DNA of 64,000 nucleotides, from the NCBI GenBank assembly GCA_963819655.1, contig CAWFXA010000003.1, forward strand, positions 288,001 through 352,000. The letters are read 5' to 3'. A program made the translations under genes and the position numbers. The notes beneath the pieces were generated by a model, which saw only the letters and a program-made list of their open reading frames with translations, did no database searches and was not told where the DNA came from. Shown in pieces: positions 1 through 64,000 of the stretch (positions are counted from its first letter, which is position 1; each line of letters begins with the position of its first letter). This stretch comes from an uncultured Chloroflexia bacterium (GTDB lineage Bacteria > Chloroflexota > Limnocylindria > Limnocylindrales > CSP1-4).

Positions 1-1040
1 CCGGTCAGCACGGTCGGCGGATAGTACGCACCGTCCCGAGAGCCGCCGGTGACCACGGTCGCGCCCTGCGCCACCGCCCGATCGACCTGGTCCTCCAACC
101 GGGTCGCCGCCTCCACCGACGACAGCGGCCCGAGCACCGTGTCCTCGACCAGCGGGTCACCCATCCGTGCCGCCGCCATTGCTGCGGTGAACCCGGTCAG
201 GAACGGCTCGTACAACCCGTCCACCACGATGAATCGCTTGGCGGCATTGCAGGACTGGCCGGCGCTGTCCAGGCGGGCCGCGGTCGCCGCCGCCACCACT
301 GCATCGAGATCGTCGGTGGCCAGCACCAGGAACGGATCCGAACCGCCGAGCTCCAGGGCCACCTTCTTCAGGTGCCGCCCAGCCACCTCCGCAACGGCTG
401 CTCCGGCCCGCTCCGAGCCGGTCACCGAGACGCCCTGGATCCGCGGATCCGCGACGATGGTCGCGGCCTGCTCGGCGCTGACATAGACGTTGACGTAGGC
501 GCCGTCCGGTAGCCCGGCATCGTGATAGATCGCCGCGATGGCCGCGGCCGATTCCGGGCATTGCGACGCGTGCTTCAGAACGATGACATTGCCGAGGACC
601 AGGTTCGGCGCCGCGAACCGGGCCACCTGGTAGTAGGGAAAGTTCCAGGGCATGATCCCGAAAAGCACACCCAGCGGGCTGCGCCGGATCACGGCCGTGC
701 CCTGGCCAAGGATGGTGAGCGGCTGATCGGCGGTGATGACGTCCGCCTGATCCGCGTAGTACTCGGTGATGTCGGCGGCGAAGTCGACCTCGCCGAGGGC
801 GAGATCCTTCACCTTGCCCATCTCCCGGACGATGATGGCGGCCAGTTCCTCCCGACGTTCCCGATGCAGCTCGGCGGCCCGGCGGACCATGCCGGCCCGC
901 TCGGCGACCGGGAGCTTCCGCCAGACCTCGAACCCCACCGCGGCCGTGCGGAGTGCCTCCTCGACCTGGGCGTCGGTGAAGGTCTCATAGCGGGCCACGG
1001 TCTCCCCGGTGGCCGGATTCACGACGGCGTACTCGGTCAT
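1..1040 (-). CDS. NAD(P)-dependent succinate-semialdehyde dehydrogenase (aldehyde dehydrogenase family), 3' end outside window
   Basis: Manual translation from ATG at 1040 (MTEYAVVNPATGE): GIMPWNFPYYQ, LKHASQCP, VTGSERAG, LELGGSDP. SD-like GAGGAAGGGG upstream. Missing from the ORF track because the stop is outside the window. Confidence 0.9.
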   Translation of the reverse strand, partial: MTEYAVVNPATGETVARYETFTDAQVEEALRTAAVGFEVWRKLPVAERAGMVRRAAELHRERREELAAIIVREMGKVKDLALGEVDFAADITEYYADQADVITADQPLTILGQGTAVIRRSPLGVLFGIMPWNFPYYQVARFAAPNLVLGNVIVLKHASQCPESAAAIAAIYHDAGLPDGAYVNVYVSAEQAATIVADPRIQGVSVTGSERAGAAVAEVAGRHLKKVALELGGSDPFLVLATDDLDAVVAAATAARLDSAGQSCNAAKRFIVVDGLYEPFLTGFTAAMAAARMGDPLVEDTVLGPLSSVEAATRLEDQVDRAVAQGATVVTGGSRDGAYYPPTVLT

Positions 1041-1212
1041 GATTTCCCCTTCCTCAGTCGATCATGGAGCTCCACCCCATCCGCCCGGCGCAGGCTCGGC
1101 GGCGCGACGACGACGGACTTCACGAGCTCGACGTGACTGTAATGCGGGCCACGGCCCCGCGTTCGTGCCGACCCACGCGACGCCACGCTGGGCCCAGCGG
1201 CCGCGCGCGACG

Positions 1213-1818
1213 CTAGCTATCGAAGGGCGCCTGCGCGATCTCCTCGAGCATCCCCGTGGCGGCCATCTCCGCAGCCGGGCAGGTCGGCTTGCGCGACGCC
1301 TGGTCGACGAAGAGCGTGGTGAACTCCCGTTTGAAGTCGAGCCGCGGATACGCGGCAAGCAATCCCGGGATGATCGCCGGCCGAACGTCGGTGAAGCGGT
1401 AGCCGGTAACGTCGGTGCCGGTCGAGTCCCAGAGCAGCACGACCTCGGAGGCGGGATCGGGCGGCAGGGTCTCGAGATTGTGCAGCGCGATCACGTCGTA
1501 GATCCCTCGGGCGCGCGCCTCCGGTTCCCCGGCCTCGCCCACGAGCCGCTCGGCCGCGATCGCGCCGTCGACCTCGTAGCAGCCGCCGAGGTCGTACGCC
1601 GGAACCAGGCCGATGTCGTGGAGGATCGCGGACACGTACAGGATCTCGGGATCGAACTGGAGCCGATCGTGCCGCGCCAGCTCGACGGCCCAGGCATAGC
1701 TCCGGACCGAATGGTTCACGAGGAACGGCGCCGCGACGTCCGCGATGAGCTCGCGGGCTCGCCGCGCCAGCGCGGAATCCGGCACGGGCATCCCGAGCCC
1801 GGTGAGTGCCTCGTCCAT
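1213..1818 (-). CDS. HD-domain metal-dependent hydrolase (cyanamide hydratase-like)
   Basis: NHSVRSY, ILHDIG, YEVDGA and IALH motifs; start MDEALTG just after the rarA stop. Confidence 0.8.
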   Translation of the reverse strand: MDEALTGLGMPVPDSALARRARELIADVAAPFLVNHSVRSYAWAVELARHDRLQFDPEILYVSAILHDIGLVPAYDLGGCYEVDGAIAAERLVGEAGEPEARARGIYDVIALHNLETLPPDPASEVVLLWDSTGTDVTGYRFTDVRPAIIPGLLAAYPRLDFKREFTTLFVDQASRKPTCPAAEMAATGMLEEIAQAPFDS

Positions 1819-1828
1819 CAGTCGCGTG

Positions 1829-3328
1829 TCACGTCCCGTCGGACGCGTCCTTCTTCTGCGTGTCGGCGATCCGCTTGCGGTTCTCCTCGCGCGGACGCAA
1901 CCCATCGCTCATCGACGCCATCGGCATGTCCGTTCGCTGCTTCCGTCGAGGGCGCTCCTTGCGGGCCTCCGCGCGTGCGGCCATCCGCGCCGCGATGGTC
2001 GCCTCGTAGCCCTGATCGCCGGGGACGTAGTAGCGACGACCAACCAGCTCGTCGGGGAGGTACTGCTGGTCGATGTCGTCACCCTCGACGTCGTGGGGGA
2101 ACTTGTAGCCGACACCGATGCCGTGCGCCTTCATCCGACGATCACCCGCCGAGCGGAGGTGGTTCGGGACGGGGAGCGACCCGTGTTTGAGGACGTCCGC
2201 CATCGCCGCGCCGTACGCGCGACCGATCGAGTCGGACTTGGGAGACGACGAAATATGGACCGTCGCCTGCGCGAGTGCGAACTGCGCCTCCGGCAGCCCG
2301 ACGTGGTCGAGCGCCTGGGCCGCCGCGACGGCGATCTGGAGTGCCCGCGGGTCGGCGTTGCCCACGTCTTCCGACGCGCTGATGATCAGCCGGCGCACGA
2401 TGAACCGCGGATCCTCGCCGGCGGCGACCATCGACGCGAGCCAGTACAGCGCTGCGTCCGGGTCGTTGCCGCGCAGGCTCTTGATGAACGCCGACACCGT
2501 GTCGTAGTGCCCGTCGCCCGCCCGGTCGTAGGCAAGGACCCGCTGCTGGGCGGCCGCCTCGACGTCCTCGAGCCGCGGCGCGACCTTGCCGTCGGCGTCG
2601 CGGATCCCCTCCGCTTCTGCGAGCGCGACCGCGCCTTCGAGGACATTGAGGGCCGCGCGCGCGTCACCGCCGGCCAGCCCCACGAGGTGGTCGAACGCGT
2701 CGTTCGCGAGGGCGACCCCGCCATCCGGCCCGAGCGCGCCCGCCAGCCCGCGCTCCTCGTCCTCGAGCGCCCGCCGGACGACGGTGGCGACGTCGTCGTC
2801 ACTGAGCGGCTCCAGGCGCCAGACGCGCATGCGCGACAGGAGCGCCGAGTTGACCTCGAAGTACGGGTTCTCTGTTGTCGTACCCGTCAAGGTGATCGTC
2901 CCGTCCTCGACGTAGGGGAGGAGGGCGTCCTGTTGGGCCTTGTTGAAGCGGTGGATCTCGTCGATGAACAGGACGGTCCGCGTGCCGTTCAGGGCGAGCC
3001 GTTCCTGGGCCTGCGCGACGGCGCCGCGGACCTCTGCGACGCCGGACGAAACGGCGGAGATGGCGATCATCTCGGCACCGATCGCATCCGCCAGCAGGCG
3101 CGCGAGAGTCGTCTTGCCGGTCCCGGGCGGACCCCACAGGACGATCGAGGCGAGATGCCCTCGCGACACCGCCCGGCGCAGCGGTCCGCGTTCGCCGACG
3201 AGGTGGTCCTGCCCGACGAACTCATCGAGGGACCGTGGCCGCATGCGAGCAGCCAGGGGTTGGGCTCCGGGCGGCGGCTGGAACAGGGGCTCGGGCTTGG
3301 CGCCCTTCACTCGCGATGGGCCGGGCAT
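1829..3328 (-). CDS. rarA: Replication-associated recombination protein A (MgsA/RarA AAA+ ATPase)
   Basis: PLAARMRP, GPPGTGKTT, FIDEIHRFNKAQQD, TTENPYFEVN, SAFIKSLRG, SEDVGNAD. Confidence 0.95.
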   Translation of the reverse strand: MPGPSRVKGAKPEPLFQPPPGAQPLAARMRPRSLDEFVGQDHLVGERGPLRRAVSRGHLASIVLWGPPGTGKTTLARLLADAIGAEMIAISAVSSGVAEVRGAVAQAQERLALNGTRTVLFIDEIHRFNKAQQDALLPYVEDGTITLTGTTTENPYFEVNSALLSRMRVWRLEPLSDDDVATVVRRALEDEERGLAGALGPDGGVALANDAFDHLVGLAGGDARAALNVLEGAVALAEAEGIRDADGKVAPRLEDVEAAAQQRVLAYDRAGDGHYDTVSAFIKSLRGNDPDAALYWLASMVAAGEDPRFIVRRLIISASEDVGNADPRALQIAVAAAQALDHVGLPEAQFALAQATVHISSSPKSDSIGRAYGAAMADVLKHGSLPVPNHLRSAGDRRMKAHGIGVGYKFPHDVEGDDIDQQYLPDELVGRRYYVPGDQGYEATIAARMAARAEARKERPRRKQRTDMPMASMSDGLRPREENRKRIADTQKKDASDGT

Positions 3329-3402
3329 CGTCTCAGTTTACGGGGCATCCCCGGTCGGACAGCTTGCGCAGCGGACCGGCTGGGCGATTCCGTGTCAGCC
3401 GG

Positions 3403-3810
3403 TCAGAACGGGGTGAGGTTCGTGACCTGGGTGACAGCCCACAGGCCGATCAGCAGCGCGATCAGCGAGCCGCCGATCGTCACGAGCCGACGGATGTCGC
3501 GGCTGACGTACGCGTATTCCTCCTGGCCTCGGACGGCGATCGATCCGGGACGCACCCGCGCGACACTCTCCTCGTCGCGCCGACCTCGCTCGCGCCCACG
3601 GCTGGCCATCGACTCCGTTTCGCGCTCGGTGGCGACGATCTGCGCCTCGAGCTCGGCCGCGCGGGCTTCCTCGGCCGGGGTCAGCGACGTCGACGGAGCC
3701 TGAGCCGGAACCACAGGCTGGCTGTCGACCCGTCCCCGCGGTGAGCCGCTGCGCTGCAGGCGCGGTCGCTGGCCGGGTCGCGTGGAGCTTCCCCGTACGC
3801 GCTTGGCCAT
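3403..3810 (-). CDS. Hypothetical protein with basic N-terminus and C-terminal transmembrane helix
   Basis: MAKRVRG...EEYAYVSRDIRRLVTIGGSLIALLIGLWAV; coding-like composition. Confidence 0.65.
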   Translation of the reverse strand: MAKRVRGSSTRPGQRPRLQRSGSPRGRVDSQPVVPAQAPSTSLTPAEEARAAELEAQIVATERETESMASRGRERGRRDEESVARVRPGSIAVRGQEEYAYVSRDIRRLVTIGGSLIALLIGLWAVTQVTNLTPF

Positions 3811-3988
3811 GGCTTCGGACGGCCTCCAGGTCGTGGATGTGGTCGGGCGGGCTCGCGAAGTCTGACGGGCGGCCTGCCAGCGGGAGAGGATAGCACCGCG
3901 GCGTCGGCCGGCCATCCGCCGGTACGTGCCGGGCAAGGGGCGGCTGCTAGACTCGCGCCGACCCCCGCCGGAGGAACCTCCCATCGAC

Positions 3989-4471
3989 TTGAGCGCGACC
4001 ATCGCCGCGAATCTGGGACCCATCGTGGTCGCCCTGACCGTGCTCGTCCTGGTCCTGCTGCTGGTGGTCGCGTGGCTCGGACGGCGTGTGGTCCGTGTCG
4101 AGGCGCGCGTCCGCGGCCTGACGCGCGGGGAGGACGGCGATCTCGGCGACGTGCTCGGCGCACACCTCGAGCGGGTGTACGAGCTCGGCCGGGAGGTCGA
4201 CCGGTTGGTCGCCCGGACCGGTCGTCTCGAAGAGAGCTCGCCGCGCGCTTTCCAGCGCGTCGGGCTCGTCCGGTTCAATCCGTTCGAGGACACCGGCGGG
4301 AACCAGAGCTTCGCGCTGGCGCTGCTCGATGCGGACGGCAACGGCTGGGTGCTGTCGAGCCTCCACGCTCGGACCGGCACGCGCATCTATGCCAAGGCGA
4401 TCCATGGCGGCCGATCGGACGGAGCGCTGTCCGAAGAGGAGACGACCGCGATCAAGCAGGCGACGGCCTGA
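3989..4471 (+). CDS. DUF4446 family membrane-anchored protein
   Basis: N-terminal TM helix; VGLVRFNPFEDTGGNQSFALALLD...SSLHAR...YAK...LSEEE signature. Start codon uncertain. Confidence 0.85.
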   Translation: MSATIAANLGPIVVALTVLVLVLLLVVAWLGRRVVRVEARVRGLTRGEDGDLGDVLGAHLERVYELGREVDRLVARTGRLEESSPRAFQRVGLVRFNPFEDTGGNQSFALALLDADGNGWVLSSLHARTGTRIYAKAIHGGRSDGALSEEETTAIKQATA

Positions 4472-4508
4472 CAGCCTAGGTGTCACGACGGTCGACGATG
4501 GTGTGCAC

Positions 4509-7500
4509 ATGGCCCCCATCGTCGACCAGCCCACGGCCCCGTCGGCCGCCCGCACCGTGACCCGTCCGACTGTCCGTGCCCGGCGGCGCGGCCCCGTCCC
4601 CCTCGAACAGATCCCGGCCTGGGGCGACCTCGTGCCGGTCATGGATCCCGCGCTCGTCGATAGCCGCCCGCCGGACGGGATGGACGCGCTGCTCGGCGGC
4701 CTCGATCCGGACCAGCTCCGCGCGGTGACCCACGGGGAGGGGCCGCTGCTCGTCGTCGCGGGGGCGGGCACCGGCAAGACCCAGGTGATCACCCGGCGGA
4801 TCGCGTGGCTGATCGCGACGAAGCGCGCCAAGCCGTCCGAGATCCTGGCACTCACCTTCACCGACAAGGCCGCCGACGAGATGGCGGTGCGGGTCGACCA
4901 GCTCGTCCCGTACGGCTACACGGACAGCACGATCGCGACGTTCCATGCCTTCGGCGACCGGTTGATCCGCGAGCACGCGCTGGAGCTCGGCCTCCCCCCG
5001 GACGTCCGTGTGCTATCGCGCGCCGAGGCGGTCATCTTCCTGCGGGAGCACCTCTTCGCGTTCGATCTCGACGCCTATCGGCCGCTCGGCGATCCGACGC
5101 GCTTCCTGTCCGCGCTCGTCACGCTGTTCAGTCGCTGCAAGGACGAGGACATCACCCCGGCGACGTACGTGGCCCACGCCGAGCGCATCACCGCCGAGGC
5201 GACGGCCCTCGCCGCAGCGGCCGCCGACCGGGGCGCTGAGGCCGCCGCTGCGGCCGCCCGCGCCGAGGAAGGCCGTCACCAGGAGGAGCTCGCCCGCGCG
5301 TACGCGCGCTACCAGCAGCTGCTCGGCGAGAACGGGTTCATCGACTTCGGCGACCAGGTGGCGCTGGCCCTCCGGCTCGTGCGCGGCTCCGCGGCCGCTC
5401 GGCAGGCCATCGCCGAGCGTTTCCGGTACCTGCTGGTCGACGAGTTCCAGGACACGAACCGCGCCCAGGCGGAGCTCGTCGGGCTGCTGGCCGAGCCGCA
5501 CCGGAACGTGACTGTCGTGGGCGACGACGACCAGGCGATCTACGCATTCCGTGGTGCCGCGATCGACAACATCCTCGACTTCGAGGCGCGCTACCCGGGC
5601 GCCCGGACCGTGGTCCTGCGCCGCAACTACCGCTCGCTCCGCCCGATCCTCGACGCGTCGTACCGGCTCGTGCGTTTCAACGACCCGGACCGGCTCGAGG
5701 CGCGGACGGGCCTCGTCAAGCGGCTCCGGGCACAGCGACGCGAACCTGCCCCGCCGCCGGTCCGTCTCGAGGCCTTCGCGACCGGATCCGAGGAAGCGGA
5801 CTGGATCGCGGCCGACATCGCGCGCCGGATCGCCGGCGGCGCCGACCCGCGTGACCACGCCGTGCTCGTCCGTGCGAACGGCCACGCGGACGCCATCCTG
5901 CGCGCCCTGAACGTCGCCGGCGTGCCGTGGCGGTTCTCCGGGTCGTCCGGGCTGTACGCCAGACCCGAGGTGCGCCTCCTGATGGCGTTCCTGCGCGTTA
6001 TCGCAGACCCGGATTCGAGCGTCGACCTCTACGCGCTCGCCTCGTCCGAGGTGTACGGGCTCGGCGGCGACGACCTGACCTCGATCGTCAACACGGCCCG
6101 CCGGCGCAATCGGCCGGTGATGGAGATCATGGACGAGCTCGAGCGGCAGCCCGGCATCCTGCGGCTGGCACCGACGACGCGGTCGGCCGTCCATCGCCTG
6201 GTCGGCGACGTGAACCGGTTCGCGGCGATGGCGCACGAGCGACCGGCCGGCGAGGTGCTCTACGCGTTCCTGCGCGACAGCGGTCTGCTGGCACGGCTGG
6301 CGGCGACCGCGTCCGCCGCGGCGGACGAGGGGCTCGGCAACATCGCCCGTTTCTTCGACCTCATCCGCGCCCAGTCCGTGCTCCTGGCGGACGACCGCGC
6401 GATGTTCGTGGCCCAGCACCTGCAGACGCTGATCGAAGCCGGCGACGATCCGGCCACGGCCGACCTCGACCCGGATGCCGATGCGGTGGCCGTGCTCACG
6501 GTCCACAAGGCCAAGGGCCTGGAGTTCCCAGTCGTGTACCTGCCGGGCCTCGTCGCCGGGCGCTTCCCGGGTAACGGTCGGGGCGACCCCCTGGCACTGC
6601 CGGCCGGCCTCGGCCGGGGAGAGCCGATGACGCCGGAACGTGGTCTGGCGGAGGAGCGCCGCCTCTGCTACGTCGCGATGACCCGGGCACGCGACGAGCT
6701 GGTGTTGACCCATGCGGCCGACTACGGCGGCGCACGGGCGAGACGGATCTCGCCGTTCGTCCTGGAAGCGTTGGACCTGCCCGTGTCTGCCGGGACGCCA
6801 GGCGTCGGGGTCGTGCCACCGTCCGCAGAGGAGCGCCTGGCCGGGTTCGCGGGGGTCGATGCGCCGGCCGTGCCGCAACGCCGTGAGGGGCACGAGCCCC
6901 TGATGCTGAGCTTCGGGCAGGTCGACGCCTACCTGACCTGTCCGCTCCGCTACAAGTACGCCCACGTGCTGCGGGTCCCGATCGCGCCGCATCACGCTCT
7001 CGTTTACGGTGCTGCGCTGCACAAGGCCGTCCAGCTCTTCCATCACCGGCATGCGCGTGGCCACGTGATGACCGAGGCGGAGCTTGACGAGGTGCTGGCC
7101 TCGGCGTGGACGAACGAGGGGTTCGTCAGCCGGGAGCACGAGGAGGCTCGGTTCGAGGCGGCGAAGTCGGCCCTGCACCGGTTCCGCGAGGAGCAGCTCG
7201 TGCCTGACGCGATCGTGCCGACGTACGTCGAGCGCGAGTTCGCGTTCGACCTCGACGGCGACCGCATCCGCGGCCGCTGGGACCGCGTCGACATCCAGCC
7301 AGTGGCCGCCGCCGACACCCCCGCGGCCCCCGCCGCCGCGGCCCCGGAGCACCCGTCCGCGGACGTCGTGACGCCGACGCTCGGGATCATGGGCCGGGAG
7401 CACGTGACGATCACCGACTACAAGTCGTCGGACGTGCGCGATCCGGCGAAGGCGCGCCAGCGGGCGCGCGAATCCCTGCAGCTCCAGATCTACGCCATGG

Positions 7501-7736
7501 GGTACGAGGCGATGACGGGCCGGCTGCCCGACCAGGTCGCGTTGCACTTCCTGGACTCGGGGCTGGTCGGTCGGGTCGATGTGGATCCCCGACGGATCGC
7601 CAAGGCACGCGGCCAGATCGCGACCGCGGCGGCAGGCATCCGCGCCGGCCAGTTCGATGCCACGCCGGACCCGATGGCGTGCTCGTGGTGCCCGTTCCGC
7701 GACATCTGCCCGTCGAGCGCCGCCACGACCCGCTGA
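4509..7736 (+). CDS. UvrD/PcrA-like SF1 helicase fused to C-terminal PD-(D/E)XK nuclease with four Cys (AddAB/AdnAB-like)
   Basis: AGAGTGKT, VDEFQDTN, GDDDQAIYAFRGA, NYRS, TVHKAKGLEF, EERRLCYVAMTRA; then TCPLRY, GRWDRVD, DYKS, QLQIY, CSWCPFRDIC. Start uncertain. Confidence 0.9.
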   Translation: MAPIVDQPTAPSAARTVTRPTVRARRRGPVPLEQIPAWGDLVPVMDPALVDSRPPDGMDALLGGLDPDQLRAVTHGEGPLLVVAGAGTGKTQVITRRIAWLIATKRAKPSEILALTFTDKAADEMAVRVDQLVPYGYTDSTIATFHAFGDRLIREHALELGLPPDVRVLSRAEAVIFLREHLFAFDLDAYRPLGDPTRFLSALVTLFSRCKDEDITPATYVAHAERITAEATALAAAAADRGAEAAAAAARAEEGRHQEELARAYARYQQLLGENGFIDFGDQVALALRLVRGSAAARQAIAERFRYLLVDEFQDTNRAQAELVGLLAEPHRNVTVVGDDDQAIYAFRGAAIDNILDFEARYPGARTVVLRRNYRSLRPILDASYRLVRFNDPDRLEARTGLVKRLRAQRREPAPPPVRLEAFATGSEEADWIAADIARRIAGGADPRDHAVLVRANGHADAILRALNVAGVPWRFSGSSGLYARPEVRLLMAFLRVIADPDSSVDLYALASSEVYGLGGDDLTSIVNTARRRNRPVMEIMDELERQPGILRLAPTTRSAVHRLVGDVNRFAAMAHERPAGEVLYAFLRDSGLLARLAATASAAADEGLGNIARFFDLIRAQSVLLADDRAMFVAQHLQTLIEAGDDPATADLDPDADAVAVLTVHKAKGLEFPVVYLPGLVAGRFPGNGRGDPLALPAGLGRGEPMTPERGLAEERRLCYVAMTRARDELVLTHAADYGGARARRISPFVLEALDLPVSAGTPGVGVVPPSAEERLAGFAGVDAPAVPQRREGHEPLMLSFGQVDAYLTCPLRYKYAHVLRVPIAPHHALVYGAALHKAVQLFHHRHARGHVMTEAELDEVLASAWTNEGFVSREHEEARFEAAKSALHRFREEQLVPDAIVPTYVEREFAFDLDGDRIRGRWDRVDIQPVAAADTPAAPAAAAPEHPSADVVTPTLGIMGREHVTITDYKSSDVRDPAKARQRARESLQLQIYAMGYEAMTGRLPDQVALHFLDSGLVGRVDVDPRRIAKARGQIATAAAGIRAGQFDATPDPMACSWCPFRDICPSSAATTR

Positions 7737-7766
7737 CAGGCAACCCTGGCCCTAGACTCGGGGCGC

Positions 7767-8141
7767 ATGGAAGCGCGCGATCGGCTCCTCAGCCTGGCGA
7801 CCTTCGCGGCCGCCGTGGTCGTGTGGGTGCTGGTCGCGCTGATCGTCACGACCCGGGATCCCGTGGCGGAGCCGCTGGCCGGGTTCATCGGCGCGGCGCT
7901 CATCGGTCTCGCGGTGGGCCTGACCGCGACGCCGATCGCCTGGTTGCTGGTCTTCGCTCGCCACCGGCGGATCGCCTATCGCGGGGACTGGATCCGTGCC
8001 GCCCGGCGGGGCGGCTGGGTCGGGCTCATCGTCGCGGTCTTCATCGTGCTGCGGCTGCAGGGAGCGCTCGAGCTTCCGATCGCGCTGTTCATCCTGGCGC
8101 TCGCGGCGGTGGCGGAGGCGACGCTCTCGGCGGAACGCTGA
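7767..8141 (+). CDS. Small four-TM membrane protein, hypothetical
   Basis: Four hydrophobic stretches in 124 aa. Confidence 0.7.
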   Translation: MEARDRLLSLATFAAAVVVWVLVALIVTTRDPVAEPLAGFIGAALIGLAVGLTATPIAWLLVFARHRRIAYRGDWIRAARRGGWVGLIVAVFIVLRLQGALELPIALFILALAAVAEATLSAER

Positions 8142-8219
8142 GCACGGTCCGTCCCGCGGCTCTACCATCCGCCGCGGACCCGCCCAGAAGGTCCGATCCA
8201 TGCCAGCTCTGGAGGATCC

Positions 8220-9422
8220 GTGCCGCAACGTACCGCCATCCGCCCCGCCGAACCGTTCACCGACGTCAAGGGTCGCGTCGCCGCCGCCGTCGAGGCGGCC
8301 CGCGACGAGATCATCGACCTGTCACATCGGATCCATGCGAATCCCGAGCCCGCGTTCGAGGAGATCCAGGCCGCGACGTGGGTCGCCGAGGCACTGCGGG
8401 CCCACGGGTTCACGGTCGAACACCCGGCGGGCAGCCTCGCCACGGCGATCCGTGCCGTGCGCCGCGGCGGTCATGGGGGCGACGGTCCTCGGATCGGGAT
8501 CCTCGCCGAGTACGACGCACTGCCCGGTCTCGGCCATGGCTGCGGCCACAACACGATGGCGGCTTCGGGCGTCGGGGCTGCCATCGCCCTGGCGGCCATC
8601 GCCGACGAGCTCCCGGGCGAGATCGTGTTCCTCGGCACGCCCGCTGAGGAGCGGGGGAGTGGCAAGCAGATCATGATCGACGACGGGCTGTTCGCCGGGA
8701 TCGACGCCGCTCTGCTCTACCACCCGTGCGACCGGAGTCACGTCGAGAGCCATCCGCTCGCCTCGGAAGATGTCGACGTTGCTTTCACGGGGCTGCAGGC
8801 CCACGCCGCCTCCGATCCATGGAAGGGCAAGAACGCGCTCGACGCGATGATCCAGCTGTTCTCGTCGGTCGGGCTGTGGCGGCAGCAGCTTCGACCGACG
8901 GCACGCGTTCACGGGATCATCCGCGAAGGCGGCACGGCCGCGAACATCATCCCGGACCGCACGTCGGCGTGGTTCATGCTCCGCAGCGACGACCAGGACT
9001 CCTATGAGCAGATGAAGGCGCAGTTCAGCAGGATGGCGGAGGCGGCTGCCCTCGCGACCGGGACGACCGTCGAGGTGACGTACTCAGGCGGCGCCACGAC
9101 CATGCGCAACAACCTGGCTTTGGCCGAGCGCTTCCGGGCCAACATGGCCGCGTACGGCATCGAGGACATGGGCGACGACCCGAACGCGGGCAGCACCGAC
9201 ATGGCCAACGTCAGCTGGGTCTGCCCCGCGATCCACCCGGACCTCGCCATCTGCGACGAGGGTGTCGCGGGCCATTCGACGGCGTTCCGCGATGCGGCCG
9301 CGACGCCGCGCGCCGACGAGACGACGCTCATGGCGGCCACGCTGATCGCGCAGACGGCCGTCGACCTGTACCTCGACCCGGCGCTGGTCGAGGCCGCATG
9401 GAAGGAGTTCCGGGCCGGTTGA
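8220..9422 (+). CDS. M20 family amidohydrolase (ACY1L2/AbgB-like)
   Basis: HANPEPAFEE, EYDALPGLGHGCGHN, GTPAEE, GSTDMANVS. Confidence 0.9.
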   Translation: MPQRTAIRPAEPFTDVKGRVAAAVEAARDEIIDLSHRIHANPEPAFEEIQAATWVAEALRAHGFTVEHPAGSLATAIRAVRRGGHGGDGPRIGILAEYDALPGLGHGCGHNTMAASGVGAAIALAAIADELPGEIVFLGTPAEERGSGKQIMIDDGLFAGIDAALLYHPCDRSHVESHPLASEDVDVAFTGLQAHAASDPWKGKNALDAMIQLFSSVGLWRQQLRPTARVHGIIREGGTAANIIPDRTSAWFMLRSDDQDSYEQMKAQFSRMAEAAALATGTTVEVTYSGGATTMRNNLALAERFRANMAAYGIEDMGDDPNAGSTDMANVSWVCPAIHPDLAICDEGVAGHSTAFRDAAATPRADETTLMAATLIAQTAVDLYLDPALVEAAWKEFRAG

Positions 9423-9497
9423 GCAGGGGCCGGGGTGTACCATCGCCCCGGCGCGCCCCGCTGGACGCCGGATCGCGAACCGGCGGCGCCCCGGATC

Positions 9498-9560
9498 GAG
9501 ACGGATTCCCGCACGTGGCCGGGAACACCCGGCCACCTCCGTCTCCGGAGGATCACGTGG
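9498..9560 (+). promoter_or_regulatory. Structured 5' leader with alternative SD-sequestering hairpin upstream of agmatinase
   Basis: GAGACGGA (9498-9505) pairs with TCCGTCTC (9538-9545), enclosing hairpin GTGGCCGGG-AACA-CCCGGCCAC. The alternative CCTCCG-TCTC-CGGAGG hides the SD. Confidence 0.45.
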
Positions 9561-10615
9561 CAGAGCGCCCCCACGACCCCGATTTCGCCGTCCTGAACGG
9601 CTGGGACGCGGAGTACGAGACCTACGCCGATTACGACCTGCCGACGTACGTCGGTGCGGTCAGCTTCATGAAGTTGCCGTGGGTGACCGATGCCGACGAG
9701 CTCCGCGCCCGCAAGCCGGATGTCGCGATCATCGGTGCGCCGTTCGACGATGCGGTGAGCCACCGCTCGGGTGCCCGGTTCGGGCCGCGGGCGATCCGCC
9801 AGGCGCAATACACGTCCGGCTCGGTCAACTCGCTCCAGCTCGACGTCGAGCCGTTCGAGATCCTCGACGTCGTCGATGCCGGCGACGCCAACATCATCCC
9901 GGCGTGGATCGAGCGGGCGCACGCGCTGATCTATCGGAAGGTGCGCGAGGTCGCCGAGACCGGGGCGATCCCGATCATCCTCGGCGGTGACCACTCGATC
10001 ACCTGGCCGTCCGCATCGGCGGTTGCGGAGGTGCGCCGGCCGGGCAGCATCGGCATCGTCCATTTCGACGCCCACGCCGACACGGCGAACGACGACTGGG
10101 GCGTCCTCGCCGGTCATGGCACCCCGATGCGCCGCCTGATCGAATCGGGCGCAGTCGATGGCCGCAACTTCGTCCAGGTCGGATTGCGCGGCTATTGGCC
10201 ACCCGTCGAGACCTTCGCGTGGATGAAGGAGAAGGGCCTGCGCTACCACTTCATGCGCGAGATCGAGGAGCGCGGCGCCGAGGCGGTCGTCGCCCAGGCC
10301 ATCGACGAGGCGCTCGACGGGCCCGACAGCATCTACCTCAGCCTCGACATCGACGTGATCGACCCGGGTCTGGCGCCCGGCACCGGCACCCCCGAACCGG
10401 GCGGGATGCTGACCCGCGAGGTCCTGCGAGCGGTCCGCCAGATCGTCGGTGCGGTCGAGCTGGCCGGGATGGACGTCGTCGAGGTGTCGCCGCCGTACGA
10501 CCACGCTGAGACGACGGCGATGGCTGCGAACCGCGCGGCGCTCGAGGCGATCAGCGCTCTGGCCGTACGCAAGGCCGCTGGCGGGACGGTGCGCTGGGAG
10601 CCGGCAGCGGGTTGA
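9557..10615 (+). CDS. speB: Agmatinase / ureohydrolase family protein
   Basis: GARFGPRAIR, GGDHSIT, HFDAHADT, HGTP, SLDIDVIDPGLAPGTGTPEPGG, EVSPPYD; GTG start after GGAGG. Exact substrate uncertain. Confidence 0.85.
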   Translation: MAERPHDPDFAVLNGWDAEYETYADYDLPTYVGAVSFMKLPWVTDADELRARKPDVAIIGAPFDDAVSHRSGARFGPRAIRQAQYTSGSVNSLQLDVEPFEILDVVDAGDANIIPAWIERAHALIYRKVREVAETGAIPIILGGDHSITWPSASAVAEVRRPGSIGIVHFDAHADTANDDWGVLAGHGTPMRRLIESGAVDGRNFVQVGLRGYWPPVETFAWMKEKGLRYHFMREIEERGAEAVVAQAIDEALDGPDSIYLSLDIDVIDPGLAPGTGTPEPGGMLTREVLRAVRQIVGAVELAGMDVVEVSPPYDHAETTAMAANRAALEAISALAVRKAAGGTVRWEPAAG

Positions 10616-11400
10616 TCCCACCGGCGGATCCCGCCACCGCGAGCGCGCTTGCGCGCCTGTACGACCTCGACCTGCAGGACGATCCGGGCGATCTCGACCT
10701 GTACCGCGCGCTGGCCGACCGAGCCGGTGGACCCGTCCTCGAGCTGGCGGTGGGCAGCGGCCGGCTCGCCGTCCCGCTCGCCGTGGCGGGCCACCGGGTG
10801 ACCGGCGTCGACCTCGACCCGGCGATGCTGCGACGGGCCCGTGATCGGGCCACGGCCGCGGGCCTCGCGAGTGAGCGGCTCGAGCTGGTCGAGGCCGACC
10901 TGCTGGACGTCCGGCTGCCCGATGCAGGTGGCTACGCCTTCGCCTTCATCGCGCTCAATTCGCTGATGCTGCTGCCCACCCGCGCTGCCCAACGCCAGGC
11001 CATCCAGACGCTCGCCGACAACCTCGCACCGGGCGGGCTCGGCGCGGTCGACGTGTGGCTGCCCGATGGCGACGACCTGGGCCGGTACGACGGTCGCCTC
11101 ATCCTCGAGTGGATCCGCCCAGAACCCGCGACCGGCGCCCTCGTGACGAAGTCCGGCTCCGCCATCCACGACGCGGCGAGCGGGACGATCGCGCTGACCT
11201 CGATCTTCGACGAGTCCAGCCAGGGCGGGCCGACGACGCGCTGGATCCGTCAGGACCACCTGCGCCTCGTGTCCGCCGACGAGCTGCGCGCCTTTGCCGA
11301 GGAGGCCGGGCTCCGGGTGGAGCTGGTCGCGGGTGGCTACGACCTCGGGCCGATCGGTCCCGGCGCTGAGCGCGCGGTCCTCATCGCCGAACGGGCCTGA
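10612..11400 (+). CDS. Class I SAM-dependent methyltransferase
   Basis: VLELAVGSGR, VTGVDLDPAML; TTGA overlap with the upstream stop. Confidence 0.9.
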   Translation: MIPPADPATASALARLYDLDLQDDPGDLDLYRALADRAGGPVLELAVGSGRLAVPLAVAGHRVTGVDLDPAMLRRARDRATAAGLASERLELVEADLLDVRLPDAGGYAFAFIALNSLMLLPTRAAQRQAIQTLADNLAPGGLGAVDVWLPDGDDLGRYDGRLILEWIRPEPATGALVTKSGSAIHDAASGTIALTSIFDESSQGGPTTRWIRQDHLRLVSADELRAFAEEAGLRVELVAGGYDLGPIGPGAERAVLIAERA

Positions 11401-11456
11401 TCCGGCCGCTCTCCCACTCGGGCCGCGTGCGTGGCCCCGTGGTATCGTCGAGGCCC

Positions 11457-12617
11457 ATGTCGAGCGGCTCGAGCAGCGACCAGACGCGCCTCCTGATCGT
11501 GGAGGACGTGCCCCAGGTCGCCCAGTACATCCGCGGTCTGCTGAACGCCCAACAGGCGGTCAAGCTGCTTGACGTGCTCACCGACGGCGGGCGGGCCGTC
11601 GAGCAGATCGGCCAGCTCCGACCCGACGTCGTGATGGTCGATGCGCTTTTGCAGGGCCGGCTCAAGGGCCCCAAGCTCGTCGAGCAGATCCACGCGGCCG
11701 GACTTAACGTGCCGGTCATCGTGTTGACCGTGCCGCAGAACCCGGTCGAGGTGGATCCCGCGAAGGGCGTCCACGCGGTGCTGTCGATGCCGTTCTCGGG
11801 CTTCGAGCTCATGAACAAGGTCGCCGGCGTGCGCAAGGCTCACGCACTGGCGTCACCGGTGGGAGTGACCCGTATCACCTCGGTCTTCGCGCCGAAGGGC
11901 GGCGTGGGCAAGACGACCATCGCGTTCAACCTCGCCGTCGCCATGGCTCAGCTCGAGCAGCGCACGGTGCTCATCGATGGCAGCGTGCAGTTCGGCGACC
12001 TTCGCTCGCTGCTCAAGGTGCCAGGGGACGCACCGTCGATCCTCGACCTGCCGACCGACCGGATCGCCGAGTCGGACCTGACCGACGTGCTGTGGCGCGA
12101 CCCATCGGGCATCGACATCCTGCTCGCGCCGCCGCGCATCGAGATGGCCGAGATGATCACGACACGTGACATCGACAAGGTCCTGTCGCTGCTGCGGCGC
12201 GTCTACAGCTCGATCGTGATCGACATGTCGAGCGTGATCAATGACATCAATCTTGGCTTCCTCGACGCGAGCGACACGATCATCGAGATCGTCACGTACG
12301 ACTCGACCACGATCCACAACACGATCGCGATGGCCGACACGTTCCGCTCGATCGGCTACCCGGCGTCGAAGGTGCGTTACCTCGTCAACCGAGCGGACAG
12401 CTCGGGAGGCATCGATCCCGAGGACCTCCACCGGGCGCTCGGGCGCATCCCGGAGCACCGTGTCAACTCGGACGGGCAGCTGGTCGTGCGCTCCAACAAC
12501 GAGGGCGTGCCGTTCATCCTGGCCAACCCCTCGGCGCCGGTCAGCCAGGACATCATGCGCCTGGCGTCGGAGCTGCTCGGCGCGGCCCGCGTTCCCGTGG
12601 CCGCCGGGCGCCGCTAG
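11457..12617 (+). CDS. Receiver domain + MinD/ParA ATPase (CpaE/TadZ-like)
   Basis: LLIVED...PDVVMVD receiver; APKGGVGKTT deviant Walker A; QFGDL; C-terminal NEGVPF. Confidence 0.85.
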   Translation: MSSGSSSDQTRLLIVEDVPQVAQYIRGLLNAQQAVKLLDVLTDGGRAVEQIGQLRPDVVMVDALLQGRLKGPKLVEQIHAAGLNVPVIVLTVPQNPVEVDPAKGVHAVLSMPFSGFELMNKVAGVRKAHALASPVGVTRITSVFAPKGGVGKTTIAFNLAVAMAQLEQRTVLIDGSVQFGDLRSLLKVPGDAPSILDLPTDRIAESDLTDVLWRDPSGIDILLAPPRIEMAEMITTRDIDKVLSLLRRVYSSIVIDMSSVINDINLGFLDASDTIIEIVTYDSTTIHNTIAMADTFRSIGYPASKVRYLVNRADSSGGIDPEDLHRALGRIPEHRVNSDGQLVVRSNNEGVPFILANPSAPVSQDIMRLASELLGAARVPVAAGRR

Positions 12618-12626
12618 GCCGAGGCT

Positions 12627-13503
12627 GTGACGGATCCGCGACCCATCGGTGTCTTCGATTCCGGCGTCGGTGGCCTGACGGTCCTGCGCGAGATCATCCG
12701 CCGCACGCCGGGCGAGTCGACGGTCTATCTCGGGGACAACGACCGTGCGCCGTACGGCGTGCGCTCCGACGAAGAGGTCCTCGCGTTCTCGACAGAGTCG
12801 CTGGACGCGCTCGCGGAGCGCGACGTCAAGGCGCTGGTCGTGGCGTGCAACACCTCGACGGCCGTCGGTCTGGGCGCGTTCCGCCGTCGGTACGACCTGC
12901 CCGTGCTCGGGGTGATCCGGCCGGGTGCGGCCGCGACCGCGCTCGCAACACGCAATCGACGAGTCGGTGTGATCGCGACGCCGGCCACGATCCGGTCGCA
13001 CGCGTATTTCAACGCGATCAAGGACGAGAACCCGGCGGTCGAGGTGTACGAGCACGCCACGCCTGCACTCGTGCCACTCGTCGAATTCGGGGGAGTTGAG
13101 CGGTCCGCTGGCGGAGGCGACCGTGGCGGAGGCCCTGGCGCCTCTCGTCGGCGAGCGGGACGCCAACGGCGAGTCGATATTCCCGCGCCCGCCCGGGGCC
13201 GCGATCGACACCTTGCTGCTCGGCTGCACCCATTACCCGCTGATCCGCCCGCTGATCGCCGCGCTGGCCGGCGACCAGGTGGCGATCGTCGACTCCGCGA
13301 CGGCCACAGCCTCCGCGCTCGCCGAGCTCCTCAGCGTCAACGGGCTGGAGGCGCACGCGGACGGAGCTCGCGTCGACGGCTCGCCGGCCCATGTGCAACT
13401 GACGACCGGCGACCCGGGGCGGTTCGCGGCCGTGGCGCGGCCCTTGTTCGGCCCTGACTTCGTGTCCGTCGAGGCGATCGAGCTCGGGGCACTCGCCCGA
13501 TGA
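12627..13503 (+). CDS. murI: Glutamate racemase, split by a +1 frameshift near 13085 (probable sequence error)
   Basis: [16 protein letters not shown] and VACNT in ORF 12627; LLGCTHYP in ORF 13096..13503. GAATTCGGGGGAG reads E-S-G-E if one T is removed. Confidence 0.9.
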
Positions 13504-14723
13504 CGAAGCGCCGGAGCGAGTCGACGTGGCGCGATGACCGCGCCTGGCAGGCCGGCATCCTGATCGGCTCGGCGCTCGGCGCGGCCGCGACCGTGGTCGG
13601 GCGCCACATGGAGCGGCGAGCACGGGAAGGGCTCGTCGACTGGGCGGCCGTCGAGCGGCTGGCGATCGGACGGCTCGACCAGGCGCCGGGCGCCCTGACC
13701 CCCGAGGAGCTGCGCGCGGTCGAGCCCGACTACGCCGCGGCGATGGCGCGCATCGTGCCCGCGTTGTCGGCCGCTCTCGGGACGCAGTTGCCCGGCGTTG
13801 TCGAGCGCTCGGGCGTGGTCGACCGGGCCGGCTGGGTCCGCGCCAACACGGCGTCGTTCGCCTCCCTGATCGGCAAGCTCGAGCACGATCTACTCGACCA
13901 GGTCATGCCACCGGGTGGCGGCCTGACCGCGGCCGCGATGGCGCTCGCCAACCGCTGGCTGACCACCCGCCAGCTCGGAGTGCTGCTCGGGTTCATGGGC
14001 CAGCGCGTGCTTGGCCAGTACGACCTCGCCCTCCTGTCGGCGGAGGCCGCGCCCGGCCGGCTGCTGTTCGTCGAGGAGAACATCCGCCAGACGGCCAAGG
14101 CGCTGGGCGTGCCGGTCGAGTCGTTCCGGACCTGGATCGCCCTTCACGAGACGACCCACGCCTTCGAGTTCGAGGCGCATCCGTGGCTGCGGCCGTATCT
14201 CGCGTCGCGTCTCGAGCGCCAGCTGACGCTATTCGGCAACGACGTCCGGGGCATGGGCCGCGAGGCCATCCGCGGGCTCGGCCGGGCGCTCCGCGGCGAG
14301 GGCGGTGGTGAGCATTGGATGGAGCGCCTGATGGGCACCGAGCAGCGCGCCCTGTTCCGCGAGACGCAGGCCGTCATGAGCCTGCTCGAGGGCTTCAGCG
14401 ACTACGTGATGGATGAGGTCGGCCACGACCTCGTGCCGGACGTCGAGCGCATCCGCGCGAGGTTCGACGAGCGGCGCGCGAAGCGCACTCCGTTCGAGCG
14501 AGCGATGCTTCGGCTGACCGGCATGGACCTCAAGCTCGAGCAGTACAAGAAGGGCGAGCGGTTCGTGCGGGCGATCGCCGCCGCGCGCGGCCCCGAGGCG
14601 CTCTCCCAGCTGTGGGGCGGACCGGAGACCCTGCCGCGCGACGGGGAGATCGAGGCGCCGGAGGGCTGGATCGCGCGGGTCCTCGACGGCTCACCGACGC
14701 CGGTCGCCGGTACGTCATCGTGA
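13500..14723 (+). CDS. Zinc-dependent metalloprotease, DUF2342 family
   Basis: [40 protein letters not shown]. Confidence 0.85.
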
Positions 14724-15769
14724 CGACTGCGGGCCCTGGCAGCGGGCCCGACGGCGCGCCGACCGCGATCGCGCTGAGCCCGATCCTGTCGGCCCGCTAT
14801 CGATCGCGCGACCTCGAGAGGATCCGCGCGGCGGCGCCGGGTGCGCGTCTTGTCACGGTGTCCGTCGAAGGGCTGGCCGACGGGCCGCTCGACGACGTCG
14901 AGGTCATGCTCCGCGGCTGGCTGAGCTCGGACGCCTTCGATCGTCTGTTGGTCCGAGCGCCCCGGCTCGCCTGGGTGCACTCGGCGACGTCGGGCGTGGA
15001 ACGGGCGCTCACCCCGGCGGCGCGCGAACGCGGCCTCATCGTCACGAACGCGCGGGGCGTGTTCAGCCGGCCGATCGCCGAATACGTGCTGATGATGATC
15101 CTCGCGGTGAGCCGGCGGCTGCCCCAGCTCCTGGAGCTGCAGCGGGAACGGACGTGGCAGCCGCTCGAGGGCACCGAATTGCGCGACGTGACCGTTGGCA
15201 TCGTCGGACTCGGCTCGATCGGTCGGGCGGTCGGCGCGCTCGCGACGGCGTTCGGCTGCCGGGTCGTGGCGGTCCGCCGCCGACCCGACGGGGATGGGGC
15301 GGTCGCAACGGGCGACGGCGACGAGCCGTTCGTTGGCGAGCCGATGCTCGATCGCGTCGGCGGCCCCGAGACACTCCCCGAGCTGCTCGGCGAATCGGAC
15401 TTCATCGTTCTCGCGGCACCACTGACGCCGCAGACCGAGGACATGATCGATGCCGATGCGCTCGCCATGGTCAAGCCCGGCGCGTGGCTGATCAATGTCG
15501 CGCGTGGTCGCCTCATCGATGAGCGGGCGCTGCTCCGGGCGCTGCGCGACGGCCCGCTCGGTGGCGCGATCCTGGACACGTTCCGCGACGAACCGCTGCC
15601 GCCGACGTCGTCGTTCTACGACCTGCCGAACGTCATCGTGACGCCGCACACGGCGTGGTCGAGCGGCCGCGTGCTCGACCGCAGCGTCGAGCTGTTCTGC
15701 GACAACCTGCGCCTGTTCGCGAAGGGCGAGCCGCTGCTCAACGTCGTCGACCCGGCCGCAGGCTACTGA
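14720..15769 (+). CDS. D-2-hydroxyacid dehydrogenase
   Basis: GIVGLGSIG, INVARG, EPLP, TPHTAW; GTGA overlap. Confidence 0.9.
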   Translation: MTTAGPGSGPDGAPTAIALSPILSARYRSRDLERIRAAAPGARLVTVSVEGLADGPLDDVEVMLRGWLSSDAFDRLLVRAPRLAWVHSATSGVERALTPAARERGLIVTNARGVFSRPIAEYVLMMILAVSRRLPQLLELQRERTWQPLEGTELRDVTVGIVGLGSIGRAVGALATAFGCRVVAVRRRPDGDGAVATGDGDEPFVGEPMLDRVGGPETLPELLGESDFIVLAAPLTPQTEDMIDADALAMVKPGAWLINVARGRLIDERALLRALRDGPLGGAILDTFRDEPLPPTSSFYDLPNVIVTPHTAWSSGRVLDRSVELFCDNLRLFAKGEPLLNVVDPAAGY

Positions 15770-15771
15770 CC

Positions 15772-16875
15772 GTGCAGATCGCGATCGTCGGGCTTGCCGG
15801 GAGCGGCAAGACGACCGTCTTCAACACGCTGACCCGCGGCCACGCTGAGACCGGCGGGTACGGCGGGGTCACTCTCAATGTCGGGGTCGTGAAGGTCCCC
15901 GATGAGCGCCTCGGGCGGCTGGCCGAGATCTTCAGCCCGAAGAAGATCGTCCAGGCCGACGTCACCTACGTCGATCTGCCCGCGCCACCCGCGTCCACCG
16001 AGGGCCGCGTCGGCACGGAGGAGCTGCCGGCCGACCACCTCGCGCGGCTGCGTGACTCCGATGCGCTGCTCCACGTCGTCCGCGCGTTCGAGGACGCAGC
16101 TCACCCGCATCCGGCCGGAAGCGTCGATCCCGCCCGCGACCTCGAGCAGCTCGATCTCGAGTTCACGCTCGCGGATCTGGCGATGACCGAGCGCCGGCTC
16201 GAGCGGCTCGCCGGCAGCGGCCGCCACGGCACCGCAGGGGAGCGCGAGGCGAACGAGCGCGAGGAGGTCGTCCTCCGGCGCATCCACGAGGGCCTCGAGG
16301 CGGGCACGCCGATTCGCGACCTCGGGCTCGATGCGGACGAGGCAAAGGCGATCCGCGGCTTTCGGTTCCTGACCGAGAAGCCCGTCCTGGTGCTGCTCAA
16401 CGTCGGGGAAGGCGACCTCGTGACGTCCCGGACCCTGGTCGACCGCATCGCCGCGGGCTATCCGCACCAGCAGGCGATGGTCGATGCGCTGTCTGCCAAG
16501 ATCGAGATGGAGCTCGGCGAGCTCGAGCCCGACGAGGCGGCGGTGTTCATGGAGGAGCTCGGCATCACGGAGTCGAGCCTGGACCGGGTCATCGCGCTGT
16601 CGTACCGGCTCCTGGGTCTCGTGTCGTTCCTTACTGCCGGGCCGGATGAGGTCCGCGCATGGCCGATCCACGACGGCTCGACGGCCGTGGACGCCGCGGG
16701 CGCGATCCACACCGACCTCGCCAAGGGCTTCATCCGCGCCGAGACCGTGTCCTACGACGACCTCGTCCGCCTGGGCTCGCTGGCCGAAGCACGCAAGGCC
16801 GGCCGGTTACGGTCCGAGGGGAAGACCTACCAGGTCAAGGACGGCGACGTGCTGGAGATCCTCTTCAGCCGCTGA
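15772..16875 (+). CDS. ychF: YchF/OLA1-like ATPase (DUF933), divergent
   Basis: VGLAGSGKTT, VPDERL, LHVVRAF, NVGE, FLTAGPDEVRAW, AGAIHTD, GFIRAE, EGKTYQVKDGDV. Confidence 0.85.
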   Translation: MQIAIVGLAGSGKTTVFNTLTRGHAETGGYGGVTLNVGVVKVPDERLGRLAEIFSPKKIVQADVTYVDLPAPPASTEGRVGTEELPADHLARLRDSDALLHVVRAFEDAAHPHPAGSVDPARDLEQLDLEFTLADLAMTERRLERLAGSGRHGTAGEREANEREEVVLRRIHEGLEAGTPIRDLGLDADEAKAIRGFRFLTEKPVLVLLNVGEGDLVTSRTLVDRIAAGYPHQQAMVDALSAKIEMELGELEPDEAAVFMEELGITESSLDRVIALSYRLLGLVSFLTAGPDEVRAWPIHDGSTAVDAAGAIHTDLAKGFIRAETVSYDDLVRLGSLAEARKAGRLRSEGKTYQVKDGDVLEILFSR

Positions 16876-16884
16876 CGTCCGGGG

Positions 16885-17271
16885 TCAGTTCGGGCGGCCG
16901 GGGTCCGGGTCGAAGTCCGCGAGGATCGTCCGGAAGTCGCCGCTCAGTTCGTCGCCCGGCTCGGTCTCGTCGTCATCGTCCTCGTCGTCCTCGTCGGTCT
17001 CGAACTCTGCGAGGAAGTTGTCCGCCTCCGTGGTCGACACGTTGACCGCGGCCGTGAGTGACTCGTCGCTGACGAACACGAAGCCATAGTCGCGCTCGAG
17101 GACGACCGCGATCGCCTCGACGAGCGTGTCACGCTCGTAGTTGTCCTTGACGTCGTGCCGGACCCGCTGGACCAGCTCGAAGAACTCCTGCGGCTCCCAC
17201 TCCGACTCGCTGACGACGATCGCATCGGAATAGACCTCGTCGTCGCCTTCGTGGAGCTCATAGAAGAACAA
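16885..17271 (-). CDS. Hypothetical highly acidic protein
   Basis: TTG start (MFFYELHEGDDEV), D/E-rich tail; start uncertain. Confidence 0.7.
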   Translation of the reverse strand: MFFYELHEGDDEVYSDAIVVSESEWEPQEFFELVQRVRHDVKDNYERDTLVEAIAVVLERDYGFVFVSDESLTAAVNVSTTEADNFLAEFETDEDDEDDDDETEPGDELSGDFRTILADFDPDPGRPN

Positions 17272-17353
17272 TCGGGTACGCCTCGTCGATGGTGGTTCGG
17301 GTGCGGCAGTATACGCCGCACCGCCCCACAGCCCACCCGCCACGGGAGGTCCA

Positions 17354-18322
17354 ATGCCGCCACCTCGCGTCGAGGTCGTCCACGTCGGCTCGGCCGCGCG
17401 CGACATCGCACCCGACGATCCGCGCGGGTGGCGGCTCGGTGGCGGCGTCACCTACGCGGCGCTGACGACGGCCCGGCTCGGGCTGCGGACGGCGGCCGTC
17501 GTCGGCGTCGATGCGCTGGCCGCCAAGGCGGACGAGCTCGATGCGTTGCGCGACGCAGGTGTCGACATCCTCACGGTCGACCTGCCCGAGGGCCCGATCT
17601 TCCACAACGTCGAAACGCCGCGTGGTCGCGAGCAGACGGTGATCGCCCCGGGTGTGCCGGTCCGCCCGGTGCCATTGCCTGGGTCGTGGCGAGCCAGCCC
17701 GTCGTGGTCGCTGGTCCCTGTCGCGGCTGAGGTCGATGACGACTGGGCCGGAATCATCGGTCCGGATGCGATCGTCGCGGTCGCCTGGCAGGGGATGCTT
17801 CGCCGCCTCGAGGCAGGCACGCTCGTCGCGCGCATCCCGCCGACCGATCGAGCGATCCTCCGTCGCGCCGACCTCGTCGGCCTGAGCCACCTCGACGTGG
17901 CGCGCGACACGTCGCTCGGTGACCTCACCGGCTTCCTGCATGGCGGCGCTCGACTCCTGGTGACCCAGGGCGGCCACGGCGGCCTGCTCGTCACGACCGG
18001 CGACGACGGACCAGCCGAGGTCCTGCGCTACCTGTCGACCCCGACCGAGCGTGAGGTGGACCCGACCGGAGCCGGCGACACGTTCCTGGCGGCGCTGCTC
18101 GCTGTCCTGGTCCGCCCGAGCGTGGCCGGGTCACCGGGACGGTCGCTCGCCCGGGCACTCCGCTTCGCCGCGGCGGCAGGGTCGCTCGCCGTCGAGGATG
18201 TCGGTCTGGCCGGCGTCCCGGATCGCACCTCGGTGCTCTTCCGGCGCGCGCGGGAGCGGGTGCGTCGCGCAGTGGTGCCGACGCTGTCGGCCCAGGTCGG
18301 CGTCGAGGATCCGCGGCAGTAG
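17354..18322 (+). CDS. PfkB family carbohydrate kinase
   Basis: LGGGVTYAA, VTQGGHG, DPTGAGDTF. Confidence 0.85.
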   Translation: MPPPRVEVVHVGSAARDIAPDDPRGWRLGGGVTYAALTTARLGLRTAAVVGVDALAAKADELDALRDAGVDILTVDLPEGPIFHNVETPRGREQTVIAPGVPVRPVPLPGSWRASPSWSLVPVAAEVDDDWAGIIGPDAIVAVAWQGMLRRLEAGTLVARIPPTDRAILRRADLVGLSHLDVARDTSLGDLTGFLHGGARLLVTQGGHGGLLVTTGDDGPAEVLRYLSTPTEREVDPTGAGDTFLAALLAVLVRPSVAGSPGRSLARALRFAAAAGSLAVEDVGLAGVPDRTSVLFRRARERVRRAVVPTLSAQVGVEDPRQ

Positions 18323-18372
18323 GGGAGCAGGGGCGGCGCGGCCGCGGCGGCGATCCAGCCTGCCCGCGAACC

Positions 18373-19380
18373 TCAGCCCGGCGCCGGCCCGCTCGACTCG
18401 CGAACCTGCAGGTCGACCGGCAAGCGGATCGTCTCCGGGCCGATCCCCTCGCCATCGCCAGTTAGCTGGGCCACGGCGCGGCGTCCCATCTCGTCGGTGC
18501 GCTGCGCGATCGTCGTCAGCGGCGGATCGATGTAGGCGGCGACCGCCACGTCGTCGAACCCGACGACGCTGGCATCCGCCGGGACACGCCGGCCGCGGCG
18601 CCGGAGCGCACGCAGCGCGCCGATCGCCATGAGGTCGTTGTAGGCCACGATCGCCGTCGTCTCGGGCGCCCGGTCCAGCAGGTCGTACGCCGCCCGTTCG
18701 CCGCCCCCGACCAGGGCCTCGCCGACGGTCGTCGTCAGCGCGTCTGGCGGACAGCCCGCCGCGACCAGTGCTGCGCGCACCCCGGCCACACGTTCCGGCG
18801 CGTCGACGTTGCGCGGCGGTGGGAGGAGGTAGCCGAACCGGCGATGACCCAGCGCGAGCAGGTGTTCGGTGGCGACCCGGCCGCCCTGCTCGTTGTCCGA
18901 CATGATCGCCGGCAAGCCGACGTCGGGTGCCGCGGTATTGACGAGGACCACCGGGATCGGTGGCGACGACAGCCACTCCATATGGCGGACCCCGAGACTG
19001 CTGGCCGCGATGATCAGGCCGTCGACCCGCCGGTCCGCCAGCAGGTCGAGGTAGGACGCCTCGCGCTCCGGGTCGTCGGCCGCATTGCACAGCAGAACGG
19101 AGTAGCCGGACGCCTGGGCGGCGTCCTCGACCGACCGCACGAGCTGCGGGAAGTACGGGTTCTCGATGTCCGTGATGATCAAGCCGAGCGTCTGGGTCGA
19201 CCGCCGCTTCAGGGATCGGGCGACCTCGGACGGGCGGTAGTCGAGGGCGCGCGCGGCCTCGAGGACACGGGCCTTCGTCTCGGGCCGGGCGCGCCCGACG
19301 CCTGCCAGCACGCGGCTGACGGTCGCGGTCGACACGCCGGCCCGTGCCGCGACATCGGCGATCGTGGCCGTCATCGGCAT
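18373..19380 (-). CDS. LacI family transcriptional regulator (1)
   Basis: TIADVAARAGVSTATVSRVL HTH; VVGFDD, PPLTT. Confidence 0.95.
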   Translation of the reverse strand: MPMTATIADVAARAGVSTATVSRVLAGVGRARPETKARVLEAARALDYRPSEVARSLKRRSTQTLGLIITDIENPYFPQLVRSVEDAAQASGYSVLLCNAADDPEREASYLDLLADRRVDGLIIAASSLGVRHMEWLSSPPIPVVLVNTAAPDVGLPAIMSDNEQGGRVATEHLLALGHRRFGYLLPPPRNVDAPERVAGVRAALVAAGCPPDALTTTVGEALVGGGERAAYDLLDRAPETTAIVAYNDLMAIGALRALRRRGRRVPADASVVGFDDVAVAAYIDPPLTTIAQRTDEMGRRAVAQLTGDGEGIGPETIRLPVDLQVRESSGPAPG

Positions 19381-19429
19381 CGCCGCGGATGCGGCGGGAC
19401 AGCCGGCGCCGCCGTCAGCGGCCCCGGCC

Positions 19430-20326
19430 TCAGTGGCTTACCGTCGGTCCGGGCGCCGGCGGTGCCGACGCGGGCGGCCTGCGCTCGCTCTTCGCCAGCG
19501 CCTCGAGCTCGCGCGTCAGCTCGTGCAGCTCGTCACCACCGCCCATCTGGCTGTGCAGCTGATCGGCATCGACCTCGCCGCGACTGAACTGACCGCCGGT
19601 CCGGCCGCGCGACAGGATCGTGAACGTGTCGCCGATCGGCAGCGCGTGCGAGACGTTGTGGGTGATGAAGATGACCCCGAGGCCGCGGTTGCGGGCCGCG
19701 ACGATGTGGCGCAGCACGATCGCCGATTGCTTCACGCCGAGAGCCGACGTTGGCTCGTCGAGGATGAGCACGCGGGCCCCGAAGTACTCGGCTCGGGCGA
19801 TGGCAAGCGTCTGGCGTTCGCCGCCCGACAGCGTGCCAACGGCCTGGTCGGTGTCGCGCACGTCGATGCCGATGCGCTTCATCTCCTCCCGGGCGATCCC
19901 AGCCGCCTTGGGCAGATCGAACCGCTTGAACGGCCCGACACCGACCGTCGGCTCATTGCCGAGGAAGAAGTTGCGAGTGACGCTCATCAGGGGCATCACC
20001 GACAGGTCCTGGTAGACCGTGGCGATGCCCGCGTCGAGCGCGTCGCGCGGCGATCCGAACTCGACGGGCTGGCCATCAACGGCGAGCGTGCCCTTGTCCG
20101 GGCGGTACACGCCCGACAGTGTCTTGATCAGCGTCGACTTCCCGGCGCCGTTGTCGCCGAGCAGGCACGTGACCTGGCCGGCGCGGACCTCCAGGGACAC
20201 GCCTTCGATGGCAACGACCGCACCGAAGTATTTCGAGATGTCGCGCGCCTCGAGCAGTGGGGTCTGGTCCGCGGCGGCGGCCGGCGTCGCCTCCATGAGG
20301 GCGTCGGTCATGGGGGTCGGATCCAT
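19430..20326 (-). CDS. Sugar/inositol ABC transporter ATP-binding protein
   Basis: [27 protein letters not shown]. Confidence 0.95.
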
Positions 20327-20338
20327 GGGTCTGCCCTC

Positions 20339-21418
20339 CTACGTCAGTCCGGCGAACCGACGCCGGATCCAGTTGTTGAGGACGACGGCGACCAGCAGCA
20401 GCGTGCCGATCGCGATCTTGTACCAGTCGGCATTGATATCGGCGAAGACGATGCCCTGACGGGCCATCCCCAGCGCCAGCGCTCCGAGCGCGGTGCCGGC
20501 GACCGAGCCGTAGCCGCCGGTCAGCAGCGATCCGCCGATGACCGCGGTCGTGATCGCATCGAGCTCGATGCCGGTGCCACGCAGGATATCGGCCGAGTTG
20601 AACCGCACGCTCTGGATGGCCGCCAGGATCGAGGCCGACAAGGCCGTCATGGCGAACAGGGCGATCTTGACCCGCGCGACCGGCACGCCGAGGTTGCGCG
20701 CGGCACCGGCCGAGCCACCCACGCCCGCGATCCAGTTGCCAAAGCGAGTCCGGCCCAGCACGTAGCTGCCGACGACCGCGATGACGATCCAGATGAGGAT
20801 CGAGATCTGCAGGGTCCCGCTCTGATCCCCGAGCGAGATCGGCATGCTCCACCCGAAGAACTCCGCGAGCGGGTCGCCGGCGATCCGTGTCGGGTCGATC
20901 GGGATGTAGGTGATGTTCGTGACGGTCGACGTCAGCACCGATGACGCGCCGCGGATGATGAACAGCGTGGCCAGCGTGACGATGAACGACGGAAGTCCCG
21001 TCCGCACCACGATGAGGCCGTTGATGACCCCGAGGAACGTGGTCGCGATCATCGCCATGATGATCGACAGCCAGACCGGCAGACCCCAGATGGTGACGCC
21101 GATGCCGATGAGGATCCCGGCGAAGCCGACCATCGAGCCGATCGACAGGTCGAACTCACCGGCGATCATGAGCAGGGCCACCGCGGTGGCGACGATGCCG
21201 ACCTGGGCGGCGACATCGAGGTAGTTGAGCGTGCCCGGGATGCTCATGAAGGCGGTGTTCCCACGGGCCAACGAGATCGCCGCGAAGACGACCCACACGA
21301 ACACGACGATGATCAGGGCGCCCGCGGCCGGGCGCGCCAGGATGCGCTGGGTGAGGGAGAGGTTGCGGAGTCTGTCCGATCCCGGTGCTCGCGGGGGCGC
21401 GGTCGTCGTGCTCGCCAT
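20339..21418 (-). CDS. Sugar/inositol ABC transporter permease
   Basis: GEFDLSIG, GLPSFIVTL, TRFGNW, VIGGSLLTGGYGS. Confidence 0.95.
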   Translation of the reverse strand: MASTTTAPPRAPGSDRLRNLSLTQRILARPAAGALIIVVFVWVVFAAISLARGNTAFMSIPGTLNYLDVAAQVGIVATAVALLMIAGEFDLSIGSMVGFAGILIGIGVTIWGLPVWLSIIMAMIATTFLGVINGLIVVRTGLPSFIVTLATLFIIRGASSVLTSTVTNITYIPIDPTRIAGDPLAEFFGWSMPISLGDQSGTLQISILIWIVIAVVGSYVLGRTRFGNWIAGVGGSAGAARNLGVPVARVKIALFAMTALSASILAAIQSVRFNSADILRGTGIELDAITTAVIGGSLLTGGYGSVAGTALGALALGMARQGIVFADINADWYKIAIGTLLLVAVVLNNWIRRRFAGLT

Positions 21419-21437
21419 CGTTCCCTCCGAGGTGATC

Positions 21438-21466
21438 GGGAGGGACCGACCTGGCCGGTCCCTCCC
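21438..21466 (-). other. 11-bp stem hairpin between substrate-binding protein and permease genes (mRNA stabiliser/attenuator)
   Basis: GGGAGGGACCG-acctggc-CGGTCCCTCCC; no U-tract. Confidence 0.6.
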
Positions 21467-21499
21467 ATGCGCCGGTGACGCCGACGCGCGAGCGCTAGG

Positions 21500-22504
21500 T
21501 CAGCGGAGACCCTTGGCGGCGAGACCGATGACGGCCTCGGCGTCCGCCTGGGTCACGAACCCTGGGCCGGTCATGATCAAGCCCTGGCCGTTGCCGGTGG
21601 GCAGGTTCTTGGTCTCGGCGTAGTTCGTGAGGATGACGATCGGCAGGTAGCCCTGGAGGAACTGCTGCTGATCGATCGCGAAGTCCATCTTCCCGTCCTT
21701 GATCGCCGTCAGCACGTCGGCGCTGAGGTCGAAGGTCGCGAGATGGATGGTCTTGCCGGAGGCCGCCACGGCGTCGAGCGCCGGCTTGGCCACCGAGGGT
21801 CCGAGGGTCAGGATGCCGTCGATGGTCGCGTCGGCCGCGAGGGCCGCCTCGATCGCCGCCTGCATGCCGGCCGGGTCGGAGATGTTGCCGGTCAGGACCT
21901 CGCCCGTCTCGCTGTCCGTCAGGCCCTTGAAGAACCCGTTGCAGCGCAGAGTGAGAGCCTGGTTGCCCACTTCCTGGTTGAAGCAGACCGCGTTCTTGAC
22001 GCCGGCCTCCTTGAACCGTGCGCCGGCTCCGAGGCCCGCCTCATACTCGGTCTGACCGACATGGGCCAGGACACCCAGGTCCCGGAACACGTCAGAACCG
22101 GAGTTCATCGACACGACCGGGATGCCGGCGTCGACGGCCTTCTGGATCGCCGGCCCGAGCGCGTCGGGGTTCGGGATCGAGACGACCAGTCCGGTCGGCT
22201 TCTTGGCGATCGCGGCGTCGATGAGCGAGACCATGCCGGGCATGTCGCTCTCGGCGCTCGGGGCGTTGTAGGTCGCCGTGACGCCCATGTCGGCCGCGCC
22301 GGCCTTCACGCCGTTGCGGACCACGCCCCAGAAACCGTCCTGGGCCTGGCCGTGGGTGACGTACTCGATCTTGATGTCGGCGCGCTTGACGAGCGCGCCG
22401 TCGAGGGCTGCCGCGGCCGAGCCGGTCGGCGTGCCTGACGTACAGGCTCCCACGATCATTGCCGCGCCCGCGAGCGCGACGATCGTCTTGCTCCTCAGAT
22501 TCAT
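21500..22504 (-). CDS. Sugar/inositol ABC substrate-binding lipoprotein
   Basis: Lipobox IVGAC; [30 protein letters not shown]. Confidence 0.9.
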
Positions 22505-22668
22505 ACGGTTCGTTCTCCTCCGATGTGCCGCGGCGTCTGCCGCGGTCCCGATCTCAGCCGCCCGCAGGGCGGATCCGAGGGTTCGCTGCTGTCGGTTCGC
22601 GGCCAGCCTGGCCGCCATGGACACCTCCTTTCGTCCGGTCGTCCCGAGGGTCGGGTCCGATCCGGCCC

Positions 22669-23667
22669 TCAGCCGGGGATCTCCGCGAGCCGCACGGGTC
22701 GGTGTTCGTGGAGCGAGCGATCGGCCGCTTCGGCGATGCGGAGGGCCGCAAGGCCATCGGCGGCGGTGCATGGTGACGATGCATCGCCACGGGCGACCGC
22801 GACGAATGCCGCGAGTTCGGCAGCATAAGCCGACTCGAACCGTACGAGGAAGTCTTTCCACGCAGGCCCGGGTGGCGGGGGAACGCCGGGTTCGACGGAG
22901 CGCAGCGGGGTCTTCGGGCCGAGGCCCACCGCCACGCTGTCCTTCGAGCCGAAGACCTCGGCCCGGATGTCATAGCCCAGGGGGTCGTGCCGGGTGACGG
23001 TCATCGCGGTCAGCGGGCCGTCGATGAGACGGAGCGTCACGACGGCGGTGTCCACGTCCCCGTACTTCGCGAAGACCGGGAAGGCGCGCACGGCACCGTC
23101 GGCGTAGACCTCCTCGACCTCGCAGCCGGTCATCCAGCGCAGGACGTCGAAGTCGTGGATCGAGAAGTCGCGGAAGAGGCCGCCCGACTGCGCGATGTAC
23201 GCCTCGTGCGCCGGCTCCGGGTCGTGCCCGGCCAGACGCACCGCATAGAGCGTCCCGAGGTCGCCGCCGTGGACCAGCCGGTGGACCTCACGGTAGGCCG
23301 GGTCGAAGCGGCGCTGGAAGCCGAGCTGGAACGGGGCGCCTGACGCGTCGATGTCCGCGGCGAGCGCGATCGTCTCGTCGAGGTTCGCGGCGAGTGGCTT
23401 CTCACAGAACGTCGGGAGCCCCCGACCGATCGACGCCCGAATGAGCTCGGCGTGGGCGCCCGTGGCGGCTGCGATGACGATGGCGTCGGCGGCGTCCAGC
23501 GCCGCGTCCATCGAGGGGGCCACGCTGGCACCGACCGACGAGGCTACCTCGGCCGCACGATCCGCGTCGACGTCGCCGATCACGAGTGAATCGATGCCCT
23601 CCGTCGCGCTGAGGAGACGGGCATGGAGCTTGCCGATCCGGCCCGCCCCGAGCAGAGCGACCTTCAT
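22669..23667 (-). CDS. iolG: Inositol 2-dehydrogenase (Gfo/Idh/MocA)
   Basis: [48 protein letters not shown]. Confidence 0.85.
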
Positions 23668-24635
23668 GCCAGGGCTCCAGAAGGGCCGGCGCGGCCGTGC
23701 CGACGCAGCGTCGACCCGAGGACGCGCCGCCCGATCGCGGCGCTCTCCGACGGCGGGCCCCATGCGCTGTCCTGCTCGACCATCAGCCAGCCGGCGTAGT
23801 CGCGCTCGACCAGCGCCTCGATCACGCCGTCGAGATCGAGCATCCCGGCGCCGAGCTCCGTGAACAGCCGCTCGCGGACGGCGTGACCGAGCCCGTCGAG
23901 GGCACCCGATTGCAGCCCGGCGAGAACATCCGGGTCGACGTCCTTGAGATGGACGTGGGTGACGCGATCGGCCAGGTCGCGGATCGCCGCGACGGGGTCC
24001 CCGCCGCCGACGATGTGGTGCCCGACATCGAGGCAGATCCCGACACGGCTGGGGTCGGTGGAGGCCACGAGCCGGTCCACCTCCGCGGTCGTCTCGATGA
24101 ACGTCGCGCCATGCGGGTGGAAGGCGATCGGGCGTTCCGCGCGGTCCGCGATGTCGTGAAGGAGGTCGATCAGTGCGTCCCAGCCCGCATCGGTCAGCAC
24201 GGGTGTCCCTGGAGTCGTCGCGCGGCCCGCCAGTTCATCGCGACCCGGCGACCTGTGCAGCGCGACGCACAGGACCTCGCCGCCACCGTCGCGCAGCAGG
24301 CGGATCCGTTCGATCGCGACGTCGAGGGCTTCGGGTGTCGGTCCGTCCACGGTCGCAGGTAGCGGGACGTAGACCTCGGCAAGGCGCAGCTCGCGCCGGG
24401 CCAGCTCATCCCGCAGCTCGGCGCCCTCCGGGAACCCGTTGCCGAGCTGGGTACCCTCGTAGCCGGTCCGGGCGATCTCGTCGAGGACTGTCGCTGCGTC
24501 CAGGCCGGACGAGTCCGCGTGATCGGAGTTGATCCACAGCATCGGCACGGTGCCGATCGGGGATCGCGACAGTGCGTCGTCGGGGTGGCGGAGCGATGGC
24601 CGCACATCGTGACGAGCCGCTGTGACGGTGCTCAT
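23664..24635 (-). CDS. iolE: Myo-inosose-2 dehydratase-like TIM barrel (IolE/MocC), copy 1
   Basis: FHPHGATFIE, LDVGH, HVHLKD, LGAG, WLMVEQD; coupled to iolG. Confidence 0.8.
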   Translation of the reverse strand: MSTVTAARHDVRPSLRHPDDALSRSPIGTVPMLWINSDHADSSGLDAATVLDEIARTGYEGTQLGNGFPEGAELRDELARRELRLAEVYVPLPATVDGPTPEALDVAIERIRLLRDGGGEVLCVALHRSPGRDELAGRATTPGTPVLTDAGWDALIDLLHDIADRAERPIAFHPHGATFIETTAEVDRLVASTDPSRVGICLDVGHHIVGGGDPVAAIRDLADRVTHVHLKDVDPDVLAGLQSGALDGLGHAVRERLFTELGAGMLDLDGVIEALVERDYAGWLMVEQDSAWGPPSESAAIGRRVLGSTLRRHGRAGPSGALA

Positions 24636-24748
24636 CTGCGCCGACTCTCAGCCTCCCGAACGACCAGGGCGCGCGCAGTACGGGACGGGATTCGCGGGCA
24701 TGCGCGACGCGCGGACGACCCGGTCAACGCCCCTCCTTGCGCATTCCG

Positions 24749-24803
24749 CGTAATCGATTACCCTGAGTCGCGGACCGTATCGCACGGCACCATCGAGTGT
24801 CAA
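24749..24803. promoter_or_regulatory. LacI-type operator with divergent sigma70 promoters
   Basis: Perfect palindrome GTAATCGATTAC at 24750-24761. Minus strand TTGACA-18-TACGGT; plus strand TTGCGC-16-TACCCT. Confidence 0.7.
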
Positions 24804-24822
24804 TGCCGGATGTGGAGGATGG

Positions 24823-25956
24823 ATGGTGGGAGGGGCCACGGAGACGATGATCGGGGCCGCGCGGCTGCCGCTGGCCGACAGCCCGCTGGGCCGGACCGTG
24901 GCCACGACGTCGACCGACATCTGGAACGACTCGTGCGCGGTCGACGAGCTCGAGTACGCGATCTCGTTCGGTGCGGTCGGCGCGACCGCCAACCCGACCA
25001 TCGTCACCGACGTCTGGAAGGCCGACCCCGCTCACTGGCGCAACCGGGTGCGGAACCTCGCCGACGAGCGACCCGACGCGACCGAGATCGACCTCGCCTG
25101 GGCGATCGTCGAGGAGATGTCGCTCCGCGCCGCGCCGCTCCTGCTGCCGGCGTTCGAGGCATCCGGTGGCCGCCATGGCCGGCTGTCGATGCAGACCGAC
25201 CCGACGCTGTTCAGGTCCTTCGATCGCATGCTGGCCCAGGGCGAGCATTTCGCCTCGCTCGCCCCGAACATCGTGGTCAAGTTCCCGGCGACGTCGGTCG
25301 GCGTCCGGGTCATGGAAGAGGCGACCTACCGGGGCGTGAGCGTCAACGCGACCGTGTCGTTCAGCGTGCCCCAGGCCGTCGCGGCCGGCGAGGCCGTCGA
25401 GCGCGGGCTCCGACGGCGCGAAGCCGAGGGCTTGCCGGTCGATGACATGGGGCCGGTGATCACGGTCATGATGGGCCGCCTCGAGGACTGGCTGCGGGTC
25501 CAGACGGAGCGCGACGGGGTCGTCGCCGACCCCTCGACCCTGCCCTGGTCCGGCGTGGCGGTCTTCAAACGGACCGTCGCCGAGTTCCGGGATCGCGGCC
25601 TGCGCGCACGACCGCTCGGGGCGGCGATCCGCCACCACCTCCACTGGTCGGAGCTCATCGGCGGCGATGTGGTGATCACGATGCCGGCGACCTGGCAGCG
25701 TCGGTTCAACGCGTCGTCGGTCGAGGTCCGGCCGCGGATGGACGACCCGGTCGATCCGGCCATCGTGGATGAGCTGCAGCGGCACTTCCCGGATTTCGTC
25801 CGCGCCTACGAGCCCGACGGACTCGCGCCCGCGGAGTTCGACTCGTTCGGGCCGAGCGCGCGGACGCTCCGGGCATTCGTCGGGTCGTACCACGAGCTGC
25901 TCCATCAGGTCGGCGACGCGCTGGTCCCGAACCCGGACGTCAAGCCGCCCTCGTGA
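24823..25956 (+). CDS. Transaldolase-family protein (atypical active site)
   Basis: WNDS, GATANPT, VVKFP (Schiff-base Lys), NATVSFS, MGRLED; start 24823 or 24847. Confidence 0.85.
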   Translation: MVGGATETMIGAARLPLADSPLGRTVATTSTDIWNDSCAVDELEYAISFGAVGATANPTIVTDVWKADPAHWRNRVRNLADERPDATEIDLAWAIVEEMSLRAAPLLLPAFEASGGRHGRLSMQTDPTLFRSFDRMLAQGEHFASLAPNIVVKFPATSVGVRVMEEATYRGVSVNATVSFSVPQAVAAGEAVERGLRRREAEGLPVDDMGPVITVMMGRLEDWLRVQTERDGVVADPSTLPWSGVAVFKRTVAEFRDRGLRARPLGAAIRHHLHWSELIGGDVVITMPATWQRRFNASSVEVRPRMDDPVDPAIVDELQRHFPDFVRAYEPDGLAPAEFDSFGPSARTLRAFVGSYHELLHQVGDALVPNPDVKPPS

Positions 25957-26843
25957 TCGGCGGCCCCGGGATGACCGGCCTCTATCGGCCGGCCGGTTCG
26001 CTCGCGGTCGACGGCTGGTCGGTGGTCCTCACGCCCGAGGACGCGGGATGGGCCTTTAGCGGCCTCCGTTCTGGCACGCTGGCACAAGGCGGGAGCCTCG
26101 CCTTCGACTCCGGGGCGGATGAGGTCGTCGTCCTCCCGCTCGAGGGCGGTTTCGACGTCGTCGTCGACGGCGAGCTGTATCGCCTCGTTGGCCGGGCGAG
26201 CGTGTGGGCTGGCCCGACCGATTTCGTCTACGCCCCGCCCGGGTCGAGCGTCGAAGTGTCCAGCAGCGCAGGCGGACGGTTCGCCGTCGCGATGGCCCGT
26301 GGCGAGCGCCGCTATCCCGTGCGCCACGTGCCCGCGTCGGCGGTCTCGGTGGAGCTGCGCGGCGCGGGTGCGTCGTCCCGAGAGGTCCGCAACTTCGCGG
26401 CGGCGGATCGTTTCGAGGCGGATCGCCTGATCGCCGTCGAGGTTTTGTCGCCGGGCGGCAACTGGGGCTCTTATCCGCCCCACAAGCACGACGAGGTCCG
26501 CGACGGCGAGACCGACCTCGAGGAGATCTACCACTACGTCGTGGCGGACGGCCCGTCCGGTCCGGGGCTCGCATACCAGCACATCTACGGCACGCCCGAT
26601 CGCCCGATCGACCTGCTGACCACCGTCCGGACAGGCGACGTCGTGCTGGTCCCGAACGGCTGGCACGGCCCGGCGATGGCCGCGCCCGGATACGACCTGT
26701 ACTACCTCAACGTGATGGCCGGCCCCGGCGAGCGTGCGTGGCGGGCGTGCGACGACCCGGCGCACGCGTGGGTGCGCGACACCTGGGCGGGCCAGGCCGT
26801 TGACCCGCGTTTGCCCTTCGGACGGGGTGGCATCGGCTCGTAG
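25953..26843 (+). CDS. iolB: 5-deoxy-glucuronate isomerase
   Basis: EVLSPGGNWGSYPPHKHD, LEEIY, GWHGP, YYLNVMAGP; GTGA overlap with transaldolase. Confidence 0.95.
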   Translation: MIGGPGMTGLYRPAGSLAVDGWSVVLTPEDAGWAFSGLRSGTLAQGGSLAFDSGADEVVVLPLEGGFDVVVDGELYRLVGRASVWAGPTDFVYAPPGSSVEVSSSAGGRFAVAMARGERRYPVRHVPASAVSVELRGAGASSREVRNFAAADRFEADRLIAVEVLSPGGNWGSYPPHKHDEVRDGETDLEEIYHYVVADGPSGPGLAYQHIYGTPDRPIDLLTTVRTGDVVLVPNGWHGPAMAAPGYDLYYLNVMAGPGERAWRACDDPAHAWVRDTWAGQAVDPRLPFGRGGIGS

Positions 26844-26953
26844 GGGCGTGCGTTCGGACGACGCACCCGACGGCGCACCGCGGCCTCGTGGAGGGGGCCC
26901 CGTACCTGTAGATTCGGTGCACCCGTCATGTCGTACCAGAACGGACCCCACAC

Positions 26954-28267
26954 ATGGACACACGCGAGCCGACCCGGATCCCCGAGGAGCTGAAGCGAGC
27001 GTGGCCGGACATCCGCCCGGAGGACAAGGCCGCCGTGATGGCCGTCCTCGAGCGCGGGGTGCTCGGAGGGGTGGGAGCTCCCGAATCCACGGCACTCGAG
27101 GCAGAGTGGGCGGCGTTCGTCGGGCGCTCGACAGGCCTGCTCTTCAACTCCGGCACGGCGGCGATCCACGCAGCCTTATACGGGATCGACCTGCGGCCGG
27201 GCGACGAGGTCATCACCACCTCGTTCACGTTCGCCGGGACGTGGCAGCCGATCCTCCAGCAGCTCGGCATCCCGGTCTTCGTCGACATCGATCCGCGGAC
27301 GTACACGCTCGACGCCGGCCAGATCGAGGCCAAGATCGGCCCGCGGACCCGGGCGATCATCGCGGTGCACATCCAGGGCATGCCGTGCGACATGGACGAG
27401 ATCCTCGACATCGCGGATCGGCACGGGCTGCACGTCATCGAGGACGCCTGCCAGGCGCACGGCGCCACCTACAAGGGACGCCAGGCCGGGTCCATGGGCG
27501 TCGTCGGCTGCTACAGCCTGAACTCGAGCAAGATCCTGACGGGCGGCGAAGGCGGCCTGTTGGTGGCCGATGACCCGGACGTCATCCACAGGGCGCGGCG
27601 GCTCCGGACCTTCGGTGAGGACATCCCCGAGCTGGCCCGCCTGACCGGCTGGAACTTCCGGCCCTACACGGTCCATTCGGTCGGTTGGAACTACCGGCAC
27701 CAGGAGATGCCGGCCGCGCTCGCGCGATCGCAGCTGAGGCGTCTGCCCGACTATATCGCCACCGGCCAGCGGAACGCGGCGTACCTGACAGAACAGCTGT
27801 CGAGTGTGCCCGGCATCACGCCGCCGTACGTCCCGGCGGATCGGACGTCGAGCTACTACGAGTATCGCGTCCGCCTCGAGCCGGCCGAGCTCGGTCTGGG
27901 TCACGTCGAGAAGACTGCGTTCCGCGATGCCCTCGGCAAGACGCTCCAGGCACAGGGCGTCGGCTGCGAGCTATGGCACACCGAGCCTGCCCCGGCCTTC
28001 CCGATCTTCCAGAACCGCGAGGGCTTCGGCGGTCGGTTCCCGTGGACGCAGCCGCCCGCCGGCCGTGACATCACCTACGTCCCGGCGGATTTCCCGGAAG
28101 CGCAGGCGCTGCTCGATTCGTCGCTCGTCATCTGCGACATGCGCCACCCGATCTTCGTCCAGTCGCTCGAGCTGATGGAGATGTACGTCGAGCGGATCCG
28201 AGCCGTCCTGGCCGATCCGGAGCGCATCCTCGACGCGACGGATTCGCCGCGGCCGATCCCGGCCTGA
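26954..28267 (+). CDS. DegT/DnrJ/EryC1/StrS PLP aminotransferase (A)
   Basis: NSGTAA, PGDEVI, IEDACQAHGA, SLNSSKILTGGEGG, GWNYR. Confidence 0.9.
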   Translation: MDTREPTRIPEELKRAWPDIRPEDKAAVMAVLERGVLGGVGAPESTALEAEWAAFVGRSTGLLFNSGTAAIHAALYGIDLRPGDEVITTSFTFAGTWQPILQQLGIPVFVDIDPRTYTLDAGQIEAKIGPRTRAIIAVHIQGMPCDMDEILDIADRHGLHVIEDACQAHGATYKGRQAGSMGVVGCYSLNSSKILTGGEGGLLVADDPDVIHRARRLRTFGEDIPELARLTGWNFRPYTVHSVGWNYRHQEMPAALARSQLRRLPDYIATGQRNAAYLTEQLSSVPGITPPYVPADRTSSYYEYRVRLEPAELGLGHVEKTAFRDALGKTLQAQGVGCELWHTEPAPAFPIFQNREGFGGRFPWTQPPAGRDITYVPADFPEAQALLDSSLVICDMRHPIFVQSLELMEMYVERIRAVLADPERILDATDSPRPIPA

Positions 28268-28283
28268 CACGACGAGCCACCGG

Positions 28284-29396
28284 ATGGAGGACGCGGTCGG
28301 CATCGGGATCCTCGGGGCCGGCTGGATCACGCGGGCGCACGGACATGCGCTCCGCACGCTCGGACACGTCGCCCCGCTCGCCAGGCCCATCCGCCTGACC
28401 GCGATGGCGGCTCGGAACCAAGACCGCGGCGAGGCGATGGCCCGCGACCTCGGCGTCGAACGGTTCACCACCGACTGGGCCGACGTGGTCAACGACCCGC
28501 GCGTCGACGTCGTGGCCAACCTCCTGGGCGAGTCGGCGCACCGCGAGGCGACGGAGGCCGCGCTCGCGCTCGGCAAGCCTGTCCTGTGCGAGAAACCGTT
28601 GGGTCGGGATCGGTTCGAGGCCGGGTCGATGCTGGCAGCGGCCGAGCGAGCTGGCGTGCCCGCCGCCTGCGGCTACAACTATCGGTACGTCCCCGCGATG
28701 CGCCTCGCGCGTCAGATCGTCGAGAGCGGCAGGCTCGGCACGCTGGTGCAGTACCGGGCGGTCTACCTCCAGGACCACGCCGCGGGCCGTGTCCCGAGCC
28801 GGCGTCCGAACGCATCCCGGGCCGTCACCGACTACGCCCACATCGTCGACTTCCTGCGCTACCTCGGCGGGGAACCCGAGGCGGTGCAAGCGTCGTCAGC
28901 CAAGCTGACGACGGGCGGCGCGGACCTCGAGGACGCCTATGTTGCTGCAGTGAGCCTGCGAGGCGGCGGGATCGCATCGCTCGAGGCCTCCCGTGTCGCC
29001 CGGGGCTGGAAGGGCCGCCAGGTCATCGAGTACAACGGCACCGAGGGTTCGCTGTGGTGGGACATGGAGGACCTCAACCGCCTGCACGTCTTCTACGCCA
29101 CTGACGAGGCCGATCGCACGGGCGGGTTCCGTGACGTGCTCGTGACCCAGGCCGACCATCCGTTCCTCGACATGTGGTGGCCGCCTGGTCACACGATCGG
29201 CTGGGAGCACAGCTTTGCCCACGAATGGCACGACTTCCTCGGGGCGGTCATCGACGGGCGTCCGTTGTCGCCCGAGCAGGCGTCCTTCCGGGACGGGTAC
29301 GAGGCGGCGGTCCTGTGCGACGCGATCATCGCCTCGGCCGCCGAGGGTCGCCGGGTCACGATCGACGAGATGACCGCGACTGCGGCTCCGGGATGA
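28284..29396 (+). CDS. Gfo/Idh/MocA oxidoreductase
   Basis: GAGWIT, CEKP, GYNYRYVPA, WWPPGHTIGWEHSF. Confidence 0.9.
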   Translation: MEDAVGIGILGAGWITRAHGHALRTLGHVAPLARPIRLTAMAARNQDRGEAMARDLGVERFTTDWADVVNDPRVDVVANLLGESAHREATEAALALGKPVLCEKPLGRDRFEAGSMLAAAERAGVPAACGYNYRYVPAMRLARQIVESGRLGTLVQYRAVYLQDHAAGRVPSRRPNASRAVTDYAHIVDFLRYLGGEPEAVQASSAKLTTGGADLEDAYVAAVSLRGGGIASLEASRVARGWKGRQVIEYNGTEGSLWWDMEDLNRLHVFYATDEADRTGGFRDVLVTQADHPFLDMWWPPGHTIGWEHSFAHEWHDFLGAVIDGRPLSPEQASFRDGYEAAVLCDAIIASAAEGRRVTIDEMTATAAPG

Positions 29397-30619
29397 CGGC
29401 TCGCCCGCCGGCCATCGGGATCGCGCTGGTCGGTGCCGGCACGATGGCCGCCGCACATGGCGCTGCACTGACATTGTTCGGCGCTCTCTATCCGGCGCTG
29501 CCCCGCGGCGTGCGTCTGGTCGCGGTGGCGGACGTCAACGAGGCACTTGCCGCACGCCTTGCCGCACGTTTCGGGTTCGAGCGGGTCGAGCACGACTGGC
29601 GTCGCGTCGTCGAAGCGCCCGATGTCGACCTCGTCGTTGCCTGCCTGCCGCCCGTGCTGAACCACGAGGTCGTACTCGCCGCCGCAGCCGCCGGCAAGCA
29701 CATCGTCAGCGAGAAGCCGCTGGCCGAATCCGCTGCCGCCGCCATGGAGCTGTTGGAGGCGTGCCGCGCCGCGGGCGTCTTCCACGGGCTCGGCGCCGCC
29801 TACCGCTGGAACCCGGCGCTCCGGGCGATCCGCGAACTGATCGATGACGGCGAGCTCGGCGAGATCAGGTCCCTGCAGGCCAGCTTCATGCTCGACTACG
29901 CGGCCGATCCCGAGGTGCCGCTCCTGTGGCGGTTCCAGCGAGCCCTGGCCGGCGGCGGGATCGGGATCGACACCGGCTACCACATCGTCGATTGCGCCCG
30001 CTACCTGGTGGACGAGATCATCGACGTGCAGAGCCTGACGCAGACGTTCATCGCCGAGCGTCCGCTGCCCGCTGCGGATGCGATCGGCAACCGGGGGGGC
30101 GGCGCAGGCGAGTCGAGCGACGGAGCTCGCGGCCCGGTCGACGTCGAGGACGCGATGGCCGCGCTGGTGACGTTCACGGGAGGAGCCTATGGCGTGCTGG
30201 AGACGAGCCGCGTGGCGATCGGCCGGCGCGTGTCGCTGCGGCTGGACGTCTTCGGCTCGACCGGATCGGCCGCGTGGGACCTCGAGCAGCCGGACGAGTT
30301 CCGGGTCTGCCTGCCAGGGGACTCGGCGACGTTCGGTTACCGCCGCGTGCTGGTCAATCCGACCCACCCGGGTGCGGCCGAGCTGCTCATCGGCGGCACC
30401 GATGGGACCTCGATCGGCTGGCTCGGTCAGGGCTGCGCGATGTGGGCGGAATTCCTGACGGCGATCGCCGAGGGACGCCAGGCGCACGCGGACTTCGAGG
30501 ATGGCGTCCGCGACAACGCCGTGATCGACGCGATCTATGCATCGGCCGCCAGCGGCATCCGGACGCCCGTCACCCAACCCGCCGGTCTCGACCCGGCGCT
30601 GGAAGGAGTCATGCCGTGA
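29393..30619 (+). CDS. Gfo/Idh/MocA oxidoreductase
   Basis: GAGTMA, SEKP, WRF, DTGYHIVD; ATGA overlap. Confidence 0.9.
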   Translation: MTARPPAIGIALVGAGTMAAAHGAALTLFGALYPALPRGVRLVAVADVNEALAARLAARFGFERVEHDWRRVVEAPDVDLVVACLPPVLNHEVVLAAAAAGKHIVSEKPLAESAAAAMELLEACRAAGVFHGLGAAYRWNPALRAIRELIDDGELGEIRSLQASFMLDYAADPEVPLLWRFQRALAGGGIGIDTGYHIVDCARYLVDEIIDVQSLTQTFIAERPLPAADAIGNRGGGAGESSDGARGPVDVEDAMAALVTFTGGAYGVLETSRVAIGRRVSLRLDVFGSTGSAAWDLEQPDEFRVCLPGDSATFGYRRVLVNPTHPGAAELLIGGTDGTSIGWLGQGCAMWAEFLTAIAEGRQAHADFEDGVRDNAVIDAIYASAASGIRTPVTQPAGLDPALEGVMP

Positions 30620-31989
30620 CCGACACCGATCAGACGCGACCGGTGTCCGCGACGGCACTCGACTGGCCGGTGCCGACCACCCGTTCGGCGCAGCTCCACG
30701 CTCGGGCGAGCGCCGTCTCGCCGGGCGGCGTCCAAGGCGAAGGGCGGAGTGCCAACCCGTACCCGCTGTTCATGACGCGCGCCCAGGGATCGCGCATCTG
30801 GGACGTCGATGGGAACGAATACATCGACTTCCACAACTCGTTCGGGGCGGTCCTGCTGGGGCACAACGACGCACGGATAAACGAAGCCGTCAAGCGCACG
30901 ATGGACGAGCATGGCGTGTCGTTCTCGACCGCCAATCCCTTCGAGGTCGAGCTCGCAGAGCGGCTCGTCGAGATGATCCCGTCGGCCGACCGGGTGGTCT
31001 TCAGCTGCACCGGGTCGGAGGCGACCTACCACGCGATCCGGCTCGCGCGGGGGTTCACCGGTCGGGAACGGATCCTCAAGTTCGAGGGGAATTACCACGG
31101 CTGGCACGACTACGTCGCGTGGAGCCACCATTTCGCGACCGACGCGGAGGAGGCTGTCCCCGTGGCCGCATCGGCTGGCATCCCCGAGCTCGTGCGCGAT
31201 CTGGTCGTCGTCCGCGAGTACAACGACGACGCCGCCGTGCGGGACGTCCTGGCTCGTGAAGGGAACTCGATCGCCGCGGTCATCATGGAGCCCGTCTTCC
31301 ACAACGCGGGCGCAGTTCTGCCGGAGCCGGGCTTCCTCGAGGCGATCCGCGAGGCCTGTACCGACGCGGGCGTCGTCCTGATCTTTGACGAGATCATCAC
31401 AGGCTTCCGGCACGCCCCGGGCGGCGCCCAGGAACAATTCGGCGTCACGCCCGACCTCACGACGCTTGGCAAGGCGCTCGGCAATGGCTTCCCGATCTCA
31501 GCGCTCGCCGGGCGCGCCGACATCATGGATCGGCTCGGGCCCAAGGGCGACGTGCTGTTCGCGGGCACCTTCGCCGGCCACACGCTGAATGCCGCCGTGG
31601 CCCTGGAGGTCACGCGGATCGTCCGCGAGGGGTCGATCCATGGCCATATCGCGGGCCTCGGGCGACGCCTGACGAGCGGGATCCAGGCGGCCATCGACGA
31701 CACCGGCGCTCGAGTGCAGGTCCGCGAGTCGGCCGGCGTGTGGACGATGTACTTCACCGACGAGCCGATCCGCCGGTTCCGCGACTTCGCCCGGTTCGCG
31801 ATGGACAAGGACCACCCGGTCCAACGGGCGTACCGGGGCTGGCTCCTCGAGCGTGGCATCTACGTCCACCCGCACTACATGATCCGGGGCTTCCTCACGG
31901 GCGCCCACACCGAGGACGACGTCGATCGGGTGGTGGATGCGACCGCGGGGTTCCTGAGGGCCAACCGCGAGATGCTCGGGGTGCAGTAG
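30616..31989 (+). CDS. Class III PLP aminotransferase (glutamate-1-semialdehyde aminomutase-like)
   Basis: SPGGVQG, WDVDGNEYID, TGSEAT, FEGNYHG, IFDEIITGFR, GKALGNG, GTFAG. Not called hemL because of its context. Confidence 0.9.
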   Translation: MTDTDQTRPVSATALDWPVPTTRSAQLHARASAVSPGGVQGEGRSANPYPLFMTRAQGSRIWDVDGNEYIDFHNSFGAVLLGHNDARINEAVKRTMDEHGVSFSTANPFEVELAERLVEMIPSADRVVFSCTGSEATYHAIRLARGFTGRERILKFEGNYHGWHDYVAWSHHFATDAEEAVPVAASAGIPELVRDLVVVREYNDDAAVRDVLAREGNSIAAVIMEPVFHNAGAVLPEPGFLEAIREACTDAGVVLIFDEIITGFRHAPGGAQEQFGVTPDLTTLGKALGNGFPISALAGRADIMDRLGPKGDVLFAGTFAGHTLNAAVALEVTRIVREGSIHGHIAGLGRRLTSGIQAAIDDTGARVQVRESAGVWTMYFTDEPIRRFRDFARFAMDKDHPVQRAYRGWLLERGIYVHPHYMIRGFLTGAHTEDDVDRVVDATAGFLRANREMLGVQ

Positions 31990-32012
31990 CTCCCGGGCGG
32001 CCGGCCGGCCGG

Positions 32013-32957
32013 TCAGGTCTCCAGGATCGGGCGCATGAACCGCGCAGCCTGCTCGACGGCGGCCTCGGGCGGCAGGCCGGCGTCCTCGTTCTCGATGGCG
32101 AGCACATCGTCGTAGCCGACCGCGCGCAGCGCGGCCACGAACGCCGACCAAAATTCGACGCCGTGGGCACGGCCGACCGTCCGGAAGACCCACCCCCGCT
32201 GCGACGGGTCGTCGAACGGACGCTGGTCGAGGACGCCGGCGAGCGCGACCTGCTCGGCGACGATCTCGGTGTCCTTCAGGTGGACGTGGTACACGGCCCG
32301 CCCGAGCGCCCGGATGACGGCGAGCGGGTCCATCTGCTGCCAGAACAGGTGGGACGGATCGAGGTTGGCCCCGACGATCGGGCCGACCGCAGCGCGCATC
32401 CGCTCGAGCGTCGGCACGTTGTACACGAGATGGAGCGGGTGGAGCTCGAACGCGAGCTGGTCGATGCCGGCGGCGCGGGCGTCGGCGCCGAGGCCCTGCC
32501 ACAGCTCGATCGCGGCCGTCCATTGCCGCTCGAGCAGCGCCATCGCATCCGCCGGCCACGGGTACCACGTGAAGTTGACCGTCGACGAGCCCGGTCCATC
32601 GCCCGGGCTGCCCGACATCGTGACGATCTTGCGCACGCCCAGCTCGGCCGCCAGCCTGATCGTCGAGCGAATCAGCGCGACGTGCGCATCACCAACGACC
32701 GGGTGGAGCGGCCAGGCCGAGCAGTTGAGTGCCGCGATCCGCAGGCCACGGCTCTCGAACGCGGCAGCGAACGCCGCGCGCTTCCGCGCGTCGCCGAGGA
32801 GCTCGTCGATCCGGAGGTGCGGGGCCGACGATTGGCCACCGGTCGCGATCTCGATGCCCGTCGCCCCGATCCGTGCGGCGACGTCCAACGCGTCCTCGAA
32901 CCCGAGATGTGCGAGCGAGTCGGTGTAGAGGCCGAGCTCCAAGGGTCTCGCGCTCAC
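32013..32957 (-). CDS. Sugar phosphate isomerase/epimerase TIM barrel (AP-endonuclease-2 family)
   Basis: EIATGG, FELHP, NLDPSHLFWQ, HVHLKDT, FRTVG, IENED. Confidence 0.85.
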   Translation of the reverse strand: MSARPLELGLYTDSLAHLGFEDALDVAARIGATGIEIATGGQSSAPHLRIDELLGDARKRAAFAAAFESRGLRIAALNCSAWPLHPVVGDAHVALIRSTIRLAAELGVRKIVTMSGSPGDGPGSSTVNFTWYPWPADAMALLERQWTAAIELWQGLGADARAAGIDQLAFELHPLHLVYNVPTLERMRAAVGPIVGANLDPSHLFWQQMDPLAVIRALGRAVYHVHLKDTEIVAEQVALAGVLDQRPFDDPSQRGWVFRTVGRAHGVEFWSAFVAALRAVGYDDVLAIENEDAGLPPEAAVEQAARFMRPILET

Positions 32958-33104
32958 GGAGCCGGCGTTACGCCGGGCGAGATCACGACCTTCGTGGCGC
33001 CGCCCGAGCGCAGCAGGTCGGGGCCCTCGCCCACGCGATCCAGCGGGAGGACGTGGGTCACGATCGGGTCGAGCGGGAGGGAACCGCCCTCGACGAGCCG
33101 GGCC
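32954..33104 (-). pseudogene. Relic 3' end of a Zn-dependent dehydrogenase paralogous to 40646..41668
   Basis: Translates RLVEGGSLPLDPIVTHVLPLDRVGEGPDLLRSGGATKVVISPGVTPAP*; 39/48 aa identical by hand alignment to the C-terminus of 40646..41668; no start codon. Confidence 0.85.
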
Positions 33105-34088
33105 TCATGGCGCGGTCCGGATGTGAACCTTGATGTTGGTGTCGGTGTCGCGGGCCGCCGCGAGCGCGTCGATCGCCCGCTCGAGTGGGATGCTGGCGGT
33201 GACGATCCGGGCTGGATCGACGGCCCCGCTGGCCAAGAAACGGATCGTCTTCGGCCAGATGCCCACCGAACCGATCATGCCCTCGAGGCGCAACGACTTG
33301 GACTGGATGAGCCCGAGGGCGGCCGGCGTGGTTGAACCGATGTTGATGCCGACGTATGCAACCCGCCCCCGCAGACCGACGACCTCCAGGGCGAGAGCCA
33401 TGGCCGCCGGGGCACCCGCGGCCTCGATCACACCGTCGAAGCCCCGCCCGTCTGTCAGCTCGTCAACTCCGTCCCTGAACAATTCGCTGCTGGGATCAAG
33501 CGCGGCCGTGGCGCCCAAGTCCAGAGCCTTCTCCCGGCGCCCAGCCTTCGGCTCGATCACCACCACATGCGCGTTGTTGGCGGCCGCAGCCATGATCGCG
33601 AGGAGCCCGATCGGACCGGACCCGATCACCGCGATCGTGTCGCTCGGATCGACGCCGCCCAGGCAGAGGGTGGCGTTGTAGGCGACGCTGAATGGTTCCA
33701 CCAGAGCCGCCTGCGTGTAGCTCAGCTGGTCCGGGATCTTGTGGAGCCACTCGCTGCGCGCCCGGAAGAGCTCCGCCGCCGCGCCGCTGATGCTGAACCC
33801 GAAATGGTCGCGGCCGCCCTGTCCTACCACGCACTCGCCGACGACGCGGTCGCCGGCAGCAAGATCCTTGACGTTGGCACCGACTTCCACGACCTCGCCG
33901 GACCACTCATGACCGGGCGTTATCGGGTACTCGAAGGCGATGATGTATCGCCCCTCGAGGAGCTCGAAGTCGGAATGGCAGATCCCCACCACGTGAGACC
34001 GCACAAGGACATCGTCAGGGCCGATCGCTGGCGGGTCGACTTCCAGGACAGCGGCGTTGTTCGGGCCCGAATAGACGAGTGCCTTCAT
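33105..34088 (-). CDS. Zn-dependent (MDR) dehydrogenase lacking the structural-Zn lobe
   Basis: GICHSD, GHEWSG, GEC, VEPFS, GSGPIG. Confidence 0.9.
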   Translation of the reverse strand: MKALVYSGPNNAAVLEVDPPAIGPDDVLVRSHVVGICHSDFELLEGRYIIAFEYPITPGHEWSGEVVEVGANVKDLAAGDRVVGECVVGQGGRDHFGFSISGAAAELFRARSEWLHKIPDQLSYTQAALVEPFSVAYNATLCLGGVDPSDTIAVIGSGPIGLLAIMAAAANNAHVVVIEPKAGRREKALDLGATAALDPSSELFRDGVDELTDGRGFDGVIEAAGAPAAMALALEVVGLRGRVAYVGINIGSTTPAALGLIQSKSLRLEGMIGSVGIWPKTIRFLASGAVDPARIVTASIPLERAIDALAAARDTDTNIKVHIRTAP

Positions 34089-34185
34089 CTGATGCCTCTG
34101 CTGGAGATGATGGACTGCGTGCCCTCTCTGACACGTCGTGCCGGCGAGTAGACGCCGACGGCACGCTAGGAGCGCCACGTGCACT

Positions 34186-34231
34186 TTGCGACCAGCTGGC
34201 GCTGATGCTACGCTCTCTGAAATCGTTTGCA
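34186..34231 (+). promoter_or_regulatory. Sigma70 promoter plus LacI-type operator
   Basis: TTGCGA-17-(TGn)TACGCT, then TGAAATCGTTTGCA at 34218-34231. Confidence 0.7.
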
Positions 34232-34248
34232 CAGAAGGGAGCTGGAGG

Positions 34249-35481
34249 ATGCCCGGCCCGGGTGCGGACCTCGTCGGCGCTGAGGAACTCGCTGAGCTCA
34301 ACGATGTGATCGCGAGCGGCCACCTGAGCCGCTTCGGCCCCGACGATGCGAGCTTTCCGGCCAAGGTCCGCCGGTTCGAGGAAACGGTCGCCGAGCTCGC
34401 TGGGACGGGCTATGCCCTCGCGGTCAACTCGGGCACCAGCGCGCTGTTCCTCTCGCTGGTCGGGCTGGGAGTCGGGCCCGGTGACGAGGTCATCGTGCCG
34501 GGCTTCACCTACGTCGCCACGATCTCGTCAGTTGTCTATGCGCGGGCGCGGCCCGTCCTTGCCGAGGTTGACGAGACGTTCGACCTCGACCCCGCCGATG
34601 TCGAGGCGCGGATCACCCCGCGGACCAAGGCGATCATCGTGGTCCACATGCTCGGCAACCCGGGCCGGATCGCCGAGCTGCGGGCCGTGGCCGAGCGGCA
34701 CGGGCTTGCCCTGATCGAGGACTGCGCGCAGGCGTTCGGCGCGACCTACCGCGGTGGTTGGGTCGGCTCGCACGGAGCCGTCGGGACCTACAGCTTCAAC
34801 GAGTTCAAGACGATCACCTGCGGCGATGGCGGCATGCTCGTCACAGACGACGAGGCGCTCTACCGGCGCGCCTTCGCCATGCACGACCAGGGCCACAGCC
34901 CGAACCGCCGCGGCGTCGAGGTCGGCAATCGCCCGTTCCTCGGCCTGAACTTCCGGATGACCGAGCTCGAGGGCGCGGTACTCCTCGCCCAGGTCCGCCG
35001 GATCGACCGCATCCGGGACCATCTGCGCGCGAACCGCGACATCGTCCACGACATCATCGGCGAGGTCCGGGGCATCGAGTTCCGGACGCTGCCCGACCCG
35101 GACGGCGACCTGGCGACGCACCTGGTCGTCATCTTCCCCGATGTCGCCACTGCCAGCGCCGTGACCAGCGAGCTCGGCTCGAACACACTCGCCACGTCGG
35201 GTTGGCACGTCTACACGGAAATGGAGCACGTGTTGACGGGCCGGACAGCAACCGGTCGAGGCTGCCCGTTCGATTGCACGTGTACGGACCCGTCGACGCC
35301 CGACTACCGCGCAGGGATGCTGCCGGCCACCGACCGGCTCCTCGAGCGCTCGATGAGCTTCTCGATCGGCGTCCTCGACCCGAACCTCGCGCCGTTCGGG
35401 CTTCGGATGCGCGACGGCGAGGACGTCGCACGGGCCAAGGCCGAACAGTTCCGGGCGGTCGCGACCCGAGTCCTGGGGTAG
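34249..35481 (+). CDS. DegT/DnrJ/EryC1/StrS PLP aminotransferase (B1)
   Basis: NSGTSAL, GDEVIVPGFTY, IEDCAQA, SFNEFKTITCGDGG, NFRMTEL; SD GGAGG. Confidence 0.9.
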   Translation: MPGPGADLVGAEELAELNDVIASGHLSRFGPDDASFPAKVRRFEETVAELAGTGYALAVNSGTSALFLSLVGLGVGPGDEVIVPGFTYVATISSVVYARARPVLAEVDETFDLDPADVEARITPRTKAIIVVHMLGNPGRIAELRAVAERHGLALIEDCAQAFGATYRGGWVGSHGAVGTYSFNEFKTITCGDGGMLVTDDEALYRRAFAMHDQGHSPNRRGVEVGNRPFLGLNFRMTELEGAVLLAQVRRIDRIRDHLRANRDIVHDIIGEVRGIEFRTLPDPDGDLATHLVVIFPDVATASAVTSELGSNTLATSGWHVYTEMEHVLTGRTATGRGCPFDCTCTDPSTPDYRAGMLPATDRLLERSMSFSIGVLDPNLAPFGLRMRDGEDVARAKAEQFRAVATRVLG

Positions 35482-35485
35482 GCCC

Positions 35486-36679
35486 CTAAGCGTTCAGCTC
35501 GCCGCTCGTGAGCCGGCCTGCGAGATCAGCGAGGAACGCTGCCGCCTGTGCGCCGTCGGTGACCCGATGGTCGACCGACAACGTGAGGGTCACGACCGGG
35601 GCGACCACCATCTTGCCGTCCCTTGCCACGACCATGTCGCGCACGCGACCGACCGCGAGGATCGCCGACTCGGGCGGGTTCACGATCGCGGTGAACCGAT
35701 CGACGCCATGCTGACCCAGGTTGGAGATCGTGAAGACCGCGCCGACGAGCGCATCCACCGGGAGCTTCCCGGCACGCGCCCAGTCCTGGAGCGCTGCACG
35801 CTCCCGGGAGATCACTGCGACCTCCTTCGTGTCGGCGTCGCGGAGAACCGGCACGAGCAGGCCTTCCTCTAGGGCAACGGCGATCCCGAGGTGGATGCCG
35901 TCCGCGGGGATCAGCCCGTCCGGGTCGTAACGACTAACAAGCCGCGGATGGTCGCGCAGTGTGCGCGCGACCGCCGAGATGAGCACGTCGGCATAGGAAA
36001 CTCCGGCGGCGGTTCGGGCCGCGTTCGCGGCGGTCATGTCGATGTCACTGGAGACGGAGAATTGGGGCACGTCGCGGAACGAGTGGGTCATTCGCTCGAC
36101 GATCGCCCGGCGCATTCGCGACAGCGGGGGACGGACGGCCGCGGGACCCTGCAGACCAGCCCCCGCGCTGGGCGCGACCGGCGCGGAGCCCGATACGCCG
36201 CTCGAGCTCTCCGAGCGATGCGCCGTCTCGACGTCGTCGACCGAGACCCGGCCACCCTTGGCAGCGCGGACCCGGGCCAGGTCTACACCCAGTTCCAGCG
36301 CGCGTTTACGGGCGGCCGGACTCGCGACCACCCGACCGTTCGCAGGCGGGGACGGGACCGGTAGAGGCACCGGCGCCGCCTCAGCGATCGGTCGCTCGGG
36401 CGCGGCCAGCGTCAACGGGACGGCCATCGGCTCGTCGGCAGTGGTCGTGATGAGCGCGATGACCTGTGTCACCGGGACCGTCTCTCCGGCGGCAACAAGG
36501 AGCTTGCGAACATATCCAGCGACAGGCGACTCCACCTCCATGGTGGCCTTGTCCGTCTCGACCTCGAACAGGATCTCGCCGGTTTCGATGCGATCGCCTT
36601 CCTTCTTCAGCCACGCAACGAGCATGCCCTCGTCCATGGTCAGGCCGAGCTTCGGCAGGATGACCGAGGTGACGCTCAC
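35486..36679 (-). CDS. acoC: Dihydrolipoamide acyltransferase E2 (AcoC-like)
   Basis: Lipoyl ETDKAT, ASPAARK, TISNLG, DHRVTDG. Confidence 0.85.
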
Positions 36680-37692
36680 CCAACGAGCTCGTTCGCGACG
36701 CGGACGATGTCCTCGACCTGCGGGATGACCCCGCGCTCGAGATGGGCGGCATACGGGATCGGCGTCTCGGCACCGGCAAGACGGCGCGGCGGGGCGTCCA
36801 GATCGTCGAAGGCCTCCTCTGCGACGAGTGCGGCGATCTCGCCGCCATAGCCACCACGCTTGATCGCCTCGTGCACGACGAGCAGCCGGCGCGTCTTGCG
36901 CACGCTCGCGAGAATCGTCTCCTTGTCGAGCGGCACGAGCGAGCGAAGGTCGATGACCTCCGTCTCGACCCCATCGGCGGCCAGCGTTGCCGCCGCTTCG
37001 AGGGCGAAGAGCACCTCGCGGGACCAGGTCACGATCGTGAGATCGCTCCCCTCGCGCTTCACATCGGCTATGCCGAGCGGGACGACATGATCGCCCTCAG
37101 GCACCGGCCCTTTCGTGCGGTAGAGCAGCTTGTGCTCGATGAACATGACCGGGTCGTCGTCCCTGATGGCCGCGGTCAGGAGGCCTTTCGCATCGGCCGG
37201 TGTGGCCGGCATGACGACCTTCAGGCCGGCTACGTGCGTGAACCACGCCTCGAGCGACTTGGAGTGCTGCGCTGCGTTGCCCCGACCCGAGCCACCCTGG
37301 GTACGCACGACGAGCGGCACGCGGGCCTGACCACCGAACATGAACCGGTTCTGCGCGGCCTGGTTCACGATCTGGTCGATGGCGAGACCGGAGAAGTCGA
37401 TGTACATGAGCTCGACGACCGGCCGGAGGCCGGTGAGCGCGGCTCCGACGCCTGCCCCAACGATCCCGAGCTCACTGATCGGCGTCTGGCGGATACGTTG
37501 CGGCCCGAACTCGGCGAGCAGGCCGGCGGTCACTTGAAAGGCTCCGCCGTGCTCGGCGATGTCCTCGCCCATCACCAGGACCCGCGGGTCGCGCTGCATC
37601 TCGAGCCGGAGTGCGTCGCGGAGTGCCTCCGCGTAGAACAGCTCGGTCGTCGCGCCTGGAGCCCTGGTGGCGGCCGCCTCAGAAGCTGGCAT
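36676..37692 (-). CDS. acoB: 2-oxoacid/acetoin dehydrogenase E1 beta
   Basis: [33 protein letters not shown]. Confidence 0.85.
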
Positions 37693-38644
37693 AGATCTCT
37701 TCTAGCGTGATCGGCGATGCGATCGGGCCGGTCTCCGCCCAGGCGATCGCGGCCTCGGTCTCCTCGTCCACCTCGCGGTCGAGGGCATTGATCTCCGCCT
37801 CGGTCACGACGCCGTCCGAGATCAGCCAGGCACGGGCATTGATGATCGGGTCGAACGTCGCACGCCAGACCTCCATCTCCTCCTTCGGGCGGTAATGCTG
37901 TGGATCGCCGTAGTAGTGGCCCTCGTGGCGGTAGGCCTCGGCAACGATGAGCGTCGGACCGTCTCCCGCCCGAGCCCGGACGATCGCCTCGCCGGCGACC
38001 GCGTACACGAGACGGACGTCCCGGGCATCGACGTTGACTCCCGGAATCCCGTAACCGACTGCCCGCGAGGCGATGTCTTCGGTCGCAAAGGCCTTGCCGA
38101 CCGGGAGACTCTCCGCGTACTGGTTGTTCTCGCAGACGTAGACGACCGGTAGCTTCCAGATCGCGGCGAGGTTCAGCGACTCGTGGAACGTGCCCTCGTT
38201 CGCGGCCCCGTCGCCAAAGAACGAGACGGCGACCTGGTCCGTGCCGAGCTGCTGAGCGGTCAGAGCTGCGCCGGTCGCGATCGGGATGCCACCACCAACG
38301 ATCCCGTTCGCGCCCAGGTTGCCCTTGGATGTGTCGGCGATGTGCATCGAGCCGCCCCGGCCGCGGCAGTAGCCCGTTTCGCGCCCGAGCAGCTCCGCGT
38401 ACATCTTGCCGAGGTCGGCCCCCTTGGCGATGCAGTGGCCGTGACCACGATGCGTCGACGTGATCCAGTCGTCATCGCGAAGGTGGGCGCTGACACCCGC
38501 TGCTATCGCCTCCTCGCCCGCGTAGCTGTGGATCGTGCCCCAGATCTTGTTCTCGCCGAAGAGCGTCGTCGCGCGCTGCTCGAAGCGGCGGATCCTCCGC
38601 ATCACCCGGTAGAGGTCGATCGCGGTGACCTTGTCGATGACCAT
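37679..38644 (-). CDS. acoA: TPP-dependent 2-oxoacid/acetoin dehydrogenase E1 alpha
   Basis: [39 protein letters not shown]. Confidence 0.85.
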
Positions 38645-39412
38645 CTACTCCTCGACGAAGGCGGCCACGCGGCAGATACAGGCCTCGCCGCCTTGCCAGC
38701 GCCATGGGAAAGCGCCGATGTCCACGCGCCGCCCGGCGACCTCCGCGAGCTCTCCGCCGAGGTTTTCCAGCATCGAAATGTCATTCCGCGCGGTCGCCCG
38801 GTGAACGTATTCGAAATCCTTCTCTGGCAGCGTGTCCTCGATCGGCCGACCAGTCATCGTCTCGTACTCAACGACGAGATCAGGTCGCATGTGGCGCACG
38901 CGGGTGTACAGGGAGTGGTCGATCGAGGCCAGATCCGCGCCGATCCATTTGATCCGCTTGCCGATAAGGTGATCGATGACCTCGGGTTGGGGGCCCGGAT
39001 GGCGATCAAAGTACGTCACATCGTCACGCGTCGGCTTGGTCCAGTTGTACTTGTCCCAGCCCGTGTAGAGCACGACGATATCGCCATCGCGGATCGATTC
39101 GCCCGACGGGACGTGGGCCTCGATGTCGGCAAGGCTGTAGTAACTCCACGGCTTGGTGATGGGCCGAAGGTCGATCACCAGGGCCGTCCCGTAGAGCTCG
39201 CTCAGCTCGATCCGGCCGAGGTCCCGACCGGTTTCCCAGTAGTGGCTCGGCGCGTCGATGTGCGTGCCGGTGTGCATATTCGTCTTCACGAGCATGGTGC
39301 TCTTGCGGTCCCGGTGATGCGTCGTGATGTCGGTGACCTCGATCGAGGCGAACTGGGGCCATGTGGGCATTCGATCGCCCCACGGCTGCGTCAGGTCGAC
39401 GATGCGCTTCAG
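38645..39412 (-). CDS. Cyclase family metal-dependent amidohydrolase (kynurenine formamidase-like)
   Basis: HTGTHIDAPSH motif, ENL, CRVAA; N-terminus KRIVDLTQ after a CTG with GGAG SD. Confidence 0.85.
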   Translation of the reverse strand: MKRIVDLTQPWGDRMPTWPQFASIEVTDITTHHRDRKSTMLVKTNMHTGTHIDAPSHYWETGRDLGRIELSELYGTALVIDLRPITKPWSYYSLADIEAHVPSGESIRDGDIVVLYTGWDKYNWTKPTRDDVTYFDRHPGPQPEVIDHLIGKRIKWIGADLASIDHSLYTRVRHMRPDLVVEYETMTGRPIEDTLPEKDFEYVHRATARNDISMLENLGGELAEVAGRRVDIGAFPWRWQGGEACICRVAAFVEE

Positions 39413-39443
39413 GGCTGGACTCCGGTTGGTCGTGGTGACAGCC

Positions 39444-40478
39444 TCACGGCTGGACCGGCGCGGCCGAGGACGCGCGGACGACGAGCTCGGTCGGGAGCGT
39501 CACGCGGACCTGGCCGATCGGTCGCCCCTCCAGGCTGTCGATGAGCAGATTGGCCCCAGCGACCCCCATATCCAGTTGGGGTACGCGCACGGTCGTCAGC
39601 GCGGGCTCGAGCAGGCCGGCCAGCGGGATGTCGTTGAAGCCGACGATCGAGAGGTCGCCCGGGACGCGGGTCCCGATCTGGCGGAGTCGCTGAAGCATGC
39701 CGATCGCGATGAGGTCGTTGGCAGCGAATACAGCCGTCGGTTTGGCGGATCCGGCGAGCATCACCTCGAGCGCGCGGTGGCCGCCCTCCTCGGAGAACGC
39801 GGTGGCCTCGACCACCAGCTCCGGCTCGTCGGCCAAGCCGAACGCAAGGACGCCAGCCCGGTAACCCCCGCGCCGTTCAACGCCTGTCGTGGTGTTCTGT
39901 GGCCCGGCGATATGGCCGACCCTGCGGTGGCCGAGATCGGCGAGATGGGCGACTACCCCGAAGGCCGCAGCGTAGTTGTCTACGACGACCGCGTGGTCTT
40001 CGGCGCGATCGGTCGCTCGGTTGAGAAGGACGAACGGGAATGCTTCTTCGCGCAGCTCGGCGATCGTGAGGTCAGCCATCTGCGAGGATGCGATGAGCAG
40101 GCCGTCGACCTGGCGATCGCGGAGCACGCGCAAGTACGTCGCCTCGCGTTGGGGCTCGTCCTCCGAGTTGCAGAGGATGAGGTTGTAGCCCCGATTGCGG
40201 GCCGCGTCTTCGGCCCCCTTGATGATCGACGAGAAGAACGGGTTCGTGATGTCCGGGACCAGCATCCCGAGCGTTAACGTCCGCTGCAGGCGGAGACTGC
40301 GGGCGAGGGCCGACGGCCGGTAGCCGAGGCGGTCGGTGGCCGCGATGATGCGCTCCCGCGTCGCCGGTCGGATCGTGGACCCCGTGTGGCCCGTGAGGAC
40401 ACGTGACACCGTCGACGGGTGCACGCGAGCCTCCGCCGCCACATCGATGATCGTCGTTCGAGCTTTCGTCTTGCCCAT
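39444..40478 (-). CDS. LacI family transcriptional regulator (2)
   Basis: TIIDVAAEARVHPSTVSRVL, PDITNPFF, VGFND, PALTT. Confidence 0.95.
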   Translation of the reverse strand: MGKTKARTTIIDVAAEARVHPSTVSRVLTGHTGSTIRPATRERIIAATDRLGYRPSALARSLRLQRTLTLGMLVPDITNPFFSSIIKGAEDAARNRGYNLILCNSEDEPQREATYLRVLRDRQVDGLLIASSQMADLTIAELREEAFPFVLLNRATDRAEDHAVVVDNYAAAFGVVAHLADLGHRRVGHIAGPQNTTTGVERRGGYRAGVLAFGLADEPELVVEATAFSEEGGHRALEVMLAGSAKPTAVFAANDLIAIGMLQRLRQIGTRVPGDLSIVGFNDIPLAGLLEPALTTVRVPQLDMGVAGANLLIDSLEGRPIGQVRVTLPTELVVRASSAAPVQP

Positions 40479-40501
40479 CTCGACACCGCCGTGCGATGGT
40501 C

Positions 40502-40546
40502 CGCAATCGATTTCCGAAGGGTACCGCCGGGCAGGATGGGGGTCAA
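40502..40546 (-). promoter_or_regulatory. Sigma70 promoter plus LacI-type operator
   Basis: Minus strand TTGACC-17-TACCCT, then GGAAATCGATTGCG (40502-40515). Confidence 0.7.
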
Positions 40547-40645
40547 GCAGAGCGTCTTCCGAACGCGCCCGCAACGACCTGCTACCTGCTGGTGGCAGGT
40601 TGTGGCTCCGGCCGGCCGGAAACCCCAGATCCCGAGCGACTCCTG

Positions 40646-41668
40646 TCAGGAAGCCGGCGTCGGGCCGGGCGTGATCACGACCTTGGTCGCGTCCCCGGAA
40701 CGTAGCAGGTCGAGGCCTTCGGCCAGACGCTCCAGCGGCAGGACGTGCGTGACGATCGGGGCGAGAGGCAGAGATCCGCCCTCGACCAGCCTGATCGCCG
40801 TGGGGAAGGTGAACGCGGTCACGTACGAGCCCAGCACCGAGAGCGACCGTTCGGTGATCGTGTACTGGTGGATCGGCGGCCGGGCGGTCTGGTTCTGGCC
40901 GAACAGCACGATCCGGCCCCCGAGAGCCGCGTGCTCGACCGCCGTTCCGAACTGGTTGCCGACCGCGTCGACCAGCACATCTGCGCCGGCGGGCAGCAAC
41001 CCGGGACGGCGTTCGGCCAGCTCGGCCGGTGAGACGACGACATCGGCGCCGACGGCGGTGGCAACCGCGCCTCGCGCGGCCTGCGGTTCGACCACGACGA
41101 CGGGGCCGGCGCCGGCGGCCTTGAACATGGCGAGGAACAGGCAACCGATGGCGCCTGCGCCGAAGATGATGGCGGACTCGCCCGGTCTGGGATCGGCCTT
41201 GTTGACCCCGTTCACGACGCAGGCGAGCGGCTCGATGAGCGCGGCGATCGATGCGGGCGGAGCATCCGACAGGGGGAAGACTGCGCCGGCCGGCGCCTTG
41301 ACCGAGCGGGCAAGCGCGCCGTCCCGGAAGATTCCAAGCGCCACAGCGTTCTCGCAGCTCGCCGGCCGACCGGCCCGGCACGGGCCGCAGACGCCGCACT
41401 TCGGATCGGGGTCGACGGTCACGCGCTGGCCGACCGCGAGGCCGTTCGCGTTGCTGCCCGTGGCCCGGACGCGGCCGATGAACTCGTGGCCCATGACGAC
41501 GCCGGCATTGGCCGGGTGACCCGGTGGGACGTTGAGGATCTGGAGGTCCGTGCCGCAGATTCCGCACGCCTCGACCTCGATGACGACATCGTCGGGCGCC
41601 TCGACGGTCGGTTCCGGAACTTCTTCGAGCTCGACGGCACCGGAGCCCTTGAAGACGGCTGCTCGCAT
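40646..41668 (-). CDS. Zn-dependent alcohol/polyol dehydrogenase (MDR)
   Basis: CGICGTD, GHEF, CGVCGPC...C structural Zn site, GAGAIG. Confidence 0.9.
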   Translation of the reverse strand: MRAAVFKGSGAVELEEVPEPTVEAPDDVVIEVEACGICGTDLQILNVPPGHPANAGVVMGHEFIGRVRATGSNANGLAVGQRVTVDPDPKCGVCGPCRAGRPASCENAVALGIFRDGALARSVKAPAGAVFPLSDAPPASIAALIEPLACVVNGVNKADPRPGESAIIFGAGAIGCLFLAMFKAAGAGPVVVVEPQAARGAVATAVGADVVVSPAELAERRPGLLPAGADVLVDAVGNQFGTAVEHAALGGRIVLFGQNQTARPPIHQYTITERSLSVLGSYVTAFTFPTAIRLVEGGSLPLAPIVTHVLPLERLAEGLDLLRSGDATKVVITPGPTPAS

Positions 41669-42532
41669 CAGGGTCGAGCGGGCTCCGCCCCTCGGCGCCG
41701 TCCCAGGCGACGCGTTTGTCCCAGGACGAGCGACGCGACCCCGAAGAGTAGGAGCGTGGCCACCAGCATGATCGTGGCCACCGCGTTGATGTCCGGTGTC
41801 ACCCCGAACTTGACCTGAGTGTAGATGTAGGTCGGCAGCGTGGGCTGTGACCCGACCGTGAACCAGGTGATCACGAACTCGTCGATCGAGAGGGTCACGC
41901 TGATCAGGGCGCCGGCCAGGATCGCCGGCGCGATGAGGGGCAGGACGATGTGGCGGATGGCCTGTCGCGGGGAGGCGCCGAGATCGGCGGCCGCCCACTC
42001 GAGCGCACGGTCGAACCCATGTAAGCCGCGAGGCCACGATGAGCACGACGAACGGAACCGTGACCACGAGTTGGCCTGCGATCACGGTCAGGAGCGAGAG
42101 CTGCAGATCGGCGGCTCGCGCGAAGTAGATCAGCAGGGCAACGCCGATCAGCACGCCGGGCACCATGATCGGCAGGGTGAAGGCGATCCGGGTGGCGTTC
42201 GGATAACGGATCCCGCCCCGAACCAGCACGAATGCGGCCATCGTTCCGATGATCGTGGCCAGGACCGATACGACGGCTGCGACGGTGACCGTATTCCCCA
42301 CCGCCCGCAGGAGCTGGCGATTGTCGAGTAGCACCTCGTACCAGTGGAGGGTCAGGCCCGTGATCGGCAGCCCCGGCGTCCGGGACTCGTCGAATGAGAA
42401 CAGGATCATGAAAACGATCGGCAGGTAGAGGAAGACCATCAGGGCGCCGAAACAGACGCGAAACCCCCACCGCACCGCGCTCGCATATCGGCTGACGGGC
42501 ATCGTCTCGAGGGGATCGACCCGACTAGCCAC
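41668..42532 (-). CDS. potC: PotC-like ABC permease, +1 frameshift near 42023 (probable sequence error)
   Basis: FLYLPI, TLHWY; the other frame continues GFDRALEWAAADLGA...SIDEF...PTLP...NAVAT. Confidence 0.85.
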
Positions 42533-43442
42533 GCGCGTACAGGTCCTCGACCCGGAGGTACTTGCGGAAGACGATCAGGAGCACCAGGACGAACGCGGCG
42601 ATCATGAAGCTCAGGGCCGCACCCTCCGGGATCAGGGCGTTCCCAAAGAAGTTCGTGATGAGATTGGCGATCAGGAGGCCCTGCGCTCCGCCGACCATGG
42701 TCGGCGTCAGGAACTCACCGAGGATCGGGATGAACACGAAGATGCAGGCGGTGATGATCCCGGGTCGGATCTGGGGCAGCAGGATGTGTCGGAACGCCCC
42801 GATCGGGCGCGCCCCGAGGTCCTGGGCAGCCGTCAGCTGGGTGAAGTCGAAGCGATCGAGGGCGGCGTAGAGGACCAGCGCGGCGAACGGGACGTAGACG
42901 TAGACCAGGACGATGAAGACGCTGACGTCGTTGTAAACGAACAGGAGCGAGGGCTCCGAGATCACCCCGATCGACATGAGCACCTGGTTGAGGGCGCCCC
43001 GCTCGCCGAGGATCGCCTGCCACGAGTAGACGCGCAGCAGGTAGCTCGTCCAGAAAGGCACGATGATCACGAGGAGCGCCAGCCGCGCCCAGCGCCGGGA
43101 GACGTAGCGGGCCAGGAAGTAGGCCACGGCGAAGGCGATCACCAGGCAGGCGATCGTGACCACGCCTCCCATCAGCATGGTCTTCAGGAGTGTCCGGACG
43201 TAGGCCGGGTTGCTGAAGAAATTGGCGTAGTTGTGGAAGCCCAGGGCCGGCACGACATCGAGGTTCTCGTCCGTCTTCCAGAACGAGAAGAAGAGCATCA
43301 ACGCGAGCGGGACGAAGAAGAGACCGACGAGGATCAGCCCGGCCGGCAGGAAGGGCGCCAGCCGCCGCAGCCTGGCCGCCCGACCGAGATCGACGTTCGT
43401 CGGCGAGGCCACGACGGCCCCGCCGACGACTTCCGCGGACAT
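42525..43442 (-). CDS. potB: PotB-like ABC permease
   Basis: PFWTSYLLRVYSW, AAQDLGA, FIPILGEF. Confidence 0.9.
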   Translation of the reverse strand: MSAEVVGGAVVASPTNVDLGRAARLRRLAPFLPAGLILVGLFFVPLALMLFFSFWKTDENLDVVPALGFHNYANFFSNPAYVRTLLKTMLMGGVVTIACLVIAFAVAYFLARYVSRRWARLALLVIIVPFWTSYLLRVYSWQAILGERGALNQVLMSIGVISEPSLLFVYNDVSVFIVLVYVYVPFAALVLYAALDRFDFTQLTAAQDLGARPIGAFRHILLPQIRPGIITACIFVFIPILGEFLTPTMVGGAQGLLIANLITNFFGNALIPEGAALSFMIAAFVLVLLIVFRKYLRVEDLYARG

Positions 43443-43451
43443 CAGCCGCGA

Positions 43452-44567
43452 CTAGGCTCCGAAGATCTCGTTGAAGAGCTGGATCGACGCCGCAGTCGAC
43501 GATCCCGGACCCTTCAGGACGGAGTTCGCGAGGGTCGCCTCCGCCTCGTTGTAGTGGTACCGGTCGGCTCGGTCCTTGTGACCCTGGTCGACGAGGAGCT
43601 TGTAGGCCGCTTCGTTGAACAGCGGTCGACCGTGAAGGATGAAGTTCTCAGCGATGTTCGCTGCGACGTCCGCCTTCTCGATGTACGGCTTGATCAGGGC
43701 CTTGTTCGCCCCCTCCTTGACGGTCATCTCGGCGTCCATCCAGGCGACGGTTCCCTCCTTCGGGATGTAGCCCATCACCTCGGGTCCACCGGCGTCCTTC
43801 ACCTGGTCCTCGGTCCCGGCGTTCCCGGTGATCAGATAGGCCTCCCCGCTGATGAGCGCCTGACGACTGTCGGTGGCCTGCTGCGCGAAGTGCAGGACGT
43901 TCGGCTTCAGCCTCTCGAGATAACCCTTGACCGTGCCAAGTTGATCAGCCGTCAGATCGTACGGCTTGTCGAAGCCCGCGGCTCTCGCCATGTAGGCGAC
44001 GATCTCCTCGGGCTGCTTCTCGACCACGACTCGGCCCTTGTACTTGGGGTCGAGCAGGGCCTCCCACGAGTCGGGGGCAGGGCTGACGAATTCTGGGTTG
44101 TAGTAGATGCTGATCGGCGACCAGGCGAACGGGTAGCCAAGGTAGCCCTCTGGGGTCGTCCAGATGTCGAACTCCCTCGCGAACGGGTAGAGCTCCTTGG
44201 CGACCTGAAGCTCGTTGATGTCGAACGGCTCGATGAGCCCCTCCTTGTGATAAGCGTCGGGCAGCCACAGGGCGTCGGCCGACACCATGTCGAGCTGGCC
44301 CTTTACCTCCTTGAGCTTGGCGAATCCTTCTGCGTTGCCGGACAGCTCGCTGATGTTTGCCGTGATCTTGTCGGAGGCCTCGATGGCCTTGAGGTGGGGG
44401 TCCATGTAATGGTCGCCCCAGGTCATCCAGTTGAACGTCCCGCCCTGCGCGGTCTGACCGACGACGTTGCACGCGGCTGTGATGCCGCCGAGTGACGCGG
44501 TGGCGCCGACGGCTGCCGACGCCTGCAGGAATTGCCGGCGCGACAGGCGGTAGTCGATCTCAGTCAT
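43452..44567 (-). CDS. PotD/PotF-like substrate-binding protein with Tat/lipoprotein signal
   Basis: SRRQFL...TAAC, WMTWGDHY, PDSWEALLDPKYKG, PKEGTVAWMD. Confidence 0.9.
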   Translation of the reverse strand: MTEIDYRLSRRQFLQASAAVGATASLGGITAACNVVGQTAQGGTFNWMTWGDHYMDPHLKAIEASDKITANISELSGNAEGFAKLKEVKGQLDMVSADALWLPDAYHKEGLIEPFDINELQVAKELYPFAREFDIWTTPEGYLGYPFAWSPISIYYNPEFVSPAPDSWEALLDPKYKGRVVVEKQPEEIVAYMARAAGFDKPYDLTADQLGTVKGYLERLKPNVLHFAQQATDSRQALISGEAYLITGNAGTEDQVKDAGGPEVMGYIPKEGTVAWMDAEMTVKEGANKALIKPYIEKADVAANIAENFILHGRPLFNEAAYKLLVDQGHKDRADRYHYNEAEATLANSVLKGPGSSTAASIQLFNEIFGA

Positions 44568-45717
44568 GTTCCAAACCTCCTCCAGAATCCTCGCTCGACC
44601 CGGGCTGGTCGCCGGCCGACACGACCGTTGACTCGCGCGGATCCCACCAAACGTGTACCTCTCGATCCAACATGCCCTCCTCGACAGCCTGCTCGTCCGA
44701 CTCGCCATGGAAACGAAGGGCGACGAGGATCCCGGCGTCGGTCTGGACCGTGATCCTGGTGTGATTGCCCATGAACGCGACGTTGGTCGCGCGGCCGCCG
44801 ATCACGACCGCCGGTGTCGAGCCGGCTGGCGCCTCATCCCCGACCCCGAGGGACTCGGGCCGAATCATCAGCGCCAGGCGACCGTTCCGGCTGCCCGTGG
44901 CGTCGATCGGTGCCGGGACGAGCGTCCCGTCGCGTAACTGGAAGCGGGCGCCGGCGCCCTCGTCGGCAAGGAGGCCGTCGAGGAAGTTCGATTCGCCGAT
45001 GAAGTCGGCGACGAACCGGTCGACCGGGCGCTGGTAGATCTCGCGCGGCGAACCGAGCTGGCGCACCCGGCCGCCGGACATGACGGCGACCCGCGTCGCC
45101 ATCGATAGGGCCTCTTCCTGGTCGTGGGTGACGAAGACGAACGTCGTGCCGACCTGGCGATGGATCCGTGCCAGCTCGACCTGCATCTGCTTGCGCAGTT
45201 TGAGATCGAGCGCTCCGAGTGGCTCGTCGAGGAGCAGCACGGCTGGTCGCTTTGCGAGTGCGCGGGCGAGCGCAACCCGCTGGGCCTGGCCGCCTGACAG
45301 CTGGCCCGGATACCGGTCGCGGTACTCGGCCAGGCCCACCAGCTCGAGATACTCCGCGACACGCCCACGGACCTCGCCGCCTTCCAGGCCCTCCATCCGC
45401 AGACCGAACGCGACGTTGTCGGCGACGGACATGTGCGGGAAGAGCGCGTAGTTCTGGAAGACGGTGTTCACGTTGCGCTGGTGGGGGGGCAGGTCGTTGA
45501 CCCGCCTCCCTTCGATGCGTAGCTCGCCCGACGTCAGCGGGATGAACCCGCCGATCAGGTTGAGCGTCGTCGTCTTGCCGCATCCGGACGGCCCGAGCAG
45601 GCAGAAGAACTCGCCCAATTCGATGCGCAGCGAGATCCCATCGAGTGCCACGGCATCGCCATAGCGCTTCGTGACGTCCACGAGCTCGATCGCCGGGGTG
45701 ACCTCGGGGCTCGTCAT
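44560..45717 (-). CDS. potA: PotA-like ABC ATPase
   Basis: GPSGCGKTT, VFQNYALFPH, LSGGQ, LLDEPLGALD, VTHDQEEA. Confidence 0.95.
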   Translation of the reverse strand: MTSPEVTPAIELVDVTKRYGDAVALDGISLRIELGEFFCLLGPSGCGKTTTLNLIGGFIPLTSGELRIEGRRVNDLPPHQRNVNTVFQNYALFPHMSVADNVAFGLRMEGLEGGEVRGRVAEYLELVGLAEYRDRYPGQLSGGQAQRVALARALAKRPAVLLLDEPLGALDLKLRKQMQVELARIHRQVGTTFVFVTHDQEEALSMATRVAVMSGGRVRQLGSPREIYQRPVDRFVADFIGESNFLDGLLADEGAGARFQLRDGTLVPAPIDATGSRNGRLALMIRPESLGVGDEAPAGSTPAVVIGGRATNVAFMGNHTRITVQTDAGILVALRFHGESDEQAVEEGMLDREVHVWWDPRESTVVSAGDQPGSSEDSGGGLEHD

Positions 45718-46799
45718 GATCCGGTTGCCCGCCGGGCGGAGACGACTTCGGGCCTCGCCCGGCCACCGAGGCGCGTGGTGCGTGGCGGCGTGCTGTCCCC
45801 GACTACCAGGCGCACCGGCAGGACCTCAGAGACCGGCATGCGCCCGTCGCGCATCGACGCGACCAGCATCTCGACCGCGCGCCGACCGACTTCGACGGAC
45901 GGGACGTCGACCGTCGTCAGCCGAGGCCACGACTGGTGCGCGGCGGGGATGCCGTCGAACCCCGCCAGGGCCATGTCGCCCGGAACCTCCAGCCGTGTCG
46001 AGCGCAGCGCATCGAGCAACGCGAGCGCCAGCTTGTCGTCATAGCAGAGGAGGGCATCCGGCGGATCGGCGGCCAGGATCCGGGCGACGGACGTCGCATC
46101 CCGCCATCCATCTGCACCGGCATCGAGGAAGCCCATCGGTGCGAGTGACAGCTCCTGCAAGGCTGTCGCGGCCGCCGCTCGGCGCATCGAATCCGAGGCA
46201 CCGCTACCCGGACCGACGAAGGTGATCCGGCGGTAGCCCCGCTCGACGAGATGACGGACCGTGGCGACAAAGCCCGCGCTGTCGTCGGTCCGGACGACTC
46301 CGCGTGCCGGGGGTTCGACGCCGTCCGCGAGGGCCGGATAATCCGGTTGGACGAAGACCACGCGATCGGCTGGGACGCGGGCGAGCACATCGGCGGGATC
46401 GCTCACGCACGACGCGACCGCGACGCCGTCGGCACGGTGTTCGACGAACGCTGTGAGGGCGCGCTCCTCGCGCTCCAGGTCGTGCAGCCCGGTCATGATG
46501 AAGACTGCATATCCCTGGGCGGCGGCGGCTTCCTCGAAACCCGCGGCGACCTTGCCATGGACGGGGTCGGCGAGGTCGTCGAGGAGCAGGCCGAGGATGT
46601 GTGTCCGGCGGGCGCGCAGGCTGCGCGCCGCGGCGTTCGGGACGTAGCCGAGCTTGAGTGCAGCGGCGCGAACCGTCGCACGCGTCGCCTCGCCGATCCG
46701 GGGGTCGTCCTTCAGCGCGCGCGACGCCGTCGCCTCGGACGTCCCGGCGCTCCGGGCGACGTCGGCGAGAACGACCCGTCGTTCAGGGGTTCGGCGCAT
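45714..46799 (-). CDS. LacI family transcriptional regulator (3)
   Basis: LADVARSAGTSEATASRAL, YVPNAAARSL, GFDG, PRLTT; ATGA overlap with potA. Confidence 0.95.
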   Translation of the reverse strand: MRRTPERRVVLADVARSAGTSEATASRALKDDPRIGEATRATVRAAALKLGYVPNAAARSLRARRTHILGLLLDDLADPVHGKVAAGFEEAAAAQGYAVFIMTGLHDLEREERALTAFVEHRADGVAVASCVSDPADVLARVPADRVVFVQPDYPALADGVEPPARGVVRTDDSAGFVATVRHLVERGYRRITFVGPGSGASDSMRRAAAATALQELSLAPMGFLDAGADGWRDATSVARILAADPPDALLCYDDKLALALLDALRSTRLEVPGDMALAGFDGIPAAHQSWPRLTTVDVPSVEVGRRAVEMLVASMRDGRMPVSEVLPVRLVVGDSTPPRTTRLGGRARPEVVSARRATGS

Positions 46800-46925
46800 C
46801 AGGCTCGTCTAGACGGGCCGTTGCGGCCGAATGAGGATGATCCCATCGGCTCTCCCGCCGGATGGGCCAGCACAGGCACCCAAAGACCGATGCCCCTCCG
46901 CTTCCGCGATGCATCCGGTGGCTTG

Positions 46926-46971
46926 TGCAATCGGTTGCGCGGAAGCTAGCATACCGATGCGAGAGGGTCAA
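46926..46971 (-). promoter_or_regulatory. Sigma70 promoter plus LacI-type operator
   Basis: Operator TGCAATCGGTTGCG at 46926-46939; minus strand TTGACC-17-(TGn)TAGCTT. Confidence 0.7.
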
Positions 46972-46991
46972 CGCACGTTGTCGCGGGAGGG

Positions 46992-49640
46992 TTGAAGCGG
47001 CGTGGCAGGGCCAAGAAGACGGACCGCCGGCCCGCGTCGATGACGCCGCCACGGGCGACCGATCTCGCGACACCGGTGGACCTGCGGCACCATCGGAACG
47101 TCACCCCGGACGAGCTCGCATCCCGGTTCCATCCCGGCTACCGCGAGGCCATCCTGCGGCTGCCGACCGGACGGCGCGTCTACCGTGGGCTCCCGTTCCA
47201 GTTCGCCCGCACGACGGCGGCACGCACGACGACCAGAAACCGTTGGCTCCTGCTCGACCGCGAGCTCGACGTGGACCTGCGGGGCGTCGGATCGGTCACC
47301 CATCTCGTCCTTGCCCAGTTCTGCGACGCGTGGCGCGATCCGCTCGACGGCCGGCCGCCGGACCTGCCGATCGGCTGGGTCACGCCGGTCGGGCAACAGC
47401 TGGTTCGGTATGCGCTCGAGCAGGCCTCCGGACGGATGATCGAGGGTGTCATGCGGCGGCGGTTCGAGCTGAACGAGGGCATCGTCGGGTGGGGGCAGGG
47501 CGCCTTCGCCGCGGTGCCGCATCACGTCGACACGCCGCTCGACTGGCGCGGTCCGTACCCGGCCGCTGCACCCGGCGGGTATGCCGCGCCCGGCCATGCG
47601 GGTCTGCTCGGGATCCTGCCGGGCAGCTGGGGCCCGGCCCAGACCGGCGTGTCTGATTCGGTGCCGAGCCCGACCGGCGACATCGCCCTGTGGCTCCACG
47701 TGATCGAGATCCTGGACGGTCCGTCCGACCTCGCCCGGCTGCGCCTCGAGCCGCTCGCGCCGCTCGCGGCTGGAGGTGGTGTCGTCGTCGCAGCCATCAC
47801 GGCTTTCCGCGGGACCGCGTCGCCGCTGGCCCTGGAGCCACGGCGGACCCTCCGGTTGGAGGACGACGCGGGCGTCCGGTCGGTGGCCGTTGACCTCGGC
47901 CAGGTGTTCCGGGAGCGTCCGGCTCCAGCCACGGTCACGGCACGAAGCGACGTCACGCCGGCGATCGTCGGGTGGGGGACCCCGCGGATCGACGTGGACC
48001 CGACTGGCGGTGTGCTCGTCGACCTGGCGATGGCGGCGGACGCGACGATCGACGTGGGAGGGGAACGCGTCTCGGCGGCGCGGCTGCCGGCAGATGGCGA
48101 CCGGCGCCAGTTCGGCGCCGTCACGATCGAATCCCTGCCGGCACGGACCCGCCGTGTCGACGTCGAGATCGTCGATGCCCGGACCGGCGAACCGGTCCCG
48201 GCGCGTGTCCGCTTCGAGGCGGCGGACGGGCGCTACCTCCAGCCGCTCGGACACCGAGACGAGATCAACCCAGGTCTCAACGAGGACACCGGCGCGGACC
48301 TTGTGCTCGGCGCCGCGACCTACGCGTATGTCCCCGGACGCTTCCCGATCGAGTTGCCGGTCGGTGAGGTGCAGGTGGAGGTGGTCCGTGGCTTCGGCTA
48401 CCGCCCGCTCCGGCTATCGATCGATATCGACGGTGGTCGGGCACCGCTTGTCCTGCCGCTCGAGCCGGTCGCCGGGCCGGCCGGCACCGGCTGGATCGCC
48501 GTCGACTGCCACGTCCATTTCATCTCACCCACCTCGGCGCTCCTCCAGGCGCGGGCCGAGGGCGTGGCCATCGTCAACCTGCTGGCGACGCAATGGGGAG
48601 ACCACCACACGAGCATCGCCGACCTGCCGGCCGCCGTCGTCGCCGATCCATCCGGCGAGCACATGGTGGTGATGGGCAGCGAGAACCGCCAGAACATGCT
48701 CGGCCACATCGGCCTCCTCGGCGCGTCCGATGCCGTGCTGCCGATGGCGAGCGCCGGCGCCCCGGAAGCGCGCCTGGGCGACCCTCTGGATCGGCTGATG
48801 GGCGACTGGGCCGACGCTGCCCGTGACCAGGGCGGTCTGGCGGTCGCCGTCCATTTCCCGCTGCCCTATGCGGAGATCGCCGCGGACATCGTGTCGGGCA
48901 AGATCGACGCCGTCGAGATGCAGGCGCTCACGCCCGACATCGATGGTCCGTCGATCCGCGAGTGGTACCGCTTCCTCAACTGCGGCTACCGGCTGCCCGT
49001 GGTCGGCGGCACGGACAAGATGTCGGCCGAGATCCCCCTCGGCGCGATCCGGACGTACGCGCGCATCGACCACGAGGCGCCCATCTCGTTCGGCGCGTGG
49101 GCGGACGCGGTCCGGGCCGGCCGGACGTTCGTGTCGTCCGGGACGTTCGTGGACCTGCAGGTCGAAGGCTGCGGGCCGGGCGACGTCATCCGCCTGGGGC
49201 GTGACGGCGGGACCGTCGAGGTGCGGGCGGTCGCATCCGCCGCGCAACCCGTCATCGATCGGCTCGAGCTCATCCACGACGGCGCCGTCGTGGCGGTCGC
49301 GACGGGGGGCGGTGTCGAGCGCGTGACCCTTTCCGAGCGGGTCTCGGTCTCGACGGGCGGATGGCTGGCTGCCCGCGTCACGAGCCGCGAGCAGATCCAC
49401 TCGGGCTTCTCTACGAGCATGGGCGCCCACAGCTCCCCGGTCTACGTGGAGGTCCCAGGCCACCCGGCATTCGTGGCCGATGACGCTGCGGTCATCGGCA
49501 CGATCATCGACGGCGCCCGAACGTGGATCGAGACGATCGCGTCGGTCCGTTCGCCGGAGGAGCGGGCACGGCTTGCCTCCTACCTCACGGCGAGCCGGGC
49601 GACCCTGGACGACCTCATCCGCGACCGCTCGCGCGGCTGA
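46992..49640 (+). CDS. CehA/McbA family metallohydrolase (PHP-like; carbamate hydrolase family)
   Basis: DCHVHF, ENRQNMLGH, HFP, WYRFLNCGYRLPVVGGTDKM, RTY, GRTF, AHSSPVY. Start uncertain (46992 TTG or 47040 ATG). Confidence 0.8.
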   Translation: MKRRGRAKKTDRRPASMTPPRATDLATPVDLRHHRNVTPDELASRFHPGYREAILRLPTGRRVYRGLPFQFARTTAARTTTRNRWLLLDRELDVDLRGVGSVTHLVLAQFCDAWRDPLDGRPPDLPIGWVTPVGQQLVRYALEQASGRMIEGVMRRRFELNEGIVGWGQGAFAAVPHHVDTPLDWRGPYPAAAPGGYAAPGHAGLLGILPGSWGPAQTGVSDSVPSPTGDIALWLHVIEILDGPSDLARLRLEPLAPLAAGGGVVVAAITAFRGTASPLALEPRRTLRLEDDAGVRSVAVDLGQVFRERPAPATVTARSDVTPAIVGWGTPRIDVDPTGGVLVDLAMAADATIDVGGERVSAARLPADGDRRQFGAVTIESLPARTRRVDVEIVDARTGEPVPARVRFEAADGRYLQPLGHRDEINPGLNEDTGADLVLGAATYAYVPGRFPIELPVGEVQVEVVRGFGYRPLRLSIDIDGGRAPLVLPLEPVAGPAGTGWIAVDCHVHFISPTSALLQARAEGVAIVNLLATQWGDHHTSIADLPAAVVADPSGEHMVVMGSENRQNMLGHIGLLGASDAVLPMASAGAPEARLGDPLDRLMGDWADAARDQGGLAVAVHFPLPYAEIAADIVSGKIDAVEMQALTPDIDGPSIREWYRFLNCGYRLPVVGGTDKMSAEIPLGAIRTYARIDHEAPISFGAWADAVRAGRTFVSSGTFVDLQVEGCGPGDVIRLGRDGGTVEVRAVASAAQPVIDRLELIHDGAVVAVATGGGVERVTLSERVSVSTGGWLAARVTSREQIHSGFSTSMGAHSSPVYVEVPGHPAFVADDAAVIGTIIDGARTWIETIASVRSPEERARLASYLTASRATLDDLIRDRSRG

Positions 49641-49648
49641 GGCCCGGG

Positions 49649-50434
49649 CTACTCGATCGTCGTGATCTTCTCGAACGGCTGGCCGAGCGCCTCCGGCCCG
49701 ATCGTCGAGTAGCCGCCGTCGACCAGCAGCTCGGCCCCGGTCACGAACGACGCGCGATCCGACAGCAGGAACGCGACGGCGTGGGCGACCTCCTCGGGAT
49801 CGGCCATCCGACCGAGGGGCTGGAACTCCGCGGCCAGCGCGTCGGCCCGTTCGCGGGTGCCGTACCGCCGCTCGATGTTGCGGCTCCACATCCAGCCCGG
49901 TGAGACCGCATTGACGCGGATCCGGCGCGGTGCGAGGTGATGCGCCGAGCTCTTGACGAGCATCAGCAGCGCCGCCTTCGAGACGTTGTAGACGACGCGT
50001 GCCGGCTGCGAGACGTGGCCGCTGATCGACGCGACATGAACGATCGCGCCGCCTGCCGGCATCGCAGCGGCAGCCTTGGTCGTCAGCATCGCGGCCGACG
50101 CGACGTTGACGTCGAGCACGCGATCCCAGAGCTCGCGGCTGCTGCCGAGCCGCTCATCCTCGAACTCGGCGGTCGCGCCGACGACGCCGTCGAGCCGGCC
50201 GTGAGCGTCGACCGCGGTCGCGATCAGGCGATCGAGGTCGGCATCCTTCGACACGTCGGTTTCGACGAAGCGGGCCGCGTCCCCGAGCCGCCGCGCGACG
50301 GCCTTGCCGTGCTCCGCATCGCGGTCGGCCAGGACCACGCTGGCGCCCTCACCGACGAGGATCGATCCCATCGCCTCGCCGACGAACGACGCGGATGCCG
50401 TGATGACGACGACCTTGCCGTCGAACGCACCCAC
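49649..50434 (-). CDS. Short-chain dehydrogenase/reductase
   Basis: SISG...YNVSK, RVNAVSPG, VDGG; degenerate TASASFVG Rossmann motif. Confidence 0.9.
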   Translation of the reverse strand: MGAFDGKVVVITASASFVGEAMGSILVGEGASVVLADRDAEHGKAVARRLGDAARFVETDVSKDADLDRLIATAVDAHGRLDGVVGATAEFEDERLGSSRELWDRVLDVNVASAAMLTTKAAAAMPAGGAIVHVASISGHVSQPARVVYNVSKAALLMLVKSSAHHLAPRRIRVNAVSPGWMWSRNIERRYGTRERADALAAEFQPLGRMADPEEVAHAVAFLLSDRASFVTGAELLVDGGYSTIGPEALGQPFEKITTIE

Positions 50435-50439
50435 GGGTG

Positions 50440-52284
50440 TCAGACCCCGACGCGCTGGTGCCGCTTATTGGCCGCCCAGTCGTCACGGGCCTTGCGGACA
50501 GCCGCCCGCTCGCTGACCTCGGGCACGCCGACCTCCCACCAGGCACCGCCCTCCGTCCAGGTGTACTGGTCGATGGGGACCACGATCACATAGCTCCGAT
50601 CGGCCGCCTTGGCACGCGCAAACGCCGCCGGAAGGTCGTCGACGCCCTCGACACGCTCGGCGATCGCGCCCATCGCCTCGGCGTGCTTCACGAAGTCGAC
50701 CTGGACGTAGCGCTCGTGGCGCGAGGAGGACAGCAGGTTGTTGAACTCCGCGCCGCCGGTGTTGACCTGCAAGCGGTTGATGACCGCGTAACCGCCGTTG
50801 TCGCAGACCATGAAGATGACCTTCTGCCCGGTCATCACCGTCGAATAGATGTCCGAGTTCATCATCAGGTACGAGCCGTCGCCGACCCACGCGATGACGT
50901 CGCCCGTCGGGCGGGCGATCCGCGCGCCCCACGCGCCGGCGATCTCGTAGCCCATCGTCGAATAGCCGTACTCGGAGTCGAACGAGCCCACCGACTTCGA
51001 GCGCCAGCCCATCGTCAGCTCACCGGGCAGCCCGCCCGCCGCCGACAGGACGTAGTCCTCCGGGTCGGCGACCGCGTTGATCGCCTGGATGACCTCCGCG
51101 TACGCAGGCGGCCCGTCGTGTCGTCGGCCGGACCATGAATCGAGATAGGCGTGCCACTCCGCGATCTGCTCGTCGGCCATCGCCAGCCACTCCGGTGGTG
51201 CTGCGTACGTGCCAAGGATGGCGTCGATCGCCTCGAGCGAGACCTTCGCGTCGCCGACGACCGGCTGGGCGCCCTGCTTGTGCGCGTCCCACGACGCCGT
51301 GTTGACGGCCACGAACCGGACGTCCGGATCCCTGAACACCGACCATGACCCGGTCGTGAAGTCCTGGAGCCGCGTTCCGACGGCGATGACGACGTCGGCC
51401 TTCTCGGCGACCGCGTTGGCTGCGCGCGAGCCCGTCACCCCGATCGGGCCGGCGTAGTTCGGATGGTCGTGCGTGAGGGTCGACTTCCCGGCGACCGTCT
51501 CCACGACCGGGATCGCATGGCGTTCCGCGAAGGTGCGCAGCGTGTCGACCGCGCCCGAGTAGTGCACCCCGCCGCCCGCGATGATCAGTGGCCGTTGCGC
51601 GCGCCCGATCGCGGCCGCCGCAGCCTCAACGTCACGCGGATCCGGACCCGGCCGCCGGATGTAGTGGATCCTCGGCTCGAAGAACCGCTCCGGGAAGTCG
51701 TACGCCTCGGCCTGGACGTCCTGCGGGAGGGCGAAGAACGCCGGCCCGCGCGTCGCCGGATCGAGCATCACCGCCAGGGCCTGCGGCAGCGAGCGGACGA
51801 TCTGGGCGGGCTTCGTGATCCGGTCCCAGTAGCGGCTGACCGGCTTGAACGCGTCGGTCACGGTGATCGTCGGGTCACCGAAGTCTTCCACCTGCTGGAG
51901 CACGGGATCGACGATCCGATGCTGGAAGGTGTCGCCGGACAGGAGCAGGACCGGCAACCGGTTCGCATGCGCGACGGCCGCGGCAGTCACCATATTCGTC
52001 GAGCCCGGTCCGATCGACGAGGTCGCGATCATGATCCGCCGCCCGCGCATCGCCTTCGCGTAGGCCACGGCGGCGAGAGCCATCGACTGCTCGTTGTGGC
52101 CGCGGTAGGTCGGGAGCTCGGCCTGGACCGGCTCGAGCGCCTCGCCCAACGACGTCACGTTGCCGTGCCCGAAGATCGCGAACACGCCGGCGAAGAGCGG
52201 GACCTCCTCGCCGTCGATCCGCGTTCGCTGTGCGAGAAGCCAGCGGACGATCGCCTGGGCGGTGGTGAGTCGGATCGTCTTCAT
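50440..52284 (-). CDS. iolD: 3D-(3,5/4)-trihydroxycyclohexane-1,2-dione acylhydrolase
   Basis: TIRLTTAQA, AIFGHGNV, NEQ, SSIGPG, DPVLQQVE, EYGYSTMGYE, GDGSYLM, WWEVGVPEVS. Confidence 0.97.
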   Translation of the reverse strand: MKTIRLTTAQAIVRWLLAQRTRIDGEEVPLFAGVFAIFGHGNVTSLGEALEPVQAELPTYRGHNEQSMALAAVAYAKAMRGRRIMIATSSIGPGSTNMVTAAAVAHANRLPVLLLSGDTFQHRIVDPVLQQVEDFGDPTITVTDAFKPVSRYWDRITKPAQIVRSLPQALAVMLDPATRGPAFFALPQDVQAEAYDFPERFFEPRIHYIRRPGPDPRDVEAAAAAIGRAQRPLIIAGGGVHYSGAVDTLRTFAERHAIPVVETVAGKSTLTHDHPNYAGPIGVTGSRAANAVAEKADVVIAVGTRLQDFTTGSWSVFRDPDVRFVAVNTASWDAHKQGAQPVVGDAKVSLEAIDAILGTYAAPPEWLAMADEQIAEWHAYLDSWSGRRHDGPPAYAEVIQAINAVADPEDYVLSAAGGLPGELTMGWRSKSVGSFDSEYGYSTMGYEIAGAWGARIARPTGDVIAWVGDGSYLMMNSDIYSTVMTGQKVIFMVCDNGGYAVINRLQVNTGGAEFNNLLSSSRHERYVQVDFVKHAEAMGAIAERVEGVDDLPAAFARAKAADRSYVIVVPIDQYTWTEGGAWWEVGVPEVSERAAVRKARDDWAANKRHQRVGV

Positions 52285-53051
52285 GGCTTCCATCCTCGAA
52301 CGTTCGCAAGGTGCGCCTTCATCCCGTCCCGCAGGAACGGCTCCAGCGACGTCGTGAAATAGCGCGCCCCGCGGTCCAACCATTCGTGGGTCATGTCCGT
52401 CGTCGCCGCGTAGATCCCCAGGATCTTGTCCGATCCGACGACCGCCTCGGCGACGCGCTCGAGCGCGGCCAGGACGTCGGGATGGCGCAGGTCGCCCGGG
52501 TGACCGAGCGATTGCGACAGGTCGGTCGGTCCGAGGAACAGCACATCGATACCATCGATCGCCAGATAGTCGTCGATGGCGTCGACCGCGTCCTGCGTCT
52601 CGATCTGGATCACGACGAGTGTCTCGCGGTTCGCCCGCTCGACATACGCGCTGAGAGGCTCGCGCAGACCCCATTCGGACGCCCGGCTGCCGGCCAGCCC
52701 GCGGATGCCCCGCGGCGAGTACTTCACCGCCCGCACCGCCCGCTCCGCCTCGGCGGCGCTGTTCACCCACGGGATGTGCGCGCCGTGGGCGCCGGTATCG
52801 AGGTAGCGCAGGATCGTGGGCGGATCGTTCGTCGTCACCCGCACCATCGGTGTCACGCCGCGCGGCTCGATGGCTCGGCAGAGTTCCTCGACCTGGCCAG
52901 GCTGGAGCGTGCCGTGCTCGGCGTCGAAGACCAGGAAGTCCCAGCCGAGCAGCGCGACGTACTCGATGAGCGACGGCTCGGCCGTGCGGACGAAAGCCCC
53001 GAACGCCGGCTCCCCGGCGGCCAGCTTCGCCTTCGTCGCGTTCTGCAGCAT
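52281..53051 (-). CDS. HpcH/HpaI class II pyruvate aldolase
   Basis: FDAEHG, YSPRGIRG, QIET, FLGPTDLS; ATGA overlap with iolD. Confidence 0.9.
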   Translation of the reverse strand: MLQNATKAKLAAGEPAFGAFVRTAEPSLIEYVALLGWDFLVFDAEHGTLQPGQVEELCRAIEPRGVTPMVRVTTNDPPTILRYLDTGAHGAHIPWVNSAAEAERAVRAVKYSPRGIRGLAGSRASEWGLREPLSAYVERANRETLVVIQIETQDAVDAIDDYLAIDGIDVLFLGPTDLSQSLGHPGDLRHPDVLAALERVAEAVVGSDKILGIYAATTDMTHEWLDRGARYFTTSLEPFLRDGMKAHLANVRGWKP

Positions 53052-53063
53052 GACGGCCCTCGC

Positions 53064-54236
53064 TCAGTCGATCCGGAGGCTGACGACATCCTCCCACCGC
53101 TCGGATGACCACGAGCGGAACATCGCCGCGGCGACCGATGCGTTCGCCAGCGCGTCGGTGAAGCTCGGACTGTGGGGCCGCCCCGCGGCGACGGACTTCA
53201 GGAACGCCAGCGCTTCGATCAGCTTGAGATCCTCGAACCCGAGCGAGTTCCCGCCCCCGGGCACGATGTTCCCCTGGTTCGGGAAGGCGTCGCCCGCGAG
53301 GACGTCGATGAAGCCGTCGTTGGGCTGCTCTTCGGGAAGGTACAGGCGCAGCCGGTTGAGGCTCTCGTGATCCCACGACGCGGCCCCCTTCGAGCCGTTG
53401 AGTTCGAACGCCATCGAGCTCTGCGGCCCGACGATCGAGCGATCGGTCTCGAGCGTGCCGCGCGTGCCGTTCTCGAACTGGACGAGTGCCCCGACGTAAT
53501 CCTCGTTGGTCACCGCGCCCATGGGGTCGTCGGGCTTGCCGCGGTCGTAGTGCGTGCCGCTGCCCGGGACCGGCAGGGGCCGATGCTTGATGAAGGTCTC
53601 CTTGACGGCGACGACCCGGGTGATCGGTCCGCACATGAACTGGGCCATGTCGATGGCGTGGGACATCAGGTCGCTCAGGACGCCGAAGCCGGCCTCTTCC
53701 TGCAGGAAGCGCCAGGACAGCAGGCCGAGTCGGTCGCGCCCGTACATCGAGAAGAACCGACCACGGTAATGCGTCAGCTCGCCGAGACGTCCGTCCGCGA
53801 TGAGCTGGCGGGTGTACTGGACGAGCGGGGCCCAGCGGTAGTTGTAGCCACAGCCCGTGATCACGCCGGCGCGCCGACCAGCGAGCTCGATGGCCGCCGT
53901 CGCCTCCGGATCGATCCCGATGGGCTTCTCGCAGGAGATGTGCTTGCCGGCGGATGCCGCGGCCTCGGCGATCTGGCGATGGAGGGCGTTCGGTGCGGTG
54001 ATGTCCACGACATCGACGTCGTCGCGCGCGATGAGCTCGCGCCAGTCGAGCGTGCCGGTGGCGAACCCGAAGTTGTCGCGCGCGAGGTCGAGCCGCTCGG
54101 GGACGTTGTCCGCCACAGCGGCCAGGCGTGGCCGGATACCGGTCTCGGGGAAGTAGACCGGGATGTCGCGGTAGGCGCGCGAGTGCGCCTGACCCATCCA
54201 GCCGAAACCGACGACACCGATCCCGATCTCCGTCAC
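53064..54236 (-). CDS. Gfo/Idh/MocA oxidoreductase (cyclitol dehydrogenase-like)
   Basis: GFGWMGQAH, CEKP, GYNYR, SWRF, DLMSHAID, LGFEDLK. Confidence 0.9.
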   Translation of the reverse strand: MTEIGIGVVGFGWMGQAHSRAYRDIPVYFPETGIRPRLAAVADNVPERLDLARDNFGFATGTLDWRELIARDDVDVVDITAPNALHRQIAEAAASAGKHISCEKPIGIDPEATAAIELAGRRAGVITGCGYNYRWAPLVQYTRQLIADGRLGELTHYRGRFFSMYGRDRLGLLSWRFLQEEAGFGVLSDLMSHAIDMAQFMCGPITRVVAVKETFIKHRPLPVPGSGTHYDRGKPDDPMGAVTNEDYVGALVQFENGTRGTLETDRSIVGPQSSMAFELNGSKGAASWDHESLNRLRLYLPEEQPNDGFIDVLAGDAFPNQGNIVPGGGNSLGFEDLKLIEALAFLKSVAAGRPHSPSFTDALANASVAAAMFRSWSSERWEDVVSLRID

Positions 54237-55235
54237 TTGCCCACTCCTGCGTATGGCGCCGAGGCGGCGCGCCCCCAGACCTCCGGGTTGACGAGGTGTT
54301 CCGGTCGACGGCCCTCGGCGACATCGATCGCCTGCTGGAACGCAGCCCGGAAGATGCGCGCCTTGCCATCCGCCGTCGCCGACGCGACGTGTGGCGTGAC
54401 CACGACGTCGTCACGCCCGAGGAGCGGGTGCCCCACCGGCAAGGGCTCCGGCGACGTGACATCGAGTCCGGCTCCGAACAGGCGCCCGCTCTCGAGCGCG
54501 TCGAGCAGGGCGTCCTGGTCGACCAGTCCGCCCCGGGCCGTGTTGACGAAGACGGCCCCGGGCTTCATCGACCCGAACTCGCGGGCGCCGAACATGCCGA
54601 CCGAGGTCGCGCTCAACGGCACGTGGACCGACACGACGTCCGCACGCTCCAGGAGCTCCTCCAGCGTGTCCACGCGCTCCGTCCCAGCCGGGATCGCCGA
54701 CGCGTCGAGATACGGATCGAACACGGTCACCCGCATCCCGAGGCCGGCGGCGATCCGCGCCACGTGCCGGGCGATCCGGCCGAACCCGACGAGACCGAGC
54801 ACCTTGCCGTCGAGCTCGATCCCCTCGTGTCGGCTGTAGTAGCCCCTGGACAGGCCGGTCTCGTAGCGCCGACTCGGCGCGCCGGACGTTCTTGGCGACG
54901 CTCAGCATCAGCGTCACCGCGTGTTCAGCGGTCGAGACCGTGGGTCCGTCAGGGGCATTGCAGACCGCGATCCCGCGGCTGGTCGCTGCCTCGACATCGA
55001 TGGCGTCGACGCCGATCCCGGTCCTCGAGATGACCCTCAGGTTCGGTGCCCGATCCATGAACGCGGCGCCGTACTGCGCCGCCCCGACCACCGCGGCGAC
55101 AGCGGTGTCGACGCCAGCGTGCGGATCGTCCTCGGTCGCCGGGCCCAGGAGCGTGCAGGCGGCCGCGACCGCGGCGGCGAGCTCGGGGAGCACCGGTCGC
55201 TCGAACCAGATCGGCGGCAGCTCGGAGGGTGTCAC
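54233..55235 (-). CDS. SerA-like D-2-hydroxyacid dehydrogenase, +1 frameshift near 54860
   Basis: RTGIGVD and STAEH in one frame; ELDGKVLGLVGFGRIA, NTARG, GLDV, TPHVAS in the next. Confidence 0.85.
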
Positions 55236-56171
55236 GCCGGTCTCGTCGCCGGGCTGCCCGCGAACCGCGGCTCCGGCAGCCCGCTGACGCCGGCGTCGAT
55301 GGCGAAGAGCCCGCCGGCTTCCGGCTGCGCCGGGTCGATCAGCGTGGGACCCACCCCCGCCGATCGAGGTGATGAACAGCGTCGACAGGTCGGGGCCGCC
55401 GAAAGCCGGCATCGTCGGCTTCTCGACGGGGACGGCGATGCGCCGATCGATGACGCCCCCGGGCGTGACCCGGAGGACCGCCCAGCCGTACACACACGCG
55501 ATCCAATAGCAGCCACCCTCGTCGACGCACGCGCCGTCGGGCCTGCCCGGGAGGGACGCGAAGTCGAGGTAGACCCGCTCTCTGGTGGCATCGCCGGTCG
55601 AGACGTCGTAGTCGTACGCCCAGACGGTGTCGCGATGGGTATCCGCGAAGTACATCGTCCGCCCGTCCGGTGCGAAGGCCAGACCGTTCGTCACGCCGAT
55701 GCCGCTCCTGACCGTGACCGCCGTGCCGTCCGCCTCGACCCGGTGGAGCAGGCCGGTCGCCGGCCGGGTGCCGTCGCCAGAGGCGACGGCGGGGTCCGCC
55801 ATCGACCCGACCCAGAACCGCCCGGCCGGGTCGCAGCGCCCGTCGTTGAGGCGATTCCGCAGATCCACGGCTTCGAGGACCACCCACTCGGACCAGGCGC
55901 CGGACGACCAGTCGAGGAATGCCAGGCGGCCCTCGATGGCCACGAGCAGGCGTTCCGGCGTGTCCGTGAGGGCCAGCGACGCGGGCCGACCCGGTGCCGA
56001 TCGCTGCTCATCCAGGCCGGTCGCTGGGTCGAAGCGATGGACCGCTCGCCCATCGATATCCACCCAGTAGAGACGGGCCTCGGCCGGACTCCACGTCGGG
56101 CATTCGCCCAGCTGGGCACGGGCGGGCAGAACGCATGTCGCCGTTCGGTCATCCACGCGGGGATGGCTCAC
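55232..56171 (-). CDS. SMP-30/gluconolactonase family sugar lactonase, +1 frameshift near 55343
   Basis: LGECPTW, RLNDGRCD, NGLAF, PDGACVD, FGGPDL; tail QPEAGGLF...GLPE in the shifted frame. Confidence 0.85.
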
Positions 56172-57061
56172 GCGCCACGGCCGGTCAGGCCGCGCAGGAA
56201 CGCGACGCTCTCGACGGCGTCCGCCTTCGGCCCACTGCCTTCGGCCGGCTCTTCACGAAGGGAGACGTCCTGCTCGAGCACGTACCAGCCGCGGTAACCG
56301 TCGTCCTCGAGGAACTCGATCACGCCGGCGATGTCGACGCCGCCTTGGCCCAGCGGGACGAACAACCCATCGATGACCGACTGGCGGAAAGGGATTTCGC
56401 CCGACCGGACCCGCTCGGCGCCCGCCGCGTCGACGTCCTTGAGGTGGACGTGGAGGACGCGCCCGCGAGCGGCGCGCACGACATCGACCGGGTCCGCGCC
56501 GCCGAGGTAGACGTGGCCGGTGTCGACGCACAGCCCGACGTCGGACGACCCGAGCAATCGGTCGATATCCGGCCCGGTCGCGATGGCCAGGCCCCAATGG
56601 GGATGCAGCGCGGTCTTCAAGCCGGCATCGGTGACGAGCGAGTCGAGGCGCTGGAGATTGGCCAGGAACGTCGTCCACTCGTCGTCGCTCATGTCCACCG
56701 GTGTGTCGTAGCCGGGGTGCTGCGACGAGGGGCCAAGAACGAGCACCTCTGAACCAGTCGAGGCCAACTGCCGAGCCGCACGCGTCACGTACTCGAGCTC
56801 CGCCTCGATCCGGTCCGGGCGGTAGAGGAGCGCCGGCACGAACCCGCCGACGATGCTCATGTCGAACCGGGAGAGGTACTCCCGAAGCTCGGCCGGATCG
56901 GTCGGCAGGTAGCCATCGGGCCCCAGCTCCGTCGCCGACAGGCCGGACTCGACCATCTCCCGCATGACCCGGTCGCGGTCCATCAGGTAGCCCCAGCCCG
57001 GGGAGCCGTCGACGCCCCATGTGATCGGTGCGCCCGCCACTCGTTCGAGGAGATCGCTCAC
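56168..57061 (-). CDS. iolE: Myo-inosose-2 dehydratase-like TIM barrel (IolE/MocC), copy 2
   Basis: AGAPITWGV, TELGPDG, LHPHWG, VDTGH, HVHLKD, PLGQG, WYVLEQD. Confidence 0.8.
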   Translation of the reverse strand: MSDLLERVAGAPITWGVDGSPGWGYLMDRDRVMREMVESGLSATELGPDGYLPTDPAELREYLSRFDMSIVGGFVPALLYRPDRIEAELEYVTRAARQLASTGSEVLVLGPSSQHPGYDTPVDMSDDEWTTFLANLQRLDSLVTDAGLKTALHPHWGLAIATGPDIDRLLGSSDVGLCVDTGHVYLGGADPVDVVRAARGRVLHVHLKDVDAAGAERVRSGEIPFRQSVIDGLFVPLGQGGVDIAGVIEFLEDDGYRGWYVLEQDVSLREEPAEGSGPKADAVESVAFLRGLTGRGA

Positions 57062-57098
57062 GTGCTCACGACCCTCCGATGATGCCGCCGTTCCGGTG

Positions 57099-57146
57099 TT
57101 GACGGTCAGATTATCGTGCTGGTAGGGTGCTGTGCAATCGGTTGCA
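57099..57146 (+). promoter_or_regulatory. Sigma70 promoter plus LacI-type operator
   Basis: TTGACG-18-(TGn)TAGGGT, then TGCAATCGGTTGCA at 57133-57146. Confidence 0.75.
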
Positions 57147-57166
57147 TTGACGAAGGGAGAGCCGGC

Positions 57167-58408
57167 ATGCCCGGACCCGGCATCGAGCTGATCGGCGAAG
57201 AAGAGATCGCCGAGGTCATGCAGGTCCTCACCAGCCGTGCACTCAGCCGCTACGGCAACGCCGACGATCCGACATTCGGGGCGAAGGTCCGCAACGTCGA
57301 GAAGGAGATCGCCGCACTCGCCGGCGTCCGCTTCGCGCTGGGCCTCCACGGCGGTGGCTCGAGCGGGCTGTGGCTGTCGCTGATGGGCCTGGGCATCGGG
57401 CCGGGTGACGAAGTCATCGTGCCCGGCTTCACCTACGTCGCCTCGATCTCGGCGATCGTCTACGCTCGAGCGCTCCCGGTCCTCGCCGAGGTCGACGACT
57501 CGTTCAACCTCGACCCGGCCGACGTCGAGGCGCGGATCACCCCGCGCACCCGGGCGATCATCGTGGTCCACATGCTCGGCGCGCCGGCCAGGCTCGACGA
57601 GCTCAAGGACATCGCCGACCGCCACGGCATCGCGCTCATCGAGGACTGCGCCCAGGCGTTCGGGGCGAGCTATCAGGGCCAGGGCGTCGGCGGGATCGGC
57701 TTGGCCGGGGTGTACAGCTTCAACGAGTACAAGACGATCACCTGCGGCGATGGCGGGATGATCGTCACCGACGACGAGGACCTTTACAACCGGCTCTTCG
57801 CGATCCACGACCAGGGACATGCGCCGAACCGCCTCAGCTCGAAGTACGCGGAGCGCCCGTTCCTCGGCATGAACTTCCGGATGACCGAGCTGTCCGGCGC
57901 CGTTCTGCTCGCCCAGGTCAGGAAGCTCGACATGATCCGGTCGCATCTGCGGGAGAACAAGAAGATCGTGAAGGCGGCCATCGAGGACCTGCCCGGGCTC
58001 GGCTTCCGCGCGATCGTCGACCCGGAAGGCGATCTGGCGACGCATCTCGTCGTCACGTTCCCATCTGCGGAGGTTGCGAAAGCCGTGACGGCGGAGCTCG
58101 GTTCGATCCCGCTCGCCGCGTCCGGTTGGCACGTCTACTCGAACATGGAGCACCTCCTCGAGAAACGGACCGTCAGCGGGAAGGGCTGCCCGTTCGACTG
58201 CTCGTGCTTCGGCCACGGGAAGGCCGACTACCGGGCCGGCATGCTGCCGCAGACCGACGCGCTGCTCGCTCGCTCGATGAGCATCGGCATCGGCGTCTCC
58301 GACGCCAACCTGGCGCCGTTCGGCCTGCGGATGCGTGACGACGAGGCCGCCGCACGCAGCGTCGCGGCCCGCTTCCGCGAAGCGGCCGGCAAGCACCTGG
58401 CCGGCTGA
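57167..58408 (+). CDS. DegT/DnrJ/EryC1/StrS PLP aminotransferase (B2), close paralog of 34249..35481
   Basis: MPGPG start, IEDCAQAFGA, SFNEYKTITCGDGG, NFRMTEL, GCPFDCSC. Confidence 0.9.
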   Translation: MPGPGIELIGEEEIAEVMQVLTSRALSRYGNADDPTFGAKVRNVEKEIAALAGVRFALGLHGGGSSGLWLSLMGLGIGPGDEVIVPGFTYVASISAIVYARALPVLAEVDDSFNLDPADVEARITPRTRAIIVVHMLGAPARLDELKDIADRHGIALIEDCAQAFGASYQGQGVGGIGLAGVYSFNEYKTITCGDGGMIVTDDEDLYNRLFAIHDQGHAPNRLSSKYAERPFLGMNFRMTELSGAVLLAQVRKLDMIRSHLRENKKIVKAAIEDLPGLGFRAIVDPEGDLATHLVVTFPSAEVAKAVTAELGSIPLAASGWHVYSNMEHLLEKRTVSGKGCPFDCSCFGHGKADYRAGMLPQTDALLARSMSIGIGVSDANLAPFGLRMRDDEAAARSVAARFREAAGKHLAG

Positions 58409-58416
58409 GTCAGGCC

Positions 58417-59475
58417 GTGGCGCCGCCGTCCGACATCGGCATCGGCATGGTCGGGTACGGACTGGCCGGACGACTGTTCCATGCGCCCTACATCGACGCC
58501 GTGGACGGGCTGCGCATCCGGGCGGTCGCGACCTCGAACCCGGATCGCCGTGCACAGGCGCTGACCGATCGCCCTGATGCCGACGTGGTCGACTCGGTCG
58601 ACGCACTCCTGGCGCACCCCGACGTCGAGGTCGTCGTCGTCGTGACGCCCAACCGGTCACACGCCCCGATCGGCGAGCAGGCGCTCGCCGCGGGTCACCA
58701 CGTCGTCGTCGACAAGCCGATCGCGATGAGCGTCCCGGAGGCGGAGGCACTGATCGAAGCCGGCGAGCGCGCGGGACGGATCCTGTCGGTCTACCAGAAC
58801 CGGCGTTGGGACGGCGATCTCCAGACCGTCAGGCCCCTGATCGAGAGTGGCGTCCTCGGCCCGATCGATAGCCTCGAGGCGCGTTTCGAGCGCTGGGCGG
58901 CGGTCGGCCCCGAATGGCGCGAGACGGCCGAGGAAGCGGGCGGCCCGCACCGCGACCTTGGCGCCCACCTCGTCGACCAGAGCCTGCTGCTGTTCGGGGA
59001 CGTGACCCGCGTCTTCGCCCAGATGGACAGCCGTCGTCCGCGGAGTCGGGTCGAGGATTCGGTGTTCATGGCGATGGACCACGCCAACGGCGTCCGGTCG
59101 CGTCTGTGGACCTCGCTGATAGCCGTCCGGCTCGGTCCACGGCTTCGGGTCCGAGGCCTGGCTGGCGAGTACATCAAGGAGGACCTCGACCCGCAGGAGC
59201 GCCAGCTCCTCGACGGGATGCGGCCCCTGGACCCGGGCTTCGGCGAGGAACCCGCGGAGCGGTGGGGGAGCGTCCTGGCCAGCGACGGTTCCCGGACGGT
59301 CATCCCCACGATGCGCGGGGATTACCGGGGCTACTACGAGGCGCTCCGCGACGCGGTCCGGGGAGTAGGGGCAGTGCCGGTCGATCCGGCCAATTCGGTC
59401 CGCGGCTTGCGCGTGCTCGAGGCCGCCGAGCGCTCCGCGCGGAGCGGCGCGGTCGAAGCGGTCTCGAACGGCTAG
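58417..59475 (+). CDS. Gfo/Idh/MocA oxidoreductase (IolW/YdgJ-like)
   Basis: GYGLAGRLFHAP, VVDKP, YQNRRWDGD, DLGAHLVDQ, DPQE. Confidence 0.85.
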   Translation: MAPPSDIGIGMVGYGLAGRLFHAPYIDAVDGLRIRAVATSNPDRRAQALTDRPDADVVDSVDALLAHPDVEVVVVVTPNRSHAPIGEQALAAGHHVVVDKPIAMSVPEAEALIEAGERAGRILSVYQNRRWDGDLQTVRPLIESGVLGPIDSLEARFERWAAVGPEWRETAEEAGGPHRDLGAHLVDQSLLLFGDVTRVFAQMDSRRPRSRVEDSVFMAMDHANGVRSRLWTSLIAVRLGPRLRVRGLAGEYIKEDLDPQERQLLDGMRPLDPGFGEEPAERWGSVLASDGSRTVIPTMRGDYRGYYEALRDAVRGVGAVPVDPANSVRGLRVLEAAERSARSGAVEAVSNG

Positions 59476-59477
59476 CC

Positions 59478-60461
59478 ATGCCGACGCAGCGGCTCCGCCT
59501 CGGACTCCAGGTCTGGAGCCAATACGTGACCTGGCACGAGCTGATGGCGATCGGCCGGGAGATCGACGAGCTCGGCTTCGACGAGCTGTGGAGCAACGAT
59601 CACCTGCTGCCTCAGGCCGCCGGCGGCGTCGGGGCGCTGGGCGAGCTCGACGGTCCCGTGTTCGAGGGCTGGTCGATCCTGTTCGGCTGGGCCGGGATCA
59701 CGAGTCGAGCGCGGATGGGCTGCCTCGTATCCGGAGCGGGCTACCGGAACCCGGGCGTGCTGGTCAAGATGGCCACGGCCCTTGATCACGCGACCGACGG
59801 CCGTGCCGTGCTCGGGCTGGGGGCCGGCTGGTTCGAGCGCGAGCACCGTGCATTCGGGTTCGAGTTTCCGGCCGTGGGCCGGCGCCTCGATCGATTGGGT
59901 GACGCCGCCGCCATCTCGCGCGGGCTGCTTGACGGATCCACCGTCACCCACGACGGCGAGTGGTTCTCGGCTGTTGACGCGCGCAACGATCCGCCGCCCG
60001 TCCAGTCGCGCCTCCCCCTGGCGATCGGCGGCAGCGGCGAGAAGCGGACGCTGCGCATCGTCGCGCAGTACGCCGACATCTGGAACGCGGACCAGGACGA
60101 TCCCGAGTCGTTCCGGCGGCGGAACGGCATCCTCGACGAGCATTGCCGCGCCGTCGGGCGCGACCCTGCGTCGATCGAGCGGACCGCCGGGCTGGCTGCG
60201 CCGTGTATCCGGTCGACGCGCGGCGAAGCGGTCGATGCGCTGACCGCCATCCTCGAGCAGCAGGCGATGCCCCGCGCGGACGCACGGCGGATGGCCGAGG
60301 CGTCGCCGTTCGCGGGACCGGTGCCCGCGGTCGTGGCCGAGCTGCGCCGCTATCGGGACGCGGGTCTGAGCGCGGCGATGTTCGACTGGCCCGCACCGTT
60401 CGATCGACCCACGCTCGAGGCCCTCGCAGGCCCCGTCCGAGCCGCGCTCGACGAGGCCTGA
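59478..60461 (+). CDS. Luciferase-like (LLM) oxidoreductase, probably F420-dependent
   Basis: WSNDH, FEGW, YRNPGVLVKM, GLGAGWFE, IGGSGEKRTL...ADIWN. Confidence 0.85.
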   Translation: MPTQRLRLGLQVWSQYVTWHELMAIGREIDELGFDELWSNDHLLPQAAGGVGALGELDGPVFEGWSILFGWAGITSRARMGCLVSGAGYRNPGVLVKMATALDHATDGRAVLGLGAGWFEREHRAFGFEFPAVGRRLDRLGDAAAISRGLLDGSTVTHDGEWFSAVDARNDPPPVQSRLPLAIGGSGEKRTLRIVAQYADIWNADQDDPESFRRRNGILDEHCRAVGRDPASIERTAGLAAPCIRSTRGEAVDALTAILEQQAMPRADARRMAEASPFAGPVPAVVAELRRYRDAGLSAAMFDWPAPFDRPTLEALAGPVRAALDEA

Positions 60462-61841
60462 CGGGCAGTCAGTCGAAGCCGCAGGCGGCGCCACCGGTGC
60501 CGCAGGTCCGCCTCGAGTGCCGGCTCGGGCAACCCCCGCGCTCGCCGCCGGTCGGACAATGCGAGACCGTGCTCGACGGTCGCCATCGCGGCCACGGGAT
60601 CGCGGAGCCGGTGCTCCCGCAGCTTCGCGCCCTCGATCGTGGCGAGGACCGCGACCCGGCCGGGACCGCAGGCCAGCGAATCCCAGGCGATGACTGCCTC
60701 GTCGATGCGGCCCATGCGCCGCAGCAGGTGCGCCCGATCGACGGCGATGCGTTCCTCGTCCCATGGCCGGCCGAACGCCTGGCGTCCGATCCCAGCCGGC
60801 GCTGGTCGGGCGTCGCTCCGGGCGGCCACCGAAGTCCGCCCGCCGCCGCGGTGACCACCACGGCTCCTCTGTGACCGGCGTCACCGGCACGACGGCGGAC
60901 CGGGCGCGTGCTGGCGCAGGATCCGCGGCAAGGGCGGCATCGAGGCAGTCGACGGCCTCATCGAAACGTCGCTCGCGGCGGAACGCTCGGGCGAGGCCAG
61001 CCAGGTCGCCCCGCGGCGCGCTCGTGCGCGCGATCGGGTCGCCCAGCCCTCGCTCGATGTGCTGGAGCAGCCGGCCGAGCGAGAGGACGTCTTCGCCGTT
61101 GTGCCGCACGACTGCGGCCAGGGGCTGCGCCGGTCCGCCGCGCAGGAAGCCGAGGTAGCGTCCCGGGATCTCCCAGCCGTCGACGTCGTCGTGGCGGACG
61201 ACGCCGAGCAACATCCGCTCGACGGTCCCGAGCCGCGCGTCGTCCATGCGGTGCCGGAAGAGCCGGCGGACGAGCGGCAGGAGGTCGAGGTGACCGGCAT
61301 GGTCCGGCGCCGCGCGTCGCGCCATCCGGAAGCGGGTGACGAGCAGTGGCCAGTCGAAGCCCCGTCCGTTGTAGGTCACCAGCCAGGCGTCGGGCGGGAT
61401 ATGGCGAGAGACCTGGTCGAGGAGGACGCCCTCTTCGCCCTGGTCGGGCAGCAGCAGCTGGACCTGCTGGAACGTCTCGCCTGTCCACCAGCCCAGGCCG
61501 ATCAGAAAGGCGACGGTGCCTGCCGCCGTCGCCAGACCGGTCGTCTCCGTGTCGAGGCAGACGAGCGGCCGATCCGCCGGCGCCTGACCCGGGAGACTCG
61601 CCAGCCGGCGGCGGTCGACCGGCAGGTCGATGCCCCCCGCCTCGACCCGCACGTACACGCCGTCGTCGGTCCCGACGACCTCGCCGTCGACCGCGGCGGC
61701 GAGGCGCCGCGCAAGCTCGAGGCTCGCGCGGGGCCGATAGGGCAGGGGGTCGTCTGTTGTGCCCGGACCCGGGTTGGCGTTCCGAAACCGCGCAAGGCGT
61801 CGGGCGAGGCGATCGCCCGGTTCGGCGACGGCGTCGATCAT
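60350..61841 (-). CDS. mrfB: RNase H-like exonuclease with TPR tail (MrfB/YprB-like), +1 frameshift near 60780
   Basis: LDTETTGL, TYNGRGFDWPLL, HLDLL, HNGEDVLSL; the shifted frame gives EGAKLREHRLRD. Confidence 0.8.
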
Positions 61842-64000
61842 CCGGCCGCAGCAAGCCGGGCGCCGGCCCCGAGCTCCCCGAGCAGCCGCAGCGCAAGCCG
61901 GCGCGCGTCGACATCCGGTTCCAGGCGCGGGCCCGTGCAGGCCGGGCAGCCGCCGTCGCAGCCGCACGCAGCGATGAGGTCCGCGGCCCCCGCGAGCAGC
62001 TCGTCGTGGCGCTGCCACAGCCGCTCCGACAGCCCGATGCCGCCCGGCACGGCCTCGTACAGGTAGATCGTCGGCTCCTCCGCGTGCGGGGAGCGGACCT
62101 GCGTGACGAGTCCCAGATCGCGCGGGTCGACCATCAGCAGCACGGACGCGATCGTCTGGATCGCTCGCCCGGCACCGAGCAGGGCGACGTCGAGCTCGTC
62201 GCGACGCCAGTGGCTCCGCGCACGGTCCGCGGTGAGCCAGTACGCGGTCGTCTGGAGCTCGAGCTCGGGCAGGTCGATCGGCCCCCAGCCGACGTTCTCG
62301 TCGGTGATGAACTTGAGCTTCTTGAACAGCGTCACGATGCTCGCGACCATCACCTCGCCGTGCTTGCGCGTCCCGCCGGTCGCGGGCGCCTCGGCGAACA
62401 CCTCGAGGGGCTTGAGCGTGACCGCCCGATTGGCATAGGTGTAGTGGTCCGCGTCGATCTTGTGGACGTATGCCTTGCGCTCGTGCCATTCGAGCCGGTC
62501 GACGTAGTACTGGACCGACTCGTGGAGGTAGATCGCCCGCTCGTGGACGAGCACCTGGGCGCTGAACAGGTCGACCTCGCCCAGCACCCGCGGCCGGTCC
62601 GGGGTCGTGTCGATGATCACGACGTTCTCCGGCGCCGCTGTCCGCAGGGAGACCTCCGAGGCCGGGAAGTTCTCGCTTGACCAGTACCAGCGACCGTCGC
62701 CGGCCTGGCGGACGTGCCCTTCCTCGGCGAGGAATGCCAGCAGGTCGTCGGCGGGCGACGGCCCGAACACCTCGCCCGGCTCGAACGGCAGCTCGAACGT
62801 CGCCGCGCGCAGGTGAGCCAGCAGCACGTGCAGGTTGTCCGGATCGAGCCGCGCCTCCTCGGGCGTGTTGTCGAGCAGGAACTCCGGGTGGTGGATGACG
62901 TACTGGTCGACCGGAGCGCCCGAGGCGACGAGGATCGCGACGCTGGTGCCCTGCCGCCGTCCGGCACGACCGAACTGCTGCCACGTGGCGGCGACCGAGC
63001 CCGGATAGCCGGCCAGGATCGAAACGTCAAGCCGCCCGATGTCGACGCCGAGCTCGAGCGCGTTCGTCGAGACCACGCCGAGGATCTCGCCGTCGCGCAG
63101 ACCGCGCTCGATCGACCGGCGCTCCGTCGGCAGGTAGCCACCGCGATAGCCGCGGACACGGCTCCGAGGCCCGAAGCTCTCGCGGAGCGACTCGCGCAAG
63201 CCCGTCAGCAGGATCTCGACCGCGACCCGCGACCGACCGAAGACGATCGTCTGGCGCCCGGCCCGCAGGAAGGGCAGGGCCCAGCGTTGGGCCAGCGTGG
63301 CCGACGAGCCGCGCGCGCCACTCGCCGGCTCCATGACCGGCGGGTCGACGAGCAGGACGTGCCGCTGACCTGCCGGGGCGCCGTTGCGGTCCACGAGGCG
63401 TGCCGGTCGGCCGGTCAGCATCGCCGCGAGCTCCGAGGGGTTGCCGATCGTCGCAGAGCAGCACACGATCACGGGCGTGCTGCCGTAGTGCGCGCAGATC
63501 CGGAGGAGCCGGCGCAGGACGTTGGCGACGTGGCTGCCGAACACGCCTCGGTACGTGTGCAACTCGTCGACGACGATGAGTTTCAGTTGCTCGAACAGCT
63601 GGAACCACTTCGTGTGGTGAGGCAGGATCGCCGAGTGGAGCATGTCCGGGTTGGTCACGACGACCTGGCCGGCGGCCCGCACCGTGGACCGGATCGGGGC
63701 CGGGGTGTCGCCGTCGTAGGTGGACGTGATGATGGACAGTCCGGCGGACGCCGCGAGCTCGCCGAACTCCGTCACCTGGTCCTGCCCGAGGGCCTTGGTC
63801 GGGAAGAGGAACAGCGCGCGAGCCGATGGATCCTCGGCGATCGCCTGGAGAGCCGGCAGGGCATAGCAGAGCGTCTTGCCGGAAGCCGTCGGGGTGACGA
63901 CCACCACGTCCTCGCCGGCGTGGACGGCCTCGATCGCCTCGGCCTGATGCGTGTACAGCTGGTCGATCTCGCGGGATGCGAGCCCGGAGACGATCCGCTC
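61838..64000 (-). CDS. mrfA: DEAD/DEAH helicase with DUF1998 (MrfA/YprA/SftH-like), 5' end outside window
   Basis: TPTASGKT, PTKAL, DELHTYRG, SATIGNP, TNALELGVDIG, GRAGR, CGCDGGCPAC. Confidence 0.92.
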   Translation of the reverse strand, partial: ERIVSGLASREIDQLYTHQAEAIEAVHAGEDVVVVTPTASGKTLCYALPALQAIAEDPSARALFLFPTKALGQDQVTEFGELAASAGLSIITSTYDGDTPAPIRSTVRAAGQVVVTNPDMLHSAILPHHTKWFQLFEQLKLIVVDELHTYRGVFGSHVANVLRRLLRICAHYGSTPVIVCCSATIGNPSELAAMLTGRPARLVDRNGAPAGQRHVLLVDPPVMEPASGARGSSATLAQRWALPFLRAGRQTIVFGRSRVAVEILLTGLRESLRESFGPRSRVRGYRGGYLPTERRSIERGLRDGEILGVVSTNALELGVDIGRLDVSILAGYPGSVAATWQQFGRAGRRQGTSVAILVASGAPVDQYVIHHPEFLLDNTPEEARLDPDNLHVLLAHLRAATFELPFEPGEVFGPSPADDLLAFLAEEGHVRQAGDGRWYWSSENFPASEVSLRTAAPENVVIIDTTPDRPRVLGEVDLFSAQVLVHERAIYLHESVQYYVDRLEWHERKAYVHKIDADHYTYANRAVTLKPLEVFAEAPATGGTRKHGEVMVASIVTLFKKLKFITDENVGWGPIDLPELELQTTAYWLTADRARSHWRRDELDVALLGAGRAIQTIASVLLMVDPRDLGLVTQVRSPHAEEPTIYLYEAVPGGIGLSERLWQRHDELLAGAADLIAACGCDGGCPACTGPRLEPDVDARRLALRLLGELGAGARLAAAG

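Follow-up and report, generated by a model that had tools for sequence, protein, structure and literature searches.

What brings the genes for opening the inositol ring together, in the metagenome-assembled genome (MAG) of an uncultured soil Limnocylindria-like Chloroflexota, with an importer of the amine type and four aminotransferases? The locus lies at positions 18373–60461 of a stretch of 64,000 nucleotides, referred to here as the window. Our reading, which we think probable, with modest confidence, is that it is an accessory, LacI-controlled island that catabolizes amine-bearing cyclitols via IolD.

Organization of the island

Profile searches with Pfam and NCBIfam gave the gene content of the island (Table 1), which has a two-part layout. 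The inositol module (18373–26843) is ordinary: LacI1, a CUT2 importer, IolG-like and IolE-like enzymes, a TAL/FSA-like aldolase candidate and IolB. To this is added an "amine" extension (26954–60461). Its importer is of the PotABCD type and has a binding protein specific to the lineage; its enzymes are IolD, four PLP aminotransferases, NAD(P) dehydrogenases in pairs, TIM-barrel enzymes of the IolE-like kind, a metallohydrolase of PHP type and an oxidoreductase of F420 type. Counted over both parts, the aminotransferases number four (in two classes), the Zn-ADHs two, the Gfo/Idh/MocA enzymes five and the AP_endonuc_2 proteins three.

Every gene class listed by an earlier note on this DNA lies where it had been placed (Pfam, NCBIfam), with some revision of names and number. 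Of its inositol genes, IolD and IolB score above curated cut-offs, while IolG and the two IolE proteins fall below theirs and are better called "-like". It missed the third AP_endonuc_2 gene (the TIM-barrel enzyme of Table 1), and omitted E1alpha/E1beta/E2, the TAL/FSA-like gene, the HpcH aldolase, the SMP-30 lactonase, the 2-hydroxyacid dehydrogenase, the SDR and the F420-type LLM oxidoreductase. Its remark that there are importers but no glycosyltransferase, DOI synthase or exporter holds, as Pfam assigns none of the called ORFs to a glycosyltransferase, sugar-phosphate cyclase or exporter family.

Table 1. Genes and predicted operators of the island (positions in the window).
Feature	Position	Strand	Evidence and remarks
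LacI1, predicted repressor of inositol module	18373–19380	−	Pfam LacI + Peripla_BP
CUT2-type ABC importer	19430–22540	−	Pfam; ATPase 19430–20326, permease 20339–21418, SBP1 21500–22540
IolG-like inositol 2-dehydrogenase	22669–23670	−	TIGR04380, 305 bits (below cut-off 355)
IolE1, IolE-like TIM-barrel enzyme	23664–24635	−	TIGR04379, 170 bits (below cut-off 290)
Predicted operator O1, CGTAATCGATTACC	24749–24762		TAL/IolE1 gap; inositol-type variant
Divergent transaldolase/FSA-family protein (TAL)	24823–25956	+	PF00923; transaldolase models only 86 bits
IolB, 5-deoxy-glucuronate isomerase	25953–26843	+	TIGR04378, 274 bits (above cut-off 205)
DegT1 aminotransferase	26954–28267	+	PF01041, 280 bits
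GFO_a, Gfo/Idh/MocA dehydrogenase	28284–29396	+	Pfam, NCBIfam
GFO_b, Gfo/Idh/MocA dehydrogenase	about 29414–30619	+	Pfam, NCBIfam
Class III aminotransferase, GSA-aminomutase-like	30676–31989	+	PF00202; PRK00062, 395 bits (cut-off 398)
AP_endonuc_2 TIM-barrel enzyme	32013–32957	−	Pfam
Zn-ADH1	33105–34088	−	Best family IolM, 187 bits (below cut-off 450)
Predicted operator O2, TGAAATCGTTTGCA	34218–34231		DegT2/Zn-ADH1 gap
DegT2 aminotransferase	34270–35481	+	PF01041, 277 bits
E2	35486–36679	−	Pfam, NCBIfam
E1beta	36676–37692	−	Pfam, NCBIfam
E1alpha	37679–38644	−	Pfam, NCBIfam
PF04199 "cyclase" hydrolase	38645–39370	−	Pfam, NCBIfam
LacI2	39444–40460	−	Pfam, NCBIfam
Predicted operator O3, CGCAATCGATTTCC	40502–40515		Upstream of LacI2
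Zn-ADH2	40646–41668	−	Final gene of importer operon; IolM-like, 196 bits (below cut-off 450)
PotABCD-like importer	41692–45717	−	Pfam, NCBIfam
PotC	41692–42532	−	Frameshift at 42023
PotB	42525–43442	−	Importer operon
PotD-like lipoprotein SBP	43452–44567	−	Only 58 bits to PotD
PotA	44560–45717	−	Importer operon
LacI3	45714–46799	−	Pfam, NCBIfam; opening gene of importer operon
Predicted operator O4, TGCAATCGGTTGCG	46926–46939		Between LacI3 and CehA-like gene
CehA/McbA-family (PHP-like) metallohydrolase, 866 aa	47040–49640	+	NF038032, 147 bits (above cut-off 80)
Operon of seven genes, IolE2-like through SDR	49649–57019	−	Pfam, NCBIfam
SDR	49649–50434	−	IolD operon
IolD	50440–52272	−	TIGR04377, 845 bits (above cut-off 715)
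HpcH aldolase	52281–53051	−	IolD operon
GFO_c, Gfo/Idh/MocA	53064–54236	−	IolD operon
2-Hydroxyacid dehydrogenase	54233–about 55250	−	IolD operon; frameshift about 54859
SMP-30 lactonase	55332–56171	−	IolD operon
IolE2-like	56168–57019	−	158–163 bits (below cut-off 290)
Predicted operator O5, TGCAATCGGTTGCA	57133–57146		Between IolE2-like and DegT3; 1 mismatch to palindrome
DegT3 aminotransferase	57164–58408	+	Pfam, NCBIfam
GFO_d, Gfo/Idh/MocA	58417–59475	+	YvaA 3gdo match, 203 bits
F420-type LLM oxidoreductase	about 59500–60461	+	TIGR03560, 218 bits (below cut-off 231)

Importers and enzymes

SBP1 scores 295 bits against the rhizopine binding-protein model NF052284, under its cut-off of 420, and its best solved relative is 4ru1 (170 bits). 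No characterised close relative of the PotD-like protein was found, so an amine ligand is suggested from its family alone. The PotC and 2-hydroxyacid dehydrogenase genes are frameshifted in the present assembly, and in neither place do short-read contigs have the extra base; in PotC the one missing base is exactly that at 42023.

DegT1, DegT2 and DegT3 all retain the PLP lysine. Among solved structures DegT1 is nearest to Fic25 (8gyh, 270 bits), and DegT2 and DegT3 to KdnA (5k8b, 256 and 264 bits), an enzyme with a free sugar acid as substrate. Likeness of the three to 2-deoxy-scyllo-inosose aminotransferases is mid-range overall (136–162 bits), with BtrR (2c7t) at 136–148 bits and not the top match, and it is also mid-range to 7b0d, an entry named glutamine--scyllo-inositol transaminase (146–188 bits). 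For MosB, of a homologous family, inosose transamination has been demonstrated (PMC6668481).

Cyclitol-type likenesses recur elsewhere in the island, in GFO_a to 5ya8 and LgdA, in GFO_d to YvaA and in SBP1 to 4ru1. GFO_a matches 4h3v, LgdA (6a3f) and the scyllo-inositol dehydrogenase 5ya8; like GFO_b and GFO_c, it is similar to 3-dehydrogenases of the levoglucosan dehydrogenase type (207–297 bits for the three). Solved relatives of Zn-ADH1 are generic only. The CehA-like metallohydrolase has a beta-rich N-terminal half and matches no Pfam family; its predicted structure (pLDDT 65.7) matches one fold reliably, that of the PHP-like 3e38. The TAL/FSA-like protein is a candidate aldolase in place of IolJ, and its gene adjoins IolB in the plain iol clusters of four relatives (G111, G090, G005, G026). 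No E3 gene to match E1/E2 is present in the island.

Operators and regulators

The operator core AATCGNTT has 8 matches in the window against 1.74 expected, and 0 of 100 shuffles reached 8. In the window the matches fall at six places, of which five are within promoter gaps (24752, 34221, 40505, 46929, 57136). Over the whole genome of 3.49 Mb, the plus strand has only 30 such cores. The earlier note had seen a single motif recurring throughout; the recurrence stands, at five promoter gaps, and the sites are instead a family of three related variants, each co-varying with one LacI paralog across relatives. For example, the presence or absence of LacI1 tracks the GTAATCGATTAC operator, with G021 and G023 lacking both.

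Six relatives (G030, G024, G021, G006, G023, G106) have equivalent operators at the corresponding promoters. O4 is kept at the LacI3/CehA-like gap in all six, and O5 at the IolE2-like/DegT3 gap in relatives. The O1 variant is found at the TAL/IolE1 gap of G030, G024, G006 and G026, with related forms (GTAATCGATT-) in regions around plain iol clusters. The DegT2/Zn-ADH1 gap has an O2-equivalent site in G024 and G023, and the O3 variant is limited to these same LacI2-carrying relatives. Since the importers are binding-protein-dependent, the regulators are LacI repressors and the shared operators are kept in relatives, the view that the gene set is catabolic and acts as a unit is supported, in agreement with the direction proposed earlier.

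Conservation within and beyond the genus

The island is accessory and sits at a fixed chromosomal site. This site exists in three states, and DegT1 orthologs were found in 6 of the 36 other genomes of the genus that were searched. In G030, G024, G021 and G006 it carries all or part of the island; among five DegT1-negative genomes inspected the site is empty in four and holds inositol genes only in the other (G026). The plain iol clusters found in the genus include an IolD of their own but no DegT, Pot or CehA genes. The order of the operon from IolE2-like to SDR is identical in G030, G024, G021, G006 and G023. Other parts are variable: the class III aminotransferase gene is carried by part of the relatives, E1/E2 genes only by G024, L067 and L070, and the PF04199 hydrolase with LacI2 additionally by G023, L048, L050 and L051.

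Our survey took in 56 loci, each 16 kb or longer, that surround genes for relatives of the PotD-like protein; many of the loci are close kin, so that the counts overstate independent support. A DegT gene is present in 40 of the 56, a DegT or class III gene in 47, IolD or IolB in 43, a Zn-ADH of either type in 45 and CehA in 40. An aminotransferase occurs jointly with IolD or IolB in 37/56, in differing gene orders and in other phyla too. Where the PotD-like protein is less than 50% identical (11 loci, including MAGs titled Actinomycetota, Gaiellaceae and Acidobacteriaceae), DegT is found in 7 and IolD or IolB in 9. Nine of the 56 lack an aminotransferase within 10 kb. In two of these (L041, L053) the sequence stops at the IolE2-like gene, where DegT3 would come next.

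The earlier note had made its reading depend on co-localisation with iol genes elsewhere; because importer, aminotransferase and IolD/IolB are found side by side in many species, some of them Actinomycetota MAGs, this ground for rejecting it falls away. One Gaiellaceae MAG (L114) has the order IolE-like, IolG-like, LacI, PotADBC, GFO, DegT, IolB, IolD, and its DegT, like that of L118, matches DegT2/DegT3 of the island above the three other DegT genes of the genome that carries the island described here. Such compact clusters in other phyla keep the importer, IolD, IolB and one DegT, and lack CehA and extra TIM barrels. On this gene content, a simple mono-amino cyclitol would fit better than aminoglycoside cores.

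Nature of the substrate

Aminoglycosides or their cores (2-deoxystreptamine, streptamine or neamine-type compounds) had been put forward as substrates. The PotABCD-like system would take them up, the four aminotransferases would strip the amines, pairs of Gfo/Idh/MocA and TIM-barrel enzymes would cut glycosidic bonds via 3-keto intermediates, and 2-deoxy-scyllo-inosose would be oxidised directly to the IolD substrate. The numbers of aminotransferases (four, in two classes), Zn-ADHs (two) and Gfo/Idh/MocA enzymes (five), the polyamine-type importer and the 3-dehydrogenase likeness of GFO_a, GFO_b and GFO_c are consistent with this, and by established chemistry oxidation at the carbonyl-adjacent hydroxyl should give the trihydroxycyclohexane-1,2-dione that IolD cleaves. 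We nevertheless find it rather unlikely. The DegT enzymes are nearest to Fic25 and KdnA and not to 2-deoxy-scyllo-inosose aminotransferases, which tells against the earlier proposal; the Zn-ADH relatives are generic; Pfam finds no glycoside hydrolase or aminoglycoside-modifying family in the island, where no glycosidic-bond cleavage function was identified except the Gfo/Idh/MocA and TIM-barrel pairs; and the versions in other phyla have one DegT and no CehA. Aminoglycoside-type compounds are scarce in soil, and our literature searches turned up no account of a pathway of this kind. Another candidate is an inositol conjugate in which a sugar bears the amine, for example glucosaminyl-inositol (mycothiol, GPI anchors, plant sphingolipid head groups); in its favour, the island combines a full inositol route with amine handling. 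Here the CehA-like enzyme, of PHP type and with a predicted phosphoesterase as sole reliable fold relative, would remove acyl or phosphate groups, the 3-dehydrogenase-like GFOs and three AP_endonuc_2 proteins would free inositol oxidatively, and the DegT enzymes would then deaminate keto-amino sugars, in line with the sugar-acid substrate of KdnA. This we judge unlikely, as it is purely inferential, none of the families here has a known activity on conjugates of this kind, three or four aminotransferases exceed the need of a one-amine substrate, and the compact versions dispense with CehA and the extra TIM barrels while keeping importer, DegT, IolD and IolB.

It could also be that a number of unrelated pathways for sugars, polyols and amines have collected at a gene-gain hotspot, with the aminotransferase substrates never reaching IolD. 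The site is indeed a hotspot of variable content with three operator variants and three regulators, the lactonase, HpcH aldolase, 2-hydroxyacid dehydrogenase and SDR resemble a sugar-acid route, and the E1/E2 module is unexplained. However, IolD lies in an operon that faces DegT3 across a common operator, importer, aminotransferase and IolD/IolB recur together in 37 of the 56 loci, in varied orders and also in other phyla, and the plain iol clusters of the genus possess an IolD of their own, so that this explanation seems quite unlikely. Least of all do we expect the island to synthesise an aminocyclitol product. The DegT, Zn-ADH, Gfo/Idh/MocA and class III families are those of aminocyclitol biosynthesis, with the demonstrated MosB reaction as an instance, yet sugar-phosphate cyclase, inositol-phosphate synthase, glycosyltransferase, exporter and resistance genes are all absent (Pfam), both transporters are importers that depend on binding proteins, the regulators are of the LacI repressor type, and the ring-cleaving IolD and IolB share the same operators; a biosynthetic role is very improbable.

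A proposed catabolic route

Gene content, operators and conserved co-occurrence therefore support a route by which imported amine-bearing cyclitols reach IolD; its chemistry we infer. The PotD-like system would take up one or more such cyclitols, free or conjugated, any conjugate being freed by the CehA-like hydrolase. The DegT and class III enzymes would transfer the amino groups to a 2-oxoacid to give inososes, and Gfo/Idh/MocA and Zn-ADH enzymes would adjust the oxidation state. IolE-like enzymes or a dehydrogenase may then form the 1,2-diketone, the ring of which IolD would open, with isomerisation of the product by IolB and cleavage by the TAL/FSA-like or HpcH aldolases. The simplest substrate would be an inosamine of the scyllo-inosamine type, and the additional aminotransferases here suggest several related or di-amino substrates. 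Against this explanation, the simple scheme leaves the CehA-like enzyme, E1/E2, the PF04199 hydrolase, the LLM oxidoreductase, the HpcH aldolase, the lactonase and the 2-hydroxyacid dehydrogenase unaccounted for. Judged from its genes, the combination of inositol ring-opening enzymes with an amine-type importer and four aminotransferases points to an undescribed route that would feed amino-cyclitols into inositol catabolism.

Gene content of the island

The island (18373–60461) combines import-only transporters and repressors with shared operators, and IolD and IolB lie within the same regulon. It is accessory in the genome, and the linkage of its amine-type importer with aminotransferases and IolD/IolB is conserved. 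Genes were called by third-position G+C, and ORFs were scanned against Pfam and NCBIfam. The window is G000:C3:288001–352000 in a genome (G000) of 3.49 Mb, three contigs and ~70% G+C. By protein likeness, the source organism is an uncultured Limnocylindria-like member of the Chloroflexota: the nearest homologs of the window's proteins bear names such as 'Candidatus Limnocylindrales bacterium' and 'Chloroflexi bacterium'.

The island is coding throughout, and its ~40 genes are arranged as five divergent promoter units (see table). The gene list of the earlier note is recovered: a class III aminotransferase, two Zn-dependent alcohol dehydrogenases (Zn-ADHs), four further Gfo/Idh/MocA proteins (GFO_a to GFO_d), two importers, two hydrolases and three LacI regulators. 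Its observation that there is no glycosyltransferase, DOI synthase or exporter also holds in Pfam for the ORFs called in this interval, which include no cyclase or synthase family. To that list we add E1alpha/E1beta/E2 proteins without E3, a divergent transaldolase/FSA-like (TAL/FSA-like) gene, an HpcH aldolase, an SMP-30 lactonase, a 2-hydroxyacid dehydrogenase, an SDR, an F420-type LLM oxidoreductase and a third AP_endonuc_2 protein. The E1/E2 set is of the acetoin or pyruvate 2-oxoacid dehydrogenase type, and is co-transcribed with LacI2 and a PF04199 'cyclase' hydrolase, the sole match of which is an arylformamidase (41 bits).

Outside the island, a series of M20 peptidase, arginase-family and methyltransferase genes lies ~7 kb upstream among housekeeping genes (MgsA, a UvrD-type helicase-nuclease). 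The 318-aa ORF beyond the downstream border matches no family, and tblastn finds nothing like it at the loci of any relative; it is probably not a gene, although third-position G+C hints at some coding in this gap.

Features of the island and its surroundings, in window positions unless a contig is named
Feature	Position	Best matches and remarks
M20 peptidase, arginase-family enzyme, methyltransferase	8220–11400	
PfkB	17354–18322	
Inositol module (LacI1, CUT2 importer with binding protein SBP1, IolG-like, IolE1, TAL/FSA-like, IolB)	18373–26843	
IolG-like		TIGR04380, 305 bits (cut-off 355)
IolE-like, two proteins		TIGR04379, 170 and 158–163 bits (cut-off 290)
TAL/FSA-like	24823–25956	very divergent; transaldolase models, 86 bits
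IolB, 5-deoxy-glucuronate isomerase		TIGR04378, 274 bits (cut-off 205)
Amine extension	26954–60461	
DegT1	26954	8gyh, 270 bits
Class III aminotransferase	30676	
Zn-ADH1	33105	
DegT2	34270	KdnA 5k8b, 256 bits
E1alpha/E1beta/E2 genes and PF04199 hydrolase	35486–39370	
LacI2	39444	
Zn-ADH2	40646	
PotABCD-like importer	41692–45717	PotA 356.7 bits (subfamily cut-off 355.6)
Frame change in PotC	42023	
LacI3	45714	
CehA-like	47040–49640	NF038032, 147 bits (cut-off 80), residues 500–820
IolD, TPP-dependent ring-cleaving hydrolase	50440	TIGR04377, 845 bits (cut-off 715)
Frame change in 2-hydroxyacid dehydrogenase	~54859	
IolE2-like	56168	
DegT3	57164	KdnA 5k8b, 264 bits
Operators in five promoter gaps	24749, 34218, 40502, 46926, 57133	
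318-aa ORF	60958–61914 (−)	
IolA, malonate-semialdehyde dehydrogenase	C1:241931–243361	TIGR01722, 722 bits (cut-off 448.5); outside island

Relative to the intact genes of the related genome G024, two genes of the island change frame. Short-read contigs from public soil and rhizosphere runs have one base fewer precisely at both places (run X5 for PotC, n = 1, with 5 other differences in 725 bases; run X1 for the dehydrogenase, n = 1), and the frameshifts are thus probably assembly errors rather than gene decay. The DegT copies on contig C2 of the source genome are likewise split. Soil- and rhizosphere-labelled DNA runs contain 0.23–0.40 of the sampled words. In one rhizosphere metatranscriptome run (X20), contigs with 92–97% likeness cover LacI3, CehA-like, SDR, IolD, HpcH and GFO_c (46507–54412), a weak hint, given possible DNA carry-over and contribution from relatives, that islands related to this one are transcribed in situ.

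A family of operators and an accessory island

The earlier note described one operator motif throughout. A pseudo-palindrome of 14 bp, built around the core AATCGNTT, does recur in all five promoter gaps, but it takes the form of three related variants that track the LacI paralogs, and the single operator is therefore a family of three. The core has 8 matches in the window versus 1.74 expected, and the full palindrome, with at most 3 mismatches, has 5 versus 1.27; neither count was reached in any of 100 shuffles. One full-palindrome match, at 23901 inside the IolE1 gene, probably arose by chance. Across the whole genome the plus strand has just 30 cores, and corresponding sites are found at corresponding promoters in six relatives.

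Variant 1, GTAATCGATTAC, lies in the TAL/IolE1 gap, with related GTAATCGATT- forms in the regions around plain inositol clusters. Variant 2, TGCAA(T/C)CG(G/A)TTGCA, lies in the DegT3/IolE2 and CehA/LacI3 gaps, and variant 3, of the form GAAATCG(A/T)TTGC, in the LacI2 and DegT2/Zn-ADH1 gaps. No variant is seen without its LacI paralog; relatives G021 and G023 have neither LacI1 nor variant 1, and LacI2 and variant 3 occur together only in the window, G024 and G023. From this co-variation we infer that each variant is probably read by one LacI.

The island lies between the same flanks in four related genomes (G030, G024, G021 and G006): genes for a zincin, a 2-hydroxyacid dehydrogenase, YchF and PfkB flank one end, and a DEAD helicase gene flanks the opposite end. 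G024 has the full gene set. The middle genes (GFO_a, GFO_b, class III aminotransferase, AP_endonuc_2, Zn-ADH1, DegT2, E1/E2, PF04199 hydrolase and LacI2) are all missing from G030, while G021 retains only GFO_a and AP_endonuc_2, and G006 only GFO_a and the class III aminotransferase. When five DegT1-negative genomes were inspected, PfkB was followed directly by the helicase in four (G031, G010, G033 and G016), and in the fifth, G026, the inositol module alone was present at the site. The gap between PfkB and the helicase (borders 17354–18373 and 60461–61838) is a gene-gain hotspot, which may be empty, hold the inositol module only, or hold a full or partial amine island. The E1/E2 and PF04199 module lies inside the island and varies from species to species.

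DegT1 orthologs were found in 6 of 36 other genomes of the genus searched, and in none of 24 of the small-genome sister family. IolD of the island type (at least 83% identity) is present in ~28 of 120 other genus genomes, full length in 21 and in pieces in 7. It occurs in five of the six DegT1-positive genomes, the sixth, G036 (71% complete), being outside the IolD match list. Rearranged or divergent versions with the importer, Zn-ADH2, LacI3, CehA-like, DegT2, IolD, IolB, GFO and LLM genes are seen in G023 and G106, and the plain iol clusters of G111, G090, G143, G067 and G005 contain no amine genes.

Conservation around the PotD-like importer

We scanned one genome per species for relatives of the PotD-like binding protein, finding 186, of which 80 loci were kept for comparison with 43 window proteins; the counts rest on the 56 loci of at least 16 kb and, because most loci are kin, are not independent. 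DegT genes are present at 40 of these, class III aminotransferases at 16 and either type at 47; IolD is present at 36, IolB at 35 and one or the other at 43. The co-occurrence of importer, aminotransferase and IolD/IolB proposed for this island is thus borne out in other genomes, with an aminotransferase plus IolD or IolB at 37/56 loci, MAGs of other phyla included. By our own estimate, the chance of finding IolD in a random 20-kb stretch is well below 1%, given one IolD in 3.49 Mb. Zn-ADH (45), CehA-like (40) and LacI (51) genes are also frequent. An aminotransferase is missing within 10 kb at 9/56 loci, in two of which (L041 and L053) the available stretch ends with the IolE2-like gene, the next expected gene being DegT3.

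Among the 11 loci with PotD-like proteins less than 50% identical, with Actinomycetota, Gaiellaceae, Acidobacteriaceae and Alphaproteobacteria among their titles, seven have DegT, nine have IolD or IolB, and one has CehA. An independent Pfam scan of locus L114, from a Gaiellaceae MAG, gave the order IolE-like, aldo-keto reductase, IolG-like, LacI, PotA, PotD-like, PotB, PotC, two unknowns, GFO, DegT, IolB, one unknown and IolD; L118 resembles it in the same scan, but with an IclR regulator. The DegT proteins of both loci match DegT2/DegT3 of the island before the three other DegT genes of the source genome.

MAG titles can mislead: two loci titled Patescibacteria group and Verrucomicrobiia (L059 and L074) have importer, LacI3 and CehA genes 43–77% identical to those of Limnocylindria (PotD-like 59–67%), and are probably mis-binned Limnocylindria contigs. 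A plasmid link through DegT1 was also considered and rejected, as all 505 matching plasmid records are below 60% identity; the best (41%) falls on a Streptomyces plasmid that carries no annotation, and none of the cluster genes lies around it.

Inositol pathway functions

Inositol breakdown is a textbook pathway, and the core of the island is a member of this pathway kind in which IolC and IolJ are missing. Of the ring-opening iol genes named by the earlier note, IolD and IolB stand, with scores above their cut-offs, but IolG and the two IolE are only family members below equivalog level. As in canonical iol systems there is an inositol-type CUT2 importer and a repressor, and ring opening presumably proceeds via the same diketone; the island differs in having four aminotransferases, an amine-type importer and a PHP-type hydrolase under related operators.

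The best match to the IolC kinase (TIGR04382) in the whole genome, 186 bits versus a cut-off of 300, lies outside the island. The neighbouring PfkB gene is not IolC, since it is found at empty sites too and has no IolC match. The island has no IolJ-type aldolase, and in its place are the TAL/FSA-like gene and the HpcH aldolase. The TAL/FSA-like gene accompanies IolB at the plain inositol clusters of the genus (G111, G090, G005 and G026 loci), no IolC exceeds its cut-off, and malonate-semialdehyde dehydrogenase is encoded elsewhere in the genome; we therefore suggest that 2-deoxy-5-keto-gluconate may be split without a kinase into dihydroxyacetone and malonate semialdehyde. The Thermotoga-type route (IolM, IolN, IolO) was discarded, with IolM at 187 and 196 bits versus 450 and IolO at no more than 23 bits. 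IolM is the best family for the Zn-ADHs, far under cut-off, and their solved relatives are generic.

Aminotransferases, hydrolase and binding proteins

The PLP lysine is retained in all three DegT proteins, as is the conserved aspartate. DegT2 is a close paralog of DegT3, and both are 31–34% identical to DegT1. DegT and Zn-ADH relationships were read from bit scores to solved structures in place of a reference phylogeny. The nearest such structures of the DegTs are 8gyh, of the Fic25 series, and KdnA, an 8-amino-3,8-dideoxy-manno-octulosonate transaminase. KdnA and Fic25 are not known to act on nucleotide sugars; both enzymes are biosynthetic, belong to unrelated pathways and are uninformative on cyclitols. 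Fic25 (8GYJ; PDB series 8gyh–8gyj) acts in the ficellomycin pathway (PMC11726168).

Inosose aminotransferases are more distant, at 136–188 bits versus 256–270 for KdnA/Fic25: the 2-deoxy-scyllo-inosose aminotransferases 2c7t and 5w70 score 136–148 and 147–162 bits, and 7b0d (entry name glutamine--scyllo-inositol transaminase) 146–188 bits. NtdA scores 90–112 bits. On these bit scores, the DegTs appear to group neither with NDP-sugar enzymes in particular nor with known inosose aminotransferases. With MosB and BtrR/BtrS-type enzymes they share PF01041, the PLP lysine and a reversible reaction type, while the genomic setting here is catabolic. Among the dehydrogenases, GFO_a resembles 4h3v, levoglucosan dehydrogenase 6a3f and scyllo-inositol dehydrogenase 5ya8, and GFO_d resembles B. 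subtilis YvaA (203 bits), which we take to be the scyllo-inositol dehydrogenase IolU.

The CehA-like protein scores above the cut-off of the CehA/McbA domain model, and no Pfam family matches it. Its AlphaFold2 model (18-row alignment, pLDDT 65.7) has beta-sandwich domains around a PHP-like barrel at low confidence, for which PHP-like 3e38 is the single reliable Foldseek match; GH2 glycosidase rows had TM ~0.1 and were set aside. Protein atlas clusters returned were unnamed or CehA/McbA-named only. Taken together, the domain model, the lack of a Pfam family and the low-confidence fold make 'metallohydrolase' a safe predicted function, but not 'carbamate hydrolase'.

No part of the island is more substrate-specific than the PotD-like binding protein. 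This protein has a TAT/lipoprotein leader and scores 57–58.5 bits to PotD (solved PotD 57–58), and so does not reach the level of a PotD/PotF polyamine-binding protein (58.5 vs 582 bits). Its homologs are few (734 at E ≤ 0.001), and the best 120 of the 734 are all at least 60% identical. SBP1 scores 170 bits to 4ru1, presumably an inositol-bound CUT2 protein, and 295 bits to the rhizopine binding protein NF052284, below the cut-off of 420.

Proposed route and alternative readings

We propose that an amine-bearing cyclitol would be taken up and that, if it arrives as a conjugate, the CehA-like enzyme would release it. Transamination would then yield an inosose, which an IolE-like enzyme or a dehydrogenase could convert to the 1,2-diketone; ring opening by IolD and isomerisation of the product by IolB would follow. 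Transamination between inosose and inosamine by the DegT-type family is established for MosB, which aminates scyllo-inosose, according to the available text of PMC6668481.

The same enzyme families could also make up a biosynthetic cluster, and this reading was rejected as the ORFs of 18373–60461 are without its hallmark genes: sugar-phosphate cyclase, inositol-phosphate synthase, glycosyltransferase, exporter and self-resistance. A mono-amino cyclitol is all that the compact clusters of other phyla require; with its three or four aminotransferases, the present island points to several substrates, or to di-amino ones. Oxidation of 2-deoxy-scyllo-inosose beside its carbonyl would yield the IolD substrate without IolE, a chemical argument that would favour 2-deoxystreptamine. 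A bolder version, which we think improbable, is that abundant, uncultured soil Chloroflexota eat aminoglycoside-type antibiotics or aminocyclitol cores by means of a polycation importer, four aminotransferases, oxidative 3-keto glycosidic cleavage and entry of deoxy-inosose to IolD without IolE. If true, this would be a complete 'antibiotic-eating' route made of biosynthetic enzyme families run backwards.

Relation to known aminocyclitol systems

The closest described aminocyclitol system is mocRABCDEF of Sinorhizobium/Rhizobium, for the rhizopines scyllo-inosamine and 3-O-methyl-scyllo-inosamine, and the open-access papers and preprints searched yielded no other aminocyclitol catabolic system. 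MocDEF reportedly form an oxygenase complex, going by the title of a 1998 paper by Bahar et al. The moc regulator is MocR, whereas those of the island are LacI, and Pfam finds neither MocR-type regulators nor the MocDEF oxygenase families among the island ORFs. The portions of PMC10107442 and PMC6668481 at hand describe moc as having a binding-protein importer, MocA as a Gfo/Idh/MocA dehydrogenase and MocC as IolE-like (a protein of unknown function in the former), with dependence on inositol catabolism. These portions name no aminotransferase among the moc catabolic genes, whereas in the island we assign deamination to the DegT and class III enzymes. In the open-access papers and preprints searched, we found no description of aminotransferases channelling amino-cyclitols into the iol pathway for breakdown, and the accessible part of a 2026 cyclitol/aminocyclitol review (PMC12904256) describes no such route.

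If the proposed route is true, it would be a second, aminotransferase-based entry to the inositol pathway beside rhizobial moc, widespread in Limnocylindria and present in some Actinomycetota. In soil samples, Limnocylindria reach up to 9–30% of the community at peaks, according to an excerpt of PMC13212565. The island would then be a source of candidate enzymes and binding proteins, and of repressor-operator pairs, for rhizopine-kind inosamine signals, and the fate in soil of aminocyclitols, including natural aminoglycoside cores, would become directly testable.
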